This document shows positions 1-64,000 of a stretch of DNA of 64,000 bases, in pieces. Positions within the stretch are counted from its first letter, which is position 1, and every line of letters begins with the position of its first letter. The position numbers and the translations under genes are program-made. Below the pieces are notes generated by a model. That model did not search any database. It saw only the letters and a list, made by a program, of their open reading frames with translations, and had not been told where the DNA came from. Source of the DNA: Promethearchaeota archaeon (lineage in GTDB: Archaea > Asgardarchaeota > Lokiarchaeia > Sigyniarchaeales > SOKP01); the NCBI GenBank assembly GCA_019058365.1, contig JAHPZE010000007.1, positions 1 to 64,000 of the forward strand, in the 5' to 3' direction.

Positions 1-120
1 TGGATACAATTTAATACCAAGTGGTCTTCAAATCACTGAATTTTGTAGCTAATCAATTATTTTTCTTTAAATAGATTCGCCTATAAAGTAATTAAAAAGC
101 AAGGTGAAGCACATTTGTCA

Positions 121-324
121 ATCGACCTTGATTTTAGTCCTGTTTAGCAACCGAGCATTTCTTTAGCCGACCTTATTTAAAATGTAGTGATTTCTGGAAA
201 GAAGGGCAGCGGCAAAACTACCTTATTAGCTCATATATCAAATCCAATTTATGAAAAAGCCCATTTTATTTGTGTGTTAAACATAATTTTATTATCTATT
301 AAAAAAATTAGATCATTTGGTTAG
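121..324 (+). pseudogene. Degraded P-loop ATPase fragment (HerA/DUF87-like)
   Basis: Frame from 121 reads IDLDFSPV*QPSISLADLI*NVVISGKKGSGKTTLLAHI: an intact Walker A preceded by two in-frame stops; no start codon. Confidence 0.5.
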
Positions 325-422
325 AAAATAAATTTGAAAGGACCGTGTAATATATATTAAAAAAAAAAAATTCTTTATTTATTGATGTATTTTTATAGTT
401 ATCTTAATCTTTGGACATCTTA

Positions 423-1249
423 TTAGAGGCCTTTAGGGCCTTGCTTACATATTTCATAGGCTTCGTCTACAGAAGCATTCTCATGAACTATCGCTCGAAC
501 TGCTTTAATCATTCCAATAGGGCTGTCACTTTGAAAGATATTTCTTCCCATATTTACGTCTATAACTGTAAAAATCAGTTATAGTCTACGCCGACAGCTC
601 CTTTGTCAATTGCATCTTTTGACATCTGTAGTGCATCTCTTTCTTCGATCTTTTTTCCTCCTGCGATTACAATTGGTGCTGGACAAATACTTGTTACTTC
701 TTCAAAGTTCTCGCAATAATAGGTCTTTACAAAAGTAGCACCCATTTCTGCAGCCATTCTACTTGCCATCCCTAGATAACGTGCATCTCTTACCATTTCT
801 CTTCCAACGGCAGTGACAGCTAATGTAGGAATGCCATATTCTTGCCCCCAATTTACTAACTTTGAAAGGTTCATTAAAGTTTGCTTCTCATATTCTCCTC
901 CTACAAAAATTGAGCAAGTAATAGCTGATACATTCAATCTTATCGCATCATCAACAGTAACATTTATTTCTTCATTAGAGAGCTCTTTTAACATTGAAGC
1001 CCCCGCTGATACTCTTAAAACAATAGGTACATCAATTTCAGAAGGTACACAGTTTCTAAGCATCCCTCTTGTCAACATAAGAGCATCAGCATATTCAAAT
1101 AAGGGCTTCATATCAGTGAAACATTTTAATTGACTGGGAACGTTTCCAAAATATCCATGATCAATAGCTAACATAACGCACCGCCCACTCTTTGGTTTAA
1201 TTATTCTGTTAAAGCGGTTCTGAAAACCCCAATCACCCACTACAACCAT
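423..1249 (-). CDS. lsrF: LsrF-like class I aldolase/thiolase; spliced gene complement(join(423..553,586..1249)), 264 aa
   Basis: Motifs [29 protein letters not shown]. The ORF stops at ...GAVGVDYN*, but the conserved C-terminus [23 protein letters not shown] continues in another frame to TAA 425-423. Removing 554-585 gives GAVGVDMGRNIFQ. Confidence 0.9.
554..585 (-). other. 32-nt bulge-helix-bulge intron in lsrF mRNA
   Basis: Sense RNA: GCGU [AG^A] CUAUAACUG AUUUUUA CAGUUAUAG ACGU [AA^A] UAUGG. Central 4-bp helix GCGU/ACGU, two 3-nt bulges, perfect 9-bp intron stem; cutting at ^ restores frame and motif. Confidence 0.88.
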
Positions 1250-1367
1250 TTTTAAATCCCTTTTTAATAGTTTGAATATTAATTAAGATTATTTTTTTAA
1301 ATAAATTAATGATCTCTATTTTACTTTTTCTAAAAAACACATATAAGTAAAGTTTATACAAAAATAA

Positions 1368-2216
1368 TTAAATCACACTTAAGAATTCTCCAACTCTGTT
1401 CTTAATTTTTGAAACGAGTTTTCTTGAGATGTTTCGCCTTATAAACTCTTTAATCAAGTTAAAGTGATAATTACTAATTTTTTTTCTACCAAATTTTTTA
1501 GAAATTCTAACTATTAACTCATCTTCATAAATTTGATCAATTTCTTCTAATATTGAAACAGTATAATGCACTTCATTTATCAGTTTAGATATATCTTGCT
1601 GAAGGAGTTTTAGTTGTTGTTCTTCATCAATAATGTCTAAGGCTCTTTTAATGATCTGTTCCTCGAATTTTAACTTGATTGTCCACGGAGTCTGAAATAT
1701 ATGTTGAGATGTATCCAATATTAAAGCATCTCTATCCTTAATTTTAATTTTATTAATATCAGGGTTTTCAATTATATGGATTGTTTTACTTTCCCTATAT
1801 GTCTCTGGTAATATATTATCCCCAACTGAATTCAATAAAGCTTCATCATATTGGAAATTTTCATCTTTTATAACATAAGAGGGATAATTAAATATTTTTC
1901 CATGTATAAGACTGAAAATTCCATAGATTCCAAAAATTTGTATTAAGTTCCTAAGATTTACCCTTCCAGCAGCTTCCCTATCAACTTCAGGAGAAATCGC
2001 ACCCATCAGAATATCTATTTTCTCATACCCTCTTATAATTCCTTTTGTATCTACAAAAACGATAAATTGGTGTTCAGGACATACAGCATTAATTGGTATT
2101 TGAATTTTAACAGTACCAAATTTTTTTTGAGAGAAAATCGCCTCAGGAACATTAATTGATTTCGCTTTCCCACATGTAGGGCATACGACTTCTAGAACCT
2201 TAAATGATTCAGGCAT
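1368..2216 (-). CDS. Hypothetical protein with N-terminal Zn-binding motif (CPTC...CPEH)
   Basis: 282-aa ORF with Cys/His knuckles. Confidence 0.7.
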   Translation of the reverse strand: MPESFKVLEVVCPTCGKAKSINVPEAIFSQKKFGTVKIQIPINAVCPEHQFIVFVDTKGIIRGYEKIDILMGAISPEVDREAAGRVNLRNLIQIFGIYGIFSLIHGKIFNYPSYVIKDENFQYDEALLNSVGDNILPETYRESKTIHIIENPDINKIKIKDRDALILDTSQHIFQTPWTIKLKFEEQIIKRALDIIDEEQQLKLLQQDISKLINEVHYTVSILEEIDQIYEDELIVRISKKFGRKKISNYHFNLIKEFIRRNISRKLVSKIKNRVGEFLSVI

Positions 2217-2345
2217 ATTAGAATCTGAAAAATTAATATTTCAACTAATAATAAATAGATAAACTCTAAATAAAAAATTTAAGGAAATTCCCGCAATTCA
2301 AAAATCACGGTTTAAAATTAAAATCTTGTAAATTTAATAATAAAT

Positions 2346-3059
2346 TTATTTATTAAGGAGCTTGAGAAATTTCTTCTTCCAAATCTGATACTCCATCACA
2401 TAGTTGAAGCCGCAAACAATATCAAATTCTCTTTTTTCAATTAAATTTTTTAACCTTTTTGCTCCTTCCATGGTTGATTGTAATGGACCGTAAGGATTTA
2501 AAATAAAAATCTGATCTAATGGGATTAAATAATCACAGATGAAAATTACATTTTCAAAAATATAAAAAGTGAATCCTTGAGTGTGTCCATTGATATGAAA
2601 AGCTTCTATTCCAGATAAATTAAAATCTTTCGTAAATTTTTTATCAAAAGGATTCAATTTAGAAAGTGAATGTTCAGAATCATTTTTATGAATCCATATA
2701 AAAGCAGTATAATATCCTCTATAAAGGTTTGATGCTCCAAGAAAATGTTGGTGCGTGAATAATATTTTATCCATCGGTTCTAACTCTTTAGAGAAGGTAG
2801 AAGGGCAATCAATCCAGACTCTCTTATTATCTATTTCAATACTATAAGCAGAATGTTCAAGTCCTAAAGATGGATATGAATTTAAGCGGACTACTTTATC
2901 GTTAACTCTTGAGCTCACAATTTTATGCATTTGTGAACACTCTTCTGCAGTTATAAAGTTTTCATTAGAGGCGCCACAGAAAGGACAAAATTGAAAATAG
3001 TGCCCTATCATATTATAACCACATTTTTTACATACATATTGTCTTTGAAAGTCTGTCAT
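2346..3059 (-). CDS. Rubredoxin-like/Zn-ribbon + metallo-beta-lactamase-fold protein
   Basis: CKKC...CPFC; THQHFLG, GHTQG and ICD motifs. Confidence 0.7.
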   Translation of the reverse strand: MTDFQRQYVCKKCGYNMIGHYFQFCPFCGASNENFITAEECSQMHKIVSSRVNDKVVRLNSYPSLGLEHSAYSIEIDNKRVWIDCPSTFSKELEPMDKILFTHQHFLGASNLYRGYYTAFIWIHKNDSEHSLSKLNPFDKKFTKDFNLSGIEAFHINGHTQGFTFYIFENVIFICDYLIPLDQIFILNPYGPLQSTMEGAKRLKNLIEKREFDIVCGFNYVMEYQIWKKKFLKLLNK

Positions 3060-3164
3060 TTCACTTGATTAGTCTGAGATTATCTAAATATTAATAAAAC
3101 TTCATTCGGATTATTTCTTATTGCATATATTAAAATTTTTTTTATATATTAAATTGGTAAAATC

Positions 3165-4451
3165 ATGAATATTAACGTTTCTGAAGAAGATTCGAAATAC
3201 ATGTATGACTTTGTGCAAAGCATTATTGACGAAATTGGACCAAGAATGTCATGTAGTTCAAAAGAAGCAGAAGCTGCAGAATTTATCAAGAATGAGCTTG
3301 AAAAATCCTGTGATGAAGTCTCAGTGGAGCGCTTTGCATGCCATCCAAAAGCATTTTTAGGTTGGATTAAACTGGACATGTTTATGATTGTAATTTCGAT
3401 TCTCCTTTACTTTTTAAGCCAAATATTTACAGAACAATTCTGGTTATTACTTATAGCTATAATATCTTTTCTTTTTGTATTATTACCATTTTTAATTATG
3501 TGGGAAGAATTCTTCAATTACAGAGAGTTTATTGACTCATTGTTTCGTAAAAAAACCTCACAAAATGTAATTGGTAAATTTAAATCAGAGGGAGAGCTAA
3601 AAAAAATTATCATTTTTTCAAGCCATATGGATACCGCTGTTGAATTTAAATTGATGAAACTTTTGGGTTGGAGATTTATACCAATAGCATTTGGAGTAAT
3701 TTTTCTCATGCTAATGTGGTTGGTTCTTTCATTCTTAAATTTAGCCTTTATATTGATTGGATTCATTAGCCTGAAAGCTATTTTTCTGAATATTATGATT
3801 TGGGCTCTTATCATTGGAAGTCCCTTTATTATCCTCTTATTCTTTTTTGTACCATTGGGAGAGAAGGGGAATGTGGTACCGGGTGCCACAGATAATTTAA
3901 GTAGTTGTTCAGTTATTCAAGGATTGGGACGATATCTAAAAAATAATAGAGATATTATCCCACCTAATATTGAGATAAGATTGATTAGCTTTGGGTGCGA
4001 AGAAGTTGGTTTGAGAGGATCATATCGCTATGTAGAAGTTCATCACAATGAACTAAAAAGAAATGAAACTCTTGTAGTAAATATGGATGGCCTTGAAAAA
4101 CCCGATTATATTTATATAGTAGAATTTGAGCCTACTACAAGGACTTGGCACTCTAAGGAAGTTATTCAAAAATTATCAAGAGCAGCAGAAATTGTAAATA
4201 TTGAAGCAAAACGAATAGGTTCAGGAAAATTAGAAAAAGCATTAGGACGCTTAACTGGAGGCTCTGATGCTGCTGCTTTCTCAAAAGCAGATATTAAGGC
4301 CGAATTTATAAATGCGGCTGATTGGAAAAACCGTTCTAGTTACTATCATCAATCTGGAGATACTATTGACAAAATTGAAAAAGGAACTTTGGAAAGTATA
4401 TTAAAAATATGTATAGCTTTTTTAACAAATGAATCAAAATCTCACGATTAA
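3165..4451 (+). CDS. Membrane-anchored M28 family peptidase
   Basis: SHMD, GATDN, CEEVGLRGS, GSDA, YYHQ motifs; inserted TM helices. Confidence 0.85.
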   Translation: MNINVSEEDSKYMYDFVQSIIDEIGPRMSCSSKEAEAAEFIKNELEKSCDEVSVERFACHPKAFLGWIKLDMFMIVISILLYFLSQIFTEQFWLLLIAIISFLFVLLPFLIMWEEFFNYREFIDSLFRKKTSQNVIGKFKSEGELKKIIIFSSHMDTAVEFKLMKLLGWRFIPIAFGVIFLMLMWLVLSFLNLAFILIGFISLKAIFLNIMIWALIIGSPFIILLFFFVPLGEKGNVVPGATDNLSSCSVIQGLGRYLKNNRDIIPPNIEIRLISFGCEEVGLRGSYRYVEVHHNELKRNETLVVNMDGLEKPDYIYIVEFEPTTRTWHSKEVIQKLSRAAEIVNIEAKRIGSGKLEKALGRLTGGSDAAAFSKADIKAEFINAADWKNRSSYYHQSGDTIDKIEKGTLESILKICIAFLTNESKSHD

Positions 4452-4525
4452 GTTTTTATAATTATATTTTATTTACTTTTTAATTTACTAACAAAATATA
4501 ATTCAAAGAAAAAGAAGGGATTTTT

Positions 4526-5842
4526 TTGCAGATTGAAATTTCAAAAGATGATTCGAAATATATGTATGATATCATCCAAAAGATAATTGATGAATGTGGT
4601 CCTCGAATGCCTTGTAGTCCACAAGAAGCTAAAGGTGCAGAATTTATAAAAAATGAACTTGAAGAGACTTGTGATGAGGTAACTATTGAACCTTTTACAT
4701 GTCATCCTAGAGCTGCTTTGGGGTGGATAAGAGTAGACTTAATATTGAGTTTGTTATCATTCAGCTTATTTCTTTTAATCCACTTGTTTATAGATTCATT
4801 TTGGGTATATATTTTATCAATTATATCGACTTTACTAATATTTATAGCAATATTGATCGCTTGGGAGGAGTTCTTTAGTTATAAAGAGTTTGTAGATCCA
4901 ATATTTAAGAAAAAAAATTCTCAAAATGTTATAGGTAAAATAAAACCTATTGGTGAAATTAAAAAAATCATTATTTTTTCTGGACATCATGATAGTGCTT
5001 TACAGTTTAATCTTCTAAGATATTTAAAGTATGGCTATGAATTAATTATTTTTTTAGGTCTTGGAATTCTATTTTTTTGGTTTTTCGCATCTATCATTTT
5101 TATAGTACTTTCCATATTCACCTTTTTATTAGATATTACATTGATATATCGATCTTTCTTTAATTTAGTTATTTGGCTATTAATTATTGGAGCTGTACCA
5201 CTTACAACGTTATTTTTCTTTGTAACTCCAGGCAAAAGAGCAAATAAGGTTCCTGGTGCAGTTGATAACTTAAGTGCAGTTGCAATTATATTAGGTGTCG
5301 GAAGATATCTGAAAAGCCATAAAGATATAATACCTAAAAACACTGAAATAAGAATAATATCATTTGGAAGTGAGGAAGCATTTTTAAGGGGGGCTTTCCG
5401 TTATGTGGAAGCGCACTTAGAAGAATTACAAAAATTTGATGCAGAATGTGTCAATTTGGATGCTATTCAAAGTACAAATTATCTCACATTCTCCGATAAA
5501 GAACCAACAACTAGAACTATTCATAGTGAAGAAGTTGTTCAAAAACTTATCAAATCGGCTGAATTAGTAGGTGTTAAAGCAAATATTGCTAGCTTGGGAG
5601 GAGGCAGTTTTCTTGAAAAAATAGCAGGCTTAATGGGGGGAGGTACTGATGCTACCGCTTTTTCAAAATCAAAAATAAAAGCTAGTACTATTACAGGTTT
5701 GAGTCTAATAAAGATGGTCCATTTTTACCATCAAGAAACAGACACTCCAGATAAAATTGAAAAAGGAGTCTTAGAAAATGCGTTAAAAATATGTATAGGA
5801 TATTTATTTTCCAGAACAACACAACAAAAGTTGATTAATTAA
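4526..5842 (+). CDS. Membrane-anchored M28 family peptidase (tandem paralog)
   Basis: GHHD, GAVDN, SEEAFLRGA, GTDA, FYHQ motifs; co-linear with the upstream gene; TTG start. Confidence 0.85.
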   Translation: MQIEISKDDSKYMYDIIQKIIDECGPRMPCSPQEAKGAEFIKNELEETCDEVTIEPFTCHPRAALGWIRVDLILSLLSFSLFLLIHLFIDSFWVYILSIISTLLIFIAILIAWEEFFSYKEFVDPIFKKKNSQNVIGKIKPIGEIKKIIIFSGHHDSALQFNLLRYLKYGYELIIFLGLGILFFWFFASIIFIVLSIFTFLLDITLIYRSFFNLVIWLLIIGAVPLTTLFFFVTPGKRANKVPGAVDNLSAVAIILGVGRYLKSHKDIIPKNTEIRIISFGSEEAFLRGAFRYVEAHLEELQKFDAECVNLDAIQSTNYLTFSDKEPTTRTIHSEEVVQKLIKSAELVGVKANIASLGGGSFLEKIAGLMGGGTDATAFSKSKIKASTITGLSLIKMVHFYHQETDTPDKIEKGVLENALKICIGYLFSRTTQQKLIN

Positions 5843-5859
5843 AATAGATGTAATTAAAA

Positions 5860-8424
5860 TTACAATTTTTTGCTGTCTTTCACTACTAATTTTACCAAAA
5901 GTACTATAAGTATCATTGGTATAACGCCTACACCGAAAATTGAAAACAATACATAATTTATAGAATTTGGGAAAACAGTCGTTAAAAATAATTGTCCAAG
6001 CGAATCTATTAAATAATGAGCAATAATAGATGGAATTAAACTCCTAGTTTTAATATACATGTAAGCAAATGAAATTCCTAGACATGATGCATATACTACT
6101 TGGATTATAACATTAGATAGATCCGTTCCATTCAATAAATTAGCAAAATGATAGAAACCAAATGTTATTCCGTTAAGTAAAATGACTACAGTTTTACTAT
6201 ATTTCCTTAACTGTAAATTTAATATAACTCCTCTAAAAGCAACCTCTTCCCAAATTCCTGGGATAAGCATAATAATAAAAAGAAACCAGTTATTTCCCAT
6301 AAAAAAGAAGTTGCCGTAAAAAATGTAGTTTCCAAGAAATTCTCCGAACAATACGGTGGATAATCCATAAATACCTATAGCACTAATTCCAAGCACAAGA
6401 TTTCTCCATAGAGGTTTGACTCTAGTTAATCCTATAGATAGAGAATGGTCTCTAAAGGTTTCTTTACCATTTGGAAGTTTTAATCCAAATGGAACGATAA
6501 TCTGCCATAATAGAATTAAAAACCCAACTATTATAAAAAAGCCAAGAAATAAATTAGTAATAGTAGGTAGATTGTAAATAAATGGAAATAAAATTAGTGG
6601 TAAAAACAAAAAAATCACTTGTAAGATCACTAGAACAAGAGTTCCTACATTAACATGTTCTCTTAAAAAACCTCCGGTTTTATACTCAGCCGTTTTTTCT
6701 AATTTTGGAAACATCCTGTTGAAAATGAACACCATCAGTGCTAATCCAAAAAGACCAACTCCCCCCAAAACTAATAGTCCAATAGTAATACCAAAACCAT
6801 ATATTAAAAAAGTTCCAGTTATTAGAAACGCCATAAAAAGACCAAAATCGGATAATAACATTGCGATCCATTTTAGAATCTTATTCTCTTTATTTAATTC
6901 TTCAATTACGTATTTGTATTTCATTTTTCCAAAGAATTTGATTTTTAGTAGAAACATAAATAACAGCAAAGTCCATGCAATCGGCAATGTGATCAGAAGT
7001 AGAATTATAACAATAACAGATTGTAGTATCAAGGTAAGGACAATTGAAGTTATAATAAGTGATATTCCTTGAATTGATAACATTAACAAAATTTTTGCTT
7101 TTGCTTGATCTCGTGGAAGAATTGGTAATGAAGCTAATGTTGAGCTACCTGATTCTTCAAGATTCAAGAATCCTATTATTAGCATAATTGGTATAAAAAG
7201 ATACACAAGAAGTATAATAGACCATACTATCAATATTGATTCAATTGAAAGGGTTATCGCATTAAATAGTCCACTCATTGATAAAATCATTATTAGTGGA
7301 TAAAAAATAGGGAAGAATATAAACATAAAAGATTGGATATCTCTTGTCGAAGAAACTATATCTTTACGTAAATATGCCTTAATTGGTGAGATAGGATTTA
7401 GTTCGAATTGAATCTCCCTCTTCTTTTCCATTTTTACTGTTTTGATTTCTGTTGAAATTGCACTATGTAATGCCCTTTGAGCAACTTTAAATAGTGCCCA
7501 TGTTAAAACAATGCTTAACGCAAACCCTGTTAAAGTAGTAAGTATTAAAATAGGATGTACTTGAAATTGAAGATTAGTTAATGATACTAGAAATGCAGGG
7601 GCAAATAAGAAAGGAATAAGACTTAAAATAATAATCAATATGAAAGAAGGCTCAGTAGTAGCAAAAATTGCAAAAAGACTAATGGTTGCATTTAATCCCC
7701 AACTGATTATAAAGCTAGTACAAAACATGATAATAAAATAGCCTAACATGGTTACTGTTCTAATTATATTCGCGTTTTTTGATTTCATTTTCGATTCTGA
7801 AAAAAGAAAACTCATCTTTTCTCCAATTATTACCAGAATGCTAAAACTGAAAATTACATTCACAACTGATGCTGCTAAACAAACCAAAAACATTATAAAG
7901 TCTTGAGTTATGATCAGCATAATTATTGGAAATGCTACAATTAAAATTATTAATGGAATATCTAAATTGCGAAATAAAGTCATTACACCTATCTTTTTCA
8001 AACTCTTTTTAGAAAATGGAAGTGTCTGCAACCACTTGAAAGCATTACCTGACATGAAAGATCCAGTTGAGATCATTCCAAACATAAGCATATACATAAC
8101 AGTTATCCCAAAAAAAATCATAAATAGAAATGATGATATGAAAAAAATTGTATTTATGCTATAGAGACCTAAATTATCTCTAATTTGGAAATACGTAACT
8201 AATGGTAGTAAAGGCAAAAATAAAAAAAGAATTGAAAAAACAATTTTAAGTGCCAAAGCTTGATGCCTAATATAATTTTTATTCTTTTTCAGTTTCTCAA
8301 TAAATTTTGCTTGATGCGCTCCTGCACTAGCCATCTGGCTCTCCATAATGATCTCATAAATAGGGTATTTCGCTAAAGAATAGAAAGATTTTTGTTTTTT
8401 TTCTTCCATATTCATCAACACCAT
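5860..8424 (-). CDS. ABC-2-type permease fused to a C-terminal CPBP (Abi/CAAX protease) domain
   Basis: Many TM segments; C-terminal WEEVAFRG, FGFYH and AHYLID motifs; coupled to the upstream ABC ATPase. Confidence 0.8.
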   Translation of the reverse strand: MVLMNMEEKKQKSFYSLAKYPIYEIIMESQMASAGAHQAKFIEKLKKNKNYIRHQALALKIVFSILFLFLPLLPLVTYFQIRDNLGLYSINTIFFISSFLFMIFFGITVMYMLMFGMISTGSFMSGNAFKWLQTLPFSKKSLKKIGVMTLFRNLDIPLIILIVAFPIIMLIITQDFIMFLVCLAASVVNVIFSFSILVIIGEKMSFLFSESKMKSKNANIIRTVTMLGYFIIMFCTSFIISWGLNATISLFAIFATTEPSFILIIILSLIPFLFAPAFLVSLTNLQFQVHPILILTTLTGFALSIVLTWALFKVAQRALHSAISTEIKTVKMEKKREIQFELNPISPIKAYLRKDIVSSTRDIQSFMFIFFPIFYPLIMILSMSGLFNAITLSIESILIVWSIILLVYLFIPIMLIIGFLNLEESGSSTLASLPILPRDQAKAKILLMLSIQGISLIITSIVLTLILQSVIVIILLLITLPIAWTLLLFMFLLKIKFFGKMKYKYVIEELNKENKILKWIAMLLSDFGLFMAFLITGTFLIYGFGITIGLLVLGGVGLFGLALMVFIFNRMFPKLEKTAEYKTGGFLREHVNVGTLVLVILQVIFLFLPLILFPFIYNLPTITNLFLGFFIIVGFLILLWQIIVPFGLKLPNGKETFRDHSLSIGLTRVKPLWRNLVLGISAIGIYGLSTVLFGEFLGNYIFYGNFFFMGNNWFLFIIMLIPGIWEEVAFRGVILNLQLRKYSKTVVILLNGITFGFYHFANLLNGTDLSNVIIQVVYASCLGISFAYMYIKTRSLIPSIIAHYLIDSLGQLFLTTVFPNSINYVLFSIFGVGVIPMILIVLLVKLVVKDSKKL

Positions 8425-9224
8425 TAATTTTTCATTTTAAAAGATGCTCTTAATTTTTTTATAATCTCATTAACTGAAGTGTCTTGTTCAGTTAACCTTA
8501 AAAATACATCTTCTAAACTAGCGCCGAGTTTATTCGCTTGTATACGTAGCTCTTCTAACGTTCCGATTCCAACTATTTTTCCTTTATGGATGATCCCTAT
8601 TCGATCACATAATTCCTGAGCAATTTCCATAATGTGTGTTGAAAAAAGAACTGAACCACCACTCTGTGTATGGAGGTCTAATATAGATTTAAAAACCCTT
8701 ACAGATTTCGCATCAAGACCAGCAATTGGTTCGTCCAAAATAAGCAAATCGGGTTCATGGAGTATTGCGGCAATTATTTGTAGTTTTTGTTTATTACCGT
8801 GGGACAATGTTGCAATTAATTGTTCATAATAGTCAATTGCTTCCAAGCTCTCCATGTATTCTTTTGCAAGTTTTGTGGTCTTTGATTCATCCAATCTACG
8901 GACAGATGCTATGAAATTAAATAAATCTTTCGGCGTTAATGATTTAAAGATTAAAGGTTCCTCACTTACATACCCTATACGACGTTTGATTTCAACCTCA
9001 TCACGTTCTGGGTCCATTCCAAAAACACTCATTTCTCCATCATTTGGTTCAAGGAGTCCTAATAGAAGCTTTATTGTAGTAGTTTTTCCCGCACCATTAG
9101 GACCTAAAAGACCAAAAACTTCACCTTTGTGAACATTAAAAGAAATACCATCAACAGCTTTAACTTCTCCAAAATATTTCTTTAAATCTTTGACAACAAT
9201 TATTTCATGATTAGACATTTTCAT
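8424..9224 (-). CDS. ABC transporter ATP-binding protein
   Basis: GPNGAGKTT, LSHGNKQK, LILDEP, STH motifs. Confidence 0.95.
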   Translation of the reverse strand: MKMSNHEIIVVKDLKKYFGEVKAVDGISFNVHKGEVFGLLGPNGAGKTTTIKLLLGLLEPNDGEMSVFGMDPERDEVEIKRRIGYVSEEPLIFKSLTPKDLFNFIASVRRLDESKTTKLAKEYMESLEAIDYYEQLIATLSHGNKQKLQIIAAILHEPDLLILDEPIAGLDAKSVRVFKSILDLHTQSGGSVLFSTHIMEIAQELCDRIGIIHKGKIVGIGTLEELRIQANKLGASLEDVFLRLTEQDTSVNEIIKKLRASFKMKN

Positions 9225-9610
9225 TCATTTAAATTGATTCTTTAAAATAAATTTTTTTAAAAAAGACTATATATTTCCTTATATATTTACATATAATATT
9301 ATATTTAAATATTATGAATAAGCATATAATTAGTGCCTTCGATGAAATGAACTTATTTTCATAATATATATAGATATATATCAATATCACATTTAATGTA
9401 ATATTATCGCTTGAAATAATTTTTTACATCTGTTTTATTACGTGGAGGATTTCCTATTAAGATAAATTTTAATGTCCTTTATTTAAACGAATTGGCCAAA
9501 ATACTATTGAAATTTTCGAAATTTTTCTATTTTCTTTTAATTTTTCTATTATTAATAGCTAAACACTCAATTAACGCCATTGCCAATAAACATTAAAATA
9601 ATTTGTATGA

Positions 9611-11155
9611 TTAACGGAAGATCGGTGGTAGAAGCTGTAGATAGTCCTTATCCATTATTGCACTGGCACAAATAAACCCAGAATGGGTAGCAGCTTCAAT
9701 TCCTCCTTCATTAGTGCGTTTCCCATAAGTATCTCCGGCAAAATATAGTCCCTTGATAGTTGGACATTTTACATCCACCCACTCGTCCTCTGGGTGCCTC
9801 CACAATATACAAGTATCTCCAACGGTGAATAACATAAATTCCAGAGCCTCTCTCCAGCCTGAGAATGCAGTATCTAAAAATTTCAACATTCTATCTATCA
9901 CAATATTCACTTTTTTCTTATCATGTGCCTCACTATCTAAAATACTGCTAGCCATACCCGCCAGATACTTCCCTTCAGGAGCGGTTGTAGGTGCAATATT
10001 AGACATACTTACTATATCAAGAGGAACATTACCTCTAAACAATCCTTCCTTCTCTGGGATCAACATGGAAGTATGGTAAAAAGTCCTAGGGTCAACCTCG
10101 AGTTCACAAAAAGTATTCAACGGTTTAGATAAACCTATTTGCGCAGCAACCATGGCGGTATGAATTACTTTTTTAGTTAATTTGACAAAATCTGTAGGTA
10201 ATAAATCCTCAGGTAATAATTTTAGCAATTCTCGTGGCGGAGTAGTACAAACAATCAATGGAGCCTTTATTTCTACTATTTTACCATCAATCTTAGCTAT
10301 AACGCCGATAGCTCTTCCATTTTGGACGATAATTTCATTGACTTGAGCATTTGTAACAATATCACCTTGAGCATCTCTAACGACACTTGCAAAACCCTCA
10401 ACAATAAAACGATGCCCTGGTGCCCCCGCAAACGCCCAAGAACCGTCTGTTATATGTACTCCCATTTTTTGAACCTGTAAAAATACCTTTAAATTCTCTC
10501 CAGCGGAGTTCAGAGCTGGATCGTTGATGATCGTCTGGAAGGTCCCCATAGCATAATGGAATTCTTGTGCGAGTTCATTTTTAGTTATACTGGTTATGTA
10601 ATCTTTCAATGTTACGTCGTCCAATTTCTCAGCTTCAGCTATTGATTGAACTTGGAGCTTTCTTTTATGGACATTCACCATCTCAGCGTAATCTTCATCG
10701 CTCATCCAACCATACTTGGATCTTCTGTCTATTATATGAGGTTTCCAATCATGATCATACCATACGAAACCTACATTAGGATAGAAAATCGAAGCTTTGT
10801 TAAATAGGGCTAAGGCGTGGCTAACCCGTCCTCGATTAGTATACCAAGCCCCCCTACCCCCCGATTCAAGCACATAACCATTAAGCATCTTGTTCTTTAT
10901 GAGTGTGTGGAGATCAGGTTCTGTCCTATCGACAACCCAAGAGTGAGCGGATTGCATTAAGGTTTTACGAAATTTATTTGCATCCTTAATACTTTCCCCT
11001 CGGAAAGATGTAGCACGTCCCCCTATCTGTGAAGATCCCTCAAGGATGAGAACCTTCTTGTGTTCCATATTGGATAAAATTGCACCAACAACTGATCCGG
11101 CTATGCCACATCCTATGATTATGACATCATAATCATTCGAAATTTTTTTAGACAT
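9611..11155 (-). CDS. FAD-dependent oxidoreductase (phytoene desaturase/amine oxidase superfamily)
   Basis: DVIIIGCGIAG, ILEGSSQIGGR, GLYFAGD motifs; likely start ATG 11155 after GAGGAG. Confidence 0.8.
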   Translation of the reverse strand: MSKKISNDYDVIIIGCGIAGSVVGAILSNMEHKKVLILEGSSQIGGRATSFRGESIKDANKFRKTLMQSAHSWVVDRTEPDLHTLIKNKMLNGYVLESGGRGAWYTNRGRVSHALALFNKASIFYPNVGFVWYDHDWKPHIIDRRSKYGWMSDEDYAEMVNVHKRKLQVQSIAEAEKLDDVTLKDYITSITKNELAQEFHYAMGTFQTIINDPALNSAGENLKVFLQVQKMGVHITDGSWAFAGAPGHRFIVEGFASVVRDAQGDIVTNAQVNEIIVQNGRAIGVIAKIDGKIVEIKAPLIVCTTPPRELLKLLPEDLLPTDFVKLTKKVIHTAMVAAQIGLSKPLNTFCELEVDPRTFYHTSMLIPEKEGLFRGNVPLDIVSMSNIAPTTAPEGKYLAGMASSILDSEAHDKKKVNIVIDRMLKFLDTAFSGWREALEFMLFTVGDTCILWRHPEDEWVDVKCPTIKGLYFAGDTYGKRTNEGGIEAATHSGFICASAIMDKDYLQLLPPIFR

Positions 11156-11285
11156 TTTATCTCCTCTTTTTTTATAATTATTATTACTAACTGCCAAATA
11201 AATACTTATCTTTGCATAGTACATTCGAACTCCAAGAATTTGAGCATTATTTTAAGAAATTAACAAACTATATTAATGAGTTATT

Positions 11286-12236
11286 TTAATTTCTTTTCTG
11301 ATTAACTATAATTATAATTGAGATTACTATAAGAATTGTACCGAGTAAATGTGCCAATGTAAAGTTTTCTCCAAGAAGAATTGTTGCATATATAGCTGAA
11401 GATATTGGAGTTGGAGCAAAAATTGTAGTTGCTTTTGATACGTCTAAATATGATAATGTTTTATACCAACATATTAATCCTGCACCGTAAACAGCCCCCA
11501 TCAGAAAAAAGAATGATAAATTATCCGGATCAAAAAAAATTTTAAAATCTGGAGTAAAAATAATTAGATATGTTAAAATTAGAATTACACCAGAAATAAT
11601 ATTTCTTATAAAAACCATTTGTATTGGTGTTGCTTCTTCCCTATTAAATAAAGGTTTTGTGAGAGTGTGGCCAAAAATCCACATTAAACTAATTAATAGT
11701 ATTATGCCTACTCCAATTAATATAGTGAGATTGATATCAATTAATGTGAAAAATTGGGTAATACTAATTGCTAATCCTAAGAAAAGTAATATTGAAAAAA
11801 AAATCTGTAACTTAGTTATCCTTTCTTTTAGAATAAGATAACCTAAAATTATTGAAAAAAAGACAGTAGTTTTTTGAGCCAAGGATCCATTAATTGCTCC
11901 AGCCATATCATAACCAATAAAAAAGAAAACTTGATTTACACCAAAAATTAAACCAATACCAATTAATAACCAAAAATTTTTCTTCCAATTTGAAAGAACA
12001 TGAACTTTATTAACATTTTTTAGTAGTTTATTCGCCTTCTGATTATGTGAATTTAATATTCTGAATTCAAATAATAAAATTGGAAAAAAAATCAATGCTT
12101 CAACCATACAAGTCATGGCTCCAGAAAGATAAGCATCAACTGCCGTTGGTCTCGAAATAGCAATTATAGGCTGCAATCCGACAAATATAATCCCGAAAAA
12201 ACCGGTTATCAGACCTTTTTTTGTATTCTTATCCAA
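11286..12236 (-). CDS. EamA/DMT family transporter
   Basis: About 10 TM helices in two repeats, LKERI and LGENF. Confidence 0.85.
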   Translation of the reverse strand: MDKNTKKGLITGFFGIIFVGLQPIIAISRPTAVDAYLSGAMTCMVEALIFFPILLFEFRILNSHNQKANKLLKNVNKVHVLSNWKKNFWLLIGIGLIFGVNQVFFFIGYDMAGAINGSLAQKTTVFFSIILGYLILKERITKLQIFFSILLFLGLAISITQFFTLIDINLTILIGVGIILLISLMWIFGHTLTKPLFNREEATPIQMVFIRNIISGVILILTYLIIFTPDFKIFFDPDNLSFFFLMGAVYGAGLICWYKTLSYLDVSKATTIFAPTPISSAIYATILLGENFTLAHLLGTILIVISIIIIVNQKRN

Positions 12237-12389
12237 GCTAATTATAAATAATTATATGGAGCTATAAAATTTTATTTTAATAGAAATTAAATTGTAATTT
12301 TATGAAGATTACGTTTTTATTAAGTAAAATTTAATTGATTAGGATAATTAAAAAAAAAGAACTTTTTAAATAAGTGGATGTGAATAAGA

Positions 12390-13205
12390 ATTACCAGTAA
12401 TTTTGCGATACAAACAAAAAACCTTACGAAAAAATTCGGTAATATCGTAGCTGTAAATAATCTAAATTTAAAAATTCCATATGGTAAAACTTATGGTTTA
12501 TTAGGTCCTAATGGAGCGGGTAAAACTACTACTGTTAGGATGTTAAACGCTATAATTTCACCTACCGAAGGAACTGCGCAAGTTGTAGGATATGATATTA
12601 TAACTCAAAGCAAACAAGTTAAGATAAACTGTGGTTTTTTACCAGAATCACCCGGATTATATCAAAAGTTAACAGCGAAAGAATTCTTGGAATTTGTAGG
12701 TGAGTTATATTATCTCCCAAAAGAAATTATCTCTACCCGTATTGAAGAATTATTGGATATCTTTGATTTGGAAGGGCGTGAGAATGATCTTTTAGAAGGA
12801 TACTCAAGAGGTATGAAGCAAAAAGTATGTCTATGTGCAGCGTTAATACAAGATCCTAAAATAATTTTTTTAGATGAACCAACTTCTAATCTAGATCCTG
12901 CAGCAGCTAGAATGGTAAAAGATCTAATCTCCGATCTCGTTAAGAAAGCTGATAAAACTATATTCATTTGTACTCATCTCCTTGATGCTGCAGAAGAATT
13001 ATGCGATTTAATTGGTATTATTGACAAAGGGGAATTAAAAGTTGAGGGAAGTCCAAAAGAAATTATTGATTCGGTTGGTGCAAAAGATTTAGAAGAAGCA
13101 TATCTGAAAATCATGGGTGTATCTAAAATTGAAGATTTATTAGCGTGGAGAGAAGAAATACCGGCTAATATCGAAAAAGATAAGAAAAAAAAAAAGAAAA
13201 AGTAA
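12390..13205 (+). CDS. ABC transporter ATP-binding protein, probable non-canonical ATT start
   Basis: Walker A GPNGAGKTT lies upstream of the first ATG (12540). The frame is open back to TGA 12381-12383 with no ATG/GTG/TTG. YSRGMKQK and LDEP motifs present. Confidence 0.85.
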   Translation: MTSNFAIQTKNLTKKFGNIVAVNNLNLKIPYGKTYGLLGPNGAGKTTTVRMLNAIISPTEGTAQVVGYDIITQSKQVKINCGFLPESPGLYQKLTAKEFLEFVGELYYLPKEIISTRIEELLDIFDLEGRENDLLEGYSRGMKQKVCLCAALIQDPKIIFLDEPTSNLDPAAARMVKDLISDLVKKADKTIFICTHLLDAAEELCDLIGIIDKGELKVEGSPKEIIDSVGAKDLEEAYLKIMGVSKIEDLLAWREEIPANIEKDKKKKKKK

Positions 13206-13218
13206 TAACTGGATAAGA

Positions 13219-14814
13219 ATGGCTCTTTGGAAAACAATTGCTAAAAACGAAATAAAGCTCAGAACTAATAAATTTCGAAATCATCGGTTATTATTTTTCA
13301 TTATTTTATACTCCTTTTTCATTATTTGGGCTTTCTTCTTAGCTCCAATGCTTTTTGACTTATTTATGCCTACATTGGTCGAAGTTATTCCAGAAATTAA
13401 TTTGACAGTCGCGTTAATTATTGAATATGTGTTGATGGCTTTTTTTTTATCCGTTTTTATATATCCTTTAAACAGTATTTATAGAAAAATTGAAATTGGG
13501 TTCAAAGAAATAATATTAGCATCACCAGCAACACCAGGTGATATTTTTTTAGGAGAAATCATAGGAAAATTACCAATTTATTTAGGGGGTGTTTTGCTTT
13601 TTACTCCAATAATAACGGGAATGCTCAACCCTATTATTAATTTGAGTCTAATTCAATATATAATTATTTATGTTTGTATTTTTGGATTAGTTTTATTTGC
13701 AACTTTATTAGGCTCCATTGTTGCCGCATGGTTAGAGCACAAAATAGCTAAAAATGATCGAGTAAAAGATTTGGGAAAAATACTGTTATTTCTCCTCTCT
13801 ATTGCAATGGTTGCAATAGTTTATACTCTGCAATTCTTATTTGAATATCTTATAACCAATCCTGAATTAAGGAATTGGGTGATGTTCTATCCTTCTTTAT
13901 GGTTTTCTAATATTATTTTATATTTTATTGACCCAAGCTTGATAAGTAGATATATTCTAAACATATGGTCTAGTGTAGCTCTAGTTATAATTATTCCACT
14001 GATAATTTTTTTAGTTGCTTACAAAAAAGCAGATACGTTTTTTAGTGTGGAAGGAGGTATAGAAAAAATATCCACTGTGATAAAAAGAGAAAATAAATTC
14101 TACAAATTAACTAGGAAATTATCAGGGCATAAATGGGAAGGATTGATTATAACTCAACTAAAGGAGTTTTTGAGAAGACGAGAAAGTATAATGAAATTTG
14201 TATATCTAATAGGATTAGTGGGTGTTTTAGGAGTACTTTTCTCAACCTTAGGTTTGGATTATTTAATTGGTCAATCAATATTAATTGCTATGATTATCAT
14301 TATAGGTGGAATAATGTACGGACTAATGTTTGGAAGCTATATATTTGTTGGGAGTAAAGACTTAATTTGGGTATATAAAAGATCTCCTCGTAATGTACAT
14401 GCTTTGGTATTTTCATATCTCTTAGCAATGTTAATCTTTAATATATTAATGGCATTTGGACTTACAATTTTCTTTGCTTTCCTTCTCAAATTTGACCTTT
14501 TTAATATTATATTTTTCTTTAGTTTCTATTTAATAAATAGTGAAGTAGTTATTTCTCAAGCAGTTGGAATCCAATGCTTAAGCCCTGCTTTTGAGGAAAA
14601 GGGTAGTTCGATGACAGCAAATAATCTTTTTTTAATGGTTCTTCAATTGATACCTTACCAATTCATACTCATGTTTATTATACTTGCATTTGATGTGCCC
14701 ACTTCTCCAATTTTAGCCAGATTCCACTATCTTATGCCTTTATTATTAATTTCTATTGCAAGTGCAATTCCCCTTTTAATTTTCGGATTAAGAAAGTTAA
14801 GTAAAATAGAGTAA
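13219..14814 (+). CDS. ABC transporter permease
   Basis: 531-aa multi-TM protein directly downstream of the ABC ATPase. Confidence 0.75.
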   Translation: MALWKTIAKNEIKLRTNKFRNHRLLFFIILYSFFIIWAFFLAPMLFDLFMPTLVEVIPEINLTVALIIEYVLMAFFLSVFIYPLNSIYRKIEIGFKEIILASPATPGDIFLGEIIGKLPIYLGGVLLFTPIITGMLNPIINLSLIQYIIIYVCIFGLVLFATLLGSIVAAWLEHKIAKNDRVKDLGKILLFLLSIAMVAIVYTLQFLFEYLITNPELRNWVMFYPSLWFSNIILYFIDPSLISRYILNIWSSVALVIIIPLIIFLVAYKKADTFFSVEGGIEKISTVIKRENKFYKLTRKLSGHKWEGLIITQLKEFLRRRESIMKFVYLIGLVGVLGVLFSTLGLDYLIGQSILIAMIIIIGGIMYGLMFGSYIFVGSKDLIWVYKRSPRNVHALVFSYLLAMLIFNILMAFGLTIFFAFLLKFDLFNIIFFFSFYLINSEVVISQAVGIQCLSPAFEEKGSSMTANNLFLMVLQLIPYQFILMFIILAFDVPTSPILARFHYLMPLLLISIASAIPLLIFGLRKLSKIE

Positions 14815-14824
14815 AAAATTTTTT

Positions 14825-16249
14825 TTATAAATTTTTAAGTGCAATTTTTTCTAATTCCCTAATTAAATGTTCATCAATAGGACATATGGAGGATGCATTT
14901 AATAGTTTAGATGCTTGTTCTTTAGCCCTTTTTCTAACAGATTTAGAACCATTCTGTTTCCAAGCATCACGCGTCATTCTATCTATTATTGGACTTGGAA
15001 AGAATAATTCTTTTCTAAAATATTTCAGGGTTGATGGATGGGATAAAAGTTCTTCTTTATCTTCATAATCTTTTAGAATTTCTGAAGCAAAAGGAGATCC
15101 ATGATCTTCAATACCTTGAATTAATCTTTTTACCATCCCTACTATTTCATTATCAATAATTAATTTCTCAATACTTTGGGTTGATTCAAAATCAAGCATT
15201 CCAGGACCAGAAACCATATTTATCCCTGCTAATCCTGCTAATAGAGCTCCCATGCCGGCTTCAAAACCCGCTTGACCATCGGGTACTTTAGAATCGCTAA
15301 GTGACATATATGCATGAGTGGGCAAATTTAAGAGTTTTCCCATTTCAACATCACCAAGATTTATCATCATCGTTTCTATTGCACCCATTGGTGTCGTTCC
15401 TTGTTTCATATCAAAAACAGCAGGAGAACCACCCCAGATTAAAGGAGCTCCTTGTTTGGTTAACTGAACTATTACAGTCCCAGCAAGGCATTCCGCACAG
15501 TGTTGAGTAATCGATCCAATCAAGGTGATTGGAGCACTAGCTCCCGCTAATGGCATTGAAACAAATTCAGAGGGGATCATACTTTTTGCAGCATCAATTA
15601 ATGATTGTGTAGTTAGATCTGACCATTTAAGAGGTGGACTTGGACATGCATCAAATATAGCCAGTGGTTTTCTCGCTAAATCATCTTCCGATTGCCTACA
15701 TGTTAATAGGATCTCTCGCATGATCGAGAAGCTTTCTTTGCGAAATGTTCCAGTAATAACGGGTTTATAGCAATTAGACAACGCGAGATCTAATCTATGC
15801 CAATCTTGAGCGTCTTTTGGTACATCATTATAAATTAATGCTGTACTTTGAGCATCGATATATTTCAATTGTTCAACTACTTTTGAAAATCTTATGAAAT
15901 CTTTTGATATTGCTTCTCTAATATCCCCTGTTTCCTCATCAAGGATGAAAATTGCAGCAGACCCTGGATCAAAATTAACATTATCTTCCTTCAAAGTAAT
16001 ATATTCATTACCCTCTCGGTCGTAAAGGGTAATCTCACTTGGTGCAGTATCTAAACATTTATTAATTAAATCTGGTGGGATATAATAACGTGAACCTTCA
16101 TGATTTATACCATTTTGATTAAATAACTCAATTGCTTCCTGATTCTCAATAAAAACTCCTTGAGTTTCGAGAATCATTTTAGCTTCTTCCAAAATCTTTT
16201 GTTTATGTTCTTCATCTAATATTTTTATCTGTGGTCTTATAATTGGCAT
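14825..16249 (-). CDS. mttB: Trimethylamine methyltransferase family protein, non-pyrrolysine (MtgB-like)
   Basis: SPPLKW, GASAPITLIG, SDSKVPDGQAGFE, GPGMLDFE motifs; Leu at the Pyl-equivalent position; no in-frame TAG. Confidence 0.85.
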   Translation of the reverse strand: MPIIRPQIKILDEEHKQKILEEAKMILETQGVFIENQEAIELFNQNGINHEGSRYYIPPDLINKCLDTAPSEITLYDREGNEYITLKEDNVNFDPGSAAIFILDEETGDIREAISKDFIRFSKVVEQLKYIDAQSTALIYNDVPKDAQDWHRLDLALSNCYKPVITGTFRKESFSIMREILLTCRQSEDDLARKPLAIFDACPSPPLKWSDLTTQSLIDAAKSMIPSEFVSMPLAGASAPITLIGSITQHCAECLAGTVIVQLTKQGAPLIWGGSPAVFDMKQGTTPMGAIETMMINLGDVEMGKLLNLPTHAYMSLSDSKVPDGQAGFEAGMGALLAGLAGINMVSGPGMLDFESTQSIEKLIIDNEIVGMVKRLIQGIEDHGSPFASEILKDYEDKEELLSHPSTLKYFRKELFFPSPIIDRMTRDAWKQNGSKSVRKRAKEQASKLLNASSICPIDEHLIRELEKIALKNL

Positions 16250-16277
16250 TTATTTATACTCCTAATGTTATTTGTTA

Positions 16278-17156
16278 TTAGAGAGAATTAATAATTTTGC
16301 GGATTTCCTTAATTGTTTTTGGAGATGTACCACAACAACCTCCTACAATTTTGGCTCCAAATTCGATCATTTCACGAATGTCATTAGCAAACTCCTCTAC
16401 GGGTTGTTCATAATAAATTTTCCCACTTTTAACTACGGGCTGGCCCGCATTAGGTTTTATAGATAAAGGTTTATCAGTAAAATTTTTAGCAGTCTTTAGT
16501 AATTTAAGCATATCCTTAGATCCTAATGTACAATTTGCTCCAATTACATCTATATTTTCATTATTCAATGCTTCTATACATTTTTCTAATGAATCTCCCA
16601 TAATTGTAAAGAACCCCCTTTTAGTCATTCTATAAGTGATTGATGCAATTAAGGGTTTTTTAGAAACATCTCGTACTGCTTTTATTGCTGCTAACATTTC
16701 TTCAAGATCTGAAATTGTTTCAATATGCCAAAGATCAACCCCTTTTTCTAATAATTTTGTTTGGGTCGAAAAACTAGAATACCATTGATCACTAGTAACA
16801 TTTCCTACTGGTGGTCTAAATTCACCTGTTGGGCCAATATCTCCAACAATTAAGCCTCCAAAAGGACGAGCTTTTTTGATATTTTCTAAAGCATTATCGA
16901 TAATCTCTTCAATTCGATTTTCAAGATTATAATGAGATAAGTTCAAGGGAGTTGAACCAAAAGTATTGGTCTGACACATATCTGAACCTGCATCATAATA
17001 TGATCGATGGATTTCAGAGATTACATCTGGTTGTTCAATATTTAAAATATCTGGGATTTTCCCGGATTCTAATCCTCTTTTGATAAGTTCACTCCCGAAT
17101 CCCCCATCAAAAAGCACGATCTTAGAATCATCCTTTAACCAATCTTTGAATGACAT
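16278..17156 (-). CDS. Homocysteine S-methyltransferase domain protein (stand-alone MetH module)
   Basis: LFDGGFG, TNTFG, GANC, PNAGQP, GGCCGT motifs. Confidence 0.9.
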   Translation of the reverse strand: MSFKDWLKDDSKIVLFDGGFGSELIKRGLESGKIPDILNIEQPDVISEIHRSYYDAGSDMCQTNTFGSTPLNLSHYNLENRIEEIIDNALENIKKARPFGGLIVGDIGPTGEFRPPVGNVTSDQWYSSFSTQTKLLEKGVDLWHIETISDLEEMLAAIKAVRDVSKKPLIASITYRMTKRGFFTIMGDSLEKCIEALNNENIDVIGANCTLGSKDMLKLLKTAKNFTDKPLSIKPNAGQPVVKSGKIYYEQPVEEFANDIREMIEFGAKIVGGCCGTSPKTIKEIRKIINSL

Positions 17157-17184
17157 TTTTTTATCCTCATGAATAGTATGATTT

Positions 17185-17832
17185 TTATTTATCCAAAAGA
17201 GATTTAACTAATCTAACGGCACCAATAGCATTTTCAGCAAAACCATCAGCACTACATTCTTCTACCCAAGTATTTGTTACAGGAGCACCACCTAGAATTA
17301 CTTTGAATCTATTAGCTAGATTTTTTTCTCTTAATAGTTCAATAACTTTTTTCTGACCCGTCATAGTAGTTGTTAATAAGGCAGAAATACCAATAATATC
17401 TGCATTTTTTTCAATAGCTTCCTCTACAATTTTTTCAACAGGAACATCAGCCCCTAGATCAAAAACATCATACCCATAAGCTCTTAACAATGTCGCTACT
17501 ATTGTTTTTCCAATTGAATGAATATCACCCTCAATTGTAGCTATAACAACTACGCCATGGGAAATTTTTTCCGATGCATCATGAAGATAAGGAATTATCA
17601 GATCCAAACAATTTTGCATTATTTGAGCACCTCGCATTAATTCCGGTAAGAAAAATTCACCTTCTTCCCATAAGTCTCCAACTTTCCGAATTCCAGCAGC
17701 AAATCCCTTTTCAATTACTTCAAGCAATTTCATTTTTTCCCTAACGGCTTTATTTGCATATTCAATAGCTTTTTTTTCATCTAGATTTACTATAGCCTTG
17801 GATATATCATTATAGAAATTCTCTTTTGACAC
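17185..17832 (-). CDS. Corrinoid (B12-binding) methyltransferase cognate protein
   Basis: GDIHSIGK, SALLTTT, GGAPV motifs; GTG start. Confidence 0.9.
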   Translation of the reverse strand: MSKENFYNDISKAIVNLDEKKAIEYANKAVREKMKLLEVIEKGFAAGIRKVGDLWEEGEFFLPELMRGAQIMQNCLDLIIPYLHDASEKISHGVVVIATIEGDIHSIGKTIVATLLRAYGYDVFDLGADVPVEKIVEEAIEKNADIIGISALLTTTMTGQKKVIELLREKNLANRFKVILGGAPVTNTWVEECSADGFAENAIGAVRLVKSLLDK

Positions 17833-17993
17833 TCAAATCTCTCCAAAAAAATTGTTAAATCACAATTAAAATTCAATTCAAATATTATTTATTTACATAT
17901 AATAAATTAGAAAAACCTTATTGTTGAATAGAAAAAAATATTTGCTAATTTTCTTTTTAAGATTTAGGTTGCAATTAATTAAATACAAGTGAT

Positions 17994-19361
17994 TTGATGT
18001 CAAGGAAGTTTTCGAAAGAACCGATTAGAGGAATGGATGATTATTATCCTTCAGATTTACGTGAAGTTAATTGGATAATTGAAACTATAAGGGATATAAC
18101 AGAAAGATATGGTTATGAAGAATATGCAACTCCACAAATAGAACCCGTTGAAATTTTTGCTGCGAAATCCTCTGATGAATTAGTTAATGAACAATCATTC
18201 ATAATTGAAAAAAAAGAAGGAGAAAGACTTATTTTAATCCCTGAACTTACACCTTCTTTAGCTCGGATGGTTGCTAAAAAAAGTCAAGAATTAAAAAAAC
18301 CTATTCGGTGGTTTTCTGTTCCAACATGCTTTAGGTATGAAAGACCCCAAAGAGGTCGCCGCCGCGCTTTTTTTCAACCTAATGTAGATATATTAGGTGA
18401 GGAAAGTCTTTATGCTGATCTCGAAATATTTAACATAATCATAGATATATTCACTGAATTTGGAGCTACAGCAGAACAATTTCAAATTTATTATAATAGT
18501 CGACGATTCATGGATTCAATCAGTAATTTTATACTTAAACTAGATATAAGCAAGATTCCTTTAGTTTATAAGGCTTTAGATAAATCTGATAAAATGGATG
18601 AAGAAGAATTTGAAAAATACTTAATTGATATATTTGAGGATGAAGTAATCATCCAGGGTATTTTTAAATTAAAAGATGCGAAAAGTGTTGATGAATTATT
18701 AAGGAAATTTGATAACATTCCTGAAGAATTTTATCAATCTGAAGGATATCTCGAAATAACTAATTTTAACCGGCTATTAAAGGAAATAAATCTTTCTAAT
18801 TATTGTACGTTCTCTTCTGGGACGGTGAGAGGTCTTGATTATTATACTGGAATTATTTATGAGGTATTTGATACTGGAAAAGAAAATATAAGAAGTATTT
18901 TCGGAGGTGGGCGATATGATGATTTATTATCAATATTTTCTGAAGAAAAAATAACTGGGACTGGATTTGGCATGGGAGTTTACACACTTTCTTTATTCTT
19001 GAATACGTATGGTTTAATTCCAAATGATATTAAAGAAAAAGATTATAGTGATACAATCTATATAGCGTCCATAAATGAAGATATGTCAACATATGCTTTT
19101 GAGCTTGCTAGAATCATCCGAGATGAAGATTTTCCGTGCATAATAGATTATAGATTTAAAAATCTAAAAAATCAACTGAAAAGAGCCAATGACTTGGGAG
19201 TTATTATTGTGTTAATCATTGGACCTGAAGAATTGACAGAAAGAACAATTACTATTAGGAATATGGTCTCTGAAGAACAAAAAGCTGTTGATTTAGATGA
19301 ATTAATAGATGAAATTTACGATATCATAGATCAATTTGGCAATAATAAATTTGAGCAATAA
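17994..19361 (+). CDS. hisS: Histidine--tRNA ligase
   Basis: RGMDD, PELT, FRYERPQRGR, VRGLDYYTG, GGGRYD motifs and an anticodon-binding domain. Confidence 0.95.
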   Translation: MMSRKFSKEPIRGMDDYYPSDLREVNWIIETIRDITERYGYEEYATPQIEPVEIFAAKSSDELVNEQSFIIEKKEGERLILIPELTPSLARMVAKKSQELKKPIRWFSVPTCFRYERPQRGRRRAFFQPNVDILGEESLYADLEIFNIIIDIFTEFGATAEQFQIYYNSRRFMDSISNFILKLDISKIPLVYKALDKSDKMDEEEFEKYLIDIFEDEVIIQGIFKLKDAKSVDELLRKFDNIPEEFYQSEGYLEITNFNRLLKEINLSNYCTFSSGTVRGLDYYTGIIYEVFDTGKENIRSIFGGGRYDDLLSIFSEEKITGTGFGMGVYTLSLFLNTYGLIPNDIKEKDYSDTIYIASINEDMSTYAFELARIIRDEDFPCIIDYRFKNLKNQLKRANDLGVIIVLIIGPEELTERTITIRNMVSEEQKAVDLDELIDEIYDIIDQFGNNKFEQ

Positions 19362-19504
19362 AAATTTTATTTTATGATATTAGATTTTATATTAAAAAGT
19401 TAAACCACAGTAAGAACAGATATTAAGTCGATTGTTTTCTAATTTTTCACCGCAATTAGGACTAAAAATGTCCTTCCCTAGCTAAATAATTATATAAACT
19501 CAGG

Positions 19505-20107
19505 ATGAATACTAAGATTATGCGCAAGCCATCAATTACTGCATTCAAAAAAGAATTGTCACCAGAACAACGTGAAGAACTACTCAGATCATTGAAAGCC
19601 CGTTTTGAGAAAAACATGAACCGCCATAAAGGTCTTGAATGGGCTAAAGTACAAGCAAAGCTGGAAGCTAATACTGAAAAACTGTGGTCACTCAATGAAA
19701 TGGAAAGAACTGGCGGTGAACCGGATGTTGTTGGTCATGATAAAAAGACGGGCGAATACATTTTTTATGATTGTTCAGAGGAAAGTCCTAAAGGCCGCAG
19801 AAATGTTTGTTACGACCGTGAAGGGCAGGAGGCGAGGGAAAAGCGAGGGGTGCATCCAGAAGGTAACGCTATTGATATGGCAGCTGCCATGGGCATTGAG
19901 CTTTTAACGGAAGAACAATATCGAGAGTTGCAGAAACTTGGAAATTTCGATATGAAGACATCGAGCTGGGTGAAGACACCTTCTGATATTAGAAAACTCG
20001 GCGGCGCCATCTTTGCTGATCGTCGCTACGACCATGTCTTCGTGTATCATAACAGTGCGCCCTCTTTTTATGGCGTTAGGGCGTTCCGTGGCTCGCTAAG
20101 GGTCTAA
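19505..20107 (+). CDS. DUF4256 family protein (bacterial-like, higher GC)
   Basis: RFEKNMNRH, EMERTGGEPDVV, CYDREG, RKLGGA and the ...RAFRGSLRV end; start may be ATG 19520. Confidence 0.85.
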   Translation: MNTKIMRKPSITAFKKELSPEQREELLRSLKARFEKNMNRHKGLEWAKVQAKLEANTEKLWSLNEMERTGGEPDVVGHDKKTGEYIFYDCSEESPKGRRNVCYDREGQEAREKRGVHPEGNAIDMAAAMGIELLTEEQYRELQKLGNFDMKTSSWVKTPSDIRKLGGAIFADRRYDHVFVYHNSAPSFYGVRAFRGSLRV

Positions 20108-20838
20108 ATTTGGACTTTGAATTTTAGCATTTCTTTGATTTTTGTTTTTGTTTTTTACGAGCTGCATTTTGTGGTTGCACCCGTTGTCCTTAAATTATTG
20201 ATTGGGGACAAAGTTCCATTTAATTTTCATTTAACTCAGAATAATGGTGAAAGCACAGTTAAAGTTGATTCTGTTACACGAGAGGGAAAATATCAAGCGA
20301 CAATAAGTGTAAGTGGAGATTACATTGAAAGAGGAGCTTCAATTGCTTGACTCTTATCTCTTTTTATAAGAATATATTGACAGAACTTAATATCCTTTAA
20401 AATATTTGAAATCTTGTTTTTAATTTCATTTTCATTTTCTTTAATGTTAAAAAATTCTTTTACATCAGAATATTCATCCAAATAGCCTTGAATATTCAGA
20501 TCGTTTGAATCCAAATGTTTTTCAAACTTAAAACACAACTATTTACAAAAAATGAAATTTTTGGATTTGTCAATAAAAAGAAGTAATTTGATGGATTTCC
20601 TAATAAATTTTGATTTCAGATTATTTTTAAAACTTCAAGTTTAATATCTTAAGTTTGACAACTTAACTTATATTTTATTGTATTCGGCAGGGCAGTTAAA
20701 TGTTGCGCACGTTTACTCCCTAAATTAATTTTTAAGATATATTGGCAACTCGGCAAGATCTACAACGAATCTTAAGATTAGTAATCCATTCTCAAATTAT
20801 TTTAACATGATGACCATATCTTTTTTTAAAGGAAATCG

Positions 20839-22533
20839 TCATTCTTCTTCTGTGTCAAACTCCTTGTATATATTTTCTAAGAAATCCAGAAAATGCGGAT
20901 CTCTTGTTGCGTTTGGATCGAGATCATCCTCCAAGTTATCGATATATTTCATCAAGGTGGGTAATTTATCTGTTGGAGGTATCGCTGCTAATCGTGGAAG
21001 ACCCCATTTTTTCGCTTTCTGCAACGTTTCTAATGTTAATCCCTCAGCGTTAGAGTGTGGATCCATAACTTCCATTCGTGTAAAGTTCATGTACTGCATC
21101 ATATGCCCTCCTTCGTCAATAGTACACCATGATCCATCAGGTCCGTCGTCAAGCATGTAACCCTTTTTCTGCCATTTTTTTTTAACAGGAAAGTGAACTT
21201 TTCTAACGAAGTCGTAGAGCTTATCCGGCGATAAGTAAATACCAGCAGGAAGTGGTCCATTCGTACCTGCCATGGGCATTTCACAGGCTTTTAACGTGAA
21301 GTTTTTTAAAACGATCATTTGGAATAGCGCTTGATAGTGTCCACGAAGGAATTCAGGGGTACAAAATTCTTTTGGGATATATTCTTCGAAATTTTTCACT
21401 ACTCCAGAAGTATCCCCTATTTTAAGCGGATTATGATCTGGCCATGGATCGATAATTTTAGCATTAGTTTTTTTAGCAATTTCTTTTAGGGTGTTCACGC
21501 AATAATCATAATGAGCCTGATTTATAGCGACGATATGTCCAAACCACCCTCCTTTTTCCAGCATCTTTCCAAAGAAATTTGCCCGTCTCATTCGCGCCCA
21601 TTCATTCTTTGAAATAGAAACGAGGGCTTCCTGCTTAGTGGTAGAGCATCTACCAAAGGAGTCCAATATTTCTGCCTCTCCTATTAAATATATTCCATCG
21701 CATTCTCGGTCATAATTGTTCCATATAATCATTAATAGTTTATTGTAGGGGCCATCCTTTAAGTTGAACCAGGGAGGTCTTCCCCCTGCGGAAATCTTTT
21801 TTGGACCATACCAAGGATATAATTTTATGGCTACTTTGGTAAAAATACCACGCGTTCCGAAAGCGCCCCCTTCACCCCTAATTACACCATATAAACTTGG
21901 ACCTGGGCCATCTCCGCTAAACCATCCCGCATTAGGCGTATTTGGAGACCCTAACGTTACCTTCTCACCTGTAGGTAAGATCCACTCGAGTGCAAGCCCA
22001 TTACGCTCATTATATCCTCGTGTTATAGAACTATCTCCACTCCCTCCCACGCTCGTGATCGATGCGAGAGGCGAAATAGATGCTCCCGCGTCAATCATGT
22101 GAGGCGCTAATCCGTGTTTTATACATTCGGTAAATATTTCTGCTTGGGTAACATATGGTTCTACAACGGCGTACATATGTTCCTTGTTGATTTCGATAAT
22201 TTTATTCAGCCTACAAAGATCGATCGTAATTCCATCTCTATCTTGAGGAAATGCTCCAGGATATTGCCCCGTTGAGTGAGCCTTGTACCTCACCTTATAC
22301 TTATTACATGATTTCACAATTTCTTGAATTTCTTCGATAGATCCTGGAAGTACTATAGCAGATGCACGGTTCCACCACACACCACGGTACATTCCTTGAG
22401 TAGGAACGCCTAAAAAAGTTGCATGACATGCATATGAGTCTAAAACGGCTGGATCTTTGCTCACGTTTTCTGGACCAACTATTTTCTGAATTTCCTTGTA
22501 AAATCTTTTTGAAAATGGCATTTTATCACTCAC
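20839..22533 (-). CDS. FAD-binding oxidoreductase (VAO/PCMH / GlcD-like)
   Basis: IVLPGS, IDLCRLNKI, VVEPYVT, LEWILPTG, GIFTK, LDPN motifs. Confidence 0.85.
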   Translation of the reverse strand: MSDKMPFSKRFYKEIQKIVGPENVSKDPAVLDSYACHATFLGVPTQGMYRGVWWNRASAIVLPGSIEEIQEIVKSCNKYKVRYKAHSTGQYPGAFPQDRDGITIDLCRLNKIIEINKEHMYAVVEPYVTQAEIFTECIKHGLAPHMIDAGASISPLASITSVGGSGDSSITRGYNERNGLALEWILPTGEKVTLGSPNTPNAGWFSGDGPGPSLYGVIRGEGGAFGTRGIFTKVAIKLYPWYGPKKISAGGRPPWFNLKDGPYNKLLMIIWNNYDRECDGIYLIGEAEILDSFGRCSTTKQEALVSISKNEWARMRRANFFGKMLEKGGWFGHIVAINQAHYDYCVNTLKEIAKKTNAKIIDPWPDHNPLKIGDTSGVVKNFEEYIPKEFCTPEFLRGHYQALFQMIVLKNFTLKACEMPMAGTNGPLPAGIYLSPDKLYDFVRKVHFPVKKKWQKKGYMLDDGPDGSWCTIDEGGHMMQYMNFTRMEVMDPHSNAEGLTLETLQKAKKWGLPRLAAIPPTDKLPTLMKYIDNLEDDLDPNATRDPHFLDFLENIYKEFDTEEE

Positions 22534-23815
22534 CTTCTTTTGTTAGTGTCATTAATACTATCTCGGCAATATCATAAAATTTTATGTTAGAATCTACCTC
22601 TGCAATGGCATCTTTTAGATTTGTACTGCAGAAAGGGCAATGTGAAGTTAATATTTCCGCTCCTGTTGCTTCAGCTTCTATGATCCGTTCTTTAGCTGCC
22701 CAAATTGCGAAGTCTGGGAACGCTGCCTTTGCACCTCCGCCAGCACCACAACACCAAGCGTATTCTTTAATTCTTTCCATTTCCACTAATTCGACACCAG
22801 GAATCGCTTTTAAAACATTTCTTGGAGCTTCGTAGCAGCCTCCAAGACCCATTCTCACTGGGCGTTCTGGAACGGGTTCGAATATATGAGGGTCAGTTAA
22901 TTTCCATTCACCCTTCCATTCGGGCATAAATTCTGAGCCTCGTCCAAGATGACAAGGATCGTGATAGGTAACTTTCATCAACAGCTCATTTTTGAACTCT
23001 AATTCTCCCCTCTTAATTTTCTCGTCTAATACCTCAGCGAGATTCACAACTTCAAACGAAAATTCTTTGAGCATCGCAGGATATTTTGTTTTAAACATCC
23101 CGTAACAACCAGCACAAGACGTTAAAATCTTTTTAGCACCACTTTTTCTAATCTTTTTAAACACGTTTCTTGCAATTTCTTTCGCTTTGTTATATTGTCC
23201 CGTTTGATAAATAGGACTACCACAGCACGTTTCATCATCACCTAAAACCATGAAATCAACACCAATCTTGTTTAGCACTTTTACCGTCGCGCGTGCTATT
23301 TCAGTTCTACGGTAAGAAGACGTGCATCCCGTCCAATATATAACATCAGCTTTTTCGTTTACTTTTACTTCTTCAGGCATCCAATCAAAACGGTTTTCGT
23401 GAGCTTCGTTATAAGGATTGTTCCTTTTTTCGATAGATTCTGTGTACTCTTTATGAGCAGGTAATGGAGCAGCCCCACTGAGAACCGCACTGTATTTTAA
23501 AGCGTAGATAATGCTATTAAGGTCAGTTAGATAATTATTAGTTCGACAGGAAATGTGGCAAGCTCCACAATTCGTACATGTATATAAGATTTTAAGCATC
23601 TCATCTGTCCATTCTTTTATTCTTTCTTGATGGACTCCAAGAGCCATTTGGATTTTTCCCGATCCAGAATACGCATGAAATTTATATCTTGCTAGAGAAG
23701 GACATATTTTTGAAAATCTATGACTTTCCAAAACTGCCCACGGTACAAACTTACAATGTGAACATCTAAAACAATTGTTCATCTCATATTCTAATTTTTC
23801 TAACGTTCTAACCAT
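22526..23815 (-). CDS. Fe-S oxidoreductase with CCG domains (HdrD/GlcF-like)
   Basis: CFRCSHC, CTNCGAC, TCCGS, YHDPCHLGR, WCCGAGGG, CPFC motifs. Confidence 0.9.
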   Translation of the reverse strand: MVRTLEKLEYEMNNCFRCSHCKFVPWAVLESHRFSKICPSLARYKFHAYSGSGKIQMALGVHQERIKEWTDEMLKILYTCTNCGACHISCRTNNYLTDLNSIIYALKYSAVLSGAAPLPAHKEYTESIEKRNNPYNEAHENRFDWMPEEVKVNEKADVIYWTGCTSSYRRTEIARATVKVLNKIGVDFMVLGDDETCCGSPIYQTGQYNKAKEIARNVFKKIRKSGAKKILTSCAGCYGMFKTKYPAMLKEFSFEVVNLAEVLDEKIKRGELEFKNELLMKVTYHDPCHLGRGSEFMPEWKGEWKLTDPHIFEPVPERPVRMGLGGCYEAPRNVLKAIPGVELVEMERIKEYAWCCGAGGGAKAAFPDFAIWAAKERIIEAEATGAEILTSHCPFCSTNLKDAIAEVDSNIKFYDIAEIVLMTLTKEGE

Positions 23816-25285
23816 TTAAATCCTCTCAGTAAAGCATAATTTTCCAGGATTCATTACATTCTTAGGATCAAACAAGTCTTTAACTTTTCTCAAAACTGGG
23901 ACAACATCTTGATAATTTGAAAACACCTTATTTGTTAAAATGTCGTATGGCCTGCTAAAATAGGCACCAGCACTTATCACTTGATCTACTGCATCTATTA
24001 CAAAGTTTTTAATTAGATTTTCTTGGGTTTGATCATCTGGGGTTAAATGCAAATTGAATTCGACGTGAGCGTGAATGCCTTGCTTGCAGGGTTGTACATA
24101 AACTCCAATATCTGACATTGGAAAACCTGTTTTAATAGCTAATTTCTCCACAAGATCGACAAAAAATGCTGATTTTTTCAAGGATGTTAAGAAAAATAAA
24201 TCTCTCATATCACCTTTAACTCTAATCTTCCAATAAGGTTCTTCAGATGGTTTTCTGATAACCTTCGTCATTATCTCATTAGCATTTGTTCCTGGTATAG
24301 AATCTAACATTGGAATGTTCCTTTCCTTTATCACTGTTTTTTTATAATTAATCATATCCTCGGGTAGCACGCTAAAACCTGAAACCGTGTAGATTAATGT
24401 CCATGGGAGAAGTTCATTGGTTAATTCTCTAATTTTTTTTGGATCTTTTCTAAGTAAACTCGCTAAACTTAGAGAGTTTAAAATAAAAACATCGTCTACG
24501 GTTCGATCGTATACCAATTGATGAGCATATGTAGTTAGTTCCGATAAGTTATTACTATGAGCAAAATAGAGTTCTTCCCGTTTTGGAAGCAATTCACATC
24601 TCAAACTCGCCCATGTACACGCACATAACGTTCCCTGAGAAGCACTTCCAACTTTCCTGATATTGAATGAAAATACCCCAAAAGGTACTTTGTGAGAAAA
24701 TCCCTGTTCTCGCTGCCATTTTTCGTCATTCCCACAAAAACCAACCTCGCCACCCCATAAAATATCTCCACTACCAAGCATCACTTCGGTAGAAGCCAAG
24801 GGATCTGCTGCATCCCAGTGATATTTAGGGAGAGTGTTCGGTACTCGCTCCCAATGGGCGCTAATTACAGATTTTGTTGATCTTGGACATAATGGTTGAG
24901 CGATTCTTAATCCCTGTTTTTTTAGTTCTTCTTGGAGTTCACCAAAGGTTACTCCAGGTTCAACGACACACACTCTATTTTTTCGTTGAATCCATTCAAT
25001 CTTCTTCATATTGCTTAAATCTAGAATTACTGTTTTGTCTTTTGTTGGGATCGTGTCGCCATGAAACCTTGGACCTTTAGAACTTACGGGAATTATTTTA
25101 AAATCCATCCTATTTGCTAAATGTATAATTTTTTGAATTTCAGGACGCTTTTTAGGCTTAACGACTAATTCAGGCATTTTGGGAGTAGCAAAAGAATGAT
25201 CTTTTGAATAATCTTTTAATATCTCAAGGTCGTCTAGTACGTTATTTTCTCCTACAATTTTTACTAAATCTTCTCTAAATCTCAT
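23816..25285 (-). CDS. FAD-binding oxidoreductase (GlcD/D-lactate dehydrogenase-like)
   Basis: PELVVKP, LDLSNMKKI, VVEPGVTF, FDPKNVMNPGK motifs. Confidence 0.85.
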   Translation of the reverse strand: MRFREDLVKIVGENNVLDDLEILKDYSKDHSFATPKMPELVVKPKKRPEIQKIIHLANRMDFKIIPVSSKGPRFHGDTIPTKDKTVILDLSNMKKIEWIQRKNRVCVVEPGVTFGELQEELKKQGLRIAQPLCPRSTKSVISAHWERVPNTLPKYHWDAADPLASTEVMLGSGDILWGGEVGFCGNDEKWQREQGFSHKVPFGVFSFNIRKVGSASQGTLCACTWASLRCELLPKREELYFAHSNNLSELTTYAHQLVYDRTVDDVFILNSLSLASLLRKDPKKIRELTNELLPWTLIYTVSGFSVLPEDMINYKKTVIKERNIPMLDSIPGTNANEIMTKVIRKPSEEPYWKIRVKGDMRDLFFLTSLKKSAFFVDLVEKLAIKTGFPMSDIGVYVQPCKQGIHAHVEFNLHLTPDDQTQENLIKNFVIDAVDQVISAGAYFSRPYDILTNKVFSNYQDVVPVLRKVKDLFDPKNVMNPGKLCFTERI

Positions 25286-26069
25286 ATTCTTTCATCAATC
25301 TATCTATTATAGACAATAATTTCTTGTTAAAATAATCTAAAACTTGCTTTTTTGATATTATGTGTATGATTTTAACAGTATTTTCGATAGAAAACTCTAT
25401 CCATTTATCTGATTTTTTCATTAATTGCATGTATCTCGCATTTCTAAAACTAATTTTTCCTTTAACAGAAATCCAAAAAAATAAACCTGGAAGTCCTTCT
25501 AAGACCATTCCTGGACCTTTCTTTTTCGTTAGTCCTGTCTTGAAAATTTCTCTTAATATACCTCTTAGATCGAGCTTAACTACAAAGAGCTTTTTTTTTT
25601 TAATTTCATTCATCGATACCAGTCGTTTCTCAATCAATGAATAGGGTATAATTTTACGATTTCTTGATTTCTGTTTTCCAATGACTCTTTTCAATAACTT
25701 GTTTGCCAAATTTGAATTCAAAAGTCTTGAAATACCTTTTTGAGGAAGCAGTCTGATGATATAATAAACAAATTTCATGATGATTTCAATAGATAATGAG
25801 CTTTTAATCTTATATAGAAGAAATTTGTCTTCTCTAGTCGAAATAACGATGCCTTTATCGCGATATTTTCGAAAATCTGGAAAAAGAAGAAGTCCCCTCA
25901 ATAATGTAGTTCTTAGCTCAGTATCCGCAATAATTTGTTGTATCACGTCAATAAGATTTAATTTTAAATCTTTAATAAAAACAGTTTTATCTATATCACC
26001 TGAAATGTACTTAATAAAGAATTTTTTAATTAATTGGCTAGAATCATTTGTTTTTGTAACTATTGTCAT
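25275..26069 (-). CDS. Hypothetical protein, first gene of the oxidoreductase cluster
   Basis: 264-aa ORF overlapping the next gene by 11 nt. Confidence 0.55.
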   Translation of the reverse strand: MTIVTKTNDSSQLIKKFFIKYISGDIDKTVFIKDLKLNLIDVIQQIIADTELRTTLLRGLLLFPDFRKYRDKGIVISTREDKFLLYKIKSSLSIEIIMKFVYYIIRLLPQKGISRLLNSNLANKLLKRVIGKQKSRNRKIIPYSLIEKRLVSMNEIKKKKLFVVKLDLRGILREIFKTGLTKKKGPGMVLEGLPGLFFWISVKGKISFRNARYMQLMKKSDKWIEFSIENTVKIIHIISKKQVLDYFNKKLLSIIDRLMKEYEI

Positions 26070-26211
26070 CTATATCATCTTATTTTTTAAATTTCCTTCC
26101 CAATTAAAAAAGAAGTATTTTTTGTATGATTTCTAAACATTTTAATTTCAATATTTAAGAATATAAATATTTTCTTTATTTAACTTTTTTATTTGAAATT
26201 GTAAATTATTT

Positions 26212-26605
26212 ATGGCTCCAGAAATTCCTATTTATTGTTCTGAAATTACAAAAAAACTTTTAACAATCATTTCAGATCTTTCAGATGATGATTTTTTTAC
26301 GATATACTTATCATGTGAAAGAGAAGAGAAGTGGTGGTTATTTTCCAGGTTCTTTATATAAAAAGAAAAAATATCGAGATAGGAAAATTAATATAATTAA
26401 TCCAAATGATATTATAGAAATTCCTGAAGAAAGAGGAATCTTCAGAGTTAAAGGATATTCTGTCGATCATTCAATGCCCGAAGCGATGGCATTTGAAGTA
26501 ATTACAAAAAAAGGAAAGAAAACATTATATACAGACGATATTGGATTTTATGGTCATAAACATGAAAAAAGTAATTCGATGAATTATTTTTTAAGTATAA
26601 TGTAG
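26212..26605 (+). pseudogene. Fragment of an RNase J-like MBL-fold hydrolase
   Basis: MAPEIPIYCSEITK... shifts frame at a T7 run (26292-26298) into ...VDHSMPEAMAF...LYTDDIGFYG; truncated at both ends. Confidence 0.65.
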
Positions 26606-26820
26606 TTATAAACCTTTAGATCAATTTAATAGATAAAAATTTCTTCCAAATTTTTCACAATGGGTATAATTCGAAGTAGAAGAAATTCTTAAGTTTCATG
26701 GTTAAGTACTACTGGAAAAGTTTGATTTTAGTAAGAAGATATTCCTATCGCTAATTTTTTTAGAAACCACTTCCTACTAATATTCAGATGGAAAATTTTG
26801 TGAGATTTAAGAATGTAATA

Positions 26821-26895
26821 TCATTGCCAAAAATTTCTAAAATTTGGATCATTCATTGCCAACAATTACTAAATGTATTGCTAATATTAATTAAA
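26821..26895 (+). promoter_or_regulatory. Direct repeats with TTGCYAA core upstream of pyrF
   Basis: TCATTGCCAAAAATTTCTAAA (26821) and TCATTGCCAACAATTACTAAA (26853) match at 19/21; third core TTGCTAA at 26878. Confidence 0.45.
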
Positions 26896-26918
26896 AAATA
26901 CACTAGTTATTAATCATC

Positions 26919-27839
26919 ATGAATTTTATAGAGGATTTAATTCAATTAATAAAAGAAAAAAAAAGTGTTGTCTGTATGGGACTTGATCCCAGAATGGATA
27001 ATGAAGGAGAAATTCCTCAATATCTAATTGAAGAAATAAAAGAGCCAAATAAAATCATTATTGAATTTAATAAAATATTAATCGAAAATACATATGAATT
27101 AATTCCTGTTATTAAACCCCAAATAGCTTTCTATGAAAAATATGAAGCCTTAGGTGCTTTAAAGGAAACTATAAAATTTGCACATAAAAGAGGTTTGCTG
27201 GTAATTTTAGACGCGAAGCGAAATGATATTGGAAGTACATCTGAAGCGTATGCTTATTCAATATTTGAGAATATAAAAGTTGATGCTTGTACTATTAATG
27301 CATATTTAGGTTTTGATGGAGTTAAACCTTTTTTAGAATACAAAGAAAAAGGAGTTTTTGCTCTTGTAAAAACATCAAACCCTAGTAGTGCAGAATTTCA
27401 AGATTTATTTAGCATAAGATTAGAAGAGATTCCTAAGAATGTTATTGAATATGAAGTAGAGAAAAAGATTTTAAAAAGGAATTATATTCAGCTTGCTGAG
27501 CTTATACATAATTGGAACAGGAATTTAGCAAAGTTTTCTAATTTCACTAATTTAGGAGTTGTTGTAGGGGCAACTTATCCTCGGGAATTAAAAAAAGTGC
27601 GAGAAATTGTAAAAAATTCTTTCATATTAATACCTGGCTACGGTGCTCAAGGTGCTCAAGCGAAGGACATTAAAAATGGTTTTTATAAGAATGGATTAGG
27701 CGGAATTGTAAACTCTTCAAGGAGTATAATTTACGCGTACCATAAAAATAGAAATTATTCCCAAGAGAACTTTGGAAAAGCCGCTAGAGATGAGGTAATT
27801 GAAATGAATAAGAAGATCAACAGAGAAATAATGAACTAA
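26919..27839 (+). CDS. pyrF: Orotidine-5'-phosphate decarboxylase (subfamily 2)
   Basis: CMGLDP, KPQIAFYE, DAKRNDIGST, KTSNP, VVGAT, PGYGAQG, NSSRSI motifs. Confidence 0.95.
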   Translation: MNFIEDLIQLIKEKKSVVCMGLDPRMDNEGEIPQYLIEEIKEPNKIIIEFNKILIENTYELIPVIKPQIAFYEKYEALGALKETIKFAHKRGLLVILDAKRNDIGSTSEAYAYSIFENIKVDACTINAYLGFDGVKPFLEYKEKGVFALVKTSNPSSAEFQDLFSIRLEEIPKNVIEYEVEKKILKRNYIQLAELIHNWNRNLAKFSNFTNLGVVVGATYPRELKKVREIVKNSFILIPGYGAQGAQAKDIKNGFYKNGLGGIVNSSRSIIYAYHKNRNYSQENFGKAARDEVIEMNKKINREIMN

Positions 27840-27843
27840 TTTG

Positions 27844-28251
27844 TTAAAGACTTCCTCCTAAACTTGAAGCAATAGTAACCATAGCGAATACAATTGGAAT
27901 TACAATAAAAAACATAACAACAATAGATCTTTTTAAACCAATTCGATGAATTAAATTAATAATGTTCACATCTATAAAAACAGCAAAGAAAACCACTAGC
28001 ATTATTATACCTGGATCTCCTTGAAATCTCCCAATCATCCCATATAAGATTAAAGGAGAACCAATAAAAAAAATAACTCCAAATTGAATACCAAAGCTAG
28101 CAACAACCCATTTCAAATTTTTTTTTACCTCAGCCTTAGTGATAAGTAAACCAATCTTTAAAAGTAATATATCAAAAAGGATCAGCATGATTGCGGGAAT
28201 AATTGGTCCCATACTAGTAGTCGCAAATTGAAAAAACATTAATATCACCAA
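27844..28251 (-). CDS. Small membrane protein (about 4 TM)
   Basis: Hydrophobic ORF; GGTGAT SD-like motif suggests the real start is ATG 28239. Confidence 0.65.
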   Translation of the reverse strand: MVILMFFQFATTSMGPIIPAIMLILFDILLLKIGLLITKAEVKKNLKWVVASFGIQFGVIFFIGSPLILYGMIGRFQGDPGIIMLVVFFAVFIDVNIINLIHRIGLKRSIVVMFFIVIPIVFAMVTIASSLGGSL

Positions 28252-28427
28252 ATAAATCTTAATTATTTTAGGTTTTAAAAAATCAATTTTTATTTAAAAT
28301 AATTTTTAACTATAAGAAACATTTTATTAAAACAATTTAAATTTAATTAATTAGTATAGATTTGTATTGATTATATATTAATGAAATAGGAGGAAATATA
28401 AAAGAGATTAGATAAAGGTAATATGCA

Positions 28428-30407
28428 ATGGTAGAAACTAAAGACGAAACAGTTCAATATGACGAAGAAATACCAAGGATTGCTGTGTTTATCTGCCAAT
28501 GAGGTTTAAATATTGCTGAAATTATTGATACTAAAGCATTAGTAGAATTTTCAAAAACTCTTCCCGGGGTTGTCGAATCTTTAGACTACATCAGTCTTTG
28601 TACCGAACCTGGTGCTGAATTCATTAAAGAAAAAATGATTGAAAGTAATGCAAATAGATTAGTTATAGTATCTTGTACTCCTAAAACTCACGAACCCGTT
28701 TTTAAAAGTGTGTTAGAATCAATGGGAATAGATCCATCTTACCTTGAATTTGCTAATATCCGAGAACATTCTAGTTTTGTGCATAAAAAGGATAAACCTG
28801 GTGCTCAAAGGGTTGCGGAAGACATAATCCGATCTGCTGTGGCAAGAGCTTCGGTTTTAGAGAAAATTTTGGTTAAAGAAGTGGATATAACAAAAACCGC
28901 TTTAATTATTGGTGGAGGAGTAGCAGGATTATCAGCAGGGATTGATCTCGCTGAAGAAGGATTTGAAGTGCATTTAGTGGAAATAAGTCCTACAATAGGT
29001 GGTAAAATGGCTAAATTGGATCGTACTTTTCCTACAGATGATTGTAGTATATGAATATTAGGGCCAGTAATGTTACAAGCAGCAAGAACACCTGGGCTCA
29101 AAATGTATACATATAGTGAAATTGAAGATGTTTCTGGTTTTGTTGGGAATTTCACTGTAAAAATAAGAAAAAGAGCACGGTATGTAACAAATGATTGTAA
29201 CGGGTGTGGAGCATGTTATGAAGTGTGTCCTGCATATGGATATAATGAATTCAACGAGGGAATGGATTCAAGAAAAGCTATATATGGAGCATTTGCCCAA
29301 GCAGTTCCCTCTTTAGCTCAAATTGATATGGAACGATGTATCAAATGTGAATTGTGTAAAGGTGTTTGTGAGCTAAATGCGATTGATTTCGATCAAAAAG
29401 ATGAAATTGTTGAAATAAAGGCGGGTTCAATTGTTGTTGCAACTGGTTGGGATGAATTTGAACCGCCAACTGGATATTTAGGTTATAATAAATATCCCAA
29501 CGTAATTACTCAATTAAAACTTGAAAGAATGTTAGCTCCAAATGGACCCACGGTAGGACATTTAATAAGACCTTCGGATAGAAAAGAACCACAGAGAATA
29601 TTATTCATTCAATGTGTTGGGTCAAGGGATTTAAACATGAATACATATTGTAGTTCTGGTGTATGTTGTATGATTTCTATAAAAAATAGTAAATTGATTA
29701 AACAACATTATCCAGAGGCAGATATTTCAGTTGCTTATATAGATATGCGAGCTGCTGGAAAAGATTATGAAGAATACTTCACACTTTCGAGAAAAGAAGG
29801 TATTAAATATATAAGAACAAATATCAGTAGAATCAAGGAAGATCCAGATACACATAATTTAAAAATAATAATGCAAAATACGTTAGGATCAGGTGGATTA
29901 AGAGAATTTGAATTTGATTTAGTAATACTCTCTGCTTCAATGGTTCCTGCTACTGGTGTTAAAAAAATCGAAAAGTTACTTAAAATGGAAACTAGCCAAG
30001 ATGGGTTCTTTAAAGAATTTCATGCTAGATTAAATCCTATTGACACAAAAATTCCCGGAATAGTCCTTGCAGGAGCTAGTCAAGGTCCAAAATCTATAGT
30101 TGAATCTATAGCACAAGGTAGAGCAGCAGCATCTTCACTTGCTAGACTTATGGGTAAAGATAAATATCGGATTTTACTGATCCGTGGATCTGTTGATAAA
30201 AAACGATGTGCGAAATGTGGATTATGTGAGTTAAATTGCCCATATGATGCCATAAGTCTAACAGATGAGGGAGCTGAAGTGAATGAGATCTTATGTAGTG
30301 GTTGTGGGAGCTGTTTAGCTAACTGTCCTTCAGAAGCCATAACCCTTAGATATTATAGAGAACCCCAATATGAAAAACAAATAGACGCAATTTTAGAGGA
30401 AATATAG
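28428..30407 (+). CDS. hdrA: Heterodisulfide reductase subunit A, selenoprotein with two Sec (UGA 28500-28502 and 29052-29054), 659 aa
   Basis: One continuous frame: IAVFICQ-UGA-GLNI (family CxC), GGGVAG FAD motif, FPTDDCSI-UGA-ILGP (family CxxC), ferredoxin motifs, QCVGSRD, CSSGVCC. Confidence 0.92.
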
Positions 30408-30420
30408 AGGGGTGAATTTA

Positions 30421-30891
30421 ATGAATGAGACATCAAATAATGATATAAAAATTTTAACATTCCTTTGTTGGAAATGAGGTTATGGTGCTGGAGATATGGC
30501 TGGAACGATTCGAGCACAATATCCAGCTACATTGAGACCTGTTAGGATCAATTGTTCAGGAAGAATTACACCATCTTTAATGATGCGTGCAATAGGTAAA
30601 GGTGCTGATGGGGTTGCTATTGGGGCTTGATACAAGGGTGAATGTGATTATGAAACTGGAAATTTAGTTGCCGAAAGGAATGTCATTTATACAAAAGAAA
30701 TTTTGAAGACAATTGGACTCTCCCCTGAACGAATTCAAATGTTTCATTGTAGTGCCGCTGAGGGAACGCGATTTCAAAGTGAAGCAACTCGTATTTCAGA
30801 AACGATCAAAAATTTAGGCCGCAATCCTTTAAAAGATTCTAATTCTTCTAAGAAAGAGGAGAAGGAATCAAAAAAGAAAAAAACCGAATAG
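30421..30891 (+). CDS. mvhD: MvhD/VhuD [2Fe-2S] subunit, selenoprotein with two Sec (UGA 30475-30477 and 30628-30630), 156 aa
   Basis: FLCWK-UGA-GYGAGD, INCSGRI, GADGVAIGA-UGA-YKGECDY, SAAEG; GGGGTGA SD before ATG 30421. Confidence 0.92.
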
Positions 30892-30930
30892 AATGACCCT
30901 TTCAAGTAAATTTTAGTTGAATTGGGACTA
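30889..30930 (+). promoter_or_regulatory. Eukaryote-type SECIS element in the 3' UTR
   Basis: AUGA (30893-30896), 11-nt arm containing UUCAA, apical AAA (30908-30910), UUGAA arm, GA (30926-30927); closed by UAG/CUA; starts at the mvhD stop. Confidence 0.75.
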
Positions 30931-31056
30931 ACCTGGTGAAGGTTTCGGAATTCAATAGTTTTAAATTTATATATAAATTTTATATCTTTCTTTTAAGTTT
31001 TTATTTTAAAAATTATTTTCTAATTTACTAATAATTTTTATTAAAGTGAGTTTAAG

Positions 31057-32355
31057 ATGGGAAAAGATCCTGAAAAGCAATTAAAGAAAGCGAACCAGCT
31101 TTATAAAGCAATGCAATACAAAAGAGCTGCAAAATTATTTAATATCGTTGGCAATAATTTCCTAAACTTAGGGGATTATAAAACTGCTGAAGAATGTTTT
31201 TTTAATGCTGCTAAAAGCGCTATTAATGAGGATAAATATTTACACGGTTTAGAATTTCTAAGGAATACGGCAAATGCATCTCTTCTTAATAATAATTTCT
31301 CTGATGCTTATCAAATCTTTAAGAATGCACTTAATTATATTCCTAGTTTGCATAATCCTTCAGATCGTGATTATCAATTCATTTTATTTTCATGTTTATC
31401 TTATTTGTGTTTATTTTTAGAAGGAAAACAAGAAGAAGGTTTGAATTTAGTAAAAAAAAACAAAACCTATGTAAATGATACGTATTTTAAAGAAAATTCT
31501 CTAATCAAGTTAATTAAGAATTTAACAGTCGCTATAAAAGATAAAAATGAGAATTATATAAAAAAAATTGAAAATAATTTTGAAAATTATAAATTCTATG
31601 AAGGCGAAAGTTGTCTAGCAAAAAAAGCCTTGGTATTAGCAAAAACAATTGTTGCTTTAATAACCAAATCGAGTTTTGATAAGAATGTATATACAACTAA
31701 TGATATTATAACTTTAACACTAACTATTGATACAACCCCTCTTTTAGATATTTCAAATGATCCTTTTTATAATTATAATATAAATGAATTAAAAATTACT
31801 AAAATTAGTATAACCCTGTCAGATAATTTTACATCTCATAAAAAACTAGAATTACCAATCATAATAACACCAGGTAAGAGTTCTCAAATAGATTTATTAA
31901 TAAAACCTCATTTTCAAATGGAAAAACCTTTTATTGGACCAATTCTGTTAAATTCTGAATTAGATGGGAATTTAAAATTCTTTTACGAAATTCCTGAAAC
32001 ATTCTATCCAAACTTAATATCTCCTCCCCCTACATTGGATATTTCAATAAAAAGATTAAGACCACCTCTTATTGGTCAATCTTTTCCTTTAGAAATTCTT
32101 GTAGAAAATAAAAGTGAAGGTGATGCTCTAGATCTTAATATAGAAGTAGAATTTCCTGAGAATCTTAAAGTGATGAGAGGTACATTAAAAAAACAAATAT
32201 ATTCCCTTAGATCTAATGAAAATATGAAATGGGAAATTAATCTCAAACCACTTGAAGCTGGAGATTATTCTATTAAGGTAAAAATAACTTTTAAGGATCC
32301 AGATCAAAATCAAATTGGAGAAATAAAAGATTTCCCTCTTTTAATAAAATTATAA
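31057..32355 (+). CDS. TPR/alpha-solenoid protein with C-terminal Ig-like domains
   Basis: N-terminal TPR-like helices (AAKLF...AEECFFNAA); C-terminal beta-sandwich pattern (LEILVENKSEGDALDLNIEVEFP...GDYSIKVKITFKD). Confidence 0.65.
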   Translation: MGKDPEKQLKKANQLYKAMQYKRAAKLFNIVGNNFLNLGDYKTAEECFFNAAKSAINEDKYLHGLEFLRNTANASLLNNNFSDAYQIFKNALNYIPSLHNPSDRDYQFILFSCLSYLCLFLEGKQEEGLNLVKKNKTYVNDTYFKENSLIKLIKNLTVAIKDKNENYIKKIENNFENYKFYEGESCLAKKALVLAKTIVALITKSSFDKNVYTTNDIITLTLTIDTTPLLDISNDPFYNYNINELKITKISITLSDNFTSHKKLELPIIITPGKSSQIDLLIKPHFQMEKPFIGPILLNSELDGNLKFFYEIPETFYPNLISPPPTLDISIKRLRPPLIGQSFPLEILVENKSEGDALDLNIEVEFPENLKVMRGTLKKQIYSLRSNENMKWEINLKPLEAGDYSIKVKITFKDPDQNQIGEIKDFPLLIKL

Positions 32356-32407
32356 ATTCAATTTGTTTTATATATCTCTATCTTAAAATAAAAAGTGAGA
32401 AAACTAG

Positions 32408-33976
32408 ATGAAATTAAAAGTTAAAGAAATTAATTTTGAAACCGGAAATGCGAAAGATATTGTTTTAAATATTAAGGATGCTCAAGAATTAGGACAAAAA
32501 GCAGGAGAACGCGTTATAGTAAAAAATATTAGATCAAAATCTATTGAAGAAAAGTACTGGGTAGCAATAATACAAATAGATTTCCTAGGTTCTATTGTTG
32601 AACCTGGAGAAATTGGAGTATTTCTTAATCTTTTAAGAGAGAAAAAAGATTTAAAAAATGAAATGATTGTCTCTGTGAGACCAGCAGATCCACCCGACTC
32701 TTTTAGATTTATACAAAAAAAAATAAAAGGACAAAAACTTTCTAGCGAAGAAATAAATAATATTATATCTGATGCGGTTTCTGGATCCCTATCACGGATA
32801 GATCTAGCAGCATTCATAACAGGAGTATCTATTAATGGCATGGACAACGAAGAAATGACGGCTTTAACTCTATCGGAAACTAGGAGTGGAGAAATATTTT
32901 ATTTCGGAATGGATGTCTACGATAAACATAGCACAAAAATCTATATTTCGTAGGTTTTGTTAAAAGGTGGCGTCCCAGGGAATAAGGTATCTCTAATTAT
33001 CGTTCCGATTGTCGCTGCTGCCGGATTAACTATTCCAAAATCTTCAACAAGAGCCATAACATCCCCATCAGGTACAGCAGATTCAATGGAGGTCTTAGCT
33101 CCTATTGCATTTAATCCAGAAGAATTAAAAAGTATTGTATCTGAACAAAATGCATGTATAATCTGGGGTGGAGCTCTTGAAACTGCTCCAGCAGATAATA
33201 TTCTAATAGAAATTGAGCGTCCTTTACATATGGATCCCATAGGTCTTATGATACCGTCTATTCTAACAAAAAAGCTTTCATTAGGAGTTAAAAAGCTTGT
33301 TCTTGATATACCTGTAGGGGAAGGCACTAAATTTCCTACAATCGATAAAGGAAAACAGTTTGCTTATTTATTTAAAGAAATTGCTGCAAATGTTGGAATT
33401 GAAGCAGAATGTGCGCTCACCTTGGCTCATCAACCTATAGGTCATGCGGTCGGTCCTGCTTTAGAAGCTAAAGAAGCACTTACATTATTACGTGATTATT
33501 CTGCTGGACCAAACTCTTTAATAGAAAAGTCTACTGATTTAGCTGGTATTCTTCTTGAAATGAGCGGAAAGGCTCAAAAAGGTATGGGACAAAGCTTAGC
33601 GAAAGATATTTTACGCTCTGGTAAAGCTTATGAAAAAATGAAAAAAATTATCGAAGCTCAGAAGGGAGATCCAGAAATAAAACCCGAAGATATTAAGCTA
33701 GGACCATATATTAAAGAATTTTTTGCTTCTAAAGATGGATATATAGTTGATGTAAATAATTCAATAATAAATCGAATCGCAAAAACTACAGGTTGCCCCA
33801 ACTCGAAGAGTTCAGGTGTAGAGATAATTAAAAAACAAGGTGCAAAAATAAAAGAGGGAGAATTAGTATTTAGAGTCTATTCCCATAATGAATCTAAATT
33901 AAGAAAGGCAGAAAAAATTTATAATAGTACGGGAGGTCCAATTCGTCTAGGAGGAATGTTGATTGAAAGAGTATAA
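32408..33976 (+). CDS. deoA: AMP phosphorylase; spliced gene join(32408..32934,32965..33976), 512 aa
   Basis: Archaeal AMP phosphorylase N-domain, KSSTRAITSPSGTAD and QPIGHAVGPALEA motifs. DKHSTGGVPGNK is split by a 30-nt insert containing TAG. Confidence 0.92.
32935..32964 (+). other. 30-nt bulge-helix-bulge intron in AMP phosphorylase mRNA
   Basis: UAGC [AC^A] AAAAUCUAU AUUUC GUAGGUUUU GUUA [AA^A] GGUGG. Central helix UAGC/GUUA, two 3-nt bulges, 9-bp stem; splicing gives CAU AGC ACA GGU GGC = HSTGG. Confidence 0.9.
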
Positions 33977-34178
33977 ACCCTCTTTTTTCATAAAATGCGA
34001 GTAGAAACTCCCTACTATTGCTTTAATAAAAAAGAAGCGAGCAAATATAGGGATTAGGAAGGGAAAAGGATAAAAAGAAAAAAAGGAATAGGTATTTAGG
34101 ATTTGGTAAATTTGCCAATTATCTTATAATCAAAATCAGATTGAATTTCAAAAATATTAAATCTTTAAAAATAGTTAT

Positions 34179-35669
34179 ATGCCTTTAACACCAAAAGCCA
34201 TTTATGATGACTTCGAGAATGGAGATTTAGATAAATCTTTTGCGGTAGAATTATTGATAACGTTAATAGATAATTCAGATAATATAGAAACCCGAATAGA
34301 AAGCATTAGGTATTTAAATAGAATCTCATTGAACGATGAGGATACTTTTAAATATCTAGAACAATTGATGATTTCTGATTTAAATGAAAATGTTAGAAAT
34401 TTGACTTGTGAAGTCCTAAAAAATCACTATTTAGAAAAAGTTCTAGCTCCAATTTCTTGGATGCTTGATCACGATCAATCATTAAAGTGTTTAATAACGG
34501 GGATTTCTGCATTATCTGAAATTAATTCAAAAGATTCTAAAGAAATTCTCATTAATAAGCTAAATAGACTATACTCTAAAGAAAACAAATATAATATAAA
34601 GGATCTCTTTAAAGAAGTAGAAATTGAGAGTTTAGGATCTCAAGATCTTGCTGAGATCTTATTAAATTATTACATAATCTCTTTTTTAAAAACTAAATAT
34701 GGGTATATAAATTTTGAATATAATAATATGGGTTATATCACAAGACTAGATTTATCTAATGTAGACCCACAAGGTATTTCTTTGCCTAATTATCTTAATT
34801 CTATATTCTCTCTTAAATTTCTAAGGTTTTTTGACTTACGATTTAATCACTTAATTAAATTACCAGAAATATCAAATGAATCAACTTCAGTCATATCTAT
34901 GGATTTAAGTTATAATAGTCTAATCAATCTTACCAAATCTATTGAAAAGATAAAATCATTAAAAACCTTAAATTTAAAATCTAATAGGTTAAGATCTCTT
35001 CCAGACACTTTAGGTAATCTAAAATTTCTTCAGATACTAAATCTAAGAAATAATATGCTGAAAAAGATTCCTAAATCAGTATCATCTCTTGAATCACTAA
35101 AAAATTTAGATTTGCATGGAAACAAATTAATTTCAATTGATTTTAAATTAAGTAGCTCAATTCGGGGACTGGAATTAGGATGGAATAATTTTGGGAAATT
35201 CCCTACTAACATTAAATATCTTACTTTTTTGGAAAAATTAGGTATGAGTGGAAATAAATTAAAGAAAATACCAAAATGGATTTCTTTATTTAATTCATTA
35301 AAAATATTAGACTTATATGATAATGATATTATGAGCTTACCCGATTCGATTGGGGACTTAAAATCTTTAAAAATATTAACATTACGAAATAATCACCTTT
35401 CTAGCTTACCAGAATCAATTATTTATTTAAAAAATCTTAAGGTACTTAATTTAAGTTGGAATAATTTTACCTCTTTACCTGATTGGATTGGAGAACTTTC
35501 ATCTTTAGAAGAATTAAATTTATGGGGAAATAAACTTGAAATACTCCCCAAATCAATCAGTTCATTATCAAATCTAAAAATGTTAGATTTAACTTTCAAT
35601 AGATTTGAACAAATTCCACCATTTTTGAAAGAATTAGAAAGAAAAAATAGACTTACTATAAAACTTTAA
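34179..35669 (+). CDS. HEAT-like N-terminus + leucine-rich repeat protein
   Basis: Repeated LxxLxLxxNxLxxLP units. Confidence 0.9.
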   Translation: MPLTPKAIYDDFENGDLDKSFAVELLITLIDNSDNIETRIESIRYLNRISLNDEDTFKYLEQLMISDLNENVRNLTCEVLKNHYLEKVLAPISWMLDHDQSLKCLITGISALSEINSKDSKEILINKLNRLYSKENKYNIKDLFKEVEIESLGSQDLAEILLNYYIISFLKTKYGYINFEYNNMGYITRLDLSNVDPQGISLPNYLNSIFSLKFLRFFDLRFNHLIKLPEISNESTSVISMDLSYNSLINLTKSIEKIKSLKTLNLKSNRLRSLPDTLGNLKFLQILNLRNNMLKKIPKSVSSLESLKNLDLHGNKLISIDFKLSSSIRGLELGWNNFGKFPTNIKYLTFLEKLGMSGNKLKKIPKWISLFNSLKILDLYDNDIMSLPDSIGDLKSLKILTLRNNHLSSLPESIIYLKNLKVLNLSWNNFTSLPDWIGELSSLEELNLWGNKLEILPKSISSLSNLKMLDLTFNRFEQIPPFLKELERKNRLTIKL

Positions 35670-35695
35670 TTGATAATGAAAAAGAATGAAATAAA

Positions 35696-35941
35696 ATGGG
35701 AAAAAAATCTATTATCGATATAGAAATTAATGAAGAAAGATGTACTGGATGTTTAATCTGTGCATTATGGTGCTCTTATACCAATTATAAGACTTTTAAT
35801 CCTTCACGAGCAAATTTAAAAATTCAAGATAGATATGGTTTAAGACCTAAGATTATTTTCTTAGACACCTGTAAAAAGTGTGGTCAATGTGCTCAACATT
35901 GTCTTTATGGTGCGTTAAATATTATGGAGGGATCAAACTGA
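35696..35941 (+). CDS. 2x[4Fe-4S] ferredoxin
   Basis: CTGCLICALWC and CKKCGQCAQHC; TGATG overlap with aor. Confidence 0.9.
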   Translation: MGKKSIIDIEINEERCTGCLICALWCSYTNYKTFNPSRANLKIQDRYGLRPKIIFLDTCKKCGQCAQHCLYGALNIMEGSN

Positions 35942-37842
35942 TGGAATGGAAGGGATATACTGGTAAAATACTCAATGTTGATTTAACAGATAATAAAATT
36001 TCTGTTTCTAAAGAGTCTGACAAAGATATAAAGCAATTTATTGGTGGTTTCGGGATGAATTGTAAACTTGGTGCTGATTTAACTAAACCTAAGATTAAGC
36101 CCCTATCAAATGAAAATCCAATTATAATAGGTACAGGACCCATGGTTGGAACAATCACCCCTGGAGCATCGCGAACGGTTGGTTTTACTAAATTTCCCGC
36201 TACTGGAGCAATAGCTAACTCGTGCGGTAGTATGAGCTTTGGATTTCATCTTAAACAATCAGGTTTTGATCATATAATAATTACGGGAAAGGCTGAAAAA
36301 CCTACCTATTTATTAATTGTTAATGATGACATTGATCTTTGTAATGCTAAAAATTTATGGAATAAGGATATAGTAGAAACAACCAATACTTTATGGAAAA
36401 ATTATAGTTCTTGTGGAGTTATAGCAATAGGTCAAGCAGGCGAAAATTTAGTAAAATCATCACTAACTTTAATAGACAAAACTTCGACATTTGGACGAGG
36501 TGGTCTTGGTGCAGTAATGGGATCAAAAAATTTAAAAGCAATAGTCTCTCAAGGAACAAAAGGTATTATAATTGCATATCCAAAGGAATTTAATAAGCTC
36601 TATAATAAACTAATTGAACGGATTCGCAGTTATCCTCAAAGAAAGTCATGGATTGATTTAGGAATGCTAAGAAGCTTGCCTGTTGGAATGCTATTAAATG
36701 CGCGGGGGAATAAGAAAAAAGCACGACAATGTGGAGAGCGAGAATATCTTAAAAAGATGAAAAAACGCCGAATTGCATGTCCATCATGCCCCATGGCGGA
36801 TAAGGATATCCTTGAAATTAAAGAGGGTGAATTTAAAGGATTAATAAATTATACTTCATCTGTTATTAATCCACTTCTTACATTCATACTGGAAGGCCTG
36901 GAAAATTCTGATCAATGTATCAAAATGTTTGACATTATAAACAGATATGGATTAGATTCCCTCACTATTACAGCTCTTTTTGAATTTTTAGATAGATTAT
37001 ATAAAAAAGGAATCCTCTCTAAAGAGAATACAGGTTTTAATTGGAATAATGATTTCAAAACAATTATTAAATTGCTTGAGATGATTGTTTTTAGACGGGG
37101 ATTCGGAAACCTTTTAGCGGATGGGTGGAAGGAAATAGCTTCAAGTTTTGAGAATGTTAAAGACAAAATGCTTACAATAAAAAATCTTGATGTAATTTTT
37201 GAACCTCGATTATTACGCTTGGGAACTATGGAATTTGAGCAAATAGTAAATCCTAAGGGTGCCCATGTTGCCTCAGGTGGCTCACCAACCTATGTTGGTG
37301 CTGCTAGCTCTTTAGAAAAATTTAAAACTCATTTTAAAAGAATGGGGGTTCCAGACACGGCTATAAAAAGAGTTTTTTCACCTCCATTGAAAGCAATGGG
37401 AGTAAATGTGGGACGACTTACTCGATATTCTGAAGATTGGTATACTGTTTTAAGTTCTTTAGGGCTCTGTGCAAGAGCTCAAATGAATCGCTTTTGGAGT
37501 CTTGAATCTGCTACTACTTTTTATAATGCCGTTACTGGTATTGAACTACGTTCCGAAGATCTGAGAGAAGCGGCTGAACGTTCTTGGAACCTACTTAAAT
37601 TATTAAATGCTAAAGAAGGATTTTCCAGAAAAGAAGATAAATTTCCAGATGAATGGTTCAAATCATTAAATTATGGAGATATAGAGCTTAAATTTCAAGA
37701 TTTCTTTGGTGAAACTATAATATCTCAAGAAATTGCTGTACAATTACTTGATGATTATTATGATGAAAGAGAATGGGATAATATTACTGGAAACCCAACA
37801 AAAGCGAAAATTATGGAATTAGGTTTAGAAAAATATTTATAA
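35941..37842 (+). CDS. aor: Aldehyde:ferredoxin oxidoreductase family protein
   Basis: GYTGKILNVDL, AIGQAGENL, GRGGLGAVMGSKNLKAI, YGLDS, SLGLC motifs; real start ATG 35941. Confidence 0.92.
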   Translation: MEWKGYTGKILNVDLTDNKISVSKESDKDIKQFIGGFGMNCKLGADLTKPKIKPLSNENPIIIGTGPMVGTITPGASRTVGFTKFPATGAIANSCGSMSFGFHLKQSGFDHIIITGKAEKPTYLLIVNDDIDLCNAKNLWNKDIVETTNTLWKNYSSCGVIAIGQAGENLVKSSLTLIDKTSTFGRGGLGAVMGSKNLKAIVSQGTKGIIIAYPKEFNKLYNKLIERIRSYPQRKSWIDLGMLRSLPVGMLLNARGNKKKARQCGEREYLKKMKKRRIACPSCPMADKDILEIKEGEFKGLINYTSSVINPLLTFILEGLENSDQCIKMFDIINRYGLDSLTITALFEFLDRLYKKGILSKENTGFNWNNDFKTIIKLLEMIVFRRGFGNLLADGWKEIASSFENVKDKMLTIKNLDVIFEPRLLRLGTMEFEQIVNPKGAHVASGGSPTYVGAASSLEKFKTHFKRMGVPDTAIKRVFSPPLKAMGVNVGRLTRYSEDWYTVLSSLGLCARAQMNRFWSLESATTFYNAVTGIELRSEDLREAAERSWNLLKLLNAKEGFSRKEDKFPDEWFKSLNYGDIELKFQDFFGETIISQEIAVQLLDDYYDEREWDNITGNPTKAKIMELGLEKYL

Positions 37843-37846
37843 AGTA

Positions 37847-38533
37847 TTATAGAATTTCTATAGAAATATCAATGTATGAATCATCTTGAGTTTTTGAAAT
37901 ATAAATTTTTTCAACGTTACATACTACTTTTTTATTAAGATTGGCTAAATATATTCCTTCAGTAATACCACATGCAATATAAAAGAAATAAATGAAATCC
38001 TCATTATCTTTCAGATATTCAGAATTACTTAATCGAAATATGACTTTATTTAGGTTAAGCTCCTGTATTGAAATATTAAGATCATCCTGAAAAAAATCAT
38101 ATGAGTTGTAAAATTTTTCAAATAATTTTAACTGAGCAATTGAATCTTCAAATTTTCTTGCTTTCTTGAACTCTTCAATATACACATCACCAATTGGAAA
38201 TTGAAATTTCTTTAAAATTAGATGCCCAATTTCTTTAAAAACTATTTCTCTATTTGGAAATTTATTTTTTAAACTTGATAATAAAGCTTGAAGAAAGGAA
38301 TTAACTAATTTTTTACTCAAATAATCTCTTCTTTTACTAAAGTATAAATGTGCTGATCCAATTTCTTTCTTAGTCACAAAACCTTCACTTTCTAATGTTC
38401 TCAAATGAGCTGAGACAGTATTGCGATGAGCTCCCGTTTTATCAGACAAATCTGTTATTGTCAATCCAGATGGAAAATCATCTAAAGTCTCTAATATTTT
38501 GGATTTGTAATCATTTTTTTTAGTTGAATTCAT
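37847..38533 (-). CDS. Winged-HTH transcriptional regulator with V4R-like C-terminal domain
   Basis: GLTITDLSDKTGAHRNTVSAHLRTLESEGFV; ACGITEG motif. Confidence 0.8.
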   Translation of the reverse strand: MNSTKKNDYKSKILETLDDFPSGLTITDLSDKTGAHRNTVSAHLRTLESEGFVTKKEIGSAHLYFSKRRDYLSKKLVNSFLQALLSSLKNKFPNREIVFKEIGHLILKKFQFPIGDVYIEEFKKARKFEDSIAQLKLFEKFYNSYDFFQDDLNISIQELNLNKVIFRLSNSEYLKDNEDFIYFFYIACGITEGIYLANLNKKVVCNVEKIYISKTQDDSYIDISIEIL

Positions 38534-38569
38534 AATAGAATTGAAATTTGGTTATATGTTCTGATCAAT

Positions 38570-38588
38570 TATTGTGTATTGCACAATA
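38570..38588. promoter_or_regulatory. Palindromic operator TATTGTG-N5-CACAATA
   Basis: Perfect 7-bp inverted repeat between the divergent regulator and radical SAM genes, directly 5' of TTTATATA. Confidence 0.6.
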
Positions 38589-38659
38589 TTTATATATTGG
38601 TTTTAACCCAAATATAAATTAACACATAAACTAACAAAAAAAGTATTAAACTAGAAATA

Positions 38660-40498
38660 ATGACGGATAATCGCATTTTATTAACTACTCCAACTTATCC
38701 ATATCCAACACTTCCGGCAAATGATTCTTTAACAGATGCCACTGGACAACGTTTTACCCATGGAGACGACATCTTTACAATAATTTCTCATACCCATTGT
38801 TTTGGAAATCATATTTTGGCACAAAATATTGATAAACCCTCAACATTACTTGAATATCCTAGATGGGAGCATTTTACTAAGGAAGTAGATAAGGGATATG
38901 ATTACATTGGAATAAGTTGCTTTCCAGTGCACTTGGATAATGTATTAAAAATGTGTGATTATATTCGAAAAAATAGTCCTGAAACAAAGATTATGATTGG
39001 TTCATATGGAGCACAAGCGTTTAAAGCAAAATATGATGAAGAAACTCAAAAGAAATATGTGGATTATGCAGTAAAAGGAGAAGGTGTAAAATTCATTCGT
39101 GAATTGCTTAGTGAAGATACAAATCGTCCTATTGTACAAAAATTGATGCCAAAATGTGGAGGATCTCTTTGGTTCATAGATAAATATCCCAGAGGAACTA
39201 TTGGGTTCCTAGTATCAGGCTTAGGATGTCCAGGAGCATGTGATTTTTGCTCAACAACCGAGATGTTTGGTTATAAAAGGATACAATTACTTTCACCAGA
39301 GGAATTGGTAAAACATATGCATCTTTATCATAAATATTTTCCAGATGTAAGTCAAATATTTGTAATTGAAGAAGACCACTTTCGTCATCCTGAATATCTA
39401 ATAAAAACTAAGCAGTATTGGGAGAGTAATCCTAAAGTCGTGGAATCTCTTGATTGGTTTGCATTTGGCTCAGTAGATCATATTTGGAATTTTGCTGATA
39501 AATATGGATGGGATGCTGTAGCAGAAATTGGAATTGGTGCAATTTTTATAGGAGTAGAATCTAAATTCGCTGGAGAACATGGTTATACTAAAGTAAAAGA
39601 AGCAGATTCGCGAGAAGTCTTTAATAAACTTCATAATATGGGAATTCGTACTATTGGTGCTTGGATCTGTGGATGGGATTTTCATGATCATTCTAATATA
39701 TATGAAGATCTCAATTATTTTGTTGCATGCTATCCAACATATGAGCAATTAACCCGTTTATCTCCATTCCCTGGAACTGCATTGTATAACAAAATAAAAA
39801 AAAGTGGGCGTTTAAGGGATGTTCCATGGGAAGATGTGCATTTTTGGAGTGGTTCTCAAGAGAATGTTGCTCTAGAAATACATGAAACTCTAAATTTAAC
39901 CGAGTATGGGTATGATCTGATTTATAAAACGTGGGGACCTTCAATTCTTAGAAAGCTTGATGTTTTACTCAGAGGGTATGAATATTGCTTGAATTCTGAT
40001 AATCCAATAATGCGTGATCACAAATCTAAATTCTTTAAACAACAAGCCGCAGTATTACAGAGCATGTGTGGAGCGATGGATCGTTTTGCACCCAATGGAG
40101 TTGTAAGACGTAGAGTAAATAAAATAGATCAAAAATATCGTGAATTAATTGGCGAACCCACGGCTATCCAAAGAGTTTTATCACGTAGTATGGAAAAAAG
40201 AGCAAAAAAATTCAAGATTCAAAACTTCCTAGATCCGATAAATAGATATCCGAAACAAGAACCAGCAAAACGATATCTATATCTTAAAAATGAAAAATTA
40301 ACAGAAGGTGATATTCCTTATAAAACTGAATTGCTATCAAAACGTTCATTTGATCTAAGATGGAACAAATTTAAATTCAAACAACGCTCTATCCTTCTGA
40401 GTTTTCTATCTAAATTAAAGTCCAGTAAAAGTGACAGTGGATTAGATAAACACATTATAAAGGGTTTAAAAAAGCAGACTATCGCATCTGCATTTTAG
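38660..40498 (+). CDS. B12-binding-domain radical SAM protein
   Basis: GCPGACDFC motif; N-terminal cobalamin-binding-like domain; IGVES and PFPGTALY. Confidence 0.85.
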   Translation: MTDNRILLTTPTYPYPTLPANDSLTDATGQRFTHGDDIFTIISHTHCFGNHILAQNIDKPSTLLEYPRWEHFTKEVDKGYDYIGISCFPVHLDNVLKMCDYIRKNSPETKIMIGSYGAQAFKAKYDEETQKKYVDYAVKGEGVKFIRELLSEDTNRPIVQKLMPKCGGSLWFIDKYPRGTIGFLVSGLGCPGACDFCSTTEMFGYKRIQLLSPEELVKHMHLYHKYFPDVSQIFVIEEDHFRHPEYLIKTKQYWESNPKVVESLDWFAFGSVDHIWNFADKYGWDAVAEIGIGAIFIGVESKFAGEHGYTKVKEADSREVFNKLHNMGIRTIGAWICGWDFHDHSNIYEDLNYFVACYPTYEQLTRLSPFPGTALYNKIKKSGRLRDVPWEDVHFWSGSQENVALEIHETLNLTEYGYDLIYKTWGPSILRKLDVLLRGYEYCLNSDNPIMRDHKSKFFKQQAAVLQSMCGAMDRFAPNGVVRRRVNKIDQKYRELIGEPTAIQRVLSRSMEKRAKKFKIQNFLDPINRYPKQEPAKRYLYLKNEKLTEGDIPYKTELLSKRSFDLRWNKFKFKQRSILLSFLSKLKSSKSDSGLDKHIIKGLKKQTIASAF

Positions 40499-40522
40499 AT
40501 TTTTTAGAGAATACAAACCTTT

Positions 40523-41620
40523 TTGGGTATGCAAATGGATTCAGAACTAAAGATAACACAATCTCCAGGGAATACTCCAATTAAAAAAATACCTAAAGAT
40601 TATTTCCCTGAAGGATGCGGGTTCTGGTTTACACTATCAGACGGATTAGATAATAAAAAAAAAATATTTTTTAGGGATAGCACACATGGTAATGGAATTC
40701 CAGAAAGCATAATTGTTTTTATTCATGGTAACCCCGAAAATTCGTATACATATAGGAAAGTTATAAAAAATATTATCGATTGCGCGGAAAAGCCATTTAG
40801 GATCGTTGCAATGGATCATATTGGGTTTGGTTTATCAGATCAAGCCACTTATGAAATGGTATGCATGGATCATGCTAATAATTTATTACAACTCGTAAAA
40901 TTCTTAGATTTGAGAAATGTAACTCTTATTGTGCATGATTGGGGCGGACCTATAGGTATTGGTGCTTTCTTGAAAGATCCCAAACGAGTATCTAATCTTA
41001 TAATATTGAATAGTACTGTTTTTCCAATGCCGCAAACTGGAATAACCTATCAAAACTTTCCTGGTTCATTAGTAAATTGGGCTAGTGGACCAAAGATAAT
41101 TCCTAACAACTTATGGGGTGCTTTTGCCGCTTTTTCAATTTTTTGTAAGCCGATGAATCAAACGAAATTATTTGTAAAAATGATTTTTTCAATTGTAGCA
41201 AAAGAGTTAGGCATCTATAGGAAAAATGAGAAAATTGCTCAAAAGATTTTTAGAAAACAGTTTAAATCGAAATTAAATACACTGAGCTCAAAACGTTTAG
41301 TACGCCAAACACCTGTGTGGGGATTTGGAAACACATATATTGAACCTCAGCTTGGAAGACGAGATACTTCATCTTTTTATCACTTCATTCAGGAGAATAT
41401 AAATGATCTTTGGGGGCTTAATGGTCAAAAAATTGGTGTTAGAGCAATCTGTGGCTTTTGGGATCCTTCAGCCAAATCTGAAGTAATAGAGCAATGGATA
41501 AAAAATCTACCTCAACTTAAGGGGTATGTTAAAATATTTAAAGGTATAGGGCACTTTATTGAAGAAATTAGACCAAAAGAAATTGCTAATGAAATTATTA
41601 ATGTTGCTGGATTAGTTTAA
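40523..41620 (+). CDS. Alpha/beta hydrolase (haloalkane dehalogenase/OleB-like)
   Basis: HGNP, DHIGFGLSD, VHDWGG, GHFIEE motifs. Confidence 0.88.
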   Translation: MGMQMDSELKITQSPGNTPIKKIPKDYFPEGCGFWFTLSDGLDNKKKIFFRDSTHGNGIPESIIVFIHGNPENSYTYRKVIKNIIDCAEKPFRIVAMDHIGFGLSDQATYEMVCMDHANNLLQLVKFLDLRNVTLIVHDWGGPIGIGAFLKDPKRVSNLIILNSTVFPMPQTGITYQNFPGSLVNWASGPKIIPNNLWGAFAAFSIFCKPMNQTKLFVKMIFSIVAKELGIYRKNEKIAQKIFRKQFKSKLNTLSSKRLVRQTPVWGFGNTYIEPQLGRRDTSSFYHFIQENINDLWGLNGQKIGVRAICGFWDPSAKSEVIEQWIKNLPQLKGYVKIFKGIGHFIEEIRPKEIANEIINVAGLV

Positions 41621-41681
41621 ATTTTTAATTAAATTTGTACATTTATATTTAGATTGTCACAGAATCATTTGTTAAAATTTC

Positions 41682-43184
41682 ATGAAAATATCTCCTAATC
41701 TAATTTATCAAGAGTTTAAAGAGGGGAATTTAGAAAAACAATCTGCCATAAATCAATTATTTACTTTAATCAATAATTCAGATGACGCTGAATTAAGAGT
41801 AGAAAGTATTGAAATATTAATAAAAATTGGTTCAAATAATGAACAAATTTTTGAATTATTTGAGAATCTTTTAATATCCGATTCACATGAAAAAGTTAGA
41901 AACACCGCAATAAAAGCTATTAAAAATAATTTCATCGAAAAAGCATTTACACCAATGAAATGGGCTCTTCAACATGAGACATCAATAATCTGTCTCATTT
42001 CTATAATCTCTACTTTAGGTAGAATACAAAGCGAAAAAGCTAAATTGTTTTTAATTGATAAATTAAAAAATATTGACATTTTTGAGTTTAATGAAAGTCT
42101 TCAAAATCTATTCAACGGTGGAAAAATCAATAATTTCAAGAATGAGAGCCTTTCAGACATATTAAATAATTATTATGTTATAAAACATTTCAAAAAGGAA
42201 TTTAAAGATATAGATTACATAGTAAAGGATGGCTTAGTCATATCATTAGATTTATCAGGGATTAGTACTCATGTATTTGGATGGAAAATTTTAAGGAAGT
42301 TGCCTGAATTTATTGGTGTTCTAAAGTACCTTAAAAAGTTGGACTTAAAAATTAATAGAATAGCCAAATTACCTAAAACGATCGTTAATCTTGATAATCT
42401 TATATATTTAGATCTTAGCAATAATAATCTCAAGAAATTAACAGAATCTATTTGCCTTTTAAGTTCATTAGAGTTCTTAAATCTAAGATATAATAAGATA
42501 ACCGAGATACATAGTTCTATTGGTAAATTAAAAAACCTAAAGACTTTAGATTTAAGACATAACAGCCTGAAAACTCTTCCTAATGAAATTTATGGTTTAT
42601 TTTCGTTAGAAATCCTAGATTTACATGGAAATCAGTTAAATAGTCTACCTATATCAATAGAAGGGCTAAGATCTCTAAGAAAATTGGAACTTGGATTAAA
42701 TAATATTGAAGAACTTCCTGAGGAGATAATAAATCTTCAATCTCTAAAGAAATTGGGTTTGGGGGGTAATAAAATATCACCCAATTTTTCTCTTTTAAGT
42801 AATTTAACCTCACTTACTGATTTAGATCTATATGATAATAATCTTAGGTTACTTCCCAATGAAATTGGATTATTAAAGACCTTAGATACCTTAATTTTAA
42901 GGAATAATAAACTTACTGACTTACCCGAATCACTTAAAAATTTGAGATCTCTTCAAAAACTAGATTTAAGTTGGAATAATCTTGTAACACTCCCTGAATG
43001 GTTTGGTTCTTTAACTTCGTTAAAAGAATTAAATCTTTGGGGAAATAATTTAAAATCCCTTCCTTCTTCAGTGGTTAACCTCGAATCGCTAAAAATTCTT
43101 AATTTGAACTTTAATAAATATATCAGAAAAATTCCAGATTCCCTAAAAACCTTGCAAAATAAAGGATTAAAAATTTATAAATAA
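41682..43184 (+). CDS. HEAT-like N-terminus + leucine-rich repeat protein
   Basis: LRR array; paralog of 34179..35669. Confidence 0.9.
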   Translation: MKISPNLIYQEFKEGNLEKQSAINQLFTLINNSDDAELRVESIEILIKIGSNNEQIFELFENLLISDSHEKVRNTAIKAIKNNFIEKAFTPMKWALQHETSIICLISIISTLGRIQSEKAKLFLIDKLKNIDIFEFNESLQNLFNGGKINNFKNESLSDILNNYYVIKHFKKEFKDIDYIVKDGLVISLDLSGISTHVFGWKILRKLPEFIGVLKYLKKLDLKINRIAKLPKTIVNLDNLIYLDLSNNNLKKLTESICLLSSLEFLNLRYNKITEIHSSIGKLKNLKTLDLRHNSLKTLPNEIYGLFSLEILDLHGNQLNSLPISIEGLRSLRKLELGLNNIEELPEEIINLQSLKKLGLGGNKISPNFSLLSNLTSLTDLDLYDNNLRLLPNEIGLLKTLDTLILRNNKLTDLPESLKNLRSLQKLDLSWNNLVTLPEWFGSLTSLKELNLWGNNLKSLPSSVVNLESLKILNLNFNKYIRKIPDSLKTLQNKGLKIYK

Positions 43185-43192
43185 TTATACTC

Positions 43193-44950
43193 TTATTGAG
43201 TCTCATATAATTCTAAAATCTCATTTACAGTCGTTATATCTTTTGGACCTTTTTCAGGACGTAACCTTAAAAAAACGGGAAACCTCATAGAATAGCCTAA
43301 TGTAGCAAATTTATCACTCATTGTAATCTCATCCCCTGTAATCTCCATTACTACCTCTGGTTTTAACCAAATGTCTGGCTTATCTTCACATATGACATTC
43401 TTTGGTTTTTTAATAGCCTTACATTGTTCCATATCTCTAGTTAAAGATTCAGATAACTCATCAGTTAATCCAGAAAAGAATCGAGTAAAAGCTATATAAT
43501 TATCATTCTCAGGGTCATAAACCGCACCAATATATGTTCCATACACTCCTGTTCTTCGACCCTTCCCATAAAAAGCACCAATTAACACCACATCAATAGT
43601 ATCTTTTAGTTTTCCTCCTTCCAAACTTTTTAACTTAAGCCATTTATAACCACGATTTCCTGCTTGATAAATTGAATCATCCTTAATTGATTTTGCCATA
43701 ATGCCTTCCGTTCCTTCCCCTCTAGCTTTTTTAAAGAATTCGAGTAATTCTTCAGTGGAATTTATTAATATTGATTCAACTAATCGTAATTCATCCCTTT
43801 CTTCAACTATTTTTTCAAGTTTTTTCCTTCGTTCTGGAAGAGGCTTATCAATGTATGATTTATCCCCAAATTTTAAGAGATCAAATACAAATAAACTTAC
43901 TGGAACTTCTTTAGCAATATTCTCAATATCATGCTTTCTCCTTCTTTGGCTTAAAACCTGAAAAGGAAGCATCTTTTCGTAAACTGGATCCATTGCAACA
44001 ACTTCTCCTTCGAGTATTACATTTTTAGTTTTTATATTTTCTCTGATAATTTGACAAACATCAGGATACTGATCCGATATATCTAAAAGACGTCGTGAAA
44101 AAAGTATCACATTATTGCCAAACTTATGAATTTGAAGTCTCTCTCCATCTAATTTGTATTCAGCTACGAAAGGAGAGCCTAATCTATTAATGAATTCGGT
44201 ATACATTTCTCGTGAAGCTAACATACTAAGAATAGGTGTTCCATATTTTATATCAATTTTTTTTACTTCTTCTAAATCTTTTTCTGCTAATAATTTGGCA
44301 ATTTCACCTAGATCGGGATATAAGGTATAAGCTCTTTCAATAAAATCTTTATTTTCCTTTTGACCTGTAAAAGCAAGAGCTAATCCCTCTATTATAGTTG
44401 GAGATTGAACACCGACTCTCAATGTTGATGTTATAATTCGCAATAAATATTTTGTTTCTAACGGAGAACATTTGCTCATTAGACCTCTTAATATCCCTAG
44501 TTTAGTATCTTGTGACCCAACTCCTTCAGATAATGCTATTTTTTTTAACTCAGAGTATAATTCCGAAATATTTAAAGAAATTTCTGAACTATAATTTTCC
44601 TTATTATAATCAAATAATGATTTTTGCTTCTTTTTTTTCGATAATATTAATTCTGCAGCTGCACCAATATCCCCTTTTTTTACTAACACTTCCTTGATTT
44701 TTTTAGTATCAACTCCAGAGTGTACAGATAATGCTTCGATTATCATTTTTTCAGCTAGTCCCATTTTTGGGAATTGTTTAATATTTGGGGTCAATTGACC
44801 TTGCAATAGATAAATAATTTTGTCTAAATCTTCAAAATCTTTTCTTTCTTTAATTTTTTTAAAGAACTCTGATAATAAGTCAATCATTTCAAGTCTTTTA
44901 GAAGTACTTTCAAGTTCTGAAAATAATTGAGATAACTTATTGAATTTCAT
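43193..44950 (-). CDS. lig: ATP-dependent DNA ligase
   Basis: EYKLDGER, LEGE, FDLL, EGIMAK, WLKLK, RFPVFLRLR motifs; likely start ATG 44950. Confidence 0.97.
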   Translation of the reverse strand: MKFNKLSQLFSELESTSKRLEMIDLLSEFFKKIKERKDFEDLDKIIYLLQGQLTPNIKQFPKMGLAEKMIIEALSVHSGVDTKKIKEVLVKKGDIGAAAELILSKKKKQKSLFDYNKENYSSEISLNISELYSELKKIALSEGVGSQDTKLGILRGLMSKCSPLETKYLLRIITSTLRVGVQSPTIIEGLALAFTGQKENKDFIERAYTLYPDLGEIAKLLAEKDLEEVKKIDIKYGTPILSMLASREMYTEFINRLGSPFVAEYKLDGERLQIHKFGNNVILFSRRLLDISDQYPDVCQIIRENIKTKNVILEGEVVAMDPVYEKMLPFQVLSQRRRKHDIENIAKEVPVSLFVFDLLKFGDKSYIDKPLPERRKKLEKIVEERDELRLVESILINSTEELLEFFKKARGEGTEGIMAKSIKDDSIYQAGNRGYKWLKLKSLEGGKLKDTIDVVLIGAFYGKGRRTGVYGTYIGAVYDPENDNYIAFTRFFSGLTDELSESLTRDMEQCKAIKKPKNVICEDKPDIWLKPEVVMEITGDEITMSDKFATLGYSMRFPVFLRLRPEKGPKDITTVNEILELYETQ

Positions 44951-45034
44951 AGTTAATCGCAAGAATTTTTTTAAATTAAGATAAACATCTCTATTAAAAT
45001 TTAATAAATAATAAAAAAGAATAAAATAAAAAAG

Positions 45035-45892
45035 TTATAATAGTTTTGAGAGTTCGATAAATTTCTTTTGAATTGCGGTTTTTATTTTTGCATCAGTTGA
45101 TCCAAAGCTATTTGCCGTAAAATTCAATTTTGAGCCTTCTTTAATTGAAAATTGACATATTGGCCCATCCATTTGCTCAACGGCAAAACTCCCATCTGGT
45201 TTTTTAGAAATCCATATATCATCATAATGTTCTAAAATTGCAGAAAACACAAATGAAATTTTAGCATCAGTTAAAAGGCTTGTTGTTGAAACATTTATTG
45301 CTGGAGCTGGTTTTGACTCTGGCTTAATTGAAGGCATTGATTCAGGCACTTCATATTCAGAAGCTACTTCTCGAGGTTTTGCGGGTGTAACTGGTTGTAC
45401 GGGTGTAACTGGTTGTACGGGTGTAACTGGCTTTGATACTGAAGGTGTTGGTGTGGGTTTCGCTTCTACTGTTGGTTCTGGTTTAGTAACAACAGCAGGT
45501 TTTACTGCATCAGCTTGAAAGGTAACAATATAATTATCTAACTCTGTAAACTTTCTATCTAATATAGCTTGAAGTTCTTCATTCATTTTGGTATCTTCTG
45601 GAACTTTTCCTATTTTCCGGTCATCAATCTCTTTTATACTTCTAATATCCCGTCCTATTATACTTTTACCTACTGTATATCCATGTCCCTTTAGAGATTC
45701 GGCCTGTCTAAGAGCTGTTCTTCGAGCAACTAATCCTTGCTTAACACCATGCCATAAAAATACTGATTCGCTACTCTCATCTAAAACAATAATAGAAGTT
45801 TCTGGCAAGAAGCTGTCTCTACCCCATTTTATCGGAACAATTTCCCCTCCTGGACGAGCATCAAACATAAGTCCAAAGCTATGACTACTCAT
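45035..45892 (-). CDS. Gelsolin-domain protein with Pro-rich linker
   Basis: SFLPETSIIVLD...VFLWHG...RRTALRQAESL gelsolin-like core; PVTPVQ repeats; C-terminal domain of unknown type. Confidence 0.72.
   Translation of the reverse strand: MSSHSFGLMFDARPGGEIVPIKWGRDSFLPETSIIVLDESSESVFLWHGVKQGLVARRTALRQAESLKGHGYTVGKSIIGRDIRSIKEIDDRKIGKVPEDTKMNEELQAILDRKFTELDNYIVTFQADAVKPAVVTKPEPTVEAKPTPTPSVSKPVTPVQPVTPVQPVTPAKPREVASEYEVPESMPSIKPESKPAPAINVSTTSLLTDAKISFVFSAILEHYDDIWISKKPDGSFAVEQMDGPICQFSIKEGSKLNFTANSFGSTDAKIKTAIQKKFIELSKLL
45382..45430. repeat. 18-bp tandem repeat (2.7 copies) encoding PVTPVQ
   Basis: CGGGTGTAACTGGTTGTA twice, then CGGGTGTAACTGG. Confidence 0.9.
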
Positions 45893-46227
45893 TGTATGAC
45901 ATCCCTATTTAATTCTAATAATCATGTTTTTTTTGCTATAAATAAAATAGTTTGCATAAATTTAAAAATTGAGTTTTCAAAAATAGATTTTTAATTATAT
46001 ATAGTAAATTAAATTTTGTAAATTCTCCATATTAGATAAGAATAATTACTCAATAATAAAACTGATTTAGTGTTAGCATTTTTATAAGATTTTATATCAT
46101 TAAAAATCAATTGAAGAAAGGTTAAAAGATAAAAATTAAAATTTATTAATTAAATATGTAAATTATTAATTTCATGAGAAATTCATTAGAGTAATCATAT
46201 CTTTAAAATTTACAAAAGGATACAGAA

Positions 46228-47313
46228 ATGGAATTGAATAAATTAATAAGAGAAAATCTAAGAAAATATTCCGCTTTTGAACCGGTTGAACAGCCAGAGG
46301 GTAATGGTTGGGTTAGATTAAATAGCAATGAAAACCCCTTTCCACCAATACAAGAAATACTAATTGATATTAAAAAAGCTGTAGATGAAAAAATTAGACT
46401 TTATCCAGACCCTACTTCATTTGAACTGAGGAAGGAAATATTAAATGTTCTATTACGAGATAAGGATACATTAACTAATCGAAATTCGGTTTTTATTGGA
46501 AATGGTTCAGATGAGATATTGGATGTTATTTTTAAAATTTTCATTGATCCTGGGGATGAAGTTGTTATATTTTATCCGTCATATGGACTATACAAGGTAC
46601 TAGCAACACTTTATAATGCTAAAATTAGTGAAATCCAATTAAACGATGATTTTTCTATACCAGACTCAGCTTATTCAGCAAAAGGAAAATTAATGATCAT
46701 TAACTCACCAAATGATCCAAATGGAAAATCCTTGGGGAATGCCACAATCTTGAAATTGTGTGGAAACTTTCCTGGCATTGTTGTTGTAGATGAAGCTTAT
46801 GCAGATTTCTCTAATCAAACATGTCTCCCATTATTAAAGAAAGTAAAAAATTTAATTGTATATCGATCATTTTCCAAAAGTTTTTCTCTTGCTTCTTTAA
46901 GGATGGGTTTCGCTTTAGCTGACTCAGAAATAATTAAAGAAATGAATAGAGTAAAATTACCTTATAATACAAATTATCTAGGACAAATAGCTGCTTTATC
47001 ATGTATTAAACACAATAAAAAAATAATTGAACAAAACAAAAAAATCTTAGAAGAACGAAAAAGACTGACTGAAGAATTAAATAAATTTAATGGAATCAGC
47101 GTTTTACCTTCTGATGCCAATTTTATATTTATAAAATTTGACGATAAATCTAAAACTTTAAAGTTTGTATGGGATTTAAAAGAAATGAAAATTCTAACTC
47201 GACATTTTAGCAAACCTAGCCTTTATAATTACATTAGAGTAACTATTGGAACTGAAGAAGATAATAATAAATTTTTAGATACATTTAAGACGATTGTAAA
47301 TAAATACTTGTAA
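46228..47313 (+). CDS. hisC: Histidinol-phosphate aminotransferase
   Basis: LNSNENP, GNGSDE, NSPNDPNG, VDEAY, RSFSKSFSLASLRMG, RVTIG motifs. Confidence 0.92.
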   Translation: MELNKLIRENLRKYSAFEPVEQPEGNGWVRLNSNENPFPPIQEILIDIKKAVDEKIRLYPDPTSFELRKEILNVLLRDKDTLTNRNSVFIGNGSDEILDVIFKIFIDPGDEVVIFYPSYGLYKVLATLYNAKISEIQLNDDFSIPDSAYSAKGKLMIINSPNDPNGKSLGNATILKLCGNFPGIVVVDEAYADFSNQTCLPLLKKVKNLIVYRSFSKSFSLASLRMGFALADSEIIKEMNRVKLPYNTNYLGQIAALSCIKHNKKIIEQNKKILEERKRLTEELNKFNGISVLPSDANFIFIKFDDKSKTLKFVWDLKEMKILTRHFSKPSLYNYIRVTIGTEEDNNKFLDTFKTIVNKYL

Positions 47314-47350
47314 TCTCATTTAATTAATATTAATTTAATAATTAGGCGAG

Positions 47351-48544
47351 TTGGTAGAAATTTCTCATATATTTTTCTCTCCAGATAAAAGGAGGGGTGA
47401 AGTAGAATGCCCATTCTGCAAATATAAAATAACAAAACCTTACCCAAAAGACCAGCTTTGTCCTAAATGTAAAAAATTTTTGGCAGTTTTATTTGATCTG
47501 ACTACTGATAATGAAACAAAACCTCTTCCCAAACAATTTAAGACAAAATCTACTACATTATCTTCAAAATTAGGTACAAAAGTTAAAGTTAAGGACCCAC
47601 CATTAGTGATTTCTTTAGATAGTGATAAAATTAAATTAAAGAAAGGAGAATACGTAAAATTAATGGGAATTACCTCAATTGAAAGAACTCAACTCTATTG
47701 TAGTAATAATAACTATAATTATTTATTAGAATTAACAAATAATTTAGATTTCATAGCTACAGGTATTTTGGGAGGTGAACTTGATAAAATGCTCTTGATT
47801 TCCGAAAAGAAAGATAAGGAAGAAAAATGTCAATTTTATGTAAGCAATGAGATTATATATCTTGTTTATGGAAGATTTCCTGATAAAAAAGGCAAATGGA
47901 TTCTTGAACAAATGTCAAATAACTTCTCAGAATTAGTACAAAATAAAGATGTAGATAAATTGGATAAATTTGAGAAATATCAAATTGAAATAGAATTTAA
48001 AAAACGAACCAAGTTTATTTTACAACAATATGTTAATTTACAAGAAATATTTACTGACCAAGAAATCCCATATGTAGAAGATACCATTAGAATTGATTAC
48101 GTTGGACTATCATCGATGTCAATAGGTGTTATATCAATTCTCTTGGGGGACGAAAACTTAAACATTGAAAATGTTGGTGAATTTGAAGATCCAGACGAAC
48201 AGAAAGAAATGAAAGAATCAATGCTTACCGCAAGAATTGAAGCAATTGCTGCCAATACTCAAGGAAATACTGGAGCCACACCTCGGTGGATTGCTGTGAA
48301 ATTAGGTTTTCAAAAATATCGATTTTTAACTTTTAAAAAATATGAAAATGATTATTTTCTTTCGATGCTCTCAGATGGAAATCTAGGAAGAATTGAACAA
48401 GTAGAAGAATTGGTAGATCCTAAAATTAATCAAATAACACTTAATGAATTTTCCGGAAATTTAAAACCTTTTAACGTGTTGAAATTAGATTTAGAGCAAA
48501 ATTTTAGGAAAAGAAGAAAATTTCCTCCTTTTAGCTTTAATTAA
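47351..48544 (+). CDS. Hypothetical protein with N-terminal Zn ribbon (possible longin/roadblock-like domains)
   Basis: CPFC...CPKC; the rest has no recognisable catalytic motif. Confidence 0.6.
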   Translation: MVEISHIFFSPDKRRGEVECPFCKYKITKPYPKDQLCPKCKKFLAVLFDLTTDNETKPLPKQFKTKSTTLSSKLGTKVKVKDPPLVISLDSDKIKLKKGEYVKLMGITSIERTQLYCSNNNYNYLLELTNNLDFIATGILGGELDKMLLISEKKDKEEKCQFYVSNEIIYLVYGRFPDKKGKWILEQMSNNFSELVQNKDVDKLDKFEKYQIEIEFKKRTKFILQQYVNLQEIFTDQEIPYVEDTIRIDYVGLSSMSIGVISILLGDENLNIENVGEFEDPDEQKEMKESMLTARIEAIAANTQGNTGATPRWIAVKLGFQKYRFLTFKKYENDYFLSMLSDGNLGRIEQVEELVDPKINQITLNEFSGNLKPFNVLKLDLEQNFRKRRKFPPFSFN

Positions 48545-48671
48545 ACCCTTCATTTTATTATTATCGAGAATATTTACAACATTTGTATTATAACAAATCC
48601 AAATTTCAAAGAGATTTTTTTTTAGAATACATTTTTATTGATAAGTATACTCGAAATTAATTAAGAAATTA

Positions 48672-51164
48672 ATGGACCCGTTTATGATTGAAATTATCAA
48701 TGATACTAATGAATTATTTGAAGTTTTTAATGGTATTATTGGGTTTAAATTTAATAAAAATGGAGAAAATAAAGGGAATTATGAGATCTGTTTTAAAAAA
48801 AATAGATTAGAAGAATGTATAATTAAAGATTGTTATTCGGTGATAAATTTCTATTCCCAAGATAAAGAAAATATAATAGAATGTGCTTCTAAAAATTATT
48901 ACTTTGAAGCAAAAACAGAAAAAATAGTGAATACATTTGGAAATGGATTGAAGATTAATTTCAAATCATTAAATAATAATAATCAAGAAATTTCCTTTAA
49001 TATTCAATTTGTATTGTATGAAAATAAGGATTTTATCTTGATTAAATTAATTGACATCAAAGATAGTAATCCTAATCAATTACCGGTGCATAGTATATCA
49101 CCATTTACAGTTAAAAAAAGTCCATTATGGTTATCTGGATTAGAGTTTCCAACAAATTTACAAAATATTTCTTGGTTTAAAAACGGATGGCAAAGTTGGA
49201 GCTCTTGTGAATTATTTTTTGGGAACCAAAGAGATGCTGAAGGGTCTTCTACAGAAATTCTAAAAATGATATATGATAATCAAGATTATGTCATCAAAGG
49301 GAGATTTTACAGTGAATATTGTACTGTAATTACTGATTTAAGCTCACAAAATTCATTAGTTTTAGGTTTTGTTTCATTGAAAGATCAATTCTCAAGAATA
49401 ATTATTGATTACGATGATTATAATATACTAAAATTACTAACAGCATTTGGATGTATGGACAACATTCATTTTAACAACAGTACTATTAATTCCTCAGAGG
49501 AATTGTTCATCAGTTTTAAAATAGAGAATAAAGGATATATAGGGTTAATTGAATATGCTAAAATCGTTAATTTAAACATAAAAGAGTCCCGTAGCACTCA
49601 AATTCCAATAGGTTGGTGTAGTTGGTATTATTATTTCATAAATATTACGCAAGAACAAATGATCAAAAATTTAGAATTTTTTAAAAACCATCGAGATATA
49701 CCAATTGATTTTTTTCAATTAGATGATGGATACTTCACTAAAATTGGTGATTTTTCTAACATAAATGAAAAATTTCCTAATGGATTACCTTGGTTATTCA
49801 GATACATAAAGAAGCTTGGTTTTCAAGGAGGAATTTGGACAGCACCATTTATAGCAATAAAAAGATCTAATTTTTTCAGAAATCATCGAAATTGGTTTTT
49901 AACAAAATCAAATAAATTGTTGCCGGTACTTTTCAATTGGAAATCATTTGAATATAGTGTAGATTTATCAAATGATAAAGTATTAGATCATCTTAGTCAT
50001 TATTTCACCAATCTTCTCTATGCGTTAAAGCCAAAATCTAATAAAGTGAGAGAAGAACTTATACATTTCTTTAAAATTGATTTTCTTCATGCAGGAACAC
50101 CATATGGAGCAAATTATAGCAATCCAGTATATACAAGAGCCCAAATACTTTATAATGCTATAAAAACAATTAGAGAGGCTATTAAGGATAATGCATTTCT
50201 ATTAGGATGTGGTGCTCCATTAGGACCTTGTGTGGGATTAGTCGATGCAATGCGTATAAGTTGTGATACAGCACCTCTTTGGGATGCGGGATATGTTGAG
50301 AAATTTAAGAATGGTCGAGGTATAACTGAAATTTCTCTAAAAGCTGCTCTATTAAATACGCTATACAGATCTTTTATGCACAAATATTTTTGGATAAATG
50401 ATCCTGATTGTTTAATGATCAGACGAAGTGAAACAGAATTAAGTCTTGATGAAATTAGATTACAAATGACTATTTTTGGGTTATCTGGTGGGCAAATATT
50501 AATATCAGATGATATGTCCAAACTATCTGAAGAAGAAATTAATGATGCCAAATTCCTGCTGCCTCCTTACAATTCAAAAGAGTTTGACCCAATATTGGTT
50601 GATGCTTTTACATCAGAATTGCCATCTATTTATATGCTTGAAACTGATGAAATTATCGGAAAAAGATATCTAGTGGCGTTAATAAATTGGAATAATAAGT
50701 CAATCTCGAAGGTTTTAAAGATTTTAGATCTAGTTCCTAATTTGTATGATAATGATAGAAAATTCTGCATATTTGATTTTTGGAATGAAAAATTTCTGGG
50801 TGAATTTAAGAGTAATGATGATTTTAAATTGAGTGAAATTAAACCACATTCTTGCAGATATTTAAATGTAATTTCTTTAAATGAAAAATTACATAATTTC
50901 CCAGTTTTAATCACCTCAAATTTACATATAACTCAAGGATGCTGTGAAATAAAATTATTTGAATATAATAAAGAATTTAATCAATTAAAAATTAGATTTG
51001 AATTAGCCGGAATAAGAAAGGGCTTTATTATATTAAAACTTCCACAAAATAAGAAGATTATTAATTCGAATTTAAAATATTCCAGTATGGATTCCAAAGA
51101 TAATCTTTGGAAATTATTTGTACAATTTAAGGACAAACTTACATTAATTATTGATTTAGACTAG
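48672..51164 (+). CDS. GH36-like alpha-galactosidase
   Basis: NGWQSWS, GWCSWYYY, QLDDGY, KIDFL, LGCGAP, MRISCD, NDPDCL motifs. Confidence 0.88.
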   Translation: MDPFMIEIINDTNELFEVFNGIIGFKFNKNGENKGNYEICFKKNRLEECIIKDCYSVINFYSQDKENIIECASKNYYFEAKTEKIVNTFGNGLKINFKSLNNNNQEISFNIQFVLYENKDFILIKLIDIKDSNPNQLPVHSISPFTVKKSPLWLSGLEFPTNLQNISWFKNGWQSWSSCELFFGNQRDAEGSSTEILKMIYDNQDYVIKGRFYSEYCTVITDLSSQNSLVLGFVSLKDQFSRIIIDYDDYNILKLLTAFGCMDNIHFNNSTINSSEELFISFKIENKGYIGLIEYAKIVNLNIKESRSTQIPIGWCSWYYYFINITQEQMIKNLEFFKNHRDIPIDFFQLDDGYFTKIGDFSNINEKFPNGLPWLFRYIKKLGFQGGIWTAPFIAIKRSNFFRNHRNWFLTKSNKLLPVLFNWKSFEYSVDLSNDKVLDHLSHYFTNLLYALKPKSNKVREELIHFFKIDFLHAGTPYGANYSNPVYTRAQILYNAIKTIREAIKDNAFLLGCGAPLGPCVGLVDAMRISCDTAPLWDAGYVEKFKNGRGITEISLKAALLNTLYRSFMHKYFWINDPDCLMIRRSETELSLDEIRLQMTIFGLSGGQILISDDMSKLSEEEINDAKFLLPPYNSKEFDPILVDAFTSELPSIYMLETDEIIGKRYLVALINWNNKSISKVLKILDLVPNLYDNDRKFCIFDFWNEKFLGEFKSNDDFKLSEIKPHSCRYLNVISLNEKLHNFPVLITSNLHITQGCCEIKLFEYNKEFNQLKIRFELAGIRKGFIILKLPQNKKIINSNLKYSSMDSKDNLWKLFVQFKDKLTLIIDLD

Positions 51165-51179
51165 ATTTAATGACTTCCA

Positions 51180-52142
51180 ATGGTTTTAACTCCGAAAAAA
51201 ATATATGAGGACTTTGAAAACAACAAAATTAATAAGTATATAGCCTACGATCTATTAATTTCCTTGGTTGAAAATAGTGATATCGAAGAAATTAGAGTAG
51301 AATCCATTAAATATTTAGAAAAAGTTGGAGTATTTCATGATAAATTATTTAATTTGTTAGAAAACATACTAATTTCAGATTTAAATAGAGATATTAGAAA
51401 GATAGCGGCAGAATTTCTTAAAAAGAAATTTCTTAAAAAGTCAATTAATCCATTTAAGTGGATTATTAAACATGAAACAGATTATGAATGTTTAATTATA
51501 GCTATTAGATCATTAGAAAAAATAGGTTCTCATGAATCTAAGCTCGTCTTATTTAATGAAATAAAGAAGATAATAAAAACAAAATATCTTAATAAACAAA
51601 AAAAGATTGAAAATAAAAAATTCAAAAACATAATAAAGAACTTAAAAAAATCAAACAAATATAATTTTCTTACCCATAAAGAATTATCGGACATTCTTAT
51701 CAATTACTTAACCATTAAAAATCTGACAATGCACTATCCAAATATATATTATGAACTAAATCCACAAAATGGATTAATTGAAGAGTTGGATTTGTCAGAT
51801 TTTTTAGAATATGAGGTTAAAGGCACTCCTTTTGGATGGAAAAATAATATAAAATCAATTTCGGAAATTTTTGGTTTAAAATATTTAAAAAATATCAAAA
51901 AAATTGATTTCTCAAATAATCAAATTGAAGATATAAAGGATATAGCGAATTTAAAGAATTTAACTCATCTAATTTTAACAAATAATAATATCAGTAAACT
52001 CGAGAATATAGAAATTATTCAATCATTGCCAAATCTAGAATATATAGATTTAAGATATAATGATATTATAAAGAAAATTAATCCAAAGGAATTTGATAAA
52101 CATATTAGAGTATTATTAAAAGATGATTTTATATTAAAATAA
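51180..52142 (+). CDS. HEAT-like N-terminus + short LRR protein
   Basis: Same N-domain as the two other LRR genes; 3-4 LRRs. Confidence 0.82.
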   Translation: MVLTPKKIYEDFENNKINKYIAYDLLISLVENSDIEEIRVESIKYLEKVGVFHDKLFNLLENILISDLNRDIRKIAAEFLKKKFLKKSINPFKWIIKHETDYECLIIAIRSLEKIGSHESKLVLFNEIKKIIKTKYLNKQKKIENKKFKNIIKNLKKSNKYNFLTHKELSDILINYLTIKNLTMHYPNIYYELNPQNGLIEELDLSDFLEYEVKGTPFGWKNNIKSISEIFGLKYLKNIKKIDFSNNQIEDIKDIANLKNLTHLILTNNNISKLENIEIIQSLPNLEYIDLRYNDIIKKINPKEFDKHIRVLLKDDFILK

Positions 52143-52152
52143 AAAAAAAAAA

Positions 52153-53481
52153 TTATTCAATTAATTGTGTTTTTCCAGTTCCCCAAAGCCCAAGAGCTAC
52201 TCCTAATTCCTTATGTTGTTTAGCAACATCTCTTACATTCTTCCCTTCCATTACAGCATCTATCGCTTGTCTGAATGCTTTCGCTCCGGCGATTGGCCCA
52301 TCAGGATGACTATGGATACCACCACCACTACCAATGAGGATATCTTTACCTGCCTCTTGTATACATTTCTCTACCATTCCTTGTGTAATTCCACCACTTG
52401 GCATCGGTAAAGTTGGTTTAATGTGTTGTAATGGATATCTTAATGCTTTAAGATTCTGTTCATATCTCTCATCCAAAATTTCAGCTTTACCATAGGGAGC
52501 GGGAATTACTACAGAGTCTGCGCCACAAATTCTTGGTAATTTCGCAAAAGTTAACATACTTGTCATTCCTGTCCATTCTCCTCCAAAGTAAGCACCACCA
52601 AAATCCATGTGTCCTAATATTGGGACTTTTATTGAAGGATCTTCTGCTATTTGTCTTAAAGCTTCATAACCCGTTGTTAGGTAATTAATCATTAAAGCAT
52701 TTGCTCCTAATTCGATCATTTTATCAGCGTATTCAAACATTTCAGGGAATTTAGTTGTAATATTAATTGTATATAATGTTTTTTCTCCTTTTTCAGAATC
52801 CGCTCGGTCTACCGCTTCCATTACTTTAACAATTCTGTCTTCAAGAGTATTAAATGAGGGGTTTGAAATTAACTCATCATCTTTTACTACATCACATCCC
52901 CCAACTGCTGCTTTATATACTAAATCAGCTGCAACTTCACATGTATGTCCTGTACAAGGCTTTACCATATTATTTAATAAAGGACGTTCAGGGATATTCA
53001 TTAATTTTCGAATGCCATCAATACCAAACTTAGGACCTTTGAAATCTTCTAACCAACCTTTAGGAAAAGCTAGATCTACTAACTTTAGGCCATGTGTTAT
53101 GCTGATATTTCCAATCACGGTAGTAAATAACATGGGAATGCCCATCCCTTTGATATTCACAATTGGAAAGCCGATTTGAACGAAATATGTTCTTTCTTTA
53201 ATATCCTTGGGGATGATATACTCATACATAGGGAGTTCATACACACCTAATACTCTTGCCACATGATATTTTCTGACTTCTTCTGTCTCTGCAGGAACTC
53301 TAACCCATGTTCCAGTCGACTGTTCAATTGCAGCAAATCTTGATAAATAGTTGACATTTTGACCCTTAGGGCGTTTAATGATATAACTCGCAATAATGTA
53401 TTTTTCTAAATCAATGCCATCTAATCCTATTGCTTCAGGAACATCATAATACTGTTCACAGCTAGGAAAATTTTCTTCCAT
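52153..53481 (-). CDS. RuBisCO-like protein (form IV)
   Basis: EQSTGTW, GPKFG, KDDE, SGG, GGGIHSHP motifs; KPC replaces KPK and HM replaces HR. Confidence 0.9.
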   Translation of the reverse strand: MEENFPSCEQYYDVPEAIGLDGIDLEKYIIASYIIKRPKGQNVNYLSRFAAIEQSTGTWVRVPAETEEVRKYHVARVLGVYELPMYEYIIPKDIKERTYFVQIGFPIVNIKGMGIPMLFTTVIGNISITHGLKLVDLAFPKGWLEDFKGPKFGIDGIRKLMNIPERPLLNNMVKPCTGHTCEVAADLVYKAAVGGCDVVKDDELISNPSFNTLEDRIVKVMEAVDRADSEKGEKTLYTINITTKFPEMFEYADKMIELGANALMINYLTTGYEALRQIAEDPSIKVPILGHMDFGGAYFGGEWTGMTSMLTFAKLPRICGADSVVIPAPYGKAEILDERYEQNLKALRYPLQHIKPTLPMPSGGITQGMVEKCIQEAGKDILIGSGGGIHSHPDGPIAGAKAFRQAIDAVMEGKNVRDVAKQHKELGVALGLWGTGKTQLIE

Positions 53482-53580
53482 ATTCTTCTCACTCTAAATT
53501 ATTAAATATTCTAATGGAAATTAATGTTAATCAATACTAAAGTTTTATGCTTGAAAAAAAAAAGTAAAAAAAAAAATAGA

Positions 53581-54696
53581 TTAGATTTTTGCTTTCGCTT
53601 CAGCTTTCGCTGTTGCTTTAATAGTTGTATAGGAATTTTCCAGAACAGTTAAATATTCAATTAACACTTGGCTTGCTTTTGATTTTTGGTCATATACCTT
53701 CTTAATGATGTTTAAAAGGTATTTAGGAAAAATCAGATCTAAATAAAAATCAGAAAGCAAAGCATAGTATTCATTATTCCTTTCGTCTTGGAACACTTGG
53801 ATCATTTGAGTATCCCACAGTAACTTTAATACATCATCAAGATCGTCAACACCTTTCTTTCTTAATTTCTCAAGATCATTTTTCGTTACAATAGCAGTTC
53901 TTAATAACCGTAGTGTTTCATAAACTTGAGGATTAATAAGAATGTCTATGATTCTAAGATTATCTCCCTCTGTTGGGCGGTAATTTTGGAAAAATTTCTT
54001 AACTTCTATTCTGTAATCATCTGAAAGTTGAGAAGGTAGACCACGGCTTGATGGATCACCCAGAATTTTTACAGGAGGAACTCTTAAGGCTACGACATCT
54101 TGTATTAAAAATATAAGTTCTGATGGCATACCCTTTACTGAAGTTTCTTTTACAATTTCTCGTTTGACTAGTTCTATTAATACACCTTCTAAATCTACGA
54201 AGCCTTGTTTATATTGATCTTTAAGCCATACCATCAATTCAGATTTGGAAACTACACCTTCATCTCTTAAACGATTGATGATTAGCCGTTTGATTTCATC
54301 TTGATATGTTATTGCAAGGCGTTGTTCATTATTGAGAGTGGGATAAACGGATAGTCTTCTAAAAAGATTGGGGATCATTTCTACATAAGTATCGTCTCTA
54401 ATATTTTGCAATATTATTCGAGAAATATCAATTAAGCCTCCCTCATAAGAATCTGGATCATCATCTAAACTTAAAAGCAAAAGAATGTAGAATCCTTTAT
54501 CAGGTCCAGTGTAATAAGAGGCAATATTTAAAGATCCAATCATTAAGCTAATCATTCCAGATTCGCCGCTATATTCATGAGTGCTGTAAACTTGCATCAA
54601 TGTTTTATCAGTTATATTAATTTCTTCAGGATATTTAGCTAAAATTTCAGTACCTACTCTTTCATCCCATCTCATTACTACTAATCCGACTGGCAT
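53581..54696 (-). CDS. Conserved hypothetical protein; longin/uDENN-like N-terminus plus winged-helix-like segments
   Basis: VVMRWDERVGTEILAKYPE resembles the uDENN beta1-beta2 pattern; TAATG overlap with the upstream gene. Confidence 0.6.
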   Translation of the reverse strand: MPVGLVVMRWDERVGTEILAKYPEEINITDKTLMQVYSTHEYSGESGMISLMIGSLNIASYYTGPDKGFYILLLLSLDDDPDSYEGGLIDISRIILQNIRDDTYVEMIPNLFRRLSVYPTLNNEQRLAITYQDEIKRLIINRLRDEGVVSKSELMVWLKDQYKQGFVDLEGVLIELVKREIVKETSVKGMPSELIFLIQDVVALRVPPVKILGDPSSRGLPSQLSDDYRIEVKKFFQNYRPTEGDNLRIIDILINPQVYETLRLLRTAIVTKNDLEKLRKKGVDDLDDVLKLLWDTQMIQVFQDERNNEYYALLSDFYLDLIFPKYLLNIIKKVYDQKSKASQVLIEYLTVLENSYTTIKATAKAEAKAKI

Positions 54697-57600
54697 TAAT
54701 CAGCACCTCCATTTGGTTCATCTAATTCTTCTTCTGGTTCGAAATGCTCTTCTTCTTTCTTTTCTTCTGGTTCGAAATGCTCTTCTTCTTTCACTTTACG
54801 TAATTTCTTCGGCTTTTCTTCTTTCATTTCGGGTAATTTCTTTTTCTTACCTTTTAATCCCATGGAATCTCTTAAAGATAATCCAATATTTTCCCACTTA
54901 TCTCCGAGCATCTTTACTATGTATTCTTCTTTTGTTGGGTATAATAATGACTCTGAAATTATTTTGTTTCCTTTGATGTCTTTTTTCATGCTTTTCGCTT
55001 TTTTGACAAATGTGGGGATTCTGCGTTGTTGAATTACTCTATATGAAACAAGACTACCTGCTACAGCCGCAATCGCGCCCACTATTATTAAGAAATAAAA
55101 AGTAGGTACTCCAGGAAAAATTTCTGCTATTGACACCACAACAGTAAAATCATGAGTTTCAGAAGTAAAATTCGCTTTTTCAATAGTAAGTGTAGCTATA
55201 AAGGTTTCAGGCATAAAAAACGGTTCAGCTATTGGAAATGTATTAACTGAATAAGTACCGTCACCATTATCAATAATGAAATTACTATCGGTAGTATAAA
55301 CAATGCCTCTTATAGTGAGCGTTAAATATGCTCCAATAACTGGAACCGAGCTATTATTAGGATCAGTGAGTGTTATTAGAAATTGTACAGTTCCTCCGGA
55401 AGCTAAATGAATTATAGTACCCACAGAAAACAGCTGATCAAACTCCCTTTTATTAATAGTTAGAGAGATTATTGCTACTCTAAAATCATAATTATCCTTA
55501 TTTAATGTAACTACAATGGAATATTCTCCTGCTTGAAGGGTTTCTGTGTTGAGATCTAAAATATATTGATGCCCAGCAGTTTCGTGTAAGAATCCAGTAA
55601 TTGCACTACCTAGAATTGGATTTCCATTCGCATCAAGTTTGACCATTATAAAACTCTTCTCATCAGCATTCTCTATAATCTTGGAAGTTAGAAAGTCAGT
55701 AAACTGGAATGTGAAGTTGAGAGGATCTAAGACATACAATTTTTGGCTTATATATAAAACATCTTCGTTTGAATTCAATGATGTTAACCGATTAATAATA
55801 TTTATAATGAGACTAGGACTTGGTACCCCATTACTAAAGTTTTGTTTCACTGCTAATATATTGATTGTATAAGTACCAATATCAGTTACATTACCCGTAT
55901 TAAAGAAAAATGAATAATATCCCGGACCTTTTATGACATCTGATTTTATTTGACCCGATCCAAAAGCCCAACTATATGAGACATCTGCATTCGTGATCGG
56001 AGCACTAGAAATCAATTCTGTAAAATAAAATGTTATTCCAAACGTTTCATTCCAATATTCTGTCAAGGTGTATGATGGAAATTCATTACCTGTGGTATAA
56101 TCATGAATAGTTAACGTTGTTAATACCAACTTTACTTTAAAGGGAATCTGAAGTGGACTTGGTGGTGTATATGGCGTCGGAGTAGTTTTACTAGCGTAGA
56201 TATAAATATGATACGACTCGCCTCCTATGAATGAAAATTGTGAAGTATTGAAAGTATAGCTGTAGACACCTTTAGAAGTATTAAAGCCAATCAAGTTAAT
56301 CGATGATCCCAAAGCGTGTAAAGATTCATCACGAAATTGGAGGTATATTGTAGTGGGATTTGCTAATACTGGAGTTTGGCTTTGATACTGAGTTGTAAAA
56401 TTAAAACTAATTGTAACATTGTCCCTCCAATAGATACCTGTTGTAAAATTTGAGGGATTTTGAGATATCAGCGTTAAATAAGTTTGGTAATCTGTAACAA
56501 TATATTCAACAATAAGAGAACTTTGTACAACCTGAGAAGTATAGTTTTCTTTGTCAAATGTTACTGTTATTGTATATGTCCCATCTGGTAAACTAGCTGT
56601 ATCAAAACCTATAAGATAATATACTTCGTTGAGTGAATCATATCCAAGAGATCCACTACCGGATGCTGTGCCATTGTAAGAATATGATTGCGTATCCAAA
56701 TTAGTAATGGATGTACTTGTTAAATCATCCATATAAAAATATGTTAAATTCAATATTTCTCCGATTTTAATAGTAAAAATTTCAGTACTATTAACAGATG
56801 TTGGGCGATCTTCAATTGTTAATGAAATTACAGCAGATCTTATTTCATAATTAATTTTATCTAAAGTTATAAATACAAAGTAATTTCCAAGTTGCATATT
56901 CTCTGTATTAAGGTCTAATATATATCTATGATCAACAGTTTCGTTCAATGAACCAACTTTATATGCTCCTGGTATAGGATTTCCAGATCCATCAAGTTTT
57001 TGCCAATTATAACTTGCTTCATCTGGATTTGAAATTCGAGTGGATGTTAAAACATCAGTATAATTAAATTCAAAATATTGTGTTTCTAAAGCATATACAC
57101 TTTCACTAAGAAAAATCATAGTCTTGGTACCATTCATTTCTGTTGGCCTTAAAAGGATAGTAAGATAAATACTAAAAGCATCAATTTTAGTATAATTTTC
57201 AAGAGCAGCAGAGATATCAATTCTATAAGTTCCTACAGTGGGGGTATCCGCAGTATTAAGTTCAAATGTATAATATCCGGGATTTATTGGATCTGGATTT
57301 ATAGGACCAGAACCATAGTCCCAATCATAAGCAACTCTATTAGTCGTAAGAGAACTCTTTGTGTTATTATCAAAATATTTAACAGTTATGTTGATGACTT
57401 CATTGTAGTACTGCGATATTTTATTCGTTGTTAACTCAATAAGCGTTGTATAATTATGAAAACTGATTCCAGTTGGTTTTGTGTTTATTGTAATAAGAGA
57501 GTATATTGGTGCTGGATCAATATACCCTAGTTTACTTCCTCTAATTTCAATCCAGTAATCTTCACCACTATCTCCCGCTGAGAATTCACTTGAATTAATA

Positions 57601-60308
57601 GTAGTTGTAAAAATTCCATCTCCAATCCCTTTACTCATGTCATAAGATTTAATCCCTCCTACACGAAGAAAAATTTCATCAGGATCATTTAATCCATTCC
57701 ACCCGACACCACCATTTGTTGTAATGGTATAATTAACACTAAAAGTCATATTTTCACCCCAAGTTACAACCGAATCTCCTGTAAAATCAATAAACATTGA
57801 ATCATAATCATCGATATCTATTTGAACTTTAAACACAAGTGTAGTATTAGATGTTAAAGAATAATTGTAGTGATCAACGAAACCAACAGGTTTCCATTTA
57901 TCTGACATATTTACTACAAAGTTTTTATCAACGCCATAAAAATTTACGATAAATGTATAATTTTCTGACGGATTTCTTAAATACCAGAATTCTGACTCAC
58001 TATTTATCTGTCCATGTGCATAACCATTACTATCAGTTAATAGGTTGGCAATTGTATATCCAGTAGAATTCTTTACTGTCACAATACAAGATTGGATAGG
58101 TACAATTGCAGGCTTTTGGTCAATAGTTCGGATTTCCAATTTAGCTAATGATGTTTTATTATATATATTGCATGCTTCGAGGGTGTCTACTTGAATTGTA
58201 CCATTACAAGGAGTTTGAGTTGTAATATTAAAACCTCGAACATCAATAAACAACCCATAAGCCTTAAAATTATCATCTTTTAGAGCATTGCTTTCTAAAG
58301 GTGGTGTTCTTATATTTATCTCAATAAAATCTTGTTGACCTCCATAATATGAATTATTGAAATAAATAAGATGATCTTCGCTAAATTGACCATCTTTATC
58401 TAAGTAATAGATTTTGACAGTATCAAGAAAATCTGTCATTTTTTCCAATGTAATATTAGCTTTAAGCAACAGTTTATTTCCAACTTCTGTACTTGATCCA
58501 TTTGTATAAATATACTCTTGAACGTGATATTCACTTCCAGTTAATATATTTGATTGATTTACCCATATTATATGGTTATAAAATTTTCCCTCAAGTATGT
58601 AATTATTTCTATATACATAACTTTCATTCAATGGAATTGGAATGTCATTGTAATCTCTATTATCATACCAAATTTTATAATAATATTGTGTATCATTTTT
58701 CCAACGAAAAGTCGCCTTTCCATCGTTGAGTCTTAGTGATTCTAACACTTCTCCTGACGGGGTTTCACTAACATTAACATATGCATAATTAACAGGATCT
58801 CCATCCCAATCTATAATGTCAAAATCTATTGTCCATAGATTTAATGTAATATCTTCACTTTGGGTAAGTCTTGTAAAATTATATATATCATTATTTACAG
58901 AGTTATTATAAACAACCATTTCTTTTCCAGAAGTACTTAACGTATAATTAACAGTGATATTGTAAGGTCCTGGTTCTAAATCGTTAAACATTACAGATCC
59001 ATTTAAACCTGTTGTTTTATAATTTAAAATGGTACCAGTAGTATAATTTCTTAAATAAACTACTGCATTTGGTACAATTCTTCCATCAACATCGTATGTA
59101 GTAATAGTAACATCTGAAAATTGAGATTCTTCCTCTTGTAACTCAGTTGTTATATCAGTATAATTGTATAAACCATCAATTTCATTAAGTGTAAGTGCAT
59201 AATCGTAAAATCTAATATCATCAATTTGTCCTGAAAAATATCCCCCAGTTTCAGTTGGACAACATTCTCTATAGGCTATACCTACACCACCAGAGTCTGC
59301 ATTAATAGTTCCAGTAGGATTTGTAGAATCTTTTAAATCTCCATCCACATACATTATTTTCGCTGCTAAAGACCTGTCATAAGTACCTATAAATAGATGC
59401 CAATTTTGAGGATCTGGTACACTATATTGGGAGCCATATCGCCAACCAGTATCATAAATGATAAAAGCCATATTTCTGGTATTATAACCAGAAGTTCCTA
59501 ATATATAAGCACTGTATTTACTTACTATTTGCCAAACACCCCCATAACCAGTAGTCAGATCTGATTTTACCCAGGCTGATACGGTTATCGCATTCGTTGG
59601 ATTTATATTTGGAAGATTAACACGCTCACCCTGACCTCCTTCCGGACCATCAAAATTAAGGCAATAATCTCCCATTTTTCCGGTTACCCAATCACTGGAT
59701 TCCATTAAATAGAGATCTCCATCGGCATAATTACCCATTGAATCTGAAACCTTAATCCCAGTACCTTCATCAAATCTGTACCATGCTAAACCGAAACGAT
59801 TATCTTTATTATAATAGTCTATATCATGCTCAACATCTTTATTGCCATAATAGAGGTATGTATCATATTCAGATTGACCTGATGAGCAATTCGTTTCGAA
59901 CCATATAGTAGCAAAATCCCCTTTAGGATAATCTTTTTGAACAAAATACTCTCTTAGAATCCCGTTTTCCACGATTCTTACATCTTTTAAGCTAGAATTC
60001 ATTTTTCCTTCATCAACAAATCCAGAATAATTAAATTCTATTGAAACAATATAATCAGTTAAATCTTCAGCTTTAGGATTGGTAATGTTTATTAATCTTC
60101 TATATAGAAAAGTTATGTTCCACCAAGGATCTTCACCTATTAATGCAGGGTTTATCTGTTGTGAATCTTTCGACTCAGCTGTTTTATCAAGTTCATTTTT
60201 GATATTAAAAATGTTAGCTAATTGACTGGTAGCTAATGGAAGGACTATAAAAACCGCTAATAGAAGAATTAAAATTTTAATTCTTTTTTCTTTAGTATAT
60301 GTTTGCAT
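54696..60308 (-). CDS. 1870-aa cell-surface glycoprotein: signal anchor, DUF2341, LamG, Ig-like repeats, TM helix, charged cytoplasmic tail
   Basis: WWNITFLYRRLINITN, WYRFDEG...GQIDDIRFYDYAL, internally duplicated Ig-like blocks, many NxS/T sequons, TM near the C-terminus. Confidence 0.85.
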   Translation of the reverse strand: MQTYTKEKRIKILILLLAVFIVLPLATSQLANIFNIKNELDKTAESKDSQQINPALIGEDPWWNITFLYRRLINITNPKAEDLTDYIVSIEFNYSGFVDEGKMNSSLKDVRIVENGILREYFVQKDYPKGDFATIWFETNCSSGQSEYDTYLYYGNKDVEHDIDYYNKDNRFGLAWYRFDEGTGIKVSDSMGNYADGDLYLMESSDWVTGKMGDYCLNFDGPEGGQGERVNLPNINPTNAITVSAWVKSDLTTGYGGVWQIVSKYSAYILGTSGYNTRNMAFIIYDTGWRYGSQYSVPDPQNWHLFIGTYDRSLAAKIMYVDGDLKDSTNPTGTINADSGGVGIAYRECCPTETGGYFSGQIDDIRFYDYALTLNEIDGLYNYTDITTELQEEESQFSDVTITTYDVDGRIVPNAVVYLRNYTTGTILNYKTTGLNGSVMFNDLEPGPYNITVNYTLSTSGKEMVVYNNSVNNDIYNFTRLTQSEDITLNLWTIDFDIIDWDGDPVNYAYVNVSETPSGEVLESLRLNDGKATFRWKNDTQYYYKIWYDNRDYNDIPIPLNESYVYRNNYILEGKFYNHIIWVNQSNILTGSEYHVQEYIYTNGSSTEVGNKLLLKANITLEKMTDFLDTVKIYYLDKDGQFSEDHLIYFNNSYYGGQQDFIEINIRTPPLESNALKDDNFKAYGLFIDVRGFNITTQTPCNGTIQVDTLEACNIYNKTSLAKLEIRTIDQKPAIVPIQSCIVTVKNSTGYTIANLLTDSNGYAHGQINSESEFWYLRNPSENYTFIVNFYGVDKNFVVNMSDKWKPVGFVDHYNYSLTSNTTLVFKVQIDIDDYDSMFIDFTGDSVVTWGENMTFSVNYTITTNGGVGWNGLNDPDEIFLRVGGIKSYDMSKGIGDGIFTTTINSSEFSAGDSGEDYWIEIRGSKLGYIDPAPIYSLITINTKPTGISFHNYTTLIELTTNKISQYYNEVINITVKYFDNNTKSSLTTNRVAYDWDYGSGPINPDPINPGYYTFELNTADTPTVGTYRIDISAALENYTKIDAFSIYLTILLRPTEMNGTKTMIFLSESVYALETQYFEFNYTDVLTSTRISNPDEASYNWQKLDGSGNPIPGAYKVGSLNETVDHRYILDLNTENMQLGNYFVFITLDKINYEIRSAVISLTIEDRPTSVNSTEIFTIKIGEILNLTYFYMDDLTSTSITNLDTQSYSYNGTASGSGSLGYDSLNEVYYLIGFDTASLPDGTYTITVTFDKENYTSQVVQSSLIVEYIVTDYQTYLTLISQNPSNFTTGIYWRDNVTISFNFTTQYQSQTPVLANPTTIYLQFRDESLHALGSSINLIGFNTSKGVYSYTFNTSQFSFIGGESYHIYIYASKTTPTPYTPPSPLQIPFKVKLVLTTLTIHDYTTGNEFPSYTLTEYWNETFGITFYFTELISSAPITNADVSYSWAFGSGQIKSDVIKGPGYYSFFFNTGNVTDIGTYTINILAVKQNFSNGVPSPSLIINIINRLTSLNSNEDVLYISQKLYVLDPLNFTFQFTDFLTSKIIENADEKSFIMVKLDANGNPILGSAITGFLHETAGHQYILDLNTETLQAGEYSIVVTLNKDNYDFRVAIISLTINKREFDQLFSVGTIIHLASGGTVQFLITLTDPNNSSVPVIGAYLTLTIRGIVYTTDSNFIIDNGDGTYSVNTFPIAEPFFMPETFIATLTIEKANFTSETHDFTVVVSIAEIFPGVPTFYFLIIVGAIAAVAGSLVSYRVIQQRRIPTFVKKAKSMKKDIKGNKIISESLLYPTKEEYIVKMLGDKWENIGLSLRDSMGLKGKKKKLPEMKEEKPKKLRKVKEEEHFEPEEKKEEEHFEPEEELDEPNGGAD
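54729..54792. repeat. 33-bp-period duplication encoding KEEEHFEPEE twice
   Basis: TTCTTCTGGTTCGAAATGCTCTTCTTCTTTC at 54729 and 54762. Confidence 0.85.
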
Positions 60309-60762
60309 TTTTAATTCCTTTTTTTATTTTTATTAAATAAATTTTAAAAAAATGTTTTAAAAAAAACAGATTTTTATCATTTAATATGTAAATTTTACTA
60401 TTTAACTTTTTATAAATAGAAAACTAGTTGAAAAATCTTTGACTCTTTTATAACAAAAAACTAATTAAAATCTATTTTATGTATATCTGAATTTTTTTTT
60501 ACCAATTTTAACTTATTTTGTTAGAAAAATTTATCTTAATTTCGGATAAAGAAATAAGTTTAAATCCTGCATTATAATCATTTTTGGAATAACCTAGAAT
60601 ATACATATTAAATTCAAACATTTATTTAATTCATCATTTTCAAAGTTAAAACAGTTAAAATAATTGTCCCTTTTATCCCTCATACTTATCAATTTCTAAA
60701 AGGTTAAATATTTAAATTTAGATTGAAGAATTAAAGAAAAATATGGAATTTAAATTGCTTTT

Positions 60763-61398
60763 TTATTCCTCCTTATTTAATAAAAGATAAATCTTCCTTT
60801 TCTTTTGGCTTTTTGGGTTATCTATTATGAAGTTTCCCTTAAAATCTGTATTATCTGCAATTATTTTGCCAATTTTTTCCATAATCTCTTGGTTTTTGGG
60901 ATAAAATTGAACTATTACTCGGGAATTGGGTTTTAAAATCTGAAAAAAGGATTTAAATAGATTCTTTAACAAATAAAGCATATAATTATCATGAATATCT
61001 CTATAAATCCATTGTAATGCCGAAATAGAAATAATTGCATCAAAGATGTTTGATTTAAAAGGGGGAAAACACATATCTGTAATAATTGGGTTTAAATCTT
61101 TAATATCATAATAATTTAGGAATTCAGATATAATATCAAGTGCTACAGTTCTATATCCTATTTCTCTTAAAAACATTGCAGCAAATCCTGGACCACAACC
61201 CGCATCTAAAATTAAAGCATCTTTTTTCTGAAGTTCTAATAATTCTAAAGCTCTAATAGCTATGTTTTCTTGAATTCTCATCATACTTTTAGAGGCTGCA
61301 TATTGATTTAAGATTTCACCCCTAAAATAATCTGAAACTTTAGTATAGATTTCTTCTGGCCTCTTCCTTTTAACATTGAAATAATATTTTTCGTTCAA
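60763..61398 (-). CDS. bud23: Bud23/WBSCR22-like SSU rRNA methyltransferase
   Basis: RPEE, IQ...RALELL, ILDAGCG, FDAIISISALQW, QFYPKN, DNPKSQKKRKIYLLL follow the order of the eukaryotic Bud23 motifs. Confidence 0.82.
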   Translation of the reverse strand: MNEKYYFNVKRKRPEEIYTKVSDYFRGEILNQYAASKSMMRIQENIAIRALELLELQKKDALILDAGCGPGFAAMFLREIGYRTVALDIISEFLNYYDIKDLNPIITDMCFPPFKSNIFDAIISISALQWIYRDIHDNYMLYLLKNLFKSFFQILKPNSRVIVQFYPKNQEIMEKIGKIIADNTDFKGNFIIDNPKSQKKRKIYLLLNKEE

Positions 61399-61553
61399 AT
61401 CTCATTAAACTTAAAGATTTTAATCAGATATTCAATATTGAAAAATTAACGTAAATTTTCAATAATAAATCAAAAATTTTATTAAATTTTAAATATTTAT
61501 AATTTCAATTAGATAATATTTTCTATATTATAATTAATATATTGTGATTTTCG

Positions 61554-61856
61554 GTGTCGGAAAAAGAAGAAAAACAAATAATAAGAAAAGCTACCCTGAA
61601 TCTTAGAAGAAAGTATGGAAGGACAAAACAAATTAATATTGTTGAGAGAGATGCATTTATCCCTAAAAACCTTGAGAAAGAAATAAAAGAATCAATCCTG
61701 AAAAGAAAAACAGTTTTAGCAACGGATATCGCATTAAGATATGATATAAGAGTATCAACGATAAAGTTATTGTTAAAACAATATGAAGAAGAAGGATTAA
61801 TAAGAGTACTAAACCCCTCCTTAAAATTAAAAATTTATGTGCCTTCATCGAAATAA
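61554..61856 (+). CDS. rps25e: Small-subunit ribosomal protein eS25
   Basis: 100-aa basic winged-helix protein, ...IRVSTIKLLLKQYEEEGLIR...KIY; GTG start. Confidence 0.8.
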   Translation: MSEKEEKQIIRKATLNLRRKYGRTKQINIVERDAFIPKNLEKEIKESILKRKTVLATDIALRYDIRVSTIKLLLKQYEEEGLIRVLNPSLKLKIYVPSSK

Positions 61857-61952
61857 GTTTCCCTAATTTTAAAGGGGGAAATAATTTTATTTATAAAAGG
61901 TTTTAAGCTATATAGAAAAACTTTTTTATTATTTTTTGATATAATAGATAAA

Positions 61953-62057
61953 GCAGCTGTAGCCTAGATGGTAAGACGCCGGCCTCGAGCGTTCTTAAAT
62001 ATGATCAAGAAAGCCGGTGCGCATAAGCGCTCGAGGGTTCGAATCCCTCCAGCTGCG
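61953..62057 (+). tRNA. tRNA-Ser(CGA) with 22-nt intron at 37/38 (61990-62011)
   Basis: Acceptor GCAGCTG/CAGCTGC, discriminator G, anticodon stem CCGGC/GCCGG, CT-CGA-G, long variable arm GCGC-ATAA-GCGC, T-arm GAGGG-TTCGAAT-CCCTC; no encoded CCA. Confidence 0.93.
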
Positions 62058-62072
62058 TTTCTTATTACACTT

Positions 62073-63020
62073 TTATTGGATAATCTGTAAAATCAGATTT
62101 TCCATTTGAGGTTTTGCTGCTTCAATTCTATCTAGAAGCGTTATAGTATGTTCTAAATTGGCTTCATCTTCTTCAACAATAAATAACAAGTAAAATTCTA
62201 AATTTCCAAAGTGGAGAACCTCAATTAAACCAGAAAACCTTTCTCCGCTTTTAAATTTATCTGAAAACTCGAGTAAAGTTCTATTCTCAGAAATTACACG
62301 CTTTTGCAACTCAATATATTTTTCATATATCTTTAATTTTTCCTGCAATTGGAGATGGGGTCTAAAATGCTCTCCTAAAGTTATACCTTTTGTATCAAAT
62401 AAAGCGATTAATATTGAGTTATAATTCTTGCTAATTTCTGAAAATAATTGTGATACCATCTCCATCTTTTCAAATAACATTGATAAACCGCTTGAAAAAG
62501 CATCCATAATTGATTTTATATCAAAAATAGTGGTTTCAAAAAAAAAGATGTCAAAATCATTAGAGTATCGTGTTAATGCTTGTTTTAAGGTAAGAATTCT
62601 TTTATTGATATCCTTATCATTAACTAGTTGAGGGTCGAATTTATGAAAAAGAATGCATATTGGCACGTATTCTTGTTCTTCTTTGAAGAAAAGTAGAACT
62701 TCCTCTAAATAATCTATTGATTCGATATATCGATTAAAATCTTGAGCATCTATAACATAAAGTAATAAGTCTGTTCCCATTAGATATTTCTCAGGGTGTT
62801 TTAAGTATTCTTCCCTATATTGTCTCTGTCCTCCAAAATCCATCCTGTTAAATTCAATACCAAGGAATCTGAATGAATCACGAGCAATTCTTCTTGTTGG
62901 CGTTAATTCAGCTATCTCTTCCTCAAAACCGAAGCGTTTTGTAATTGCCGTTATGATACTGGTTTTCCCTGCATTATCAAGACCCATTACGCCAATCTTT
63001 TTACTTATAAAAATCACCAA
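62073..63020 (-). CDS. Rag/Arf-like small GTPase with C-terminal roadblock/longin-like domain
   Basis: G1 GLDNAGKTS, G2 PT, G3 DFGGQ, G4 HKFD, G5 TTIF; about 140-aa C-terminal domain; start could be ATA 63008. Confidence 0.88.
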   Translation of the reverse strand: MVIFISKKIGVMGLDNAGKTSIITAITKRFGFEEEIAELTPTRRIARDSFRFLGIEFNRMDFGGQRQYREEYLKHPEKYLMGTDLLLYVIDAQDFNRYIESIDYLEEVLLFFKEEQEYVPICILFHKFDPQLVNDKDINKRILTLKQALTRYSNDFDIFFFETTIFDIKSIMDAFSSGLSMLFEKMEMVSQLFSEISKNYNSILIALFDTKGITLGEHFRPHLQLQEKLKIYEKYIELQKRVISENRTLLEFSDKFKSGERFSGLIEVLHFGNLEFYLLFIVEEDEANLEHTITLLDRIEAAKPQMENLILQIIQ

Positions 63021-63157
63021 ATCTAGATGATAAATAGTTTTTCATGAAGCGTCTTCTAAATTATTCAATATTAAGAACTATTAATAAATAATCGCTTTTT
63101 GTAAAAATATAATGATGATTTTAATATTTAAGCTTAACGTTTAAAAACGCAAAAAAT

Positions 63158-63439
63158 TCAGCCCCCTGCTAAAGCATAGGAAATATAGAGTTCATCTCCG
63201 TCATTAAGACTTGTTTTATAATTTTTGAGATATTTAATGTTTCTGCCATTCAATAAAATTAGAACCTGAGTATTAAACTGTTTTTTATTTTTATTTAATA
63301 ATCCATCATCGAGTTTATTTTTATGTTCATCTAAAAATTGAGAGATTATGTCTCCAACAGATTTTCCTTCATACTCTATAAATTTCTTGTTAATTCTAAG
63401 TTGGAAAATATTTAATAAACTTAATTTCACTTTAGCCAT
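63158..63439 (-). CDS. Ubiquitin-like MoaD/ThiS/SAMP protein
   Basis: ILLNGRNI, LNDGDE and C-terminal GG. Confidence 0.9.
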   Translation of the reverse strand: MAKVKLSLLNIFQLRINKKFIEYEGKSVGDIISQFLDEHKNKLDDGLLNKNKKQFNTQVLILLNGRNIKYLKNYKTSLNDGDELYISYALAGG

Positions 63440-63597
63440 AAAAATACACTTAAAGTACTAGAAATCTTTTATGTATTATTCATTTTAAGCATTTTCTTTA
63501 TTTTAATAAAAAAATATTGCTTTTAAGTTTATTTTTTATCAAAAATAGATCGATTGATTTATTAAGAGTGAATCTCTACAATTATTTTCCATAGTAT

Positions 63598-64000
63598 TCA
63601 AAAAAAGATAGTTATATTATAATTACCTATTATTTTTATTTGACCTGTTTTCAAATTATGTTCTTTAACTACAACATTACCTTTTTTATAAATATCTATT
63701 TCAAGAAATGTTTCATCAAATCTTTCAGGGTTAAGATTTCCACCATTAGAAAAAACAGTATAATCAATTTTCACATTGAAGGAGATACTTGGTGAACTAT
63801 TTAAACATAAGTCAATTTGCGAACGAGCAAACTGAGAAAGGACATCTCCTGAGTCTATTAATTCTGTTCTCCACACACTTAAAGGAGTAGGTATTAAACT
63901 ATGAAAACAACAAACCCCAAATATTTTTTGATGACTTAAGGATAGAACTTTTTCTATAAATTTGCCCATTCTCTTTCTTCCAATAAATCCGTCCGTAGAA
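63598..64000 (-). CDS. Hypothetical protein, probably 5'-truncated by the window edge
   Basis: The frame stays open upstream of ATG 63969 to the end of the window. Confidence 0.55.
   Translation of the reverse strand, partial: STDGFIGRKRMGKFIEKVLSLSHQKIFGVCCFHSLIPTPLSVWRTELIDSGDVLSQFARSQIDLCLNSSPSISFNVKIDYTVFSNGGNLNPERFDETFLEIDIYKKGNVVVKEHNLKTGQIKIIGNYNITIFF

Follow-up and report, generated by a model that had tools for sequence, protein, structure and literature searches.

Putative bulge-helix-bulge introns of the tRNA type in protein-coding genes of a Lokiarchaeon

Two interrupted genes and the architecture of their inserts

The window, i.e. the whole stretch of 64,000 nucleotides from a Promethearchaeota archaeon that was analysed here, carries a gene for an LsrF-like aldolase and a gene for AMP phosphorylase, each of which is broken by a short insert, as well as a tRNA-Ser gene with an intron (Table 1). 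In public sources, the closest proteins carry the names Lokiarchaeota or Promethearchaeota, which fits an Asgard origin. The aldolase insert shifts the frame and brings in an in-frame TGA, at which the unspliced frame ends. Aldolase exon 1 matches the family profile NF006081 with 322.8 bits (cut-off 297) over profile positions 33-251 of 291, and exon 2 reads M-G-R-N-I-F-Q onwards, matching intact 264-aa orthologues. In both genes the family profile (NF006081 for the aldolase, TIGR03327 for AMP phosphorylase) continues across the break, which falls inside a phosphate-binding loop.

Table 1 Positions of the two interrupted genes, their putative introns and the tRNA-Ser gene within the window.
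Feature	Position	Strand	Content	Evidence
LsrF-like DeoC/LacD-family class I aldolase, exon 1	586..1249	-	221 codons + 1 base of Asp codon	PF01791; NF006081
Aldolase, putative 32-nt intron, relaxed bulge-helix-bulge (HBh')	554..585	-		sequence, fold, orthologues, covariation
Aldolase, exon 2	423..553	-	last 2 bases of Asp codon, 42 codons, stop 425-423	
AMP phosphorylase, exon 1	32408..32934	+	175 codons + 2 bases of Thr codon	TIGR03327 positions 1-165 of 500; PF02885
AMP phosphorylase, putative 30-nt intron, relaxed bulge-helix-bulge (HBh')	32935..32964	+	in frame, contains TAG	sequence, orthologues, covariation
AMP phosphorylase, exon 2	32965..33976	+	last base of Thr codon, 336 codons, stop	TIGR03327 positions 167-500 of 500; PF00591, PF07831
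tRNA-Ser(CGA) gene with 22-nt intron	61953..62057	+	intron 61990-62011, canonical 37/38	Rfam RF00005, 45.4 bits; sequence; ARAGORN

Both inserts show a 4-bp helix, a 3-nt bulge, a 9-bp hairpin and a second 3-nt bulge, the two bulges lying on opposite strands with the 4-bp helix between them; this architecture, which had been proposed in an earlier note on this DNA, could be confirmed to the base in both genes. In the aldolase gene, GCGT (591-588) pairs with ACGT (559-556), the bulges are AG^A (5') and AA^A (3'), and a 9-bp stem (584-576 with 568-560) carries a 7-nt loop. In the AMP phosphorylase gene, TAGC (32929-32932) pairs with GTTA (32959-32962), the bulges are AC^A (5') and AA^A (3'), and the 9-bp stem, which includes two G-U pairs, carries a 5-nt loop; G-U pairs fit a sense-strand RNA and not DNA. 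We also looked for an outer exon-exon helix beside the 4-bp helix, and the flanking bases are unpaired in both genes. Since the inner 9-bp helix is present but the outer helix is not, both motifs are assigned to the relaxed HBh' form, so that the bulge-helix-bulge type suggested previously holds in its relaxed, but not in its canonical (hBHBh'), version.

EndA, the splicing endonuclease, cleaves each of the two bulges 3' of its second base. This rule agrees with the 37/38 geometry of the tRNA-Ser gene in the window, whose intron indeed ends AA^A when the sequence is read, as had been noted before. Applied to the aldolase insert, it places the 5' cut between 586/585 and the 3' cut between 554/553, and the predicted junctions read G-V-D|M-G-R-N (aldolase) and K-H-S-T|G-G (AMP phosphorylase). 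As the earlier note had maintained, the rule thereby restores both genes, and the result is the junction of the intron-less orthologues; the two junction strings given there each occur once in the window and in 0 of 100 shuffles.

For the aldolase, the minimum-energy fold is exactly the proposed structure (-12.2 kcal/mol, z = -4.0, a value reached by none of 200 shuffles). The AMP phosphorylase fold taken alone is weak (z = -1.5, not significant), and its lowest-energy register is off by one base and would mean a 28-nt excision with a frame shift, which counts against a splicing reading; support for this structure comes from covariation and orthologues. In a test for repeat families, each intron was single-copy in the genome, with chance 12-16-mers only elsewhere.

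Conservation, covariation and selection at the insert sites

Among the 23 genus orthologues of AMP phosphorylase with a readable site, 7 carry the insert (the window's own counted, i.e. 6 other species), while the remaining 16 are without it, exactly at the predicted junction. Another 8 contigs from environmental samples or MAGs (NCBI, ENA, JGI, Logan) carry the aldolase insert in the identical position, and 20 genus orthologues without it all read the predicted spliced junction exactly. Mapping across orthologues, which the earlier note had proposed, thus revealed same-site inserts in some relatives and exact absence in others. An origin of the inserts in assembly or sequencing errors, which the note had named as grounds for refutation, is contradicted by their diverged versions in 7 (AMP phosphorylase) and 9 (aldolase) independent assemblies from different projects, the window's counted in each, and its probability is practically negligible.

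The 4-bp helix is paired in all 7 AMP phosphorylase and all 9 aldolase sequences. Across the proposed structures, 100% of cells are paired in AMP phosphorylase (7 sequences), with 4 pairs changed on both sides, the exon-intron helix included, and 97.4% in the aldolase (9 sequences, the window's and the 8 contigs), with 3 pairs changed on both sides; when the partner was slid by 1-3 columns as a control, 33-53% of cells were paired. In one AMP phosphorylase orthologue (G019), for instance, the exon strand of the helix reads CAGT in place of TAGC and the intron strand GCTG in place of GTTA; the bulges have changed as well, and the joined codon is still Thr.

Removal of the insert gives a 512-aa ORF in 7/7 insert-bearing AMP phosphorylase genes, with no further stops or shifts. 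In these genes (7 species, dS >1) exon 1 has a dN/dS of 0.060 and exon 2 one of 0.069, compared with 0.059 and 0.052, respectively, in the intron-less genes; both exons of the insert-bearing genes are under purifying selection. These values bear on the idea that the genes are decaying and were inactivated by the inserts, i.e. that we are looking at pseudogenes. Both genes would be truncated if unspliced, and the closest sampled relatives of the window genome (97-98% protein identity) are without the aldolase insert, so that a recent inactivating insertion would be possible for this particular aldolase gene. However, selection on both exons over seven species contradicts decay for AMP phosphorylase, exon 2 of the aldolase is undamaged wherever an insert-bearing contig extends far enough, and like inserts occur in essential single-copy genes (see below), which makes decay very improbable.

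The stop codon and the hairpin shortly past the break are also reminiscent of translational bypassing as in phage T4 gene 60, where the ribosome would hop over the insert. Matched take-off and landing codons are missing, though, with GAC versus AAT (before the resuming ATG) in the aldolase and ACA versus AAA (before GGT) in AMP phosphorylase, and what is conserved, a pairing of exon bases with the end of the intron between two 3-nt bulges, is not required for bypassing; we regard this mechanism as extremely improbable.

Further inserts and the splicing enzymes of the genome

The earlier note had predicted many more such introns genome-wide. In a structure-blind comparison with one congener, in which ORF-breaking inserts were sought, we found 12 inserts of 26-37 nt in 10 genes, namely the two described above and ten in eight other genes, among them those for RNA polymerase A', aEF-1alpha and uL11, which bears this prediction out. 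The number 12 is a lower bound that derives from roughly half of the genes, with introns common to G000 and the congener G023 uncounted. In 10 of the 12 inserts a perfectly paired 4-bp helix lies in the EndA register, compared with 4.5% of random positions. Like the family profiles in the focal genes, Pfam domains span the breaks (Rpb1 domain 1 with positions 2-73, then 74-312; BcrAD_BadFG with positions 2-135, then 137-271). The placement in conserved motifs that had been pointed out for the two focal introns is real and recurs, since the sites of the other introns often lie in the most conserved catalytic motifs, such as the P-loop of aEF-1alpha, the zinc site of RNA polymerase A', the JAMM motif and the B12-binding motif.

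A genome-wide scan for the motif, as suggested in the note, was rejected for counting. When structure and ORF continuity were combined, in-frame candidates were no commoner than frame-shifted controls (e.g. 883 vs 803-899), because the signal is swamped by ordinary boundaries between genes, where the supposed intron contains a ribosome-binding site and an ATG. Among the candidates with the longest intron stems (6 bp or more), those recognisable as real were the introns of the aldolase, AMP phosphorylase and RNA polymerase A' genes. Junctions common to G000 and G023 were likewise considered and set aside, the matches being conserved ordinary gene boundaries.

The further inserts are also informative with regard to split genes, in which the two halves would be translated separately and assemble without RNA splicing, the hairpin being an intercistronic element. 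Aldolase exon 2 does start with ATG, and its 42-aa ORF was called in three other assemblies; in AMP phosphorylase, a TTG precedes exon 2 by four codons. On the other hand, phosphate-binding loops are interrupted by the breaks, compensatory changes mark the insert as constrained to an RNA helix in which exon bases take part, and its loss is always base-exact. Moreover, uL11 is cut by the inserts into stretches of some 20 bases, and the first exons of aEF-1alpha and of the B12-binding protein comprise only 22 and 26 codons, which could not work as separate proteins. Split genes are therefore very improbable.

The genome encodes two EndA proteins of 198 and 206 aa (PF01974/TIGR00324) and RtcB (one PF01139 gene). 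The 198-aa protein aligns best to Aeropyrum pernix chain 3p1z_B, gap-free over A. pernix residues 13-186, and has kept Tyr, His and Lys, whereas in the 206-aa protein Ser replaces the His found in M. jannaschii EndA; in the fused-enzyme profile NF006795, the second half corresponds to the former and the first half to the latter. Their sequences thus predict a heteromeric enzyme of a catalytic-type alpha subunit (Tyr-His-Lys) and a beta subunit lacking the His. For Asgard archaea, an (alpha-beta)2 EndA with the L1 (Crenarchaea-specific) loop, which confers cleavage of relaxed motifs, has been described, and such cleavage is confined to the (alpha-beta)2 and epsilon2 types (PMC5829648). As the focal introns have no outer exon-exon helix, their cleavage would need such a broad-specificity EndA, an activity that we assume from homology. 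With respect to tRNA genes, introns are present in 19 of the 30 that ARAGORN detected in the genome; the tRNA-Ser(CGA) gene of the window is missed with default settings and detected only with the intron option.

From these results we conclude, with a probability of roughly 0.88, that both inserts are relaxed HBh' bulge-helix-bulge introns within coding sequence and that the mRNAs are spliced by the tRNA-splicing enzymes. Just ahead of the 5' splice site of the pre-mRNA, four exon bases would form a helix with four bases close to the intron's 3' end; this exon-intron helix would be flanked by the two 3-nt bulges, with the 9-bp intron hairpin stacked on it. Cleavage behind the second base of each bulge would then be the task of the two-subunit endonuclease, an (alpha-beta)2 type, that the genome encodes, and RtcB would join the exons and probably also circularise the intron. 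We infer that cutting and joining take place and that they are carried out by EndA and RtcB. When metagenome contigs were scanned for the AMP phosphorylase junction in its spliced form, the single match belonged to a different, intron-less DNA lineage. In protein searches for a full-length product identical to the strain, which would have pointed to a transcript, the best matches were 95% and 94% identical, so that the strain is not represented among the searched proteins.

Relation to known systems and intron dynamics

The short bulge-helix-bulge intron in the cbf5 pre-mRNA of Crenarchaeota (Desulfurococcales and Sulfolobales; Watanabe 2002; Yoshinari 2006; Yokobori 2009, PMC2738675) was the only coding-region example reported as of 2020 (PMC7714728), and in the searchable literature, in which cbf5 is the only archaeal coding gene described, we found no paper on tRNA-type introns in Asgard protein-coding genes. 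The introns presented here resemble that of cbf5 in being short, of bulge-helix-bulge type and located in an ORF, in occurring in a lineage with hetero-oligomeric EndA, and in their lineage-specific presence and exact loss. They differ in that cbf5 is one gene, with splicing shown experimentally, while in the present Lokiarchaeon such inserts affect no fewer than 10 unrelated genes, core information-processing genes among them, whose splicing is predicted from sequence.

With archaeal tRNA introns, both canonical and non-canonical and including those of the intron-rich Asgard tRNA genes (PMC11291895, bioRxiv 10.64898/2026.10.13.758758; both treat tRNA genes only), they share the motif geometry, the presumed enzymes and the AA^A bulge seen in the tRNA-Ser of the window. 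In contrast to these, the host RNA is an mRNA and the 4-bp helix is built from codons, so that synonymous sites are constrained. In the Haloferax volcanii HVO_1309 mRNA, a bulge-helix-bulge intron lies in the 5' UTR, and its cleavage by the archaeal splicing endonuclease was confirmed in vitro (PMC7714728). There, too, an mRNA is the substrate of this enzyme, as predicted here, but the intron resides in an untranslated leader and leaves the reading frame uninterrupted. In the splicing of HAC1 and XBP1 mRNA, IRE1 cuts at two 7-nt stem-loops and RtcB joins the exons in animals. Common to both systems would be a short mRNA intron, its removal independently of the spliceosome, joining by RtcB (in animals) and the need for splicing to obtain the correct frame; unlike in HAC1 and XBP1, cutting is proposed to occur by EndA at a bulge-helix-bulge motif and not by IRE1 at stem-loops. 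An evolutionary link to IRE1/RtcB splicing is conjecture, and the connection to eukaryotic RtcB-dependent mRNA splicing drawn in the earlier note is speculative, as is its suggestion that splicing gates expression.

Homologous introns occur at the same codon in scattered lineages, and according to the gene trees at least 2-3 independent changes are required per focal intron; the aldolase intron, absent from the closest sampled relatives, is found in the window genome and in more distant lineages. This pattern would be compatible with a lateral transfer of introns through recombination at conserved sequence, or with reverse splicing and subsequent recombination; an intron-rich ancestor whose introns were repeatedly and exactly lost explains the same distribution. 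That the bulge-helix-bulge mini-introns of Lokiarchaeia are a spreading population and not static relics is thus a possible, albeit doubtful, interpretation. If they do spread by either of these two routes, routine splicing of essential mRNAs would characterise the archaeal lineage closest to eukaryotes.

For annotation, the introns mean that the genes bearing them are now called as truncated or split ORFs, e.g. in the 216-235-aa aldolase records and probably in the 411-aa EF-1alpha records of public databases. If the mRNAs are indeed spliced, coding genes in the lineage nearest eukaryotes, some of them essential (RNA polymerase A', aEF-1alpha, uL11), would routinely need enzymatic RNA splicing, which would provide an extra layer where expression could be controlled, and would offer a tractable prokaryotic case for the invasion, persistence and exit of introns in coding sequence.

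Two interrupted genes in the window

The interruption of both focal genes by a short insert was confirmed, which applies to the aldolase (NCBIfam label: LsrF-like thiolase, NF006081) as well as to the AMP phosphorylase, for which exon 1 covers positions 1-165 of the TIGR03327 profile and exon 2 positions 167-500. The two junction strings of the earlier note occur once each in the window and not at all in shuffled sequences. The note had also described a common architecture, i.e. a 4-bp helix, a 3-nt bulge, a 9-bp hairpin and a second 3-nt bulge, and this is indeed present in both genes. The 4-bp helix is formed by four exon bases and four bases close to the insert's 3' end, the bulge on the 5' side reads AG^A in the aldolase and AC^A in the AMP phosphorylase (^, cut after the second base), and the bulge AA^A follows the returning strand of the hairpin in both inserts. 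The intron of tRNA-Ser(CGA) likewise ends in AA^A, as had been noted. For the aldolase, this fold coincides with the structure of minimum energy (z = -4.0), and for the AMP phosphorylase it is weak if taken alone (z = -1.5). An exon-exon outer helix is absent at both inserts, which therefore both represent the relaxed HBh' form of the bulge-helix-bulge (BHB) motif.

Positions of the interrupted genes and other features; G000:C52 is a further contig of the genome of the window (G000).
Feature	Position	Strand	Remarks
LsrF-like DeoC/LacD-family aldolase ORF	start 1249	minus	NF006081, 322.8 bits (cut-off 297)
Aldolase insert	585-554	minus	32 nt; holds the TGA that ends the unspliced frame
Aldolase continuing frame	553 to stop 425-423	minus	42 codons
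MttB-family methyltransferase	14825-16249	minus	474 aa, uninterrupted; PF06253
AMP phosphorylase insert	break 32934/32935	plus	30 nt, in frame; contains TAG
1870-aa ORF	54696-60308	minus	Laminin_G_3 (concanavalin-like) domain
tRNA-Ser(CGA) gene	61953-62057		22-nt intron at 37/38
aEF-1alpha insert	G000:C52:30988-31019	plus	32 nt, BHB-type; within G1 motif G-H-I-D-H-G|K-S-T (|, exon joint)

Regarding other features of the window, the MttB-family ORF contains an Rfam match to the pyrrolysine insertion sequence PYLIS_3 (15202-15300, minus strand), at the location of the UAG site in Pyl-containing mttB genes. The ORF has no in-frame stop and so looks like a non-Pyl homologue. The 1870-aa ORF, which also matches a carboxypeptidase-regulatory-like domain weakly, below the threshold, probably encodes a large surface protein.

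Conservation of the inserts among relatives

Among 40 related genomes searched for the AMP phosphorylase, the site was readable in 23 orthologues of the genus, including that of the window. Seven of these, representing seven species with the window's own, carry a 30-nt insert in the same codon, and the remaining 16 lack it and show exactly the joint predicted by a cut after the second bulge base. Removal of the insert yields an ORF of 512 aa in all seven cases, the same length as that of the intron-less proteins. All 13 proposed base pairs are kept in the seven sequences, four of them altered on both sides, whereas only 33-53% of cells pair if the partner is slid by 1-3 columns. In G019, another species of the genus, the exon side of the 4-bp helix reads CAGT in place of TAGC and the intron side GCTG in place of GTTA; the bulges differ as well, and the joined codon still encodes Thr. 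The dN/dS ratios of the insert-bearing genes are 0.060 (exon 1) and 0.069 (exon 2) with dS above 1, compared to 0.059 and 0.052 for the intron-less genes. From the ORF lengths, the kept pairs and the dN/dS ratios we conclude that the insert-bearing AMP phosphorylase has diverged for long without loss of function. That the inserts are inactivating and their hosts pseudogenes is contradicted by this selection analysis and by the presence of essential genes among the carriers.

The excision rule put forward in the earlier note was equally borne out for the aldolase, since all 20 genus orthologues that were fetched lack the insert and read the predicted joint. A protein search revealed many database aldolases ending a few residues past G-V-D, and the contigs behind such shortened proteins (NCBI MAGs, ENA, JGI, Logan) each contain an insert of about 30 nt with the same site, helix and bulges. 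An alignment of nine sequences, the window's own and those of eight of these contigs, showed 97.4% of cells paired and three stem pairs altered on both sides, compared to 33-44% of cells in slid controls. Exon 2 is intact in all insert-bearing contigs long enough to include it. The recovery of inserts from independent assemblies contradicts an artefact.

Insert census in the genome

Structure-based scans failed and were rejected as a counting tool; therefore, all ORFs of the complete 2.27-Mb contig of the congener G023 were aligned to G000 irrespective of structure, counting short inserts that break an ORF in G000 and are missing from G023. The expectation of many more cases genome-wide held, with 12 inserts of 26-37 nt in 10 genes. 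Besides the two focal genes and aEF-1alpha, these encode RNA polymerase A' (within the zinc-site motif H-F-G-H|I-E-L), uL11 (three introns), a JAMM protease, an acyl-CoA dehydrogenase, a BcrAD/BadFG-type ATPase, a B12-binding protein (within D|G-H-D) and a small unnamed protein. As suggested before for the focal genes, the 12 sites lie strikingly often in those catalytic or ligand-binding motifs that are most conserved in the host proteins. Pfam profiles run on over the breaks (Rpb1 domain 1, 2-73 then 74-312; BcrAD_BadFG, 2-135 then 137-271). At 10 of the 12 inserts, the 4-bp helix is perfect and lies exactly in the register of the EndA rule, vs 4.5% of random positions, with some boundaries set with this rule in mind inside the 1-2 bases left open by the orthologue alignment. 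The first base of exon 2 is A in 11 cases. Every census intron is single-copy in G000, and the introns therefore form no repeat family. The reverse comparison gave two to four inserts specific to G023.

The aEF-1alpha site is also filled in the Lokiarchaeal MAG GCA_016839765.1 (at about 355-390 of our locus L199), with another sequence and the same helix. Several 411-aa EF-1alpha database records look like gene calls of exon 2 alone. Separately, an 18-nt insert with two stops (G000:C51, about 43540-43565, minus strand), seen against a 57%-identical G023 protein, may mark a paralogue in decay and not an intron.

Separate translation of the two halves is compatible with the sequence of both focal genes; however, it leaves the conserved exon-intron helix with its compensatory changes unexplained, and likewise the uL11 micro-exons. 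Ribosomal bypassing would carry translation over the inserts, but take-off and landing codons are unmatched. Taken together, the comparative evidence supports the interpretation that the inserts are spliced. As a speculation, splicing might gate the expression of these genes or be ancestral to the RtcB-dependent mRNA splicing of eukaryotes.

Intron distribution and splicing enzymes

In the searchable literature, with most subscription journals outside the search, crenarchaeal cbf5 is the one archaeal coding-region BHB intron (PMC2738675; PMC7714728). One further BHB intron lies in a 5' UTR of Haloferax, and PMC7714728 is explicit on this cbf5/5' UTR tally. Asgard intron work in this literature is confined to tRNA genes (PMC11291895; bioRxiv 10.64898/2026.10.13.758758).

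Both focal introns are patchily distributed on the gene trees, where well-supported branches force at least two changes for the AMP phosphorylase and at least three for the aldolase; the window's aldolase falls into a clade with four other members, all without the intron. Repeated exact loss and lateral spread would both fit this pattern.

The enzymes assumed in the earlier note are both encoded in G000, EndA by two genes of its family and RtcB by a single gene. The 198-aa EndA retains Tyr, His and Lys, and its best alignment is with chain B of the heterotetramer from Aeropyrum pernix; in the 206-aa EndA, Ser takes the place of the catalytic His. In the NCBIfam fused-enzyme model NF006795, they match the second and the first half, respectively, and the pair shows the (alpha-beta)2 layout. 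ARAGORN detected 30 tRNA genes with the intron option, 19 of which bear introns, and 11 genes without it. Many further tRNA genes with non-canonical or multiple introns were probably missed by ARAGORN. In this organism, EndA already bears a heavy intron load.

Follow-up and report, generated by a model that had tools for sequence, protein, structure and literature searches.

Confirmed splicing of archaeal pre-mRNA is limited to cbf5 in the Crenarchaeota, introns in other genes being 'predicted' only (Yokobori 2009, PMC2738675). The bulge-helix-bulge (BHB) intron lies in the pre-mRNA of this pseudouridine synthase gene (Watanabe 2002, Yoshinari 2006, PMC2738675), and in archaeal BHB motifs the endonuclease cuts between the second and third bulge residues (PMC2738675). 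In 2020 the only addition named was the BHB intron of Haloferax volcanii HVO_1309, which is 46 nt long and lies in the 5' UTR; its cutting by the splicing endonuclease was shown by circRNA-seq and in vitro (Schwarz 2020, PMC7714728). Asgard tRNA genes are intron-rich and two EndA paralogues are present in most of 60 surveyed Asgard genomes (Valentin-Alvarado 2024, PMC11291895; bioRxiv 10.64898/2026.10.13.758758); HBh' is one of the canonical motif classes in the 2026 Asgard tRNA preprint (bioRxiv 10.64898/2026.10.13.758758). A literature search returned no description of BHB introns in protein-coding genes of Asgard archaea. In eukaryotes, HAC1/XBP1 carries a short mRNA intron that is removed independently of the spliceosome: Ire1 cuts at stem-loops, a tRNA ligase (RtcB in animals) joins the exons and the reading frame changes.

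The locus analyzed here lies in a stretch of 64,000 nt (the window, to which coordinates refer) from a Promethearchaeota MAG (Lokiarchaeota-type Asgard; 4.74 Mb, 54 contigs, 29.5% G+C). A gene of the lsrF family is interrupted by 32 nt that, judged from comparative sequence data, are best explained as a cbf5-type intron, with both the gene and the phylum new for this class. As in cbf5, the predicted cuts fall between the second and third bulge residues, the intron is in phase 1 and interrupts an Asp codon in the motif that is most conserved, and gain and loss among relatives are patchy; the hetero-oligomeric type of EndA found in the cbf5 hosts may, by analogy, also be that of the lsrF host (PMC2738675). 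The two cases differ in gene and phylum (here an LsrF-family aldolase in Promethearchaeota) and the introns are without sequence homology; the lsrF intron is a compact hairpin of 30-32 nt, has three alternative sites in one gene across genomes, and is accompanied by similar inserts in other genes of its genome. For cbf5 there is experimental proof of splicing, whereas for lsrF splicing is proposed from sequence. Non-canonical tRNA introns of Asgard and Thermoproteales (Marck & Grosjean 2003) resemble the lsrF intron in their hBHBh'/HBh' classes, size range, proposed enzymes and repeated gains and losses; however, the exon half of their motif is tRNA structure, whereas in lsrF it consists of coding Gly-Val codons in which a synonymous site covaries with the intron. 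The HVO_1309 motif also lies within an mRNA, as proposed for lsrF, but in an untranslated leader where no reading frame is interrupted. HAC1/XBP1 splicing, for its part, differs in using Ire1 instead of EndA, in its motif and in being stress-regulated.

The gene occupies positions 423-1249 on the minus strand and has a DeoC/LacD fold (Pfam PF01791, DeoC E = 5e-16). Exon 1 alone scored 322.8 bits against the NCBIfam equivalog NF006081 (LsrF; cut-off 297), compared with 391.1 bits for the intronless orthologue L024, and the nearest solved structures were those of LsrF (PDB 3GKF/3GLC/4P2V, E = 3e-90, residues 6-258). A whole-genome family search identified a single copy above the cut-off, in which profile positions 25-252 (exon 1) and 248-287 (exon 2) were matched consecutively; the only other match was a distant paralogue under the cut-off. 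The gene was assigned to the LsrF family (3-hydroxy-5-phosphonooxypentane-2,4-dione thiolase; DhnA-type class I aldolase fold), this activity being predicted. FVKTYY in exon 1 aligns with IIKTYY of LsrF, presumably at the place of the family Schiff-base lysine. The gene is organized as follows:

586..1249, minus strand: exon 1 of the DhnA-type aldolase/thiolase (DeoC, NF006081), codons 1-221 and the first base (G) of the Asp codon
554..585, minus strand: putative 32-nt intron, phase 1, within the Asp codon of GVD/MGRN, with an in-frame UGA and a frame shift
423..553, minus strand: exon 2, the AT of the Asp codon followed by MGRNIFQ...KGL and the stop codon (423-425); NF006081 positions 248-287

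Exon 2 corresponds to residues about 250-289 of LsrF 3GKF (aligned via an intronless orthologue) and, by homology to LsrF, is predicted to encode the phosphate-binding loop and the last TIM-barrel helix. The phosphate-binding motif GVDMGRNIFQ, identical in 3GKF, is contiguous only without 554-585.

The minus strand reads GGC GUA G/ACUAUAACUGAUUUUUACAGUUAUAGACGUAA/AU AUG GGA AGA, where the part between slashes is window 554-585. The unspliced ORF (575..1249) ends with GAVGVDYN at a UGA within the insert, and the 42-aa ORF at 423..551 (MGRNIFQ...KGL) is in a different frame; removal of 554-585 yields a 795-nt ORF of 264 aa containing GVDMGRNIFQ. Alignment with 19 congeneric orthologues (73-92% nt identity) gave, in 19 of 19, a gap of exactly 32 nt with the reading GTN GAY ATG GG, and about 40 orthologues overall are without exactly these 32 bases. 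The boundaries of the insert are therefore set by the orthologue alignment, independently of any RNA model, and are exact to within one base (G/A...AA/A or GA/C...AAA/U). An earlier note on this DNA, made from the letters, had described a 32-nt insert at 554-585 that splits the GVDMGRN motif of lsrF, shifts the frame and brings in a UGA, and the alignment, ORF and profile data bear out each of these points. It had also called exon 2 intact and invisible as an ORF; the 42-aa frame is indeed intact, but, as a small correction, the ORF is seen once the length cut-off is lowered to 30 aa.

The minimum-energy fold of the RNA from window 530-610 is a 4-bp helix, a 3-nt bulge and a 9-bp hairpin, then AAA, with an energy of -19.6 kcal/mol (z = -3.43; 0 of 200 shuffles as stable). 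Its elements are:

588..591, minus strand: 5' strand of central helix H, exon GCGU (Gly-Val codons), pairing with 556-559
585..587, minus strand: 5' bulge AGA, predicted cut 586/585, separating the final G of exon 1 from the A that opens the intron
560..584, minus strand: hairpin h' of 9 bp (CUAUAACUG/CAGUUAUAG) with the 7-nt loop AUUUUUA, from the minimum-energy fold
556..559, minus strand: 3' strand of central helix H, intron ACGU, from the minimum-energy fold and covariation
553..555, minus strand: 3' 'bulge' AAA, unpaired, predicted cut 554/553, where the intron ends and exon 2 starts

The canonical cuts, 586/585 and 554/553, coincide with the first of the two placements that the orthologue alignment leaves for the boundaries and restore both GAT (Asp) and GVDMGRN, in agreement with what the earlier note had expected of them. 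When the insert was shuffled 300,000 times at matched composition, only 48 shuffles fit the geometry in the alignment-fixed register (about 1.6e-4), and the real sequence did not fit it in any other register from -8 to +8. By inspection, a G19.U59 pair is the only one possible beside H and there is no stable outer exon-exon helix. The motif is for this reason HBh' and not strict hBHBh', which matches the weak outer helix and relaxed motif claimed initially, and an enzyme confined to the strict hBHBh' form would be expected to leave it uncut.

Species-representative genomes were scanned and proteins were searched, and together this revealed homologous inserts of 30-32 nt at the same site in 11 other assemblies:

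32 nt: L030, L054, L055, L128 and L130
31 nt: L125, L126, L127 and L129
30 nt, in frame but with a TAA: L023 and L029

Public databases contain entries of the lsrF family of 216-235 aa; the 6 examined (223-228 aa) all end at the intron, and such truncated entries led to six further carriers. A protein search for an identical counterpart of the joined product gave at best a cluster representative with 95% identity, a figure that is not informative for splicing. In the 12 carriers, which come from independent assemblies, 96.8% of helix cells form standard pairs (helix H 100%, h' 95.4%), compared with 31-43% when the 3' partners were slid by 1-3 columns. Two-sided changes affected 5 pairs and 20 cells, 4 of these pairs being in h', and the wobble base of the Gly codon (GGC/GGA/GGU) covaries with its intron partner (CG in nine carriers, AU in two, UA in one). 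The covariation score was 0.442 against 0.246 +/- 0.025 for shuffled alignments (0 of 500 reached it) and at most 0.111 for the slid controls; covariation was also computed with six sequences. When single sequences were folded, a competing minimum-energy fold other than the BHB register was obtained for L030, L023 and L029.

The joined ORF is 260-264 aa long in every carrier whose contig permits. The earlier note had suggested looking for purifying selection on exon 2, and it was found: dN/dS was 0.03-0.13, with saturated dS, between the five carriers compared (the sixth, L030, was left out as its alignment is shifted by one codon). L054 and L055 differ in exon 2 by 18 synonymous vs 5 non-synonymous changes, and the pair L023-L029, whose common ancestor was a carrier by parsimony, gave a dN/dS of 0.10.

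Inserts of this kind are not confined to one site or to one gene. Two orthologues carry 30-nt stop-containing inserts at two other sites, after LAIDHG (L051) and after QNRL (L059). Each can be drawn as a 4-bp helix, a 3-nt bulge and a hairpin, and canonical cuts restore HG/YFG and NRL/NRI, respectively. The BHB register of L051 is near the minimum-energy fold, in which H is lengthened to 5 bp and an exon-exon helix lies further out; in L059 it is an alternative to the minimum-energy fold of the single sequence. In the host itself, the only Rpb1-domain-1 gene of the genome (RNA polymerase A') contains a 30-nt insert ending in TAA. Its exons match Pfam profile positions 2-73 and 74-312, abutting at 73/74, and the insert folds into a 4-bp helix, a 3-nt bulge and a hairpin. 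The interruption of this essential single-copy gene implies that the cell would be able to remove such inserts. One more lies within the window:

32935..32964, plus strand: 30-nt insert in an AMP/thymidine-phosphorylase-like gene, between DKHS and TGGV

This insert is common to the closest congener, with a U.G to C-G change in the stem, and 9 other congeners are without exactly 30 nt. The RNA polymerase A' and phosphorylase inserts were pointed to by a de novo genome-wide structure-plus-ORF scan (4-bp helix, 3-nt bulge, compact hairpin, joined ORFs and a broken unspliced frame), which also recovered the lsrF intron, and were then checked separately. The scan gave no excess over decoys (200 candidates vs 197-203 with frame-shifted decoys); as it is unspecific, no intron count was drawn from it and it says nothing either way.

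The host genome carries two genes with an EndA domain, C26:34716-35312 (198 aa) and C12:101581-102201, minus strand (206 aa), and one RtcB gene. One EndA is closest to 3P1Z_B/3AJV_B/2CV8, which we take to be catalytic subunits of crenarchaeal enzymes, and the other is closest to 1A79. By analogy, the two paralogues may act as in the broad-specificity two-subunit enzymes; according to published work, relaxed motifs are cut by two-subunit and epsilon2 EndA enzymes.

We propose, with a probability of roughly 85%, that 554-585 is an HBh' BHB intron spliced from lsrF pre-mRNA by EndA and RtcB. The exon GCGU would pair with ACGU near the 3' end of the intron, resulting in the 4-bp helix, the bulge AGA, the 9-bp hairpin and the unpaired AAA, the tRNA-splicing endonuclease EndA would cut after the second nucleotide of each bulge, and RtcB would join the exons and probably circularize the 32-mer. 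The joined mRNA would then direct synthesis of the full 264-aa enzyme, and unspliced RNA that of a 224-aa product lacking both the GRN loop that binds phosphate and the final helix of the barrel. We infer cleavage and ligation from what is observed in the sequences, namely the geometry and its register, the compensatory changes, the selection on exon 2, the enzyme genes and the RNA polymerase A' insert.

The distribution of the intron was analyzed on a maximum-likelihood tree of 47 Promethearchaeota orthologues, on which the lsrF intron at this site (site 3) needs at least 6 gains or losses. The host gene is nested among the intronless L024, L025 and L034 (99/98 support) and the carrier L054 is sister to the intronless L056 (100/100); in a genus sample of 54 species representatives, 48 of them matching, the intron was present only in the host and in G068 (= L030). 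Between carrier and non-carrier sisters, divergence over the last ~190 nt of the gene exceeds that over its first 604 nt by a factor of 2-11. The host differs from L024 at 27/188 positions (14.4%) in the 3' part vs 8/604 (1.3%) in the 5' part (p = 1e-11), and L054 differs from L056 by 20.7% vs 5.2%, while the 3'/5' ratio has a median of about 1.3-1.5 in intronless pairs. This pattern suggests that the intron comes and goes with the 3' stretch of the gene, via allelic recombination. Delivery of the 3' end by an integrative element was also considered and is unsupported as a general explanation: there is no integrase in the 9.5 kb beside the displaced gene remnant described below, what looked like a free copy of exon 2 in G066 is the end of a contig, with sequencing-adapter sequence at its start and an intronless allele next to it, and the carrier L029 and the intronless L028 are collinear on both flanks.

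The 3' divergence of the host gene raises another explanation, in which its intron-bearing end (window about 1-645) is an assembly chimera with a co-occurring related strain and the main strain is without the intron. Several features of the locus fit such a chimera. Homology to L024 ends at the stop codon of the host gene; the intron-bearing end lies 423 nt from the end of a contig that starts in a repeat, window 1-98, which recurs at the ends of several contigs; contig C32 contains in its interior an L024-like version of the final ~85-92 nt of the gene together with the native downstream genes, located behind genes of which one encodes an AAA_15/AAA_21 ATPase and the others are of unknown function; and the estimated contamination of the MAG is 6.57%. 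However, a real rearrangement with allelic replacement also fits this pattern, and the other carrier/non-carrier sisters also show a 3' excess, of 2-4-fold. We consider a chimera unlikely, although of the alternatives it is the one that deserves most weight. Either the locus is rearranged or the contig end is chimeric; what is affected is the ownership of the allele and not the intron reading, as the intron-bearing allele exists in nature either way, being carried by the 11 other assemblies.

If the insert were not removed at all, the gene would be inactivated, or would encode a split enzyme made of the 224-aa piece and a 42-aa peptide starting at the Met of GVDMGRN. The start of exon 2 precedes an ATG by one codon, which makes a separate peptide a formal possibility, and spliced RNA was not detected: when metagenome contigs were scanned for the exact pattern of the joined junction, the 3 matches all came from DNA contigs, one of them 81.9 kb long, with distant alleles that have no intron and are about 75% identical. 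As these matches lie in intronless contigs, the carrier-type exon flank is not exclusive to carriers. A pseudogene is nevertheless difficult to reconcile with the constraint on exon 2 across saturated synonymous divergence and with intact joined ORFs in all carriers whose contigs permit. A split gene leaves unexplained both the compensatory upkeep of helix, bulge and hairpin, including a wobble base of the exon, and the match of the cut register to the orthologue gap. Furthermore, the absence of a start codon after the L051 and L059 inserts counts against a split-gene reading of this class of inserts, and RNA polymerase A' is not plausibly functional when split after residue 80. Retention of the insert is thus distinctly improbable, whichever of its two outcomes is assumed.

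A recently and fortuitously acquired small mobile element, comparable to a MITE hairpin, would account for a near-perfect hairpin that is absent from the closest relatives. Against this, the 32-mer occurs once in the 4.74-Mb genome (blastn-short; no second copy longer than 19 nt), by inspection no target-site duplication fits the boundaries, and the identical site is occupied in 11 divergent assemblies with structure-preserving changes, so that we give this origin very little credence. Handling of the insert in translation by ribosomal bypassing (hopping) or frameshifting is hardly credible: in the host genome GAC stands directly ahead of the insert and again within it (TAGAC...TAGAC), the first copy being followed by a hairpin and a stop, an arrangement superficially like T4 gene 60, but landing on the second GAC would add Val-Asn, found in no orthologue, the repeat is absent from L023/L029 and other carriers, whose inserts are of 30 or 31 nt, and covariation backs the BHB helices and not a take-off/landing pair. 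The TAGAC repeat was accordingly rejected both as a target-site duplication and as a hop. An archaeal oligo-T terminator in the hairpin loop was rejected as well, the T5 being present in the host genome only and not conserved among carriers.

Returning to EndA/RtcB splicing as the preferred reading, we somewhat favor a broader proposal, drawn from the inserts in lsrF, the phosphorylase-like gene and RNA polymerase A': Loki-type Asgard archaea may run a genome-wide EndA/RtcB mRNA-splicing layer, with compact 30-32-nt introns placed in the most conserved motifs of metabolic and essential genes and behaving as mobile characters that would be spread and lost by allelic recombination carrying the flanking exon. 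If so, the closest archaeal relatives of eukaryotes would have an intron-exon structure based on protein enzymes. The lsrF gene provides a well-controlled case, with the intron present or absent in sister genomes, 12 covarying carriers and two further sites. Should splicing be confirmed, gene callers would systematically truncate or split such Asgard genes, and RNA structure would further constrain the coding sequences of these archaea. In that case mRNAs would already be interrupted, and repaired via the tRNA-splicing machinery, in the prokaryotes most closely related to eukaryotes, and the origin and spread of introns would become testable by comparative genomics.

The window holds a second predicted mini-intron, located in a phosphorylase-like gene, and a comparable insert is found elsewhere in the same assembly, in the gene for RNA polymerase A' (Rpo1N, contig C52).

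Window 32935-32964, plus strand: 30-nt hairpin insert in an AMP/thymidine-phosphorylase-like gene, between DKHS and TGGV.
C52:2085-2114 (= L120:2085-2114), plus strand: 30-nt insert with TAA at its end, in Rpo1N, inside the motif CxGHFGHIELA, between CxGHFGH and IELA.

In the phosphorylase-like gene the insert parts the Glycos_trans_3N domain from Glycos_transf_3 and PYNP_C, and it folds into a UAGC/GUUA helix with an ACA bulge and a hairpin of 8 bp, followed by AAA. It is also present in the congener genome G005, where a U.G pair of the stem is replaced by C-G; in 9 other congeners exactly 30 nt are absent at this site. The Rpo1N insert folds as GGAC/GUCU with an AUU bulge and the hairpin next to it. 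The gene that carries it is the sole RNA polymerase A' gene of the assembly, and its exon pieces align to positions 2-73 and 74-312 of the Pfam family RNA_pol_Rpb1_1.

Two orthologues of the LsrF-family aldolase gene lsrF, from other Promethearchaeota MAGs, contain inserts of their own.

L051:1597-1626: 30-nt stop-containing insert after LAIDHG.
L059:1541-1570: 30-nt stop-containing insert after QNRL.

These are two more predicted intron sites in lsrF orthologues; both inserts are compatible with a register (4-bp helix, 3-nt bulge, hairpin) that restores the consensus. LsrF-family proteins of 216-235 aa in public databases (P0018, P0023, P0034, P0054, P0067-P0069, P0080 and P0091) include calls ending at the stop codon of the site-3 intron, the predicted BHB-type intron at 554-585 in lsrF, and the six entries looked up (P0018, P0023, P0054, P0067, P0068 and P0069; 223-228 aa) all carry this intron. 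Separately, the orthologue L060 (MAG CSMAG_2517) has two in-frame TAA at Glu codons of all other orthologues and reads VGG*Y*KQ where the others read VGGEYEKQ, with its length unchanged; this could be due to a pseudogene, a sequencing error or another cause.

In the window 1-645 region, the last ~190 nt of lsrF are mosaic, with 14% divergence from the nearest relative compared to 1.3% upstream, and synteny with relatives ceases at the lsrF stop codon. A relative-like copy of the lsrF 3' end (~85-92 nt) is present on another contig of the assembly (C32:9329-9420), together with the native downstream genes, and adjoins an AAA_15/AAA_21 ATPase gene. Either the locus was rearranged or the assembly is chimeric here. 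The opening ~70-98 nt of the contig (window 1-98) are a repeat whose other copies show 82-96% identity.

Ends of C53 and C30; position 31 of C54 and C31: copies of the repeat.
C46 249,749-249,677; in C54 and C42, two comparable sites at high coordinates: further copies.

A repeated or mobile element that interrupts the assembly probably ends in this sequence.

Two other RNA features were identified in the window.

Window 61953-62057, plus strand: tRNA gene of 105 nt, absent from the ARAGORN calls.
Window 15202-15300, minus strand: PYLIS_3 (pyrrolysine insertion sequence of mttB), Rfam match.

The tRNA gene has a long variable arm, and its anticodon-loop region is longer by ~22 nucleotides, which are a predicted intron. 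The PYLIS_3 match scores 45.3 bits (Rfam gathering score 38) and suggests that this Asgard genome encodes a Pyl-containing trimethylamine methyltransferase.

What the first reader, a model, noticed from the sequence alone, without database searches (positions are those of the whole stretch)
32929..32965. 30-nt in-frame BHB intron with a stop codon in the DKHSTGG motif of AMP phosphorylase
Seen: CAU AGC AC^AAAAAUCUAUAUUUCGUAGGUUUUGUUAAA^A GGU GGC. The UAG lies in the intron stem, and both halves are intact and in the same frame. Known: KHSTGG is a conserved active-site motif of the thymidine/AMP phosphorylase family, so a split protein or a 10-aa insertion is unlikely to work. Inference: obligatory splicing gates nucleotide-ribose salvage.
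Basis: partly seen in the sequence, partly recalled or inferred. Interest (0 to 1): 0.88.

Follow-up and report, generated by a model that had tools for sequence, protein, structure and literature searches.

The report
tRNA-type mini-intron in AMP phosphorylase gene
The AMP phosphorylase gene of this Asgard (Promethearchaeia/Lokiarchaeia) archaeon is interrupted, in the middle of its conserved DKHSTGG motif, by a conserved 30-base hairpin with the shape and cut sites of an archaeal tRNA-type intron, so the enzyme can almost certainly be made only after the messenger RNA is spliced, something reported so far for essentially one archaeal protein gene (cbf5).

Summary
Window 32408..33976 (+) encodes an AMP phosphorylase (TIGR03327 above cut-off). 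It is interrupted by 30 nt (32935..32964) between Thr and Gly of DKHSTGG, with an in-frame TAG at 32951-53.

In 54 congeneric genomes, 21 species carry a 30-nt insert at this site. Each insert holds TAG, TAA or TGA stops. About 25 species lack it and read DKHSTGGVPGNK.

The insert folds as a bulge-helix-bulge motif: a 4-bp helix (32929-32/32959-62), two 3-nt bulges and a 9-bp intron hairpin. Cutting after the second base of each bulge restores the orthologues' exact reading frame in all 21 species.

- **Helices:** they are kept through compensatory changes, including exon-intron covariation.
- **Exons:** dN/dS is 0.06, the same as in intron-less genes.
- **Intron:** it is far more conserved (79% pairwise identity) than fourfold-degenerate sites (46%).
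- **Machinery:** the genome encodes two EndA paralogues (one alpha-like with the broad-specificity KPR loop) and RtcB, but no PylS.
- **Outer exon helix:** it is weak, so the motif is a relaxed BHB.

Two more introns of the same layout were verified here (an lsrF-like aldolase in this window, and RNase HII). The scan had already reported one in radA of this genome. Splicing itself is inferred, not observed. A regulatory "gating" role is unsupported.

The parts
32408..32934 (+). Exon 1 of the AMP phosphorylase gene (175 codons plus AC of the Thr codon); ends ...GAT AAA CAT AGC AC
   Evidence: ORF list. Pfam Glycos_trans_3N. TIGR03327 AMP_phos scores 554 bits against a cut-off of 535. Intron-less orthologues fix the junction.
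32929..32932 (+). Ha: the exonic 5' strand (UAGC) of the central 4-bp helix H of the BHB
   Evidence: Pairs with 32959-62 in 21 of 21 species (84 of 84 cells). Position 1 covaries U-A (15 species) with C-G (6 species) without exception.
32933..32935 (+). B1: the 5' three-nucleotide bulge ACA; predicted cut between 32934 and 32935
   Evidence: Structure counts. The rule of cutting between the 2nd and 3rd bulge residue is from PMC2738675. The third base varies A/U.
32935..32964 (+). The 30-nt intron
   Evidence: Absent from 22 congeneric and 6 more distant orthologues, which read ACN GGN at this point. Present, always 30 nt long, in 21 species.
32936..32958 (+). Intron hairpin h': 9-bp stem (32936-44 with 32950-58) and 5-nt loop (32945-49)
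   Evidence: 97.4% of cells are paired, and 5 pairs show changes on both sides. The loop is less conserved (70%) than the stems (81%).
32951..32953 (+). In-frame TAG stop inside the 3' strand of the hairpin
   Evidence: At this codon the relatives carry TAG, TAA or TGA, and some have a second stop just before it.
32959..32962 (+). Hb: the intronic 3' strand (GUUA) of the central helix H
32963..32965 (+). B2: the 3' three-nucleotide bulge or loop AAA; predicted cut between 32964 and 32965. Its last base becomes the third base of the Thr codon.
   Evidence: B2 is AAA, AUU, AAC or ACU in relatives. AC+N is always Thr, so every variant restores HSTGG.
32965..33976 (+). Exon 2 (A of the Thr codon, then GGVPGNK... 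to the stop)
   Evidence: ORF. Pfam Glycos_transf_3 and PYNP_C. Alignment to T. kodakarensis AMP phosphorylase 4GA5, E = 3e-120.
32911..32975 (+). Possible distal exon-exon helix (32911-20 with 32967-75) that would close the 3' bulge across an 8-nt/1-nt internal loop; status uncertain
   Evidence: Predicted in the MFE fold. 95% of cells are paired but no pair changes on both sides, and both strands are constrained by coding.
554..585 (-). A second, unrelated 32-nt intron of the same layout in an lsrF/DhnA-like aldolase gene (exons 575..1249 and 423..551 as ORFs): GCGU AGA [9 bp/7-nt loop/9 bp] ACGU AAA
   Evidence: the MFE is exactly 4-3-9...9-4-3, z = -4.3. Intron-less orthologues read GAVGVDMGRNIFQ. 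G068 shares the intron, with compensatory changes.

Best explanation
This is a genuine archaeal endonuclease-type (bulge-helix-bulge) intron inside a protein-coding gene. The proposed mechanism has four steps. (1) The gene is transcribed with the 30 nt included. (2) In the pre-mRNA, the last exon-1 bases UAGC pair with the intron's GUUA to form a 4-bp helix. That helix is flanked on opposite strands by the bulges ACA and AAA, with a 9-bp intron hairpin on the inner side. (3) The splicing endonuclease EndA cuts after the second base of each bulge (32934|32935 and 32964|32965). In this genome EndA is most likely an (alpha-beta)2 enzyme of the broad-specificity kind. (4) RtcB joins the exons, and probably circularises the 30-mer. 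The mature mRNA reads ...CAU AGC ACA GGU GGC... and encodes a 512-aa AMP phosphorylase with an intact DKHSTGGVPGNK motif. Unspliced mRNA terminates translation at the TAG and yields only a 181-aa fragment.

What is shown: the insert, its exact boundaries relative to intron-less orthologues, the conserved and covarying BHB geometry, selection on exons and intron, and presence of the enzymes.

What is inferred: that cleavage and ligation actually occur.

On history: the intron was most likely gained once near the base of a large clade of this genus. It was then lost precisely at least about eight times. It behaves like a tolerated, structurally constrained passenger rather than a regulator.
For: - **Exact 30-nt insert.** It lies between ACN(Thr) and GGN(Gly). 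28 intron-less orthologues (22 in the genus, 6 in other families) read DKHSTGGVPGNK with no scar.
- **Present in 21 species.** 21 of about 46 congeneric species carry it. It is always 30 nt and always carries one or two stops drawn from all three stop codons.
- **Intact spliced ORFs.** Spliced in silico, all give uninterrupted ORFs; the 20 full-length genes are 512 aa and G045 is cut by a contig end.
- **Purifying selection on exons.** dN/dS is 0.064 among intron-bearing genes and 0.056 among intron-less ones, with dS often above 1.
- **Covarying structure.** On 21 sequences H is 100% paired and h' 97.4% paired. 7 pairs change on both sides. 0 of 500 shuffles reach the observed values, and slid controls drop to 34-53% paired.
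- **Exon-intron covariation.** Synonymous changes in the exon (CAU AGC to CAC AGU) are matched by changes in the intron (GUUA to GCUG).
- **Cut rule restores the frame.** The published rule of cutting between bulge bases 2 and 3 (PMC2738675) restores the orthologous frame and a Thr codon in every species, whatever the third base of B2 is.
- **Constrained intron.** Its pairwise identity is 0.79, against 0.46 at fourfold sites of the same genes. Ser is AGY in 21 of 21 intron-bearing genes but TCN in 6 of 22 intron-less ones.
- **Machinery present.** There are two EndA paralogues and one RtcB. One paralogue keeps the Y/H/K catalytic residues and the K-P-R of the crenarchaeal specific loop that confers broad specificity (PMC3241643). 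The other lacks the catalytic His. Asgard EndA is reported as (alpha-beta)2 with the L1 loop (PMC5829648).
- **Single copy.** The gene has one copy in this genome.
- **Same layout elsewhere.** Identical architecture and cut logic hold for two further genes checked here: the lsrF-like aldolase and RNase HII. RNase HII is interrupted inside DEAGRG in about 48 of 51 congeners.
Against: - No transcript, cDNA or peptide evidence exists. A scan of metagenome contigs for a spliced junction found only ordinary intron-less relatives, none close to an intron-bearing species.
- The outer exon-exon helix h that closes the 3' bulge in a strict hBHBh' motif is missing. At most 2 bp form next to it. The distal helix shows no covariation.
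- Because of the A-run, thermodynamic folding of the window's own sequence prefers a 5-bp H/8-bp h' register. If used, that register would give a 29-nt excision and a frameshift. The canonical register is the MFE only in relatives such as G019.
- Covariation counts are partly inherited: the U-A/C-G switch in H represents only one or two events on the tree.
Confidence: 0.88

Rival explanations
1. Split gene. The insert is a structured intercistronic spacer, and the enzyme is assembled from two separately translated polypeptides: 181 aa ending ...HSTKIYIS, and about 339 aa starting at the TTG at 32957.
For: An in-frame UUG lies 3-6 nt after the stop in all 21 species, so termination-reinitiation is conceivable. 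Both halves are under purifying selection, which this model also predicts.
Against: - The break lies inside the invariant DKHSTGGVPGNK motif.
- There is no conserved Shine-Dalgarno-like sequence; most relatives have GUAAAUUUU upstream of the UUG.
- The model does not explain why the spacer is always exactly 30 nt.
- It does not explain why exon bases covary with spacer bases.
- It does not explain why BHB cut positions reproduce the ancestral codon exactly, or why the same geometry recurs in the aldolase gene, where the insert is 32 nt and shifts the frame, and in RNase HII.
Confidence: 0.05
2. Translational recoding of the unspliced mRNA. Either the stop is read through (TAG as pyrrolysine or another residue), giving a 522-aa enzyme with a 10-aa loop, or the ribosome hops over the 30 nt as in T4 gene 60.
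For: The insert is a multiple of three. A stem-loop with a stop codon near its start resembles bypassing signals. Rfam reports a PYLIS_3 match at 15202-15300 (-) in the window.
Against: - Relatives carry TAA only, TGA only, or two consecutive stops.
- No PylS scores above cut-off in the genome.
- The mttB-like ORF under the PYLIS hit is uninterrupted.
- For hopping, the take-off codon ACN has no matching landing codon before GGN (AAA, AUU, AAC, ACU).
- The aldolase insert is 32 nt, so read-through cannot rescue that gene.
Confidence: 0.03
3. Pseudogene. The gene was inactivated by a small insertion and is decaying.
For: Annotation pipelines would call two fragments. The pathway might be dispensable, since 8 of 54 congeners gave no match at the E <= 1e-100 threshold of that search.
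Against: All 21 interrupted genes have no other stop or frameshift, despite saturated synonymous divergence. Their dN/dS of 0.064 equals that of intact genes. The insert itself is conserved well above neutral sites.
Confidence: 0.02

Closest known systems
cbf5 pre-mRNA intron of Crenarchaeota (Aeropyrum, Sulfolobales, Desulfurococcales; Watanabe 2002; Yokobori 2009, PMC2738675)
   Same: [quoted passage not shown]
- The cut sites fall between the 2nd and 3rd bulge residues.
- It sits inside a catalytic-site codon or motif.
- Its distribution is patchy, with gains and losses among relatives.
- The host has a heteromeric, broad-specificity EndA.
   Different: The gene (AMP phosphorylase) and the phylum (Asgard/Promethearchaeota) are different. 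Here the intron is a fixed 30 nt, in phase and with a conserved stop. cbf5 splicing was shown by cDNA and in vitro cleavage, whereas here it is inferred.
Archaeal tRNA and rRNA BHB introns (hBHBh' and relaxed HBh'/BHL motifs; Marck and Grosjean 2003)
   Same: The 3-4-3 geometry, an intron hairpin h', and the EndA + RtcB pathway. A tRNA with a 22-nt intron ending AA|A lies in the same window at 61953-62057.
   Different: The substrate is an mRNA, and half of helix H is coding sequence. The outer helix h is essentially absent, so only an enzyme tolerant of relaxed motifs should cut the 3' site.
BHB intron in the 5' UTR of Haloferax volcanii HVO_1309 (PMC7714728)
   Same: It is an mRNA substrate of the splicing endonuclease.
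   Different: That intron lies in the untranslated leader and does not interrupt the reading frame.
Other candidate mRNA micro-introns of this genus
   Same: The layout is nearly identical: a 4-bp H, a 3-nt bulge (ACA/AGA), a 9-bp A/U-rich hairpin with a 5-7-nt loop, a 4-bp H, then an AAA-type bulge. Length is 30-32 nt, with insertion in highly conserved motifs.
   Different: There is no detectable sequence homology. A covariance model of the AMP phosphorylase intron finds no other copy in the genome. Their distributions also differ: RNase HII is nearly fixed, AMP phosphorylase is in about half of species, and the aldolase intron is in 2 species.

Membership tests
Archaeal BHB (EndA-type) intron | [quoted passage not shown] | tested here: met
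   H is 32929-32/32959-62, B1 is 32933-35 and B2 is 32963-65. H is paired in 84 of 84 cells across 21 species. Caveat: the A-run allows a competing 5-bp register, which folding programs prefer for the window's own sequence.
Archaeal BHB (EndA-type) intron | Cuts between the 2nd and 3rd bulge residues give the correct mature junction | tested here: met
   The predicted product AGC AC|N GGN equals the sequence of intron-less orthologues in all 21 species. The rule is from PMC2738675.
Archaeal BHB (EndA-type) intron | Inner helix h' (intron side) | tested here: met
   The stem is 9 bp, 97.4% of cells are paired, and 5 pairs show compensatory changes.
Archaeal BHB (EndA-type) intron | Outer helix h (exon-exon) closing the motif, as in a strict hBHBh' | tested here: not met
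   Next to Ha and B2 only C-G and A-U can pair, and they are flanked by mismatches. A distal helix (32911-20/32967-75) is possible but shows no covariation. This is therefore a relaxed HBh'-type motif, not a strict one.
Archaeal BHB (EndA-type) intron | Host encodes the splicing endonuclease and the RtcB ligase; relaxed motifs need a broad-specificity enzyme | tested here: met
   PF01974 is found twice and PF01139 once in the genome. The alpha-like paralogue keeps Y/H/K and the KPR of the specific loop. The second paralogue lacks the catalytic His.
Archaeal BHB (EndA-type) intron | Spliced RNA or an excised, circular intron observed | not testable with these tools
   No transcriptome is available. 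The metagenome junction scan found no cDNA-like contig.
AMP phosphorylase (TIGR03327; archaeal DeoA) | Score above the curated equivalog cut-off, with the family's three-domain architecture | tested here: met
   It scores 554 bits against a cut-off of 535, even with the insert read through. Pfam finds Glycos_trans_3N, Glycos_transf_3 and PYNP_C. The best solved relative is T. kodakarensis 4GA5/4GA6, E = 3e-120. Enzyme activity was not tested.
Programmed translational bypassing (T4 gene 60 type) | Matching take-off and landing codons flanking the gap | tested here: not met
   The take-off codon is ACN. The codon before GGN is AAA, AUU, AAC or ACU.
Pyrrolysine (TAG) recoding | PylS/tRNA-Pyl machinery present and TAG conserved at the site | tested here: not met
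   No PylS scores above cut-off. The orthologous stops include TAA and TGA.

The most novel reading that the evidence does not exclude
This intron is one member of a population of EndA-spliced micro-introns scattered through protein-coding genes of this Promethearchaeia genus. The candidates are AMP phosphorylase, RNase HII, an aldolase, radA, uL11 and others. They are typically 30-32 nt, inserted in the most conserved motifs, and gained and precisely lost on short evolutionary time scales. If so, routine mRNA splicing by the tRNA machinery exists in the closest prokaryotic relatives of eukaryotes. Standard gene calling would then systematically mis-annotate these genes as broken.
Probability: 0.6. 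Interest if true: 0.88.

Novelty: new member of a known kind. Interest (0 to 1): 0.74.

Why it matters
- **Rarity.** Endonuclease-type introns in archaeal protein-coding regions have been documented for cbf5 of Crenarchaeota only. A 2020 paper still counts that as the single coding example besides a 5'-UTR case. I found no report for Asgard archaea in the held literature.
- **Strength of this case.** It has unusually strong comparative support: 21 intron-bearing and about 25 intron-less congeners, plus exon-intron covariation. Together with the RNase HII and aldolase introns, it indicates that mRNA splicing by EndA/RtcB is a regular feature of this lineage.
- **Annotation.** These genes are called as two fragments or as pseudogenes. 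Metabolic reconstructions of these MAGs would therefore wrongly drop AMP phosphorylase from the AMP/ribose-1,5-bisphosphate/RuBisCO pathway. RuBisCO-family genes are present, one of them in this window.
- **Evolution.** It offers a natural system, with repeated precise losses, for studying how introns enter and leave coding genes without a spliceosome.
- **Coupling.** It raises the question of how splicing is reconciled with coupled transcription and translation.

Tried and rejected
- **Motif topology.** I first laid the BHB out with each bulge 5' of its H strand and concluded that the junctions did not fit. Working through the tRNA 37/38 case and the cbf5 paper corrected the topology (exon-side Ha, intron-side Hb), after which everything fits.
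- **Sequence-specific covariance model (R1).** Searched over the window and the whole genome, it found no second copy, so the intron is not a repeated element.
- **Strict genome-wide scan.** It required a 4-bp H, a contiguous h' of at least 6 bp, and joining of two open frames of at least 60 codons. It covered contigs C1-C39 only. It recovered this intron as the best hit, but the other 24 hits look like noise. It also missed known cases, such as the aldolase (short exon 2) and RNase HII on C39 (3235-3864, inside the contigs scanned). It is not a census.
- **Search for spliced transcripts.** A degenerate exon1-exon2 junction pattern was scanned over the metagenome contigs. It gave 13 hits, all ordinary intron-less relatives (at most 89.8% identity to any intron-bearing gene; one hit is 99.7% identical to the intron-less G003 gene). 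This says nothing either way.
- **Pyrrolysine.** The Rfam PYLIS_3 hit at 15202-15300 prompted a check. There is no PylS, and the mttB-like ORF is uninterrupted.
- **Not run.** No structure or complex prediction was run for the two protein halves, because halves of one fold pass such tests trivially.
- **Literature on the motif.** A search for residue-level roles of KHSTGG in AMP phosphorylase found nothing usable. The functional importance of the motif therefore rests on its invariance in 49 orthologues, on alignment to 4GA5, and on general knowledge of the thymidine phosphorylase family.

Full report
**Observation**

The window holds two same-frame ORFs, 32408..32953 and 32957..33976, separated by a TAG at 32951-53. 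The first carries the Glycos_trans_3N domain. The second carries Glycos_transf_3 and PYNP_C.

Read through, the protein scores above the curated cut-off of the AMP phosphorylase equivalog TIGR03327 (554 bits against 535). It aligns over its length with the Thermococcus kodakarensis enzyme 4GA5/4GA6 (E = 3e-120).

The quoted RNA is correct. Ten extra codons (K I Y I S * V L L K) sit between HST and GG.

**Is the insert real, and where are its ends?**

I searched 41 and then 54 related genomes. 46 of the 54 congeners have the gene. Twenty-one species carry an insert of exactly 30 nt at this site. About 25 species lack it.

All 28 intron-less orthologues I read (22 from the genus, 6 from other families of the order) have ...GAY AAR CAY (AGY/TCN) ACN GGN GGN GTN CCN..., that is DKHSTGGVPGNK, with no scar. 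This fixes the insert to 30 nt between AC(N) and GGN.

The inserts hold TAG, TAA or TGA at the sixth codon, and in some species a second stop at the fifth. Twenty-one independent assemblies rule out an assembly artefact.

The relatives are MAGs named Promethearchaeota or Promethearchaeia archaeon (Asgard, formerly Lokiarchaeota).

**Structure**

In a BHB motif, the exon-1 bases just before the 5' bulge pair with the intron bases just before the 3' bulge. Each cut falls between the second and third bulge residue (PMC2738675). Here the elements are:

| Element | Coordinates | Sequence |
|---|---|---|
| Ha | 32929-32 | UAGC |
| B1 | 32933-35 | AC\|A |
| h' 5' strand | 32936-44 | AAAAUCUAU |
| loop | 32945-49 | 5 nt |
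| h' 3' strand | 32950-58 | GUAGGUUUU |
| Hb | 32959-62 | GUUA |
| B2 | 32963-65 | AA\|A |

These coordinates were confirmed by the covariance-model hit.

The product AGC AC+A GGU is the orthologous sequence. In relatives B2 is AAA, AUU, AAC or ACU. Because ACN is always Thr, every variant restores HSTGG.

On the 21 sequences:
- H is paired in 100% of cells and h' in 97.4%.
- Seven pairs have changes on both sides.
- No shuffle of 500 reaches the observed values.
- Sliding the partners by 1-3 columns drops pairing to 34-53%.

The first pair of H switches between U-A (15 species) and C-G (6 species) without exception. The exon side of that switch is a synonymous CAU to CAC change, so coding sequence and intron covary.

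Only 2 of 200,000 shuffles of the 30 nt give this geometry. The 37-nt motif folds with z = -4.1.

There are two caveats. First, the A-run lets folding programs slide to a 5-bp H/8-bp h' register for the window's own sequence. That register would excise 29 nt. In G019 the canonical 4-3-9 structure is the MFE. Second, the outer exon-exon helix of a strict hBHBh' is missing. A distal helix (32911-20/32967-75) is possible but shows no covariation, and both of its strands are coding. The motif is therefore a relaxed (HBh'-type) BHB.

**Selection**

Spliced in silico, all 21 genes are uninterrupted (20 of 512 aa; G045 is cut by a contig end). Their pairwise dN/dS has a median of 0.064. The intron-less genes give 0.056. 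Synonymous divergence is often above 1. This excludes a pseudogene.

The intron is 79% identical on average, against 46% at fourfold-degenerate sites of the same genes. The Ser codon that forms part of Ha is AGY in 21 of 21 intron-bearing genes, while 6 of 22 intron-less genes use TCN. Both results indicate selection on the RNA structure.

**History**

On a gene tree rooted with other families, the earliest-branching congeners (G012, G043) lack the intron. The next lineages (G068, then G018/G062) have it. Presence and absence then need at least 8-10 changes.

Intron sequence variants follow the gene tree. The simplest reading is one gain followed by repeated precise losses, although recombination among species cannot be excluded.

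**Machinery**

The genome has two EndA-family genes and one RtcB.

One EndA aligns end to end with the catalytic subunit of the Aeropyrum pernix heterotetramer (3P1Z_B). It keeps the catalytic Y, H and K. It also keeps the K-P-R of the specific loop whose lysine confers broad substrate specificity (PMC3241643).

The other EndA lacks the catalytic His. This fits the (alpha-beta)2 architecture with the L1 loop reported for Asgard archaea (PMC5829648; bioRxiv 10.64898/2026.10.13.758758). Such enzymes cut relaxed motifs.

**Rivals**

*Pyrrolysine or stop read-through.* Excluded, because relatives carry TAA, TGA or double stops. The genome has no PylS above cut-off. The Rfam PYLIS_3 hit lies in an uninterrupted mttB-like ORF.

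*Gene-60-type hopping.* It lacks matching take-off and landing codons.

*Split enzyme.* Translation from the UUG after the stop cannot be strictly excluded. But this model explains none of the following:
- the fixed length of the insert;
- the exon-intron covariation;
- the coincidence that BHB cut sites rebuild the ancestral codon;
- the recurrence of the same layout in other genes.

**Other introns**

Prompted by earlier notes of this scan, I tested two further cases.

*Aldolase.* An lsrF-like aldolase in this window (- strand) carries a 32-nt insert at 554..585, folding as GCGU-AGA-[9 bp]-ACGU-AAA. The MFE is exactly canonical, with z = -4.3. The cuts give GUA GAU AUG. Intron-less orthologues read GAVGVDMGRNIFQ. 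G068 shares the intron, with compensatory changes.

*RNase HII.* The gene at G000 C39 3235-3864 carries a 30-nt insert inside DEAGRG with the same 4-3-9-5-9-4-3 layout. It is present, with TAA/TAG/TGA stops, in about 48 of 51 congeners. It is absent in G063, which reads DEAGRGPVLGP. A housekeeping gene interrupted in nearly every species of a genus can hardly be anything but spliced.

The scan had already reported a radA intron in this genome (note e1-2635324), which I did not re-test. The AMP phosphorylase intron has no sequence-level copy elsewhere in the genome.

The intron reading and the cut sites are supported. The claim that splicing gates nucleotide-ribose salvage is not. Splicing is a prerequisite for the enzyme in intron-bearing species. 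However, half of the congeners do without the intron under identical selective constraint.

The pathway context is plausible. RuBisCO-family genes are present, one of them at 52183-53025 in this window.

**Novelty**

The mechanism is the known cbf5-type pre-mRNA splicing. The gene, the phylum and the depth of comparative evidence are new as far as the held literature shows. I class it as a new member of a known kind. There is a substantial chance that it belongs to a lineage-wide set of mRNA micro-introns.

Direct RNA evidence is the missing step. A metagenome scan for spliced junctions was uninformative.

Noticed in passing
window 554..585 (-), gene 423..1249 (-): An lsrF/DhnA-like aldolase gene is interrupted by a 32-nt BHB intron (GCGU AGA [9-bp hairpin] ACGU AAA). 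The predicted splice gives GVD|MGRNIFQ, as in intron-less orthologues. Among 46 congeners with the gene, only G068 shares the intron, with compensatory changes.
   Followed up: yes
G000 contig C39 3235..3864 (+), outside the window; loci L162-L191: The RNase HII gene carries a 30-nt insert with stops inside the DEAGRG motif, in the same 4-3-9-5-9-4-3 layout. It is present in about 48 of 51 genomes of the genus and absent in G063.
   Followed up: partly
L142 (G050:C144) and L144 (G041:C32): In two congeners, the aldolase orthologue matched by window 578..1249 has a different extra 27-30 nt with a TAA, at another position in the gene. This may be a further intron site.
   Followed up: no
window 61953..62057 (+): A tRNA (anticodon CGA, long variable arm, so probably Ser) has a 22-nt intron after position 37 that ends AA|A. 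Rfam finds it and ARAGORN misses it.
   Followed up: partly
window 15202..15300 (-), ORF 14825..16249 (-): Rfam reports a PYLIS_3 (mttB pyrrolysine insertion sequence) match inside an uninterrupted 474-aa ORF. The genome has no PylS above cut-off, so this is probably a non-Pyl MttB-family homologue and not a recoding signal.
   Followed up: partly
window 52183..53025 (-): A RuBisCO large-subunit family gene (446-aa open frame) lies about 19 kb from the AMP phosphorylase gene, and a second copy is on contig C37. This is consistent with the archaeal AMP/ribose-1,5-bisphosphate pathway.
   Followed up: no
G065 contigs C128 and C103: One genome bin holds both an intron-bearing and an intron-less AMP phosphorylase gene (89% and 85% identity to the window's protein). 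This may be a mixed bin (contamination about 9%) or two strains.
   Followed up: no
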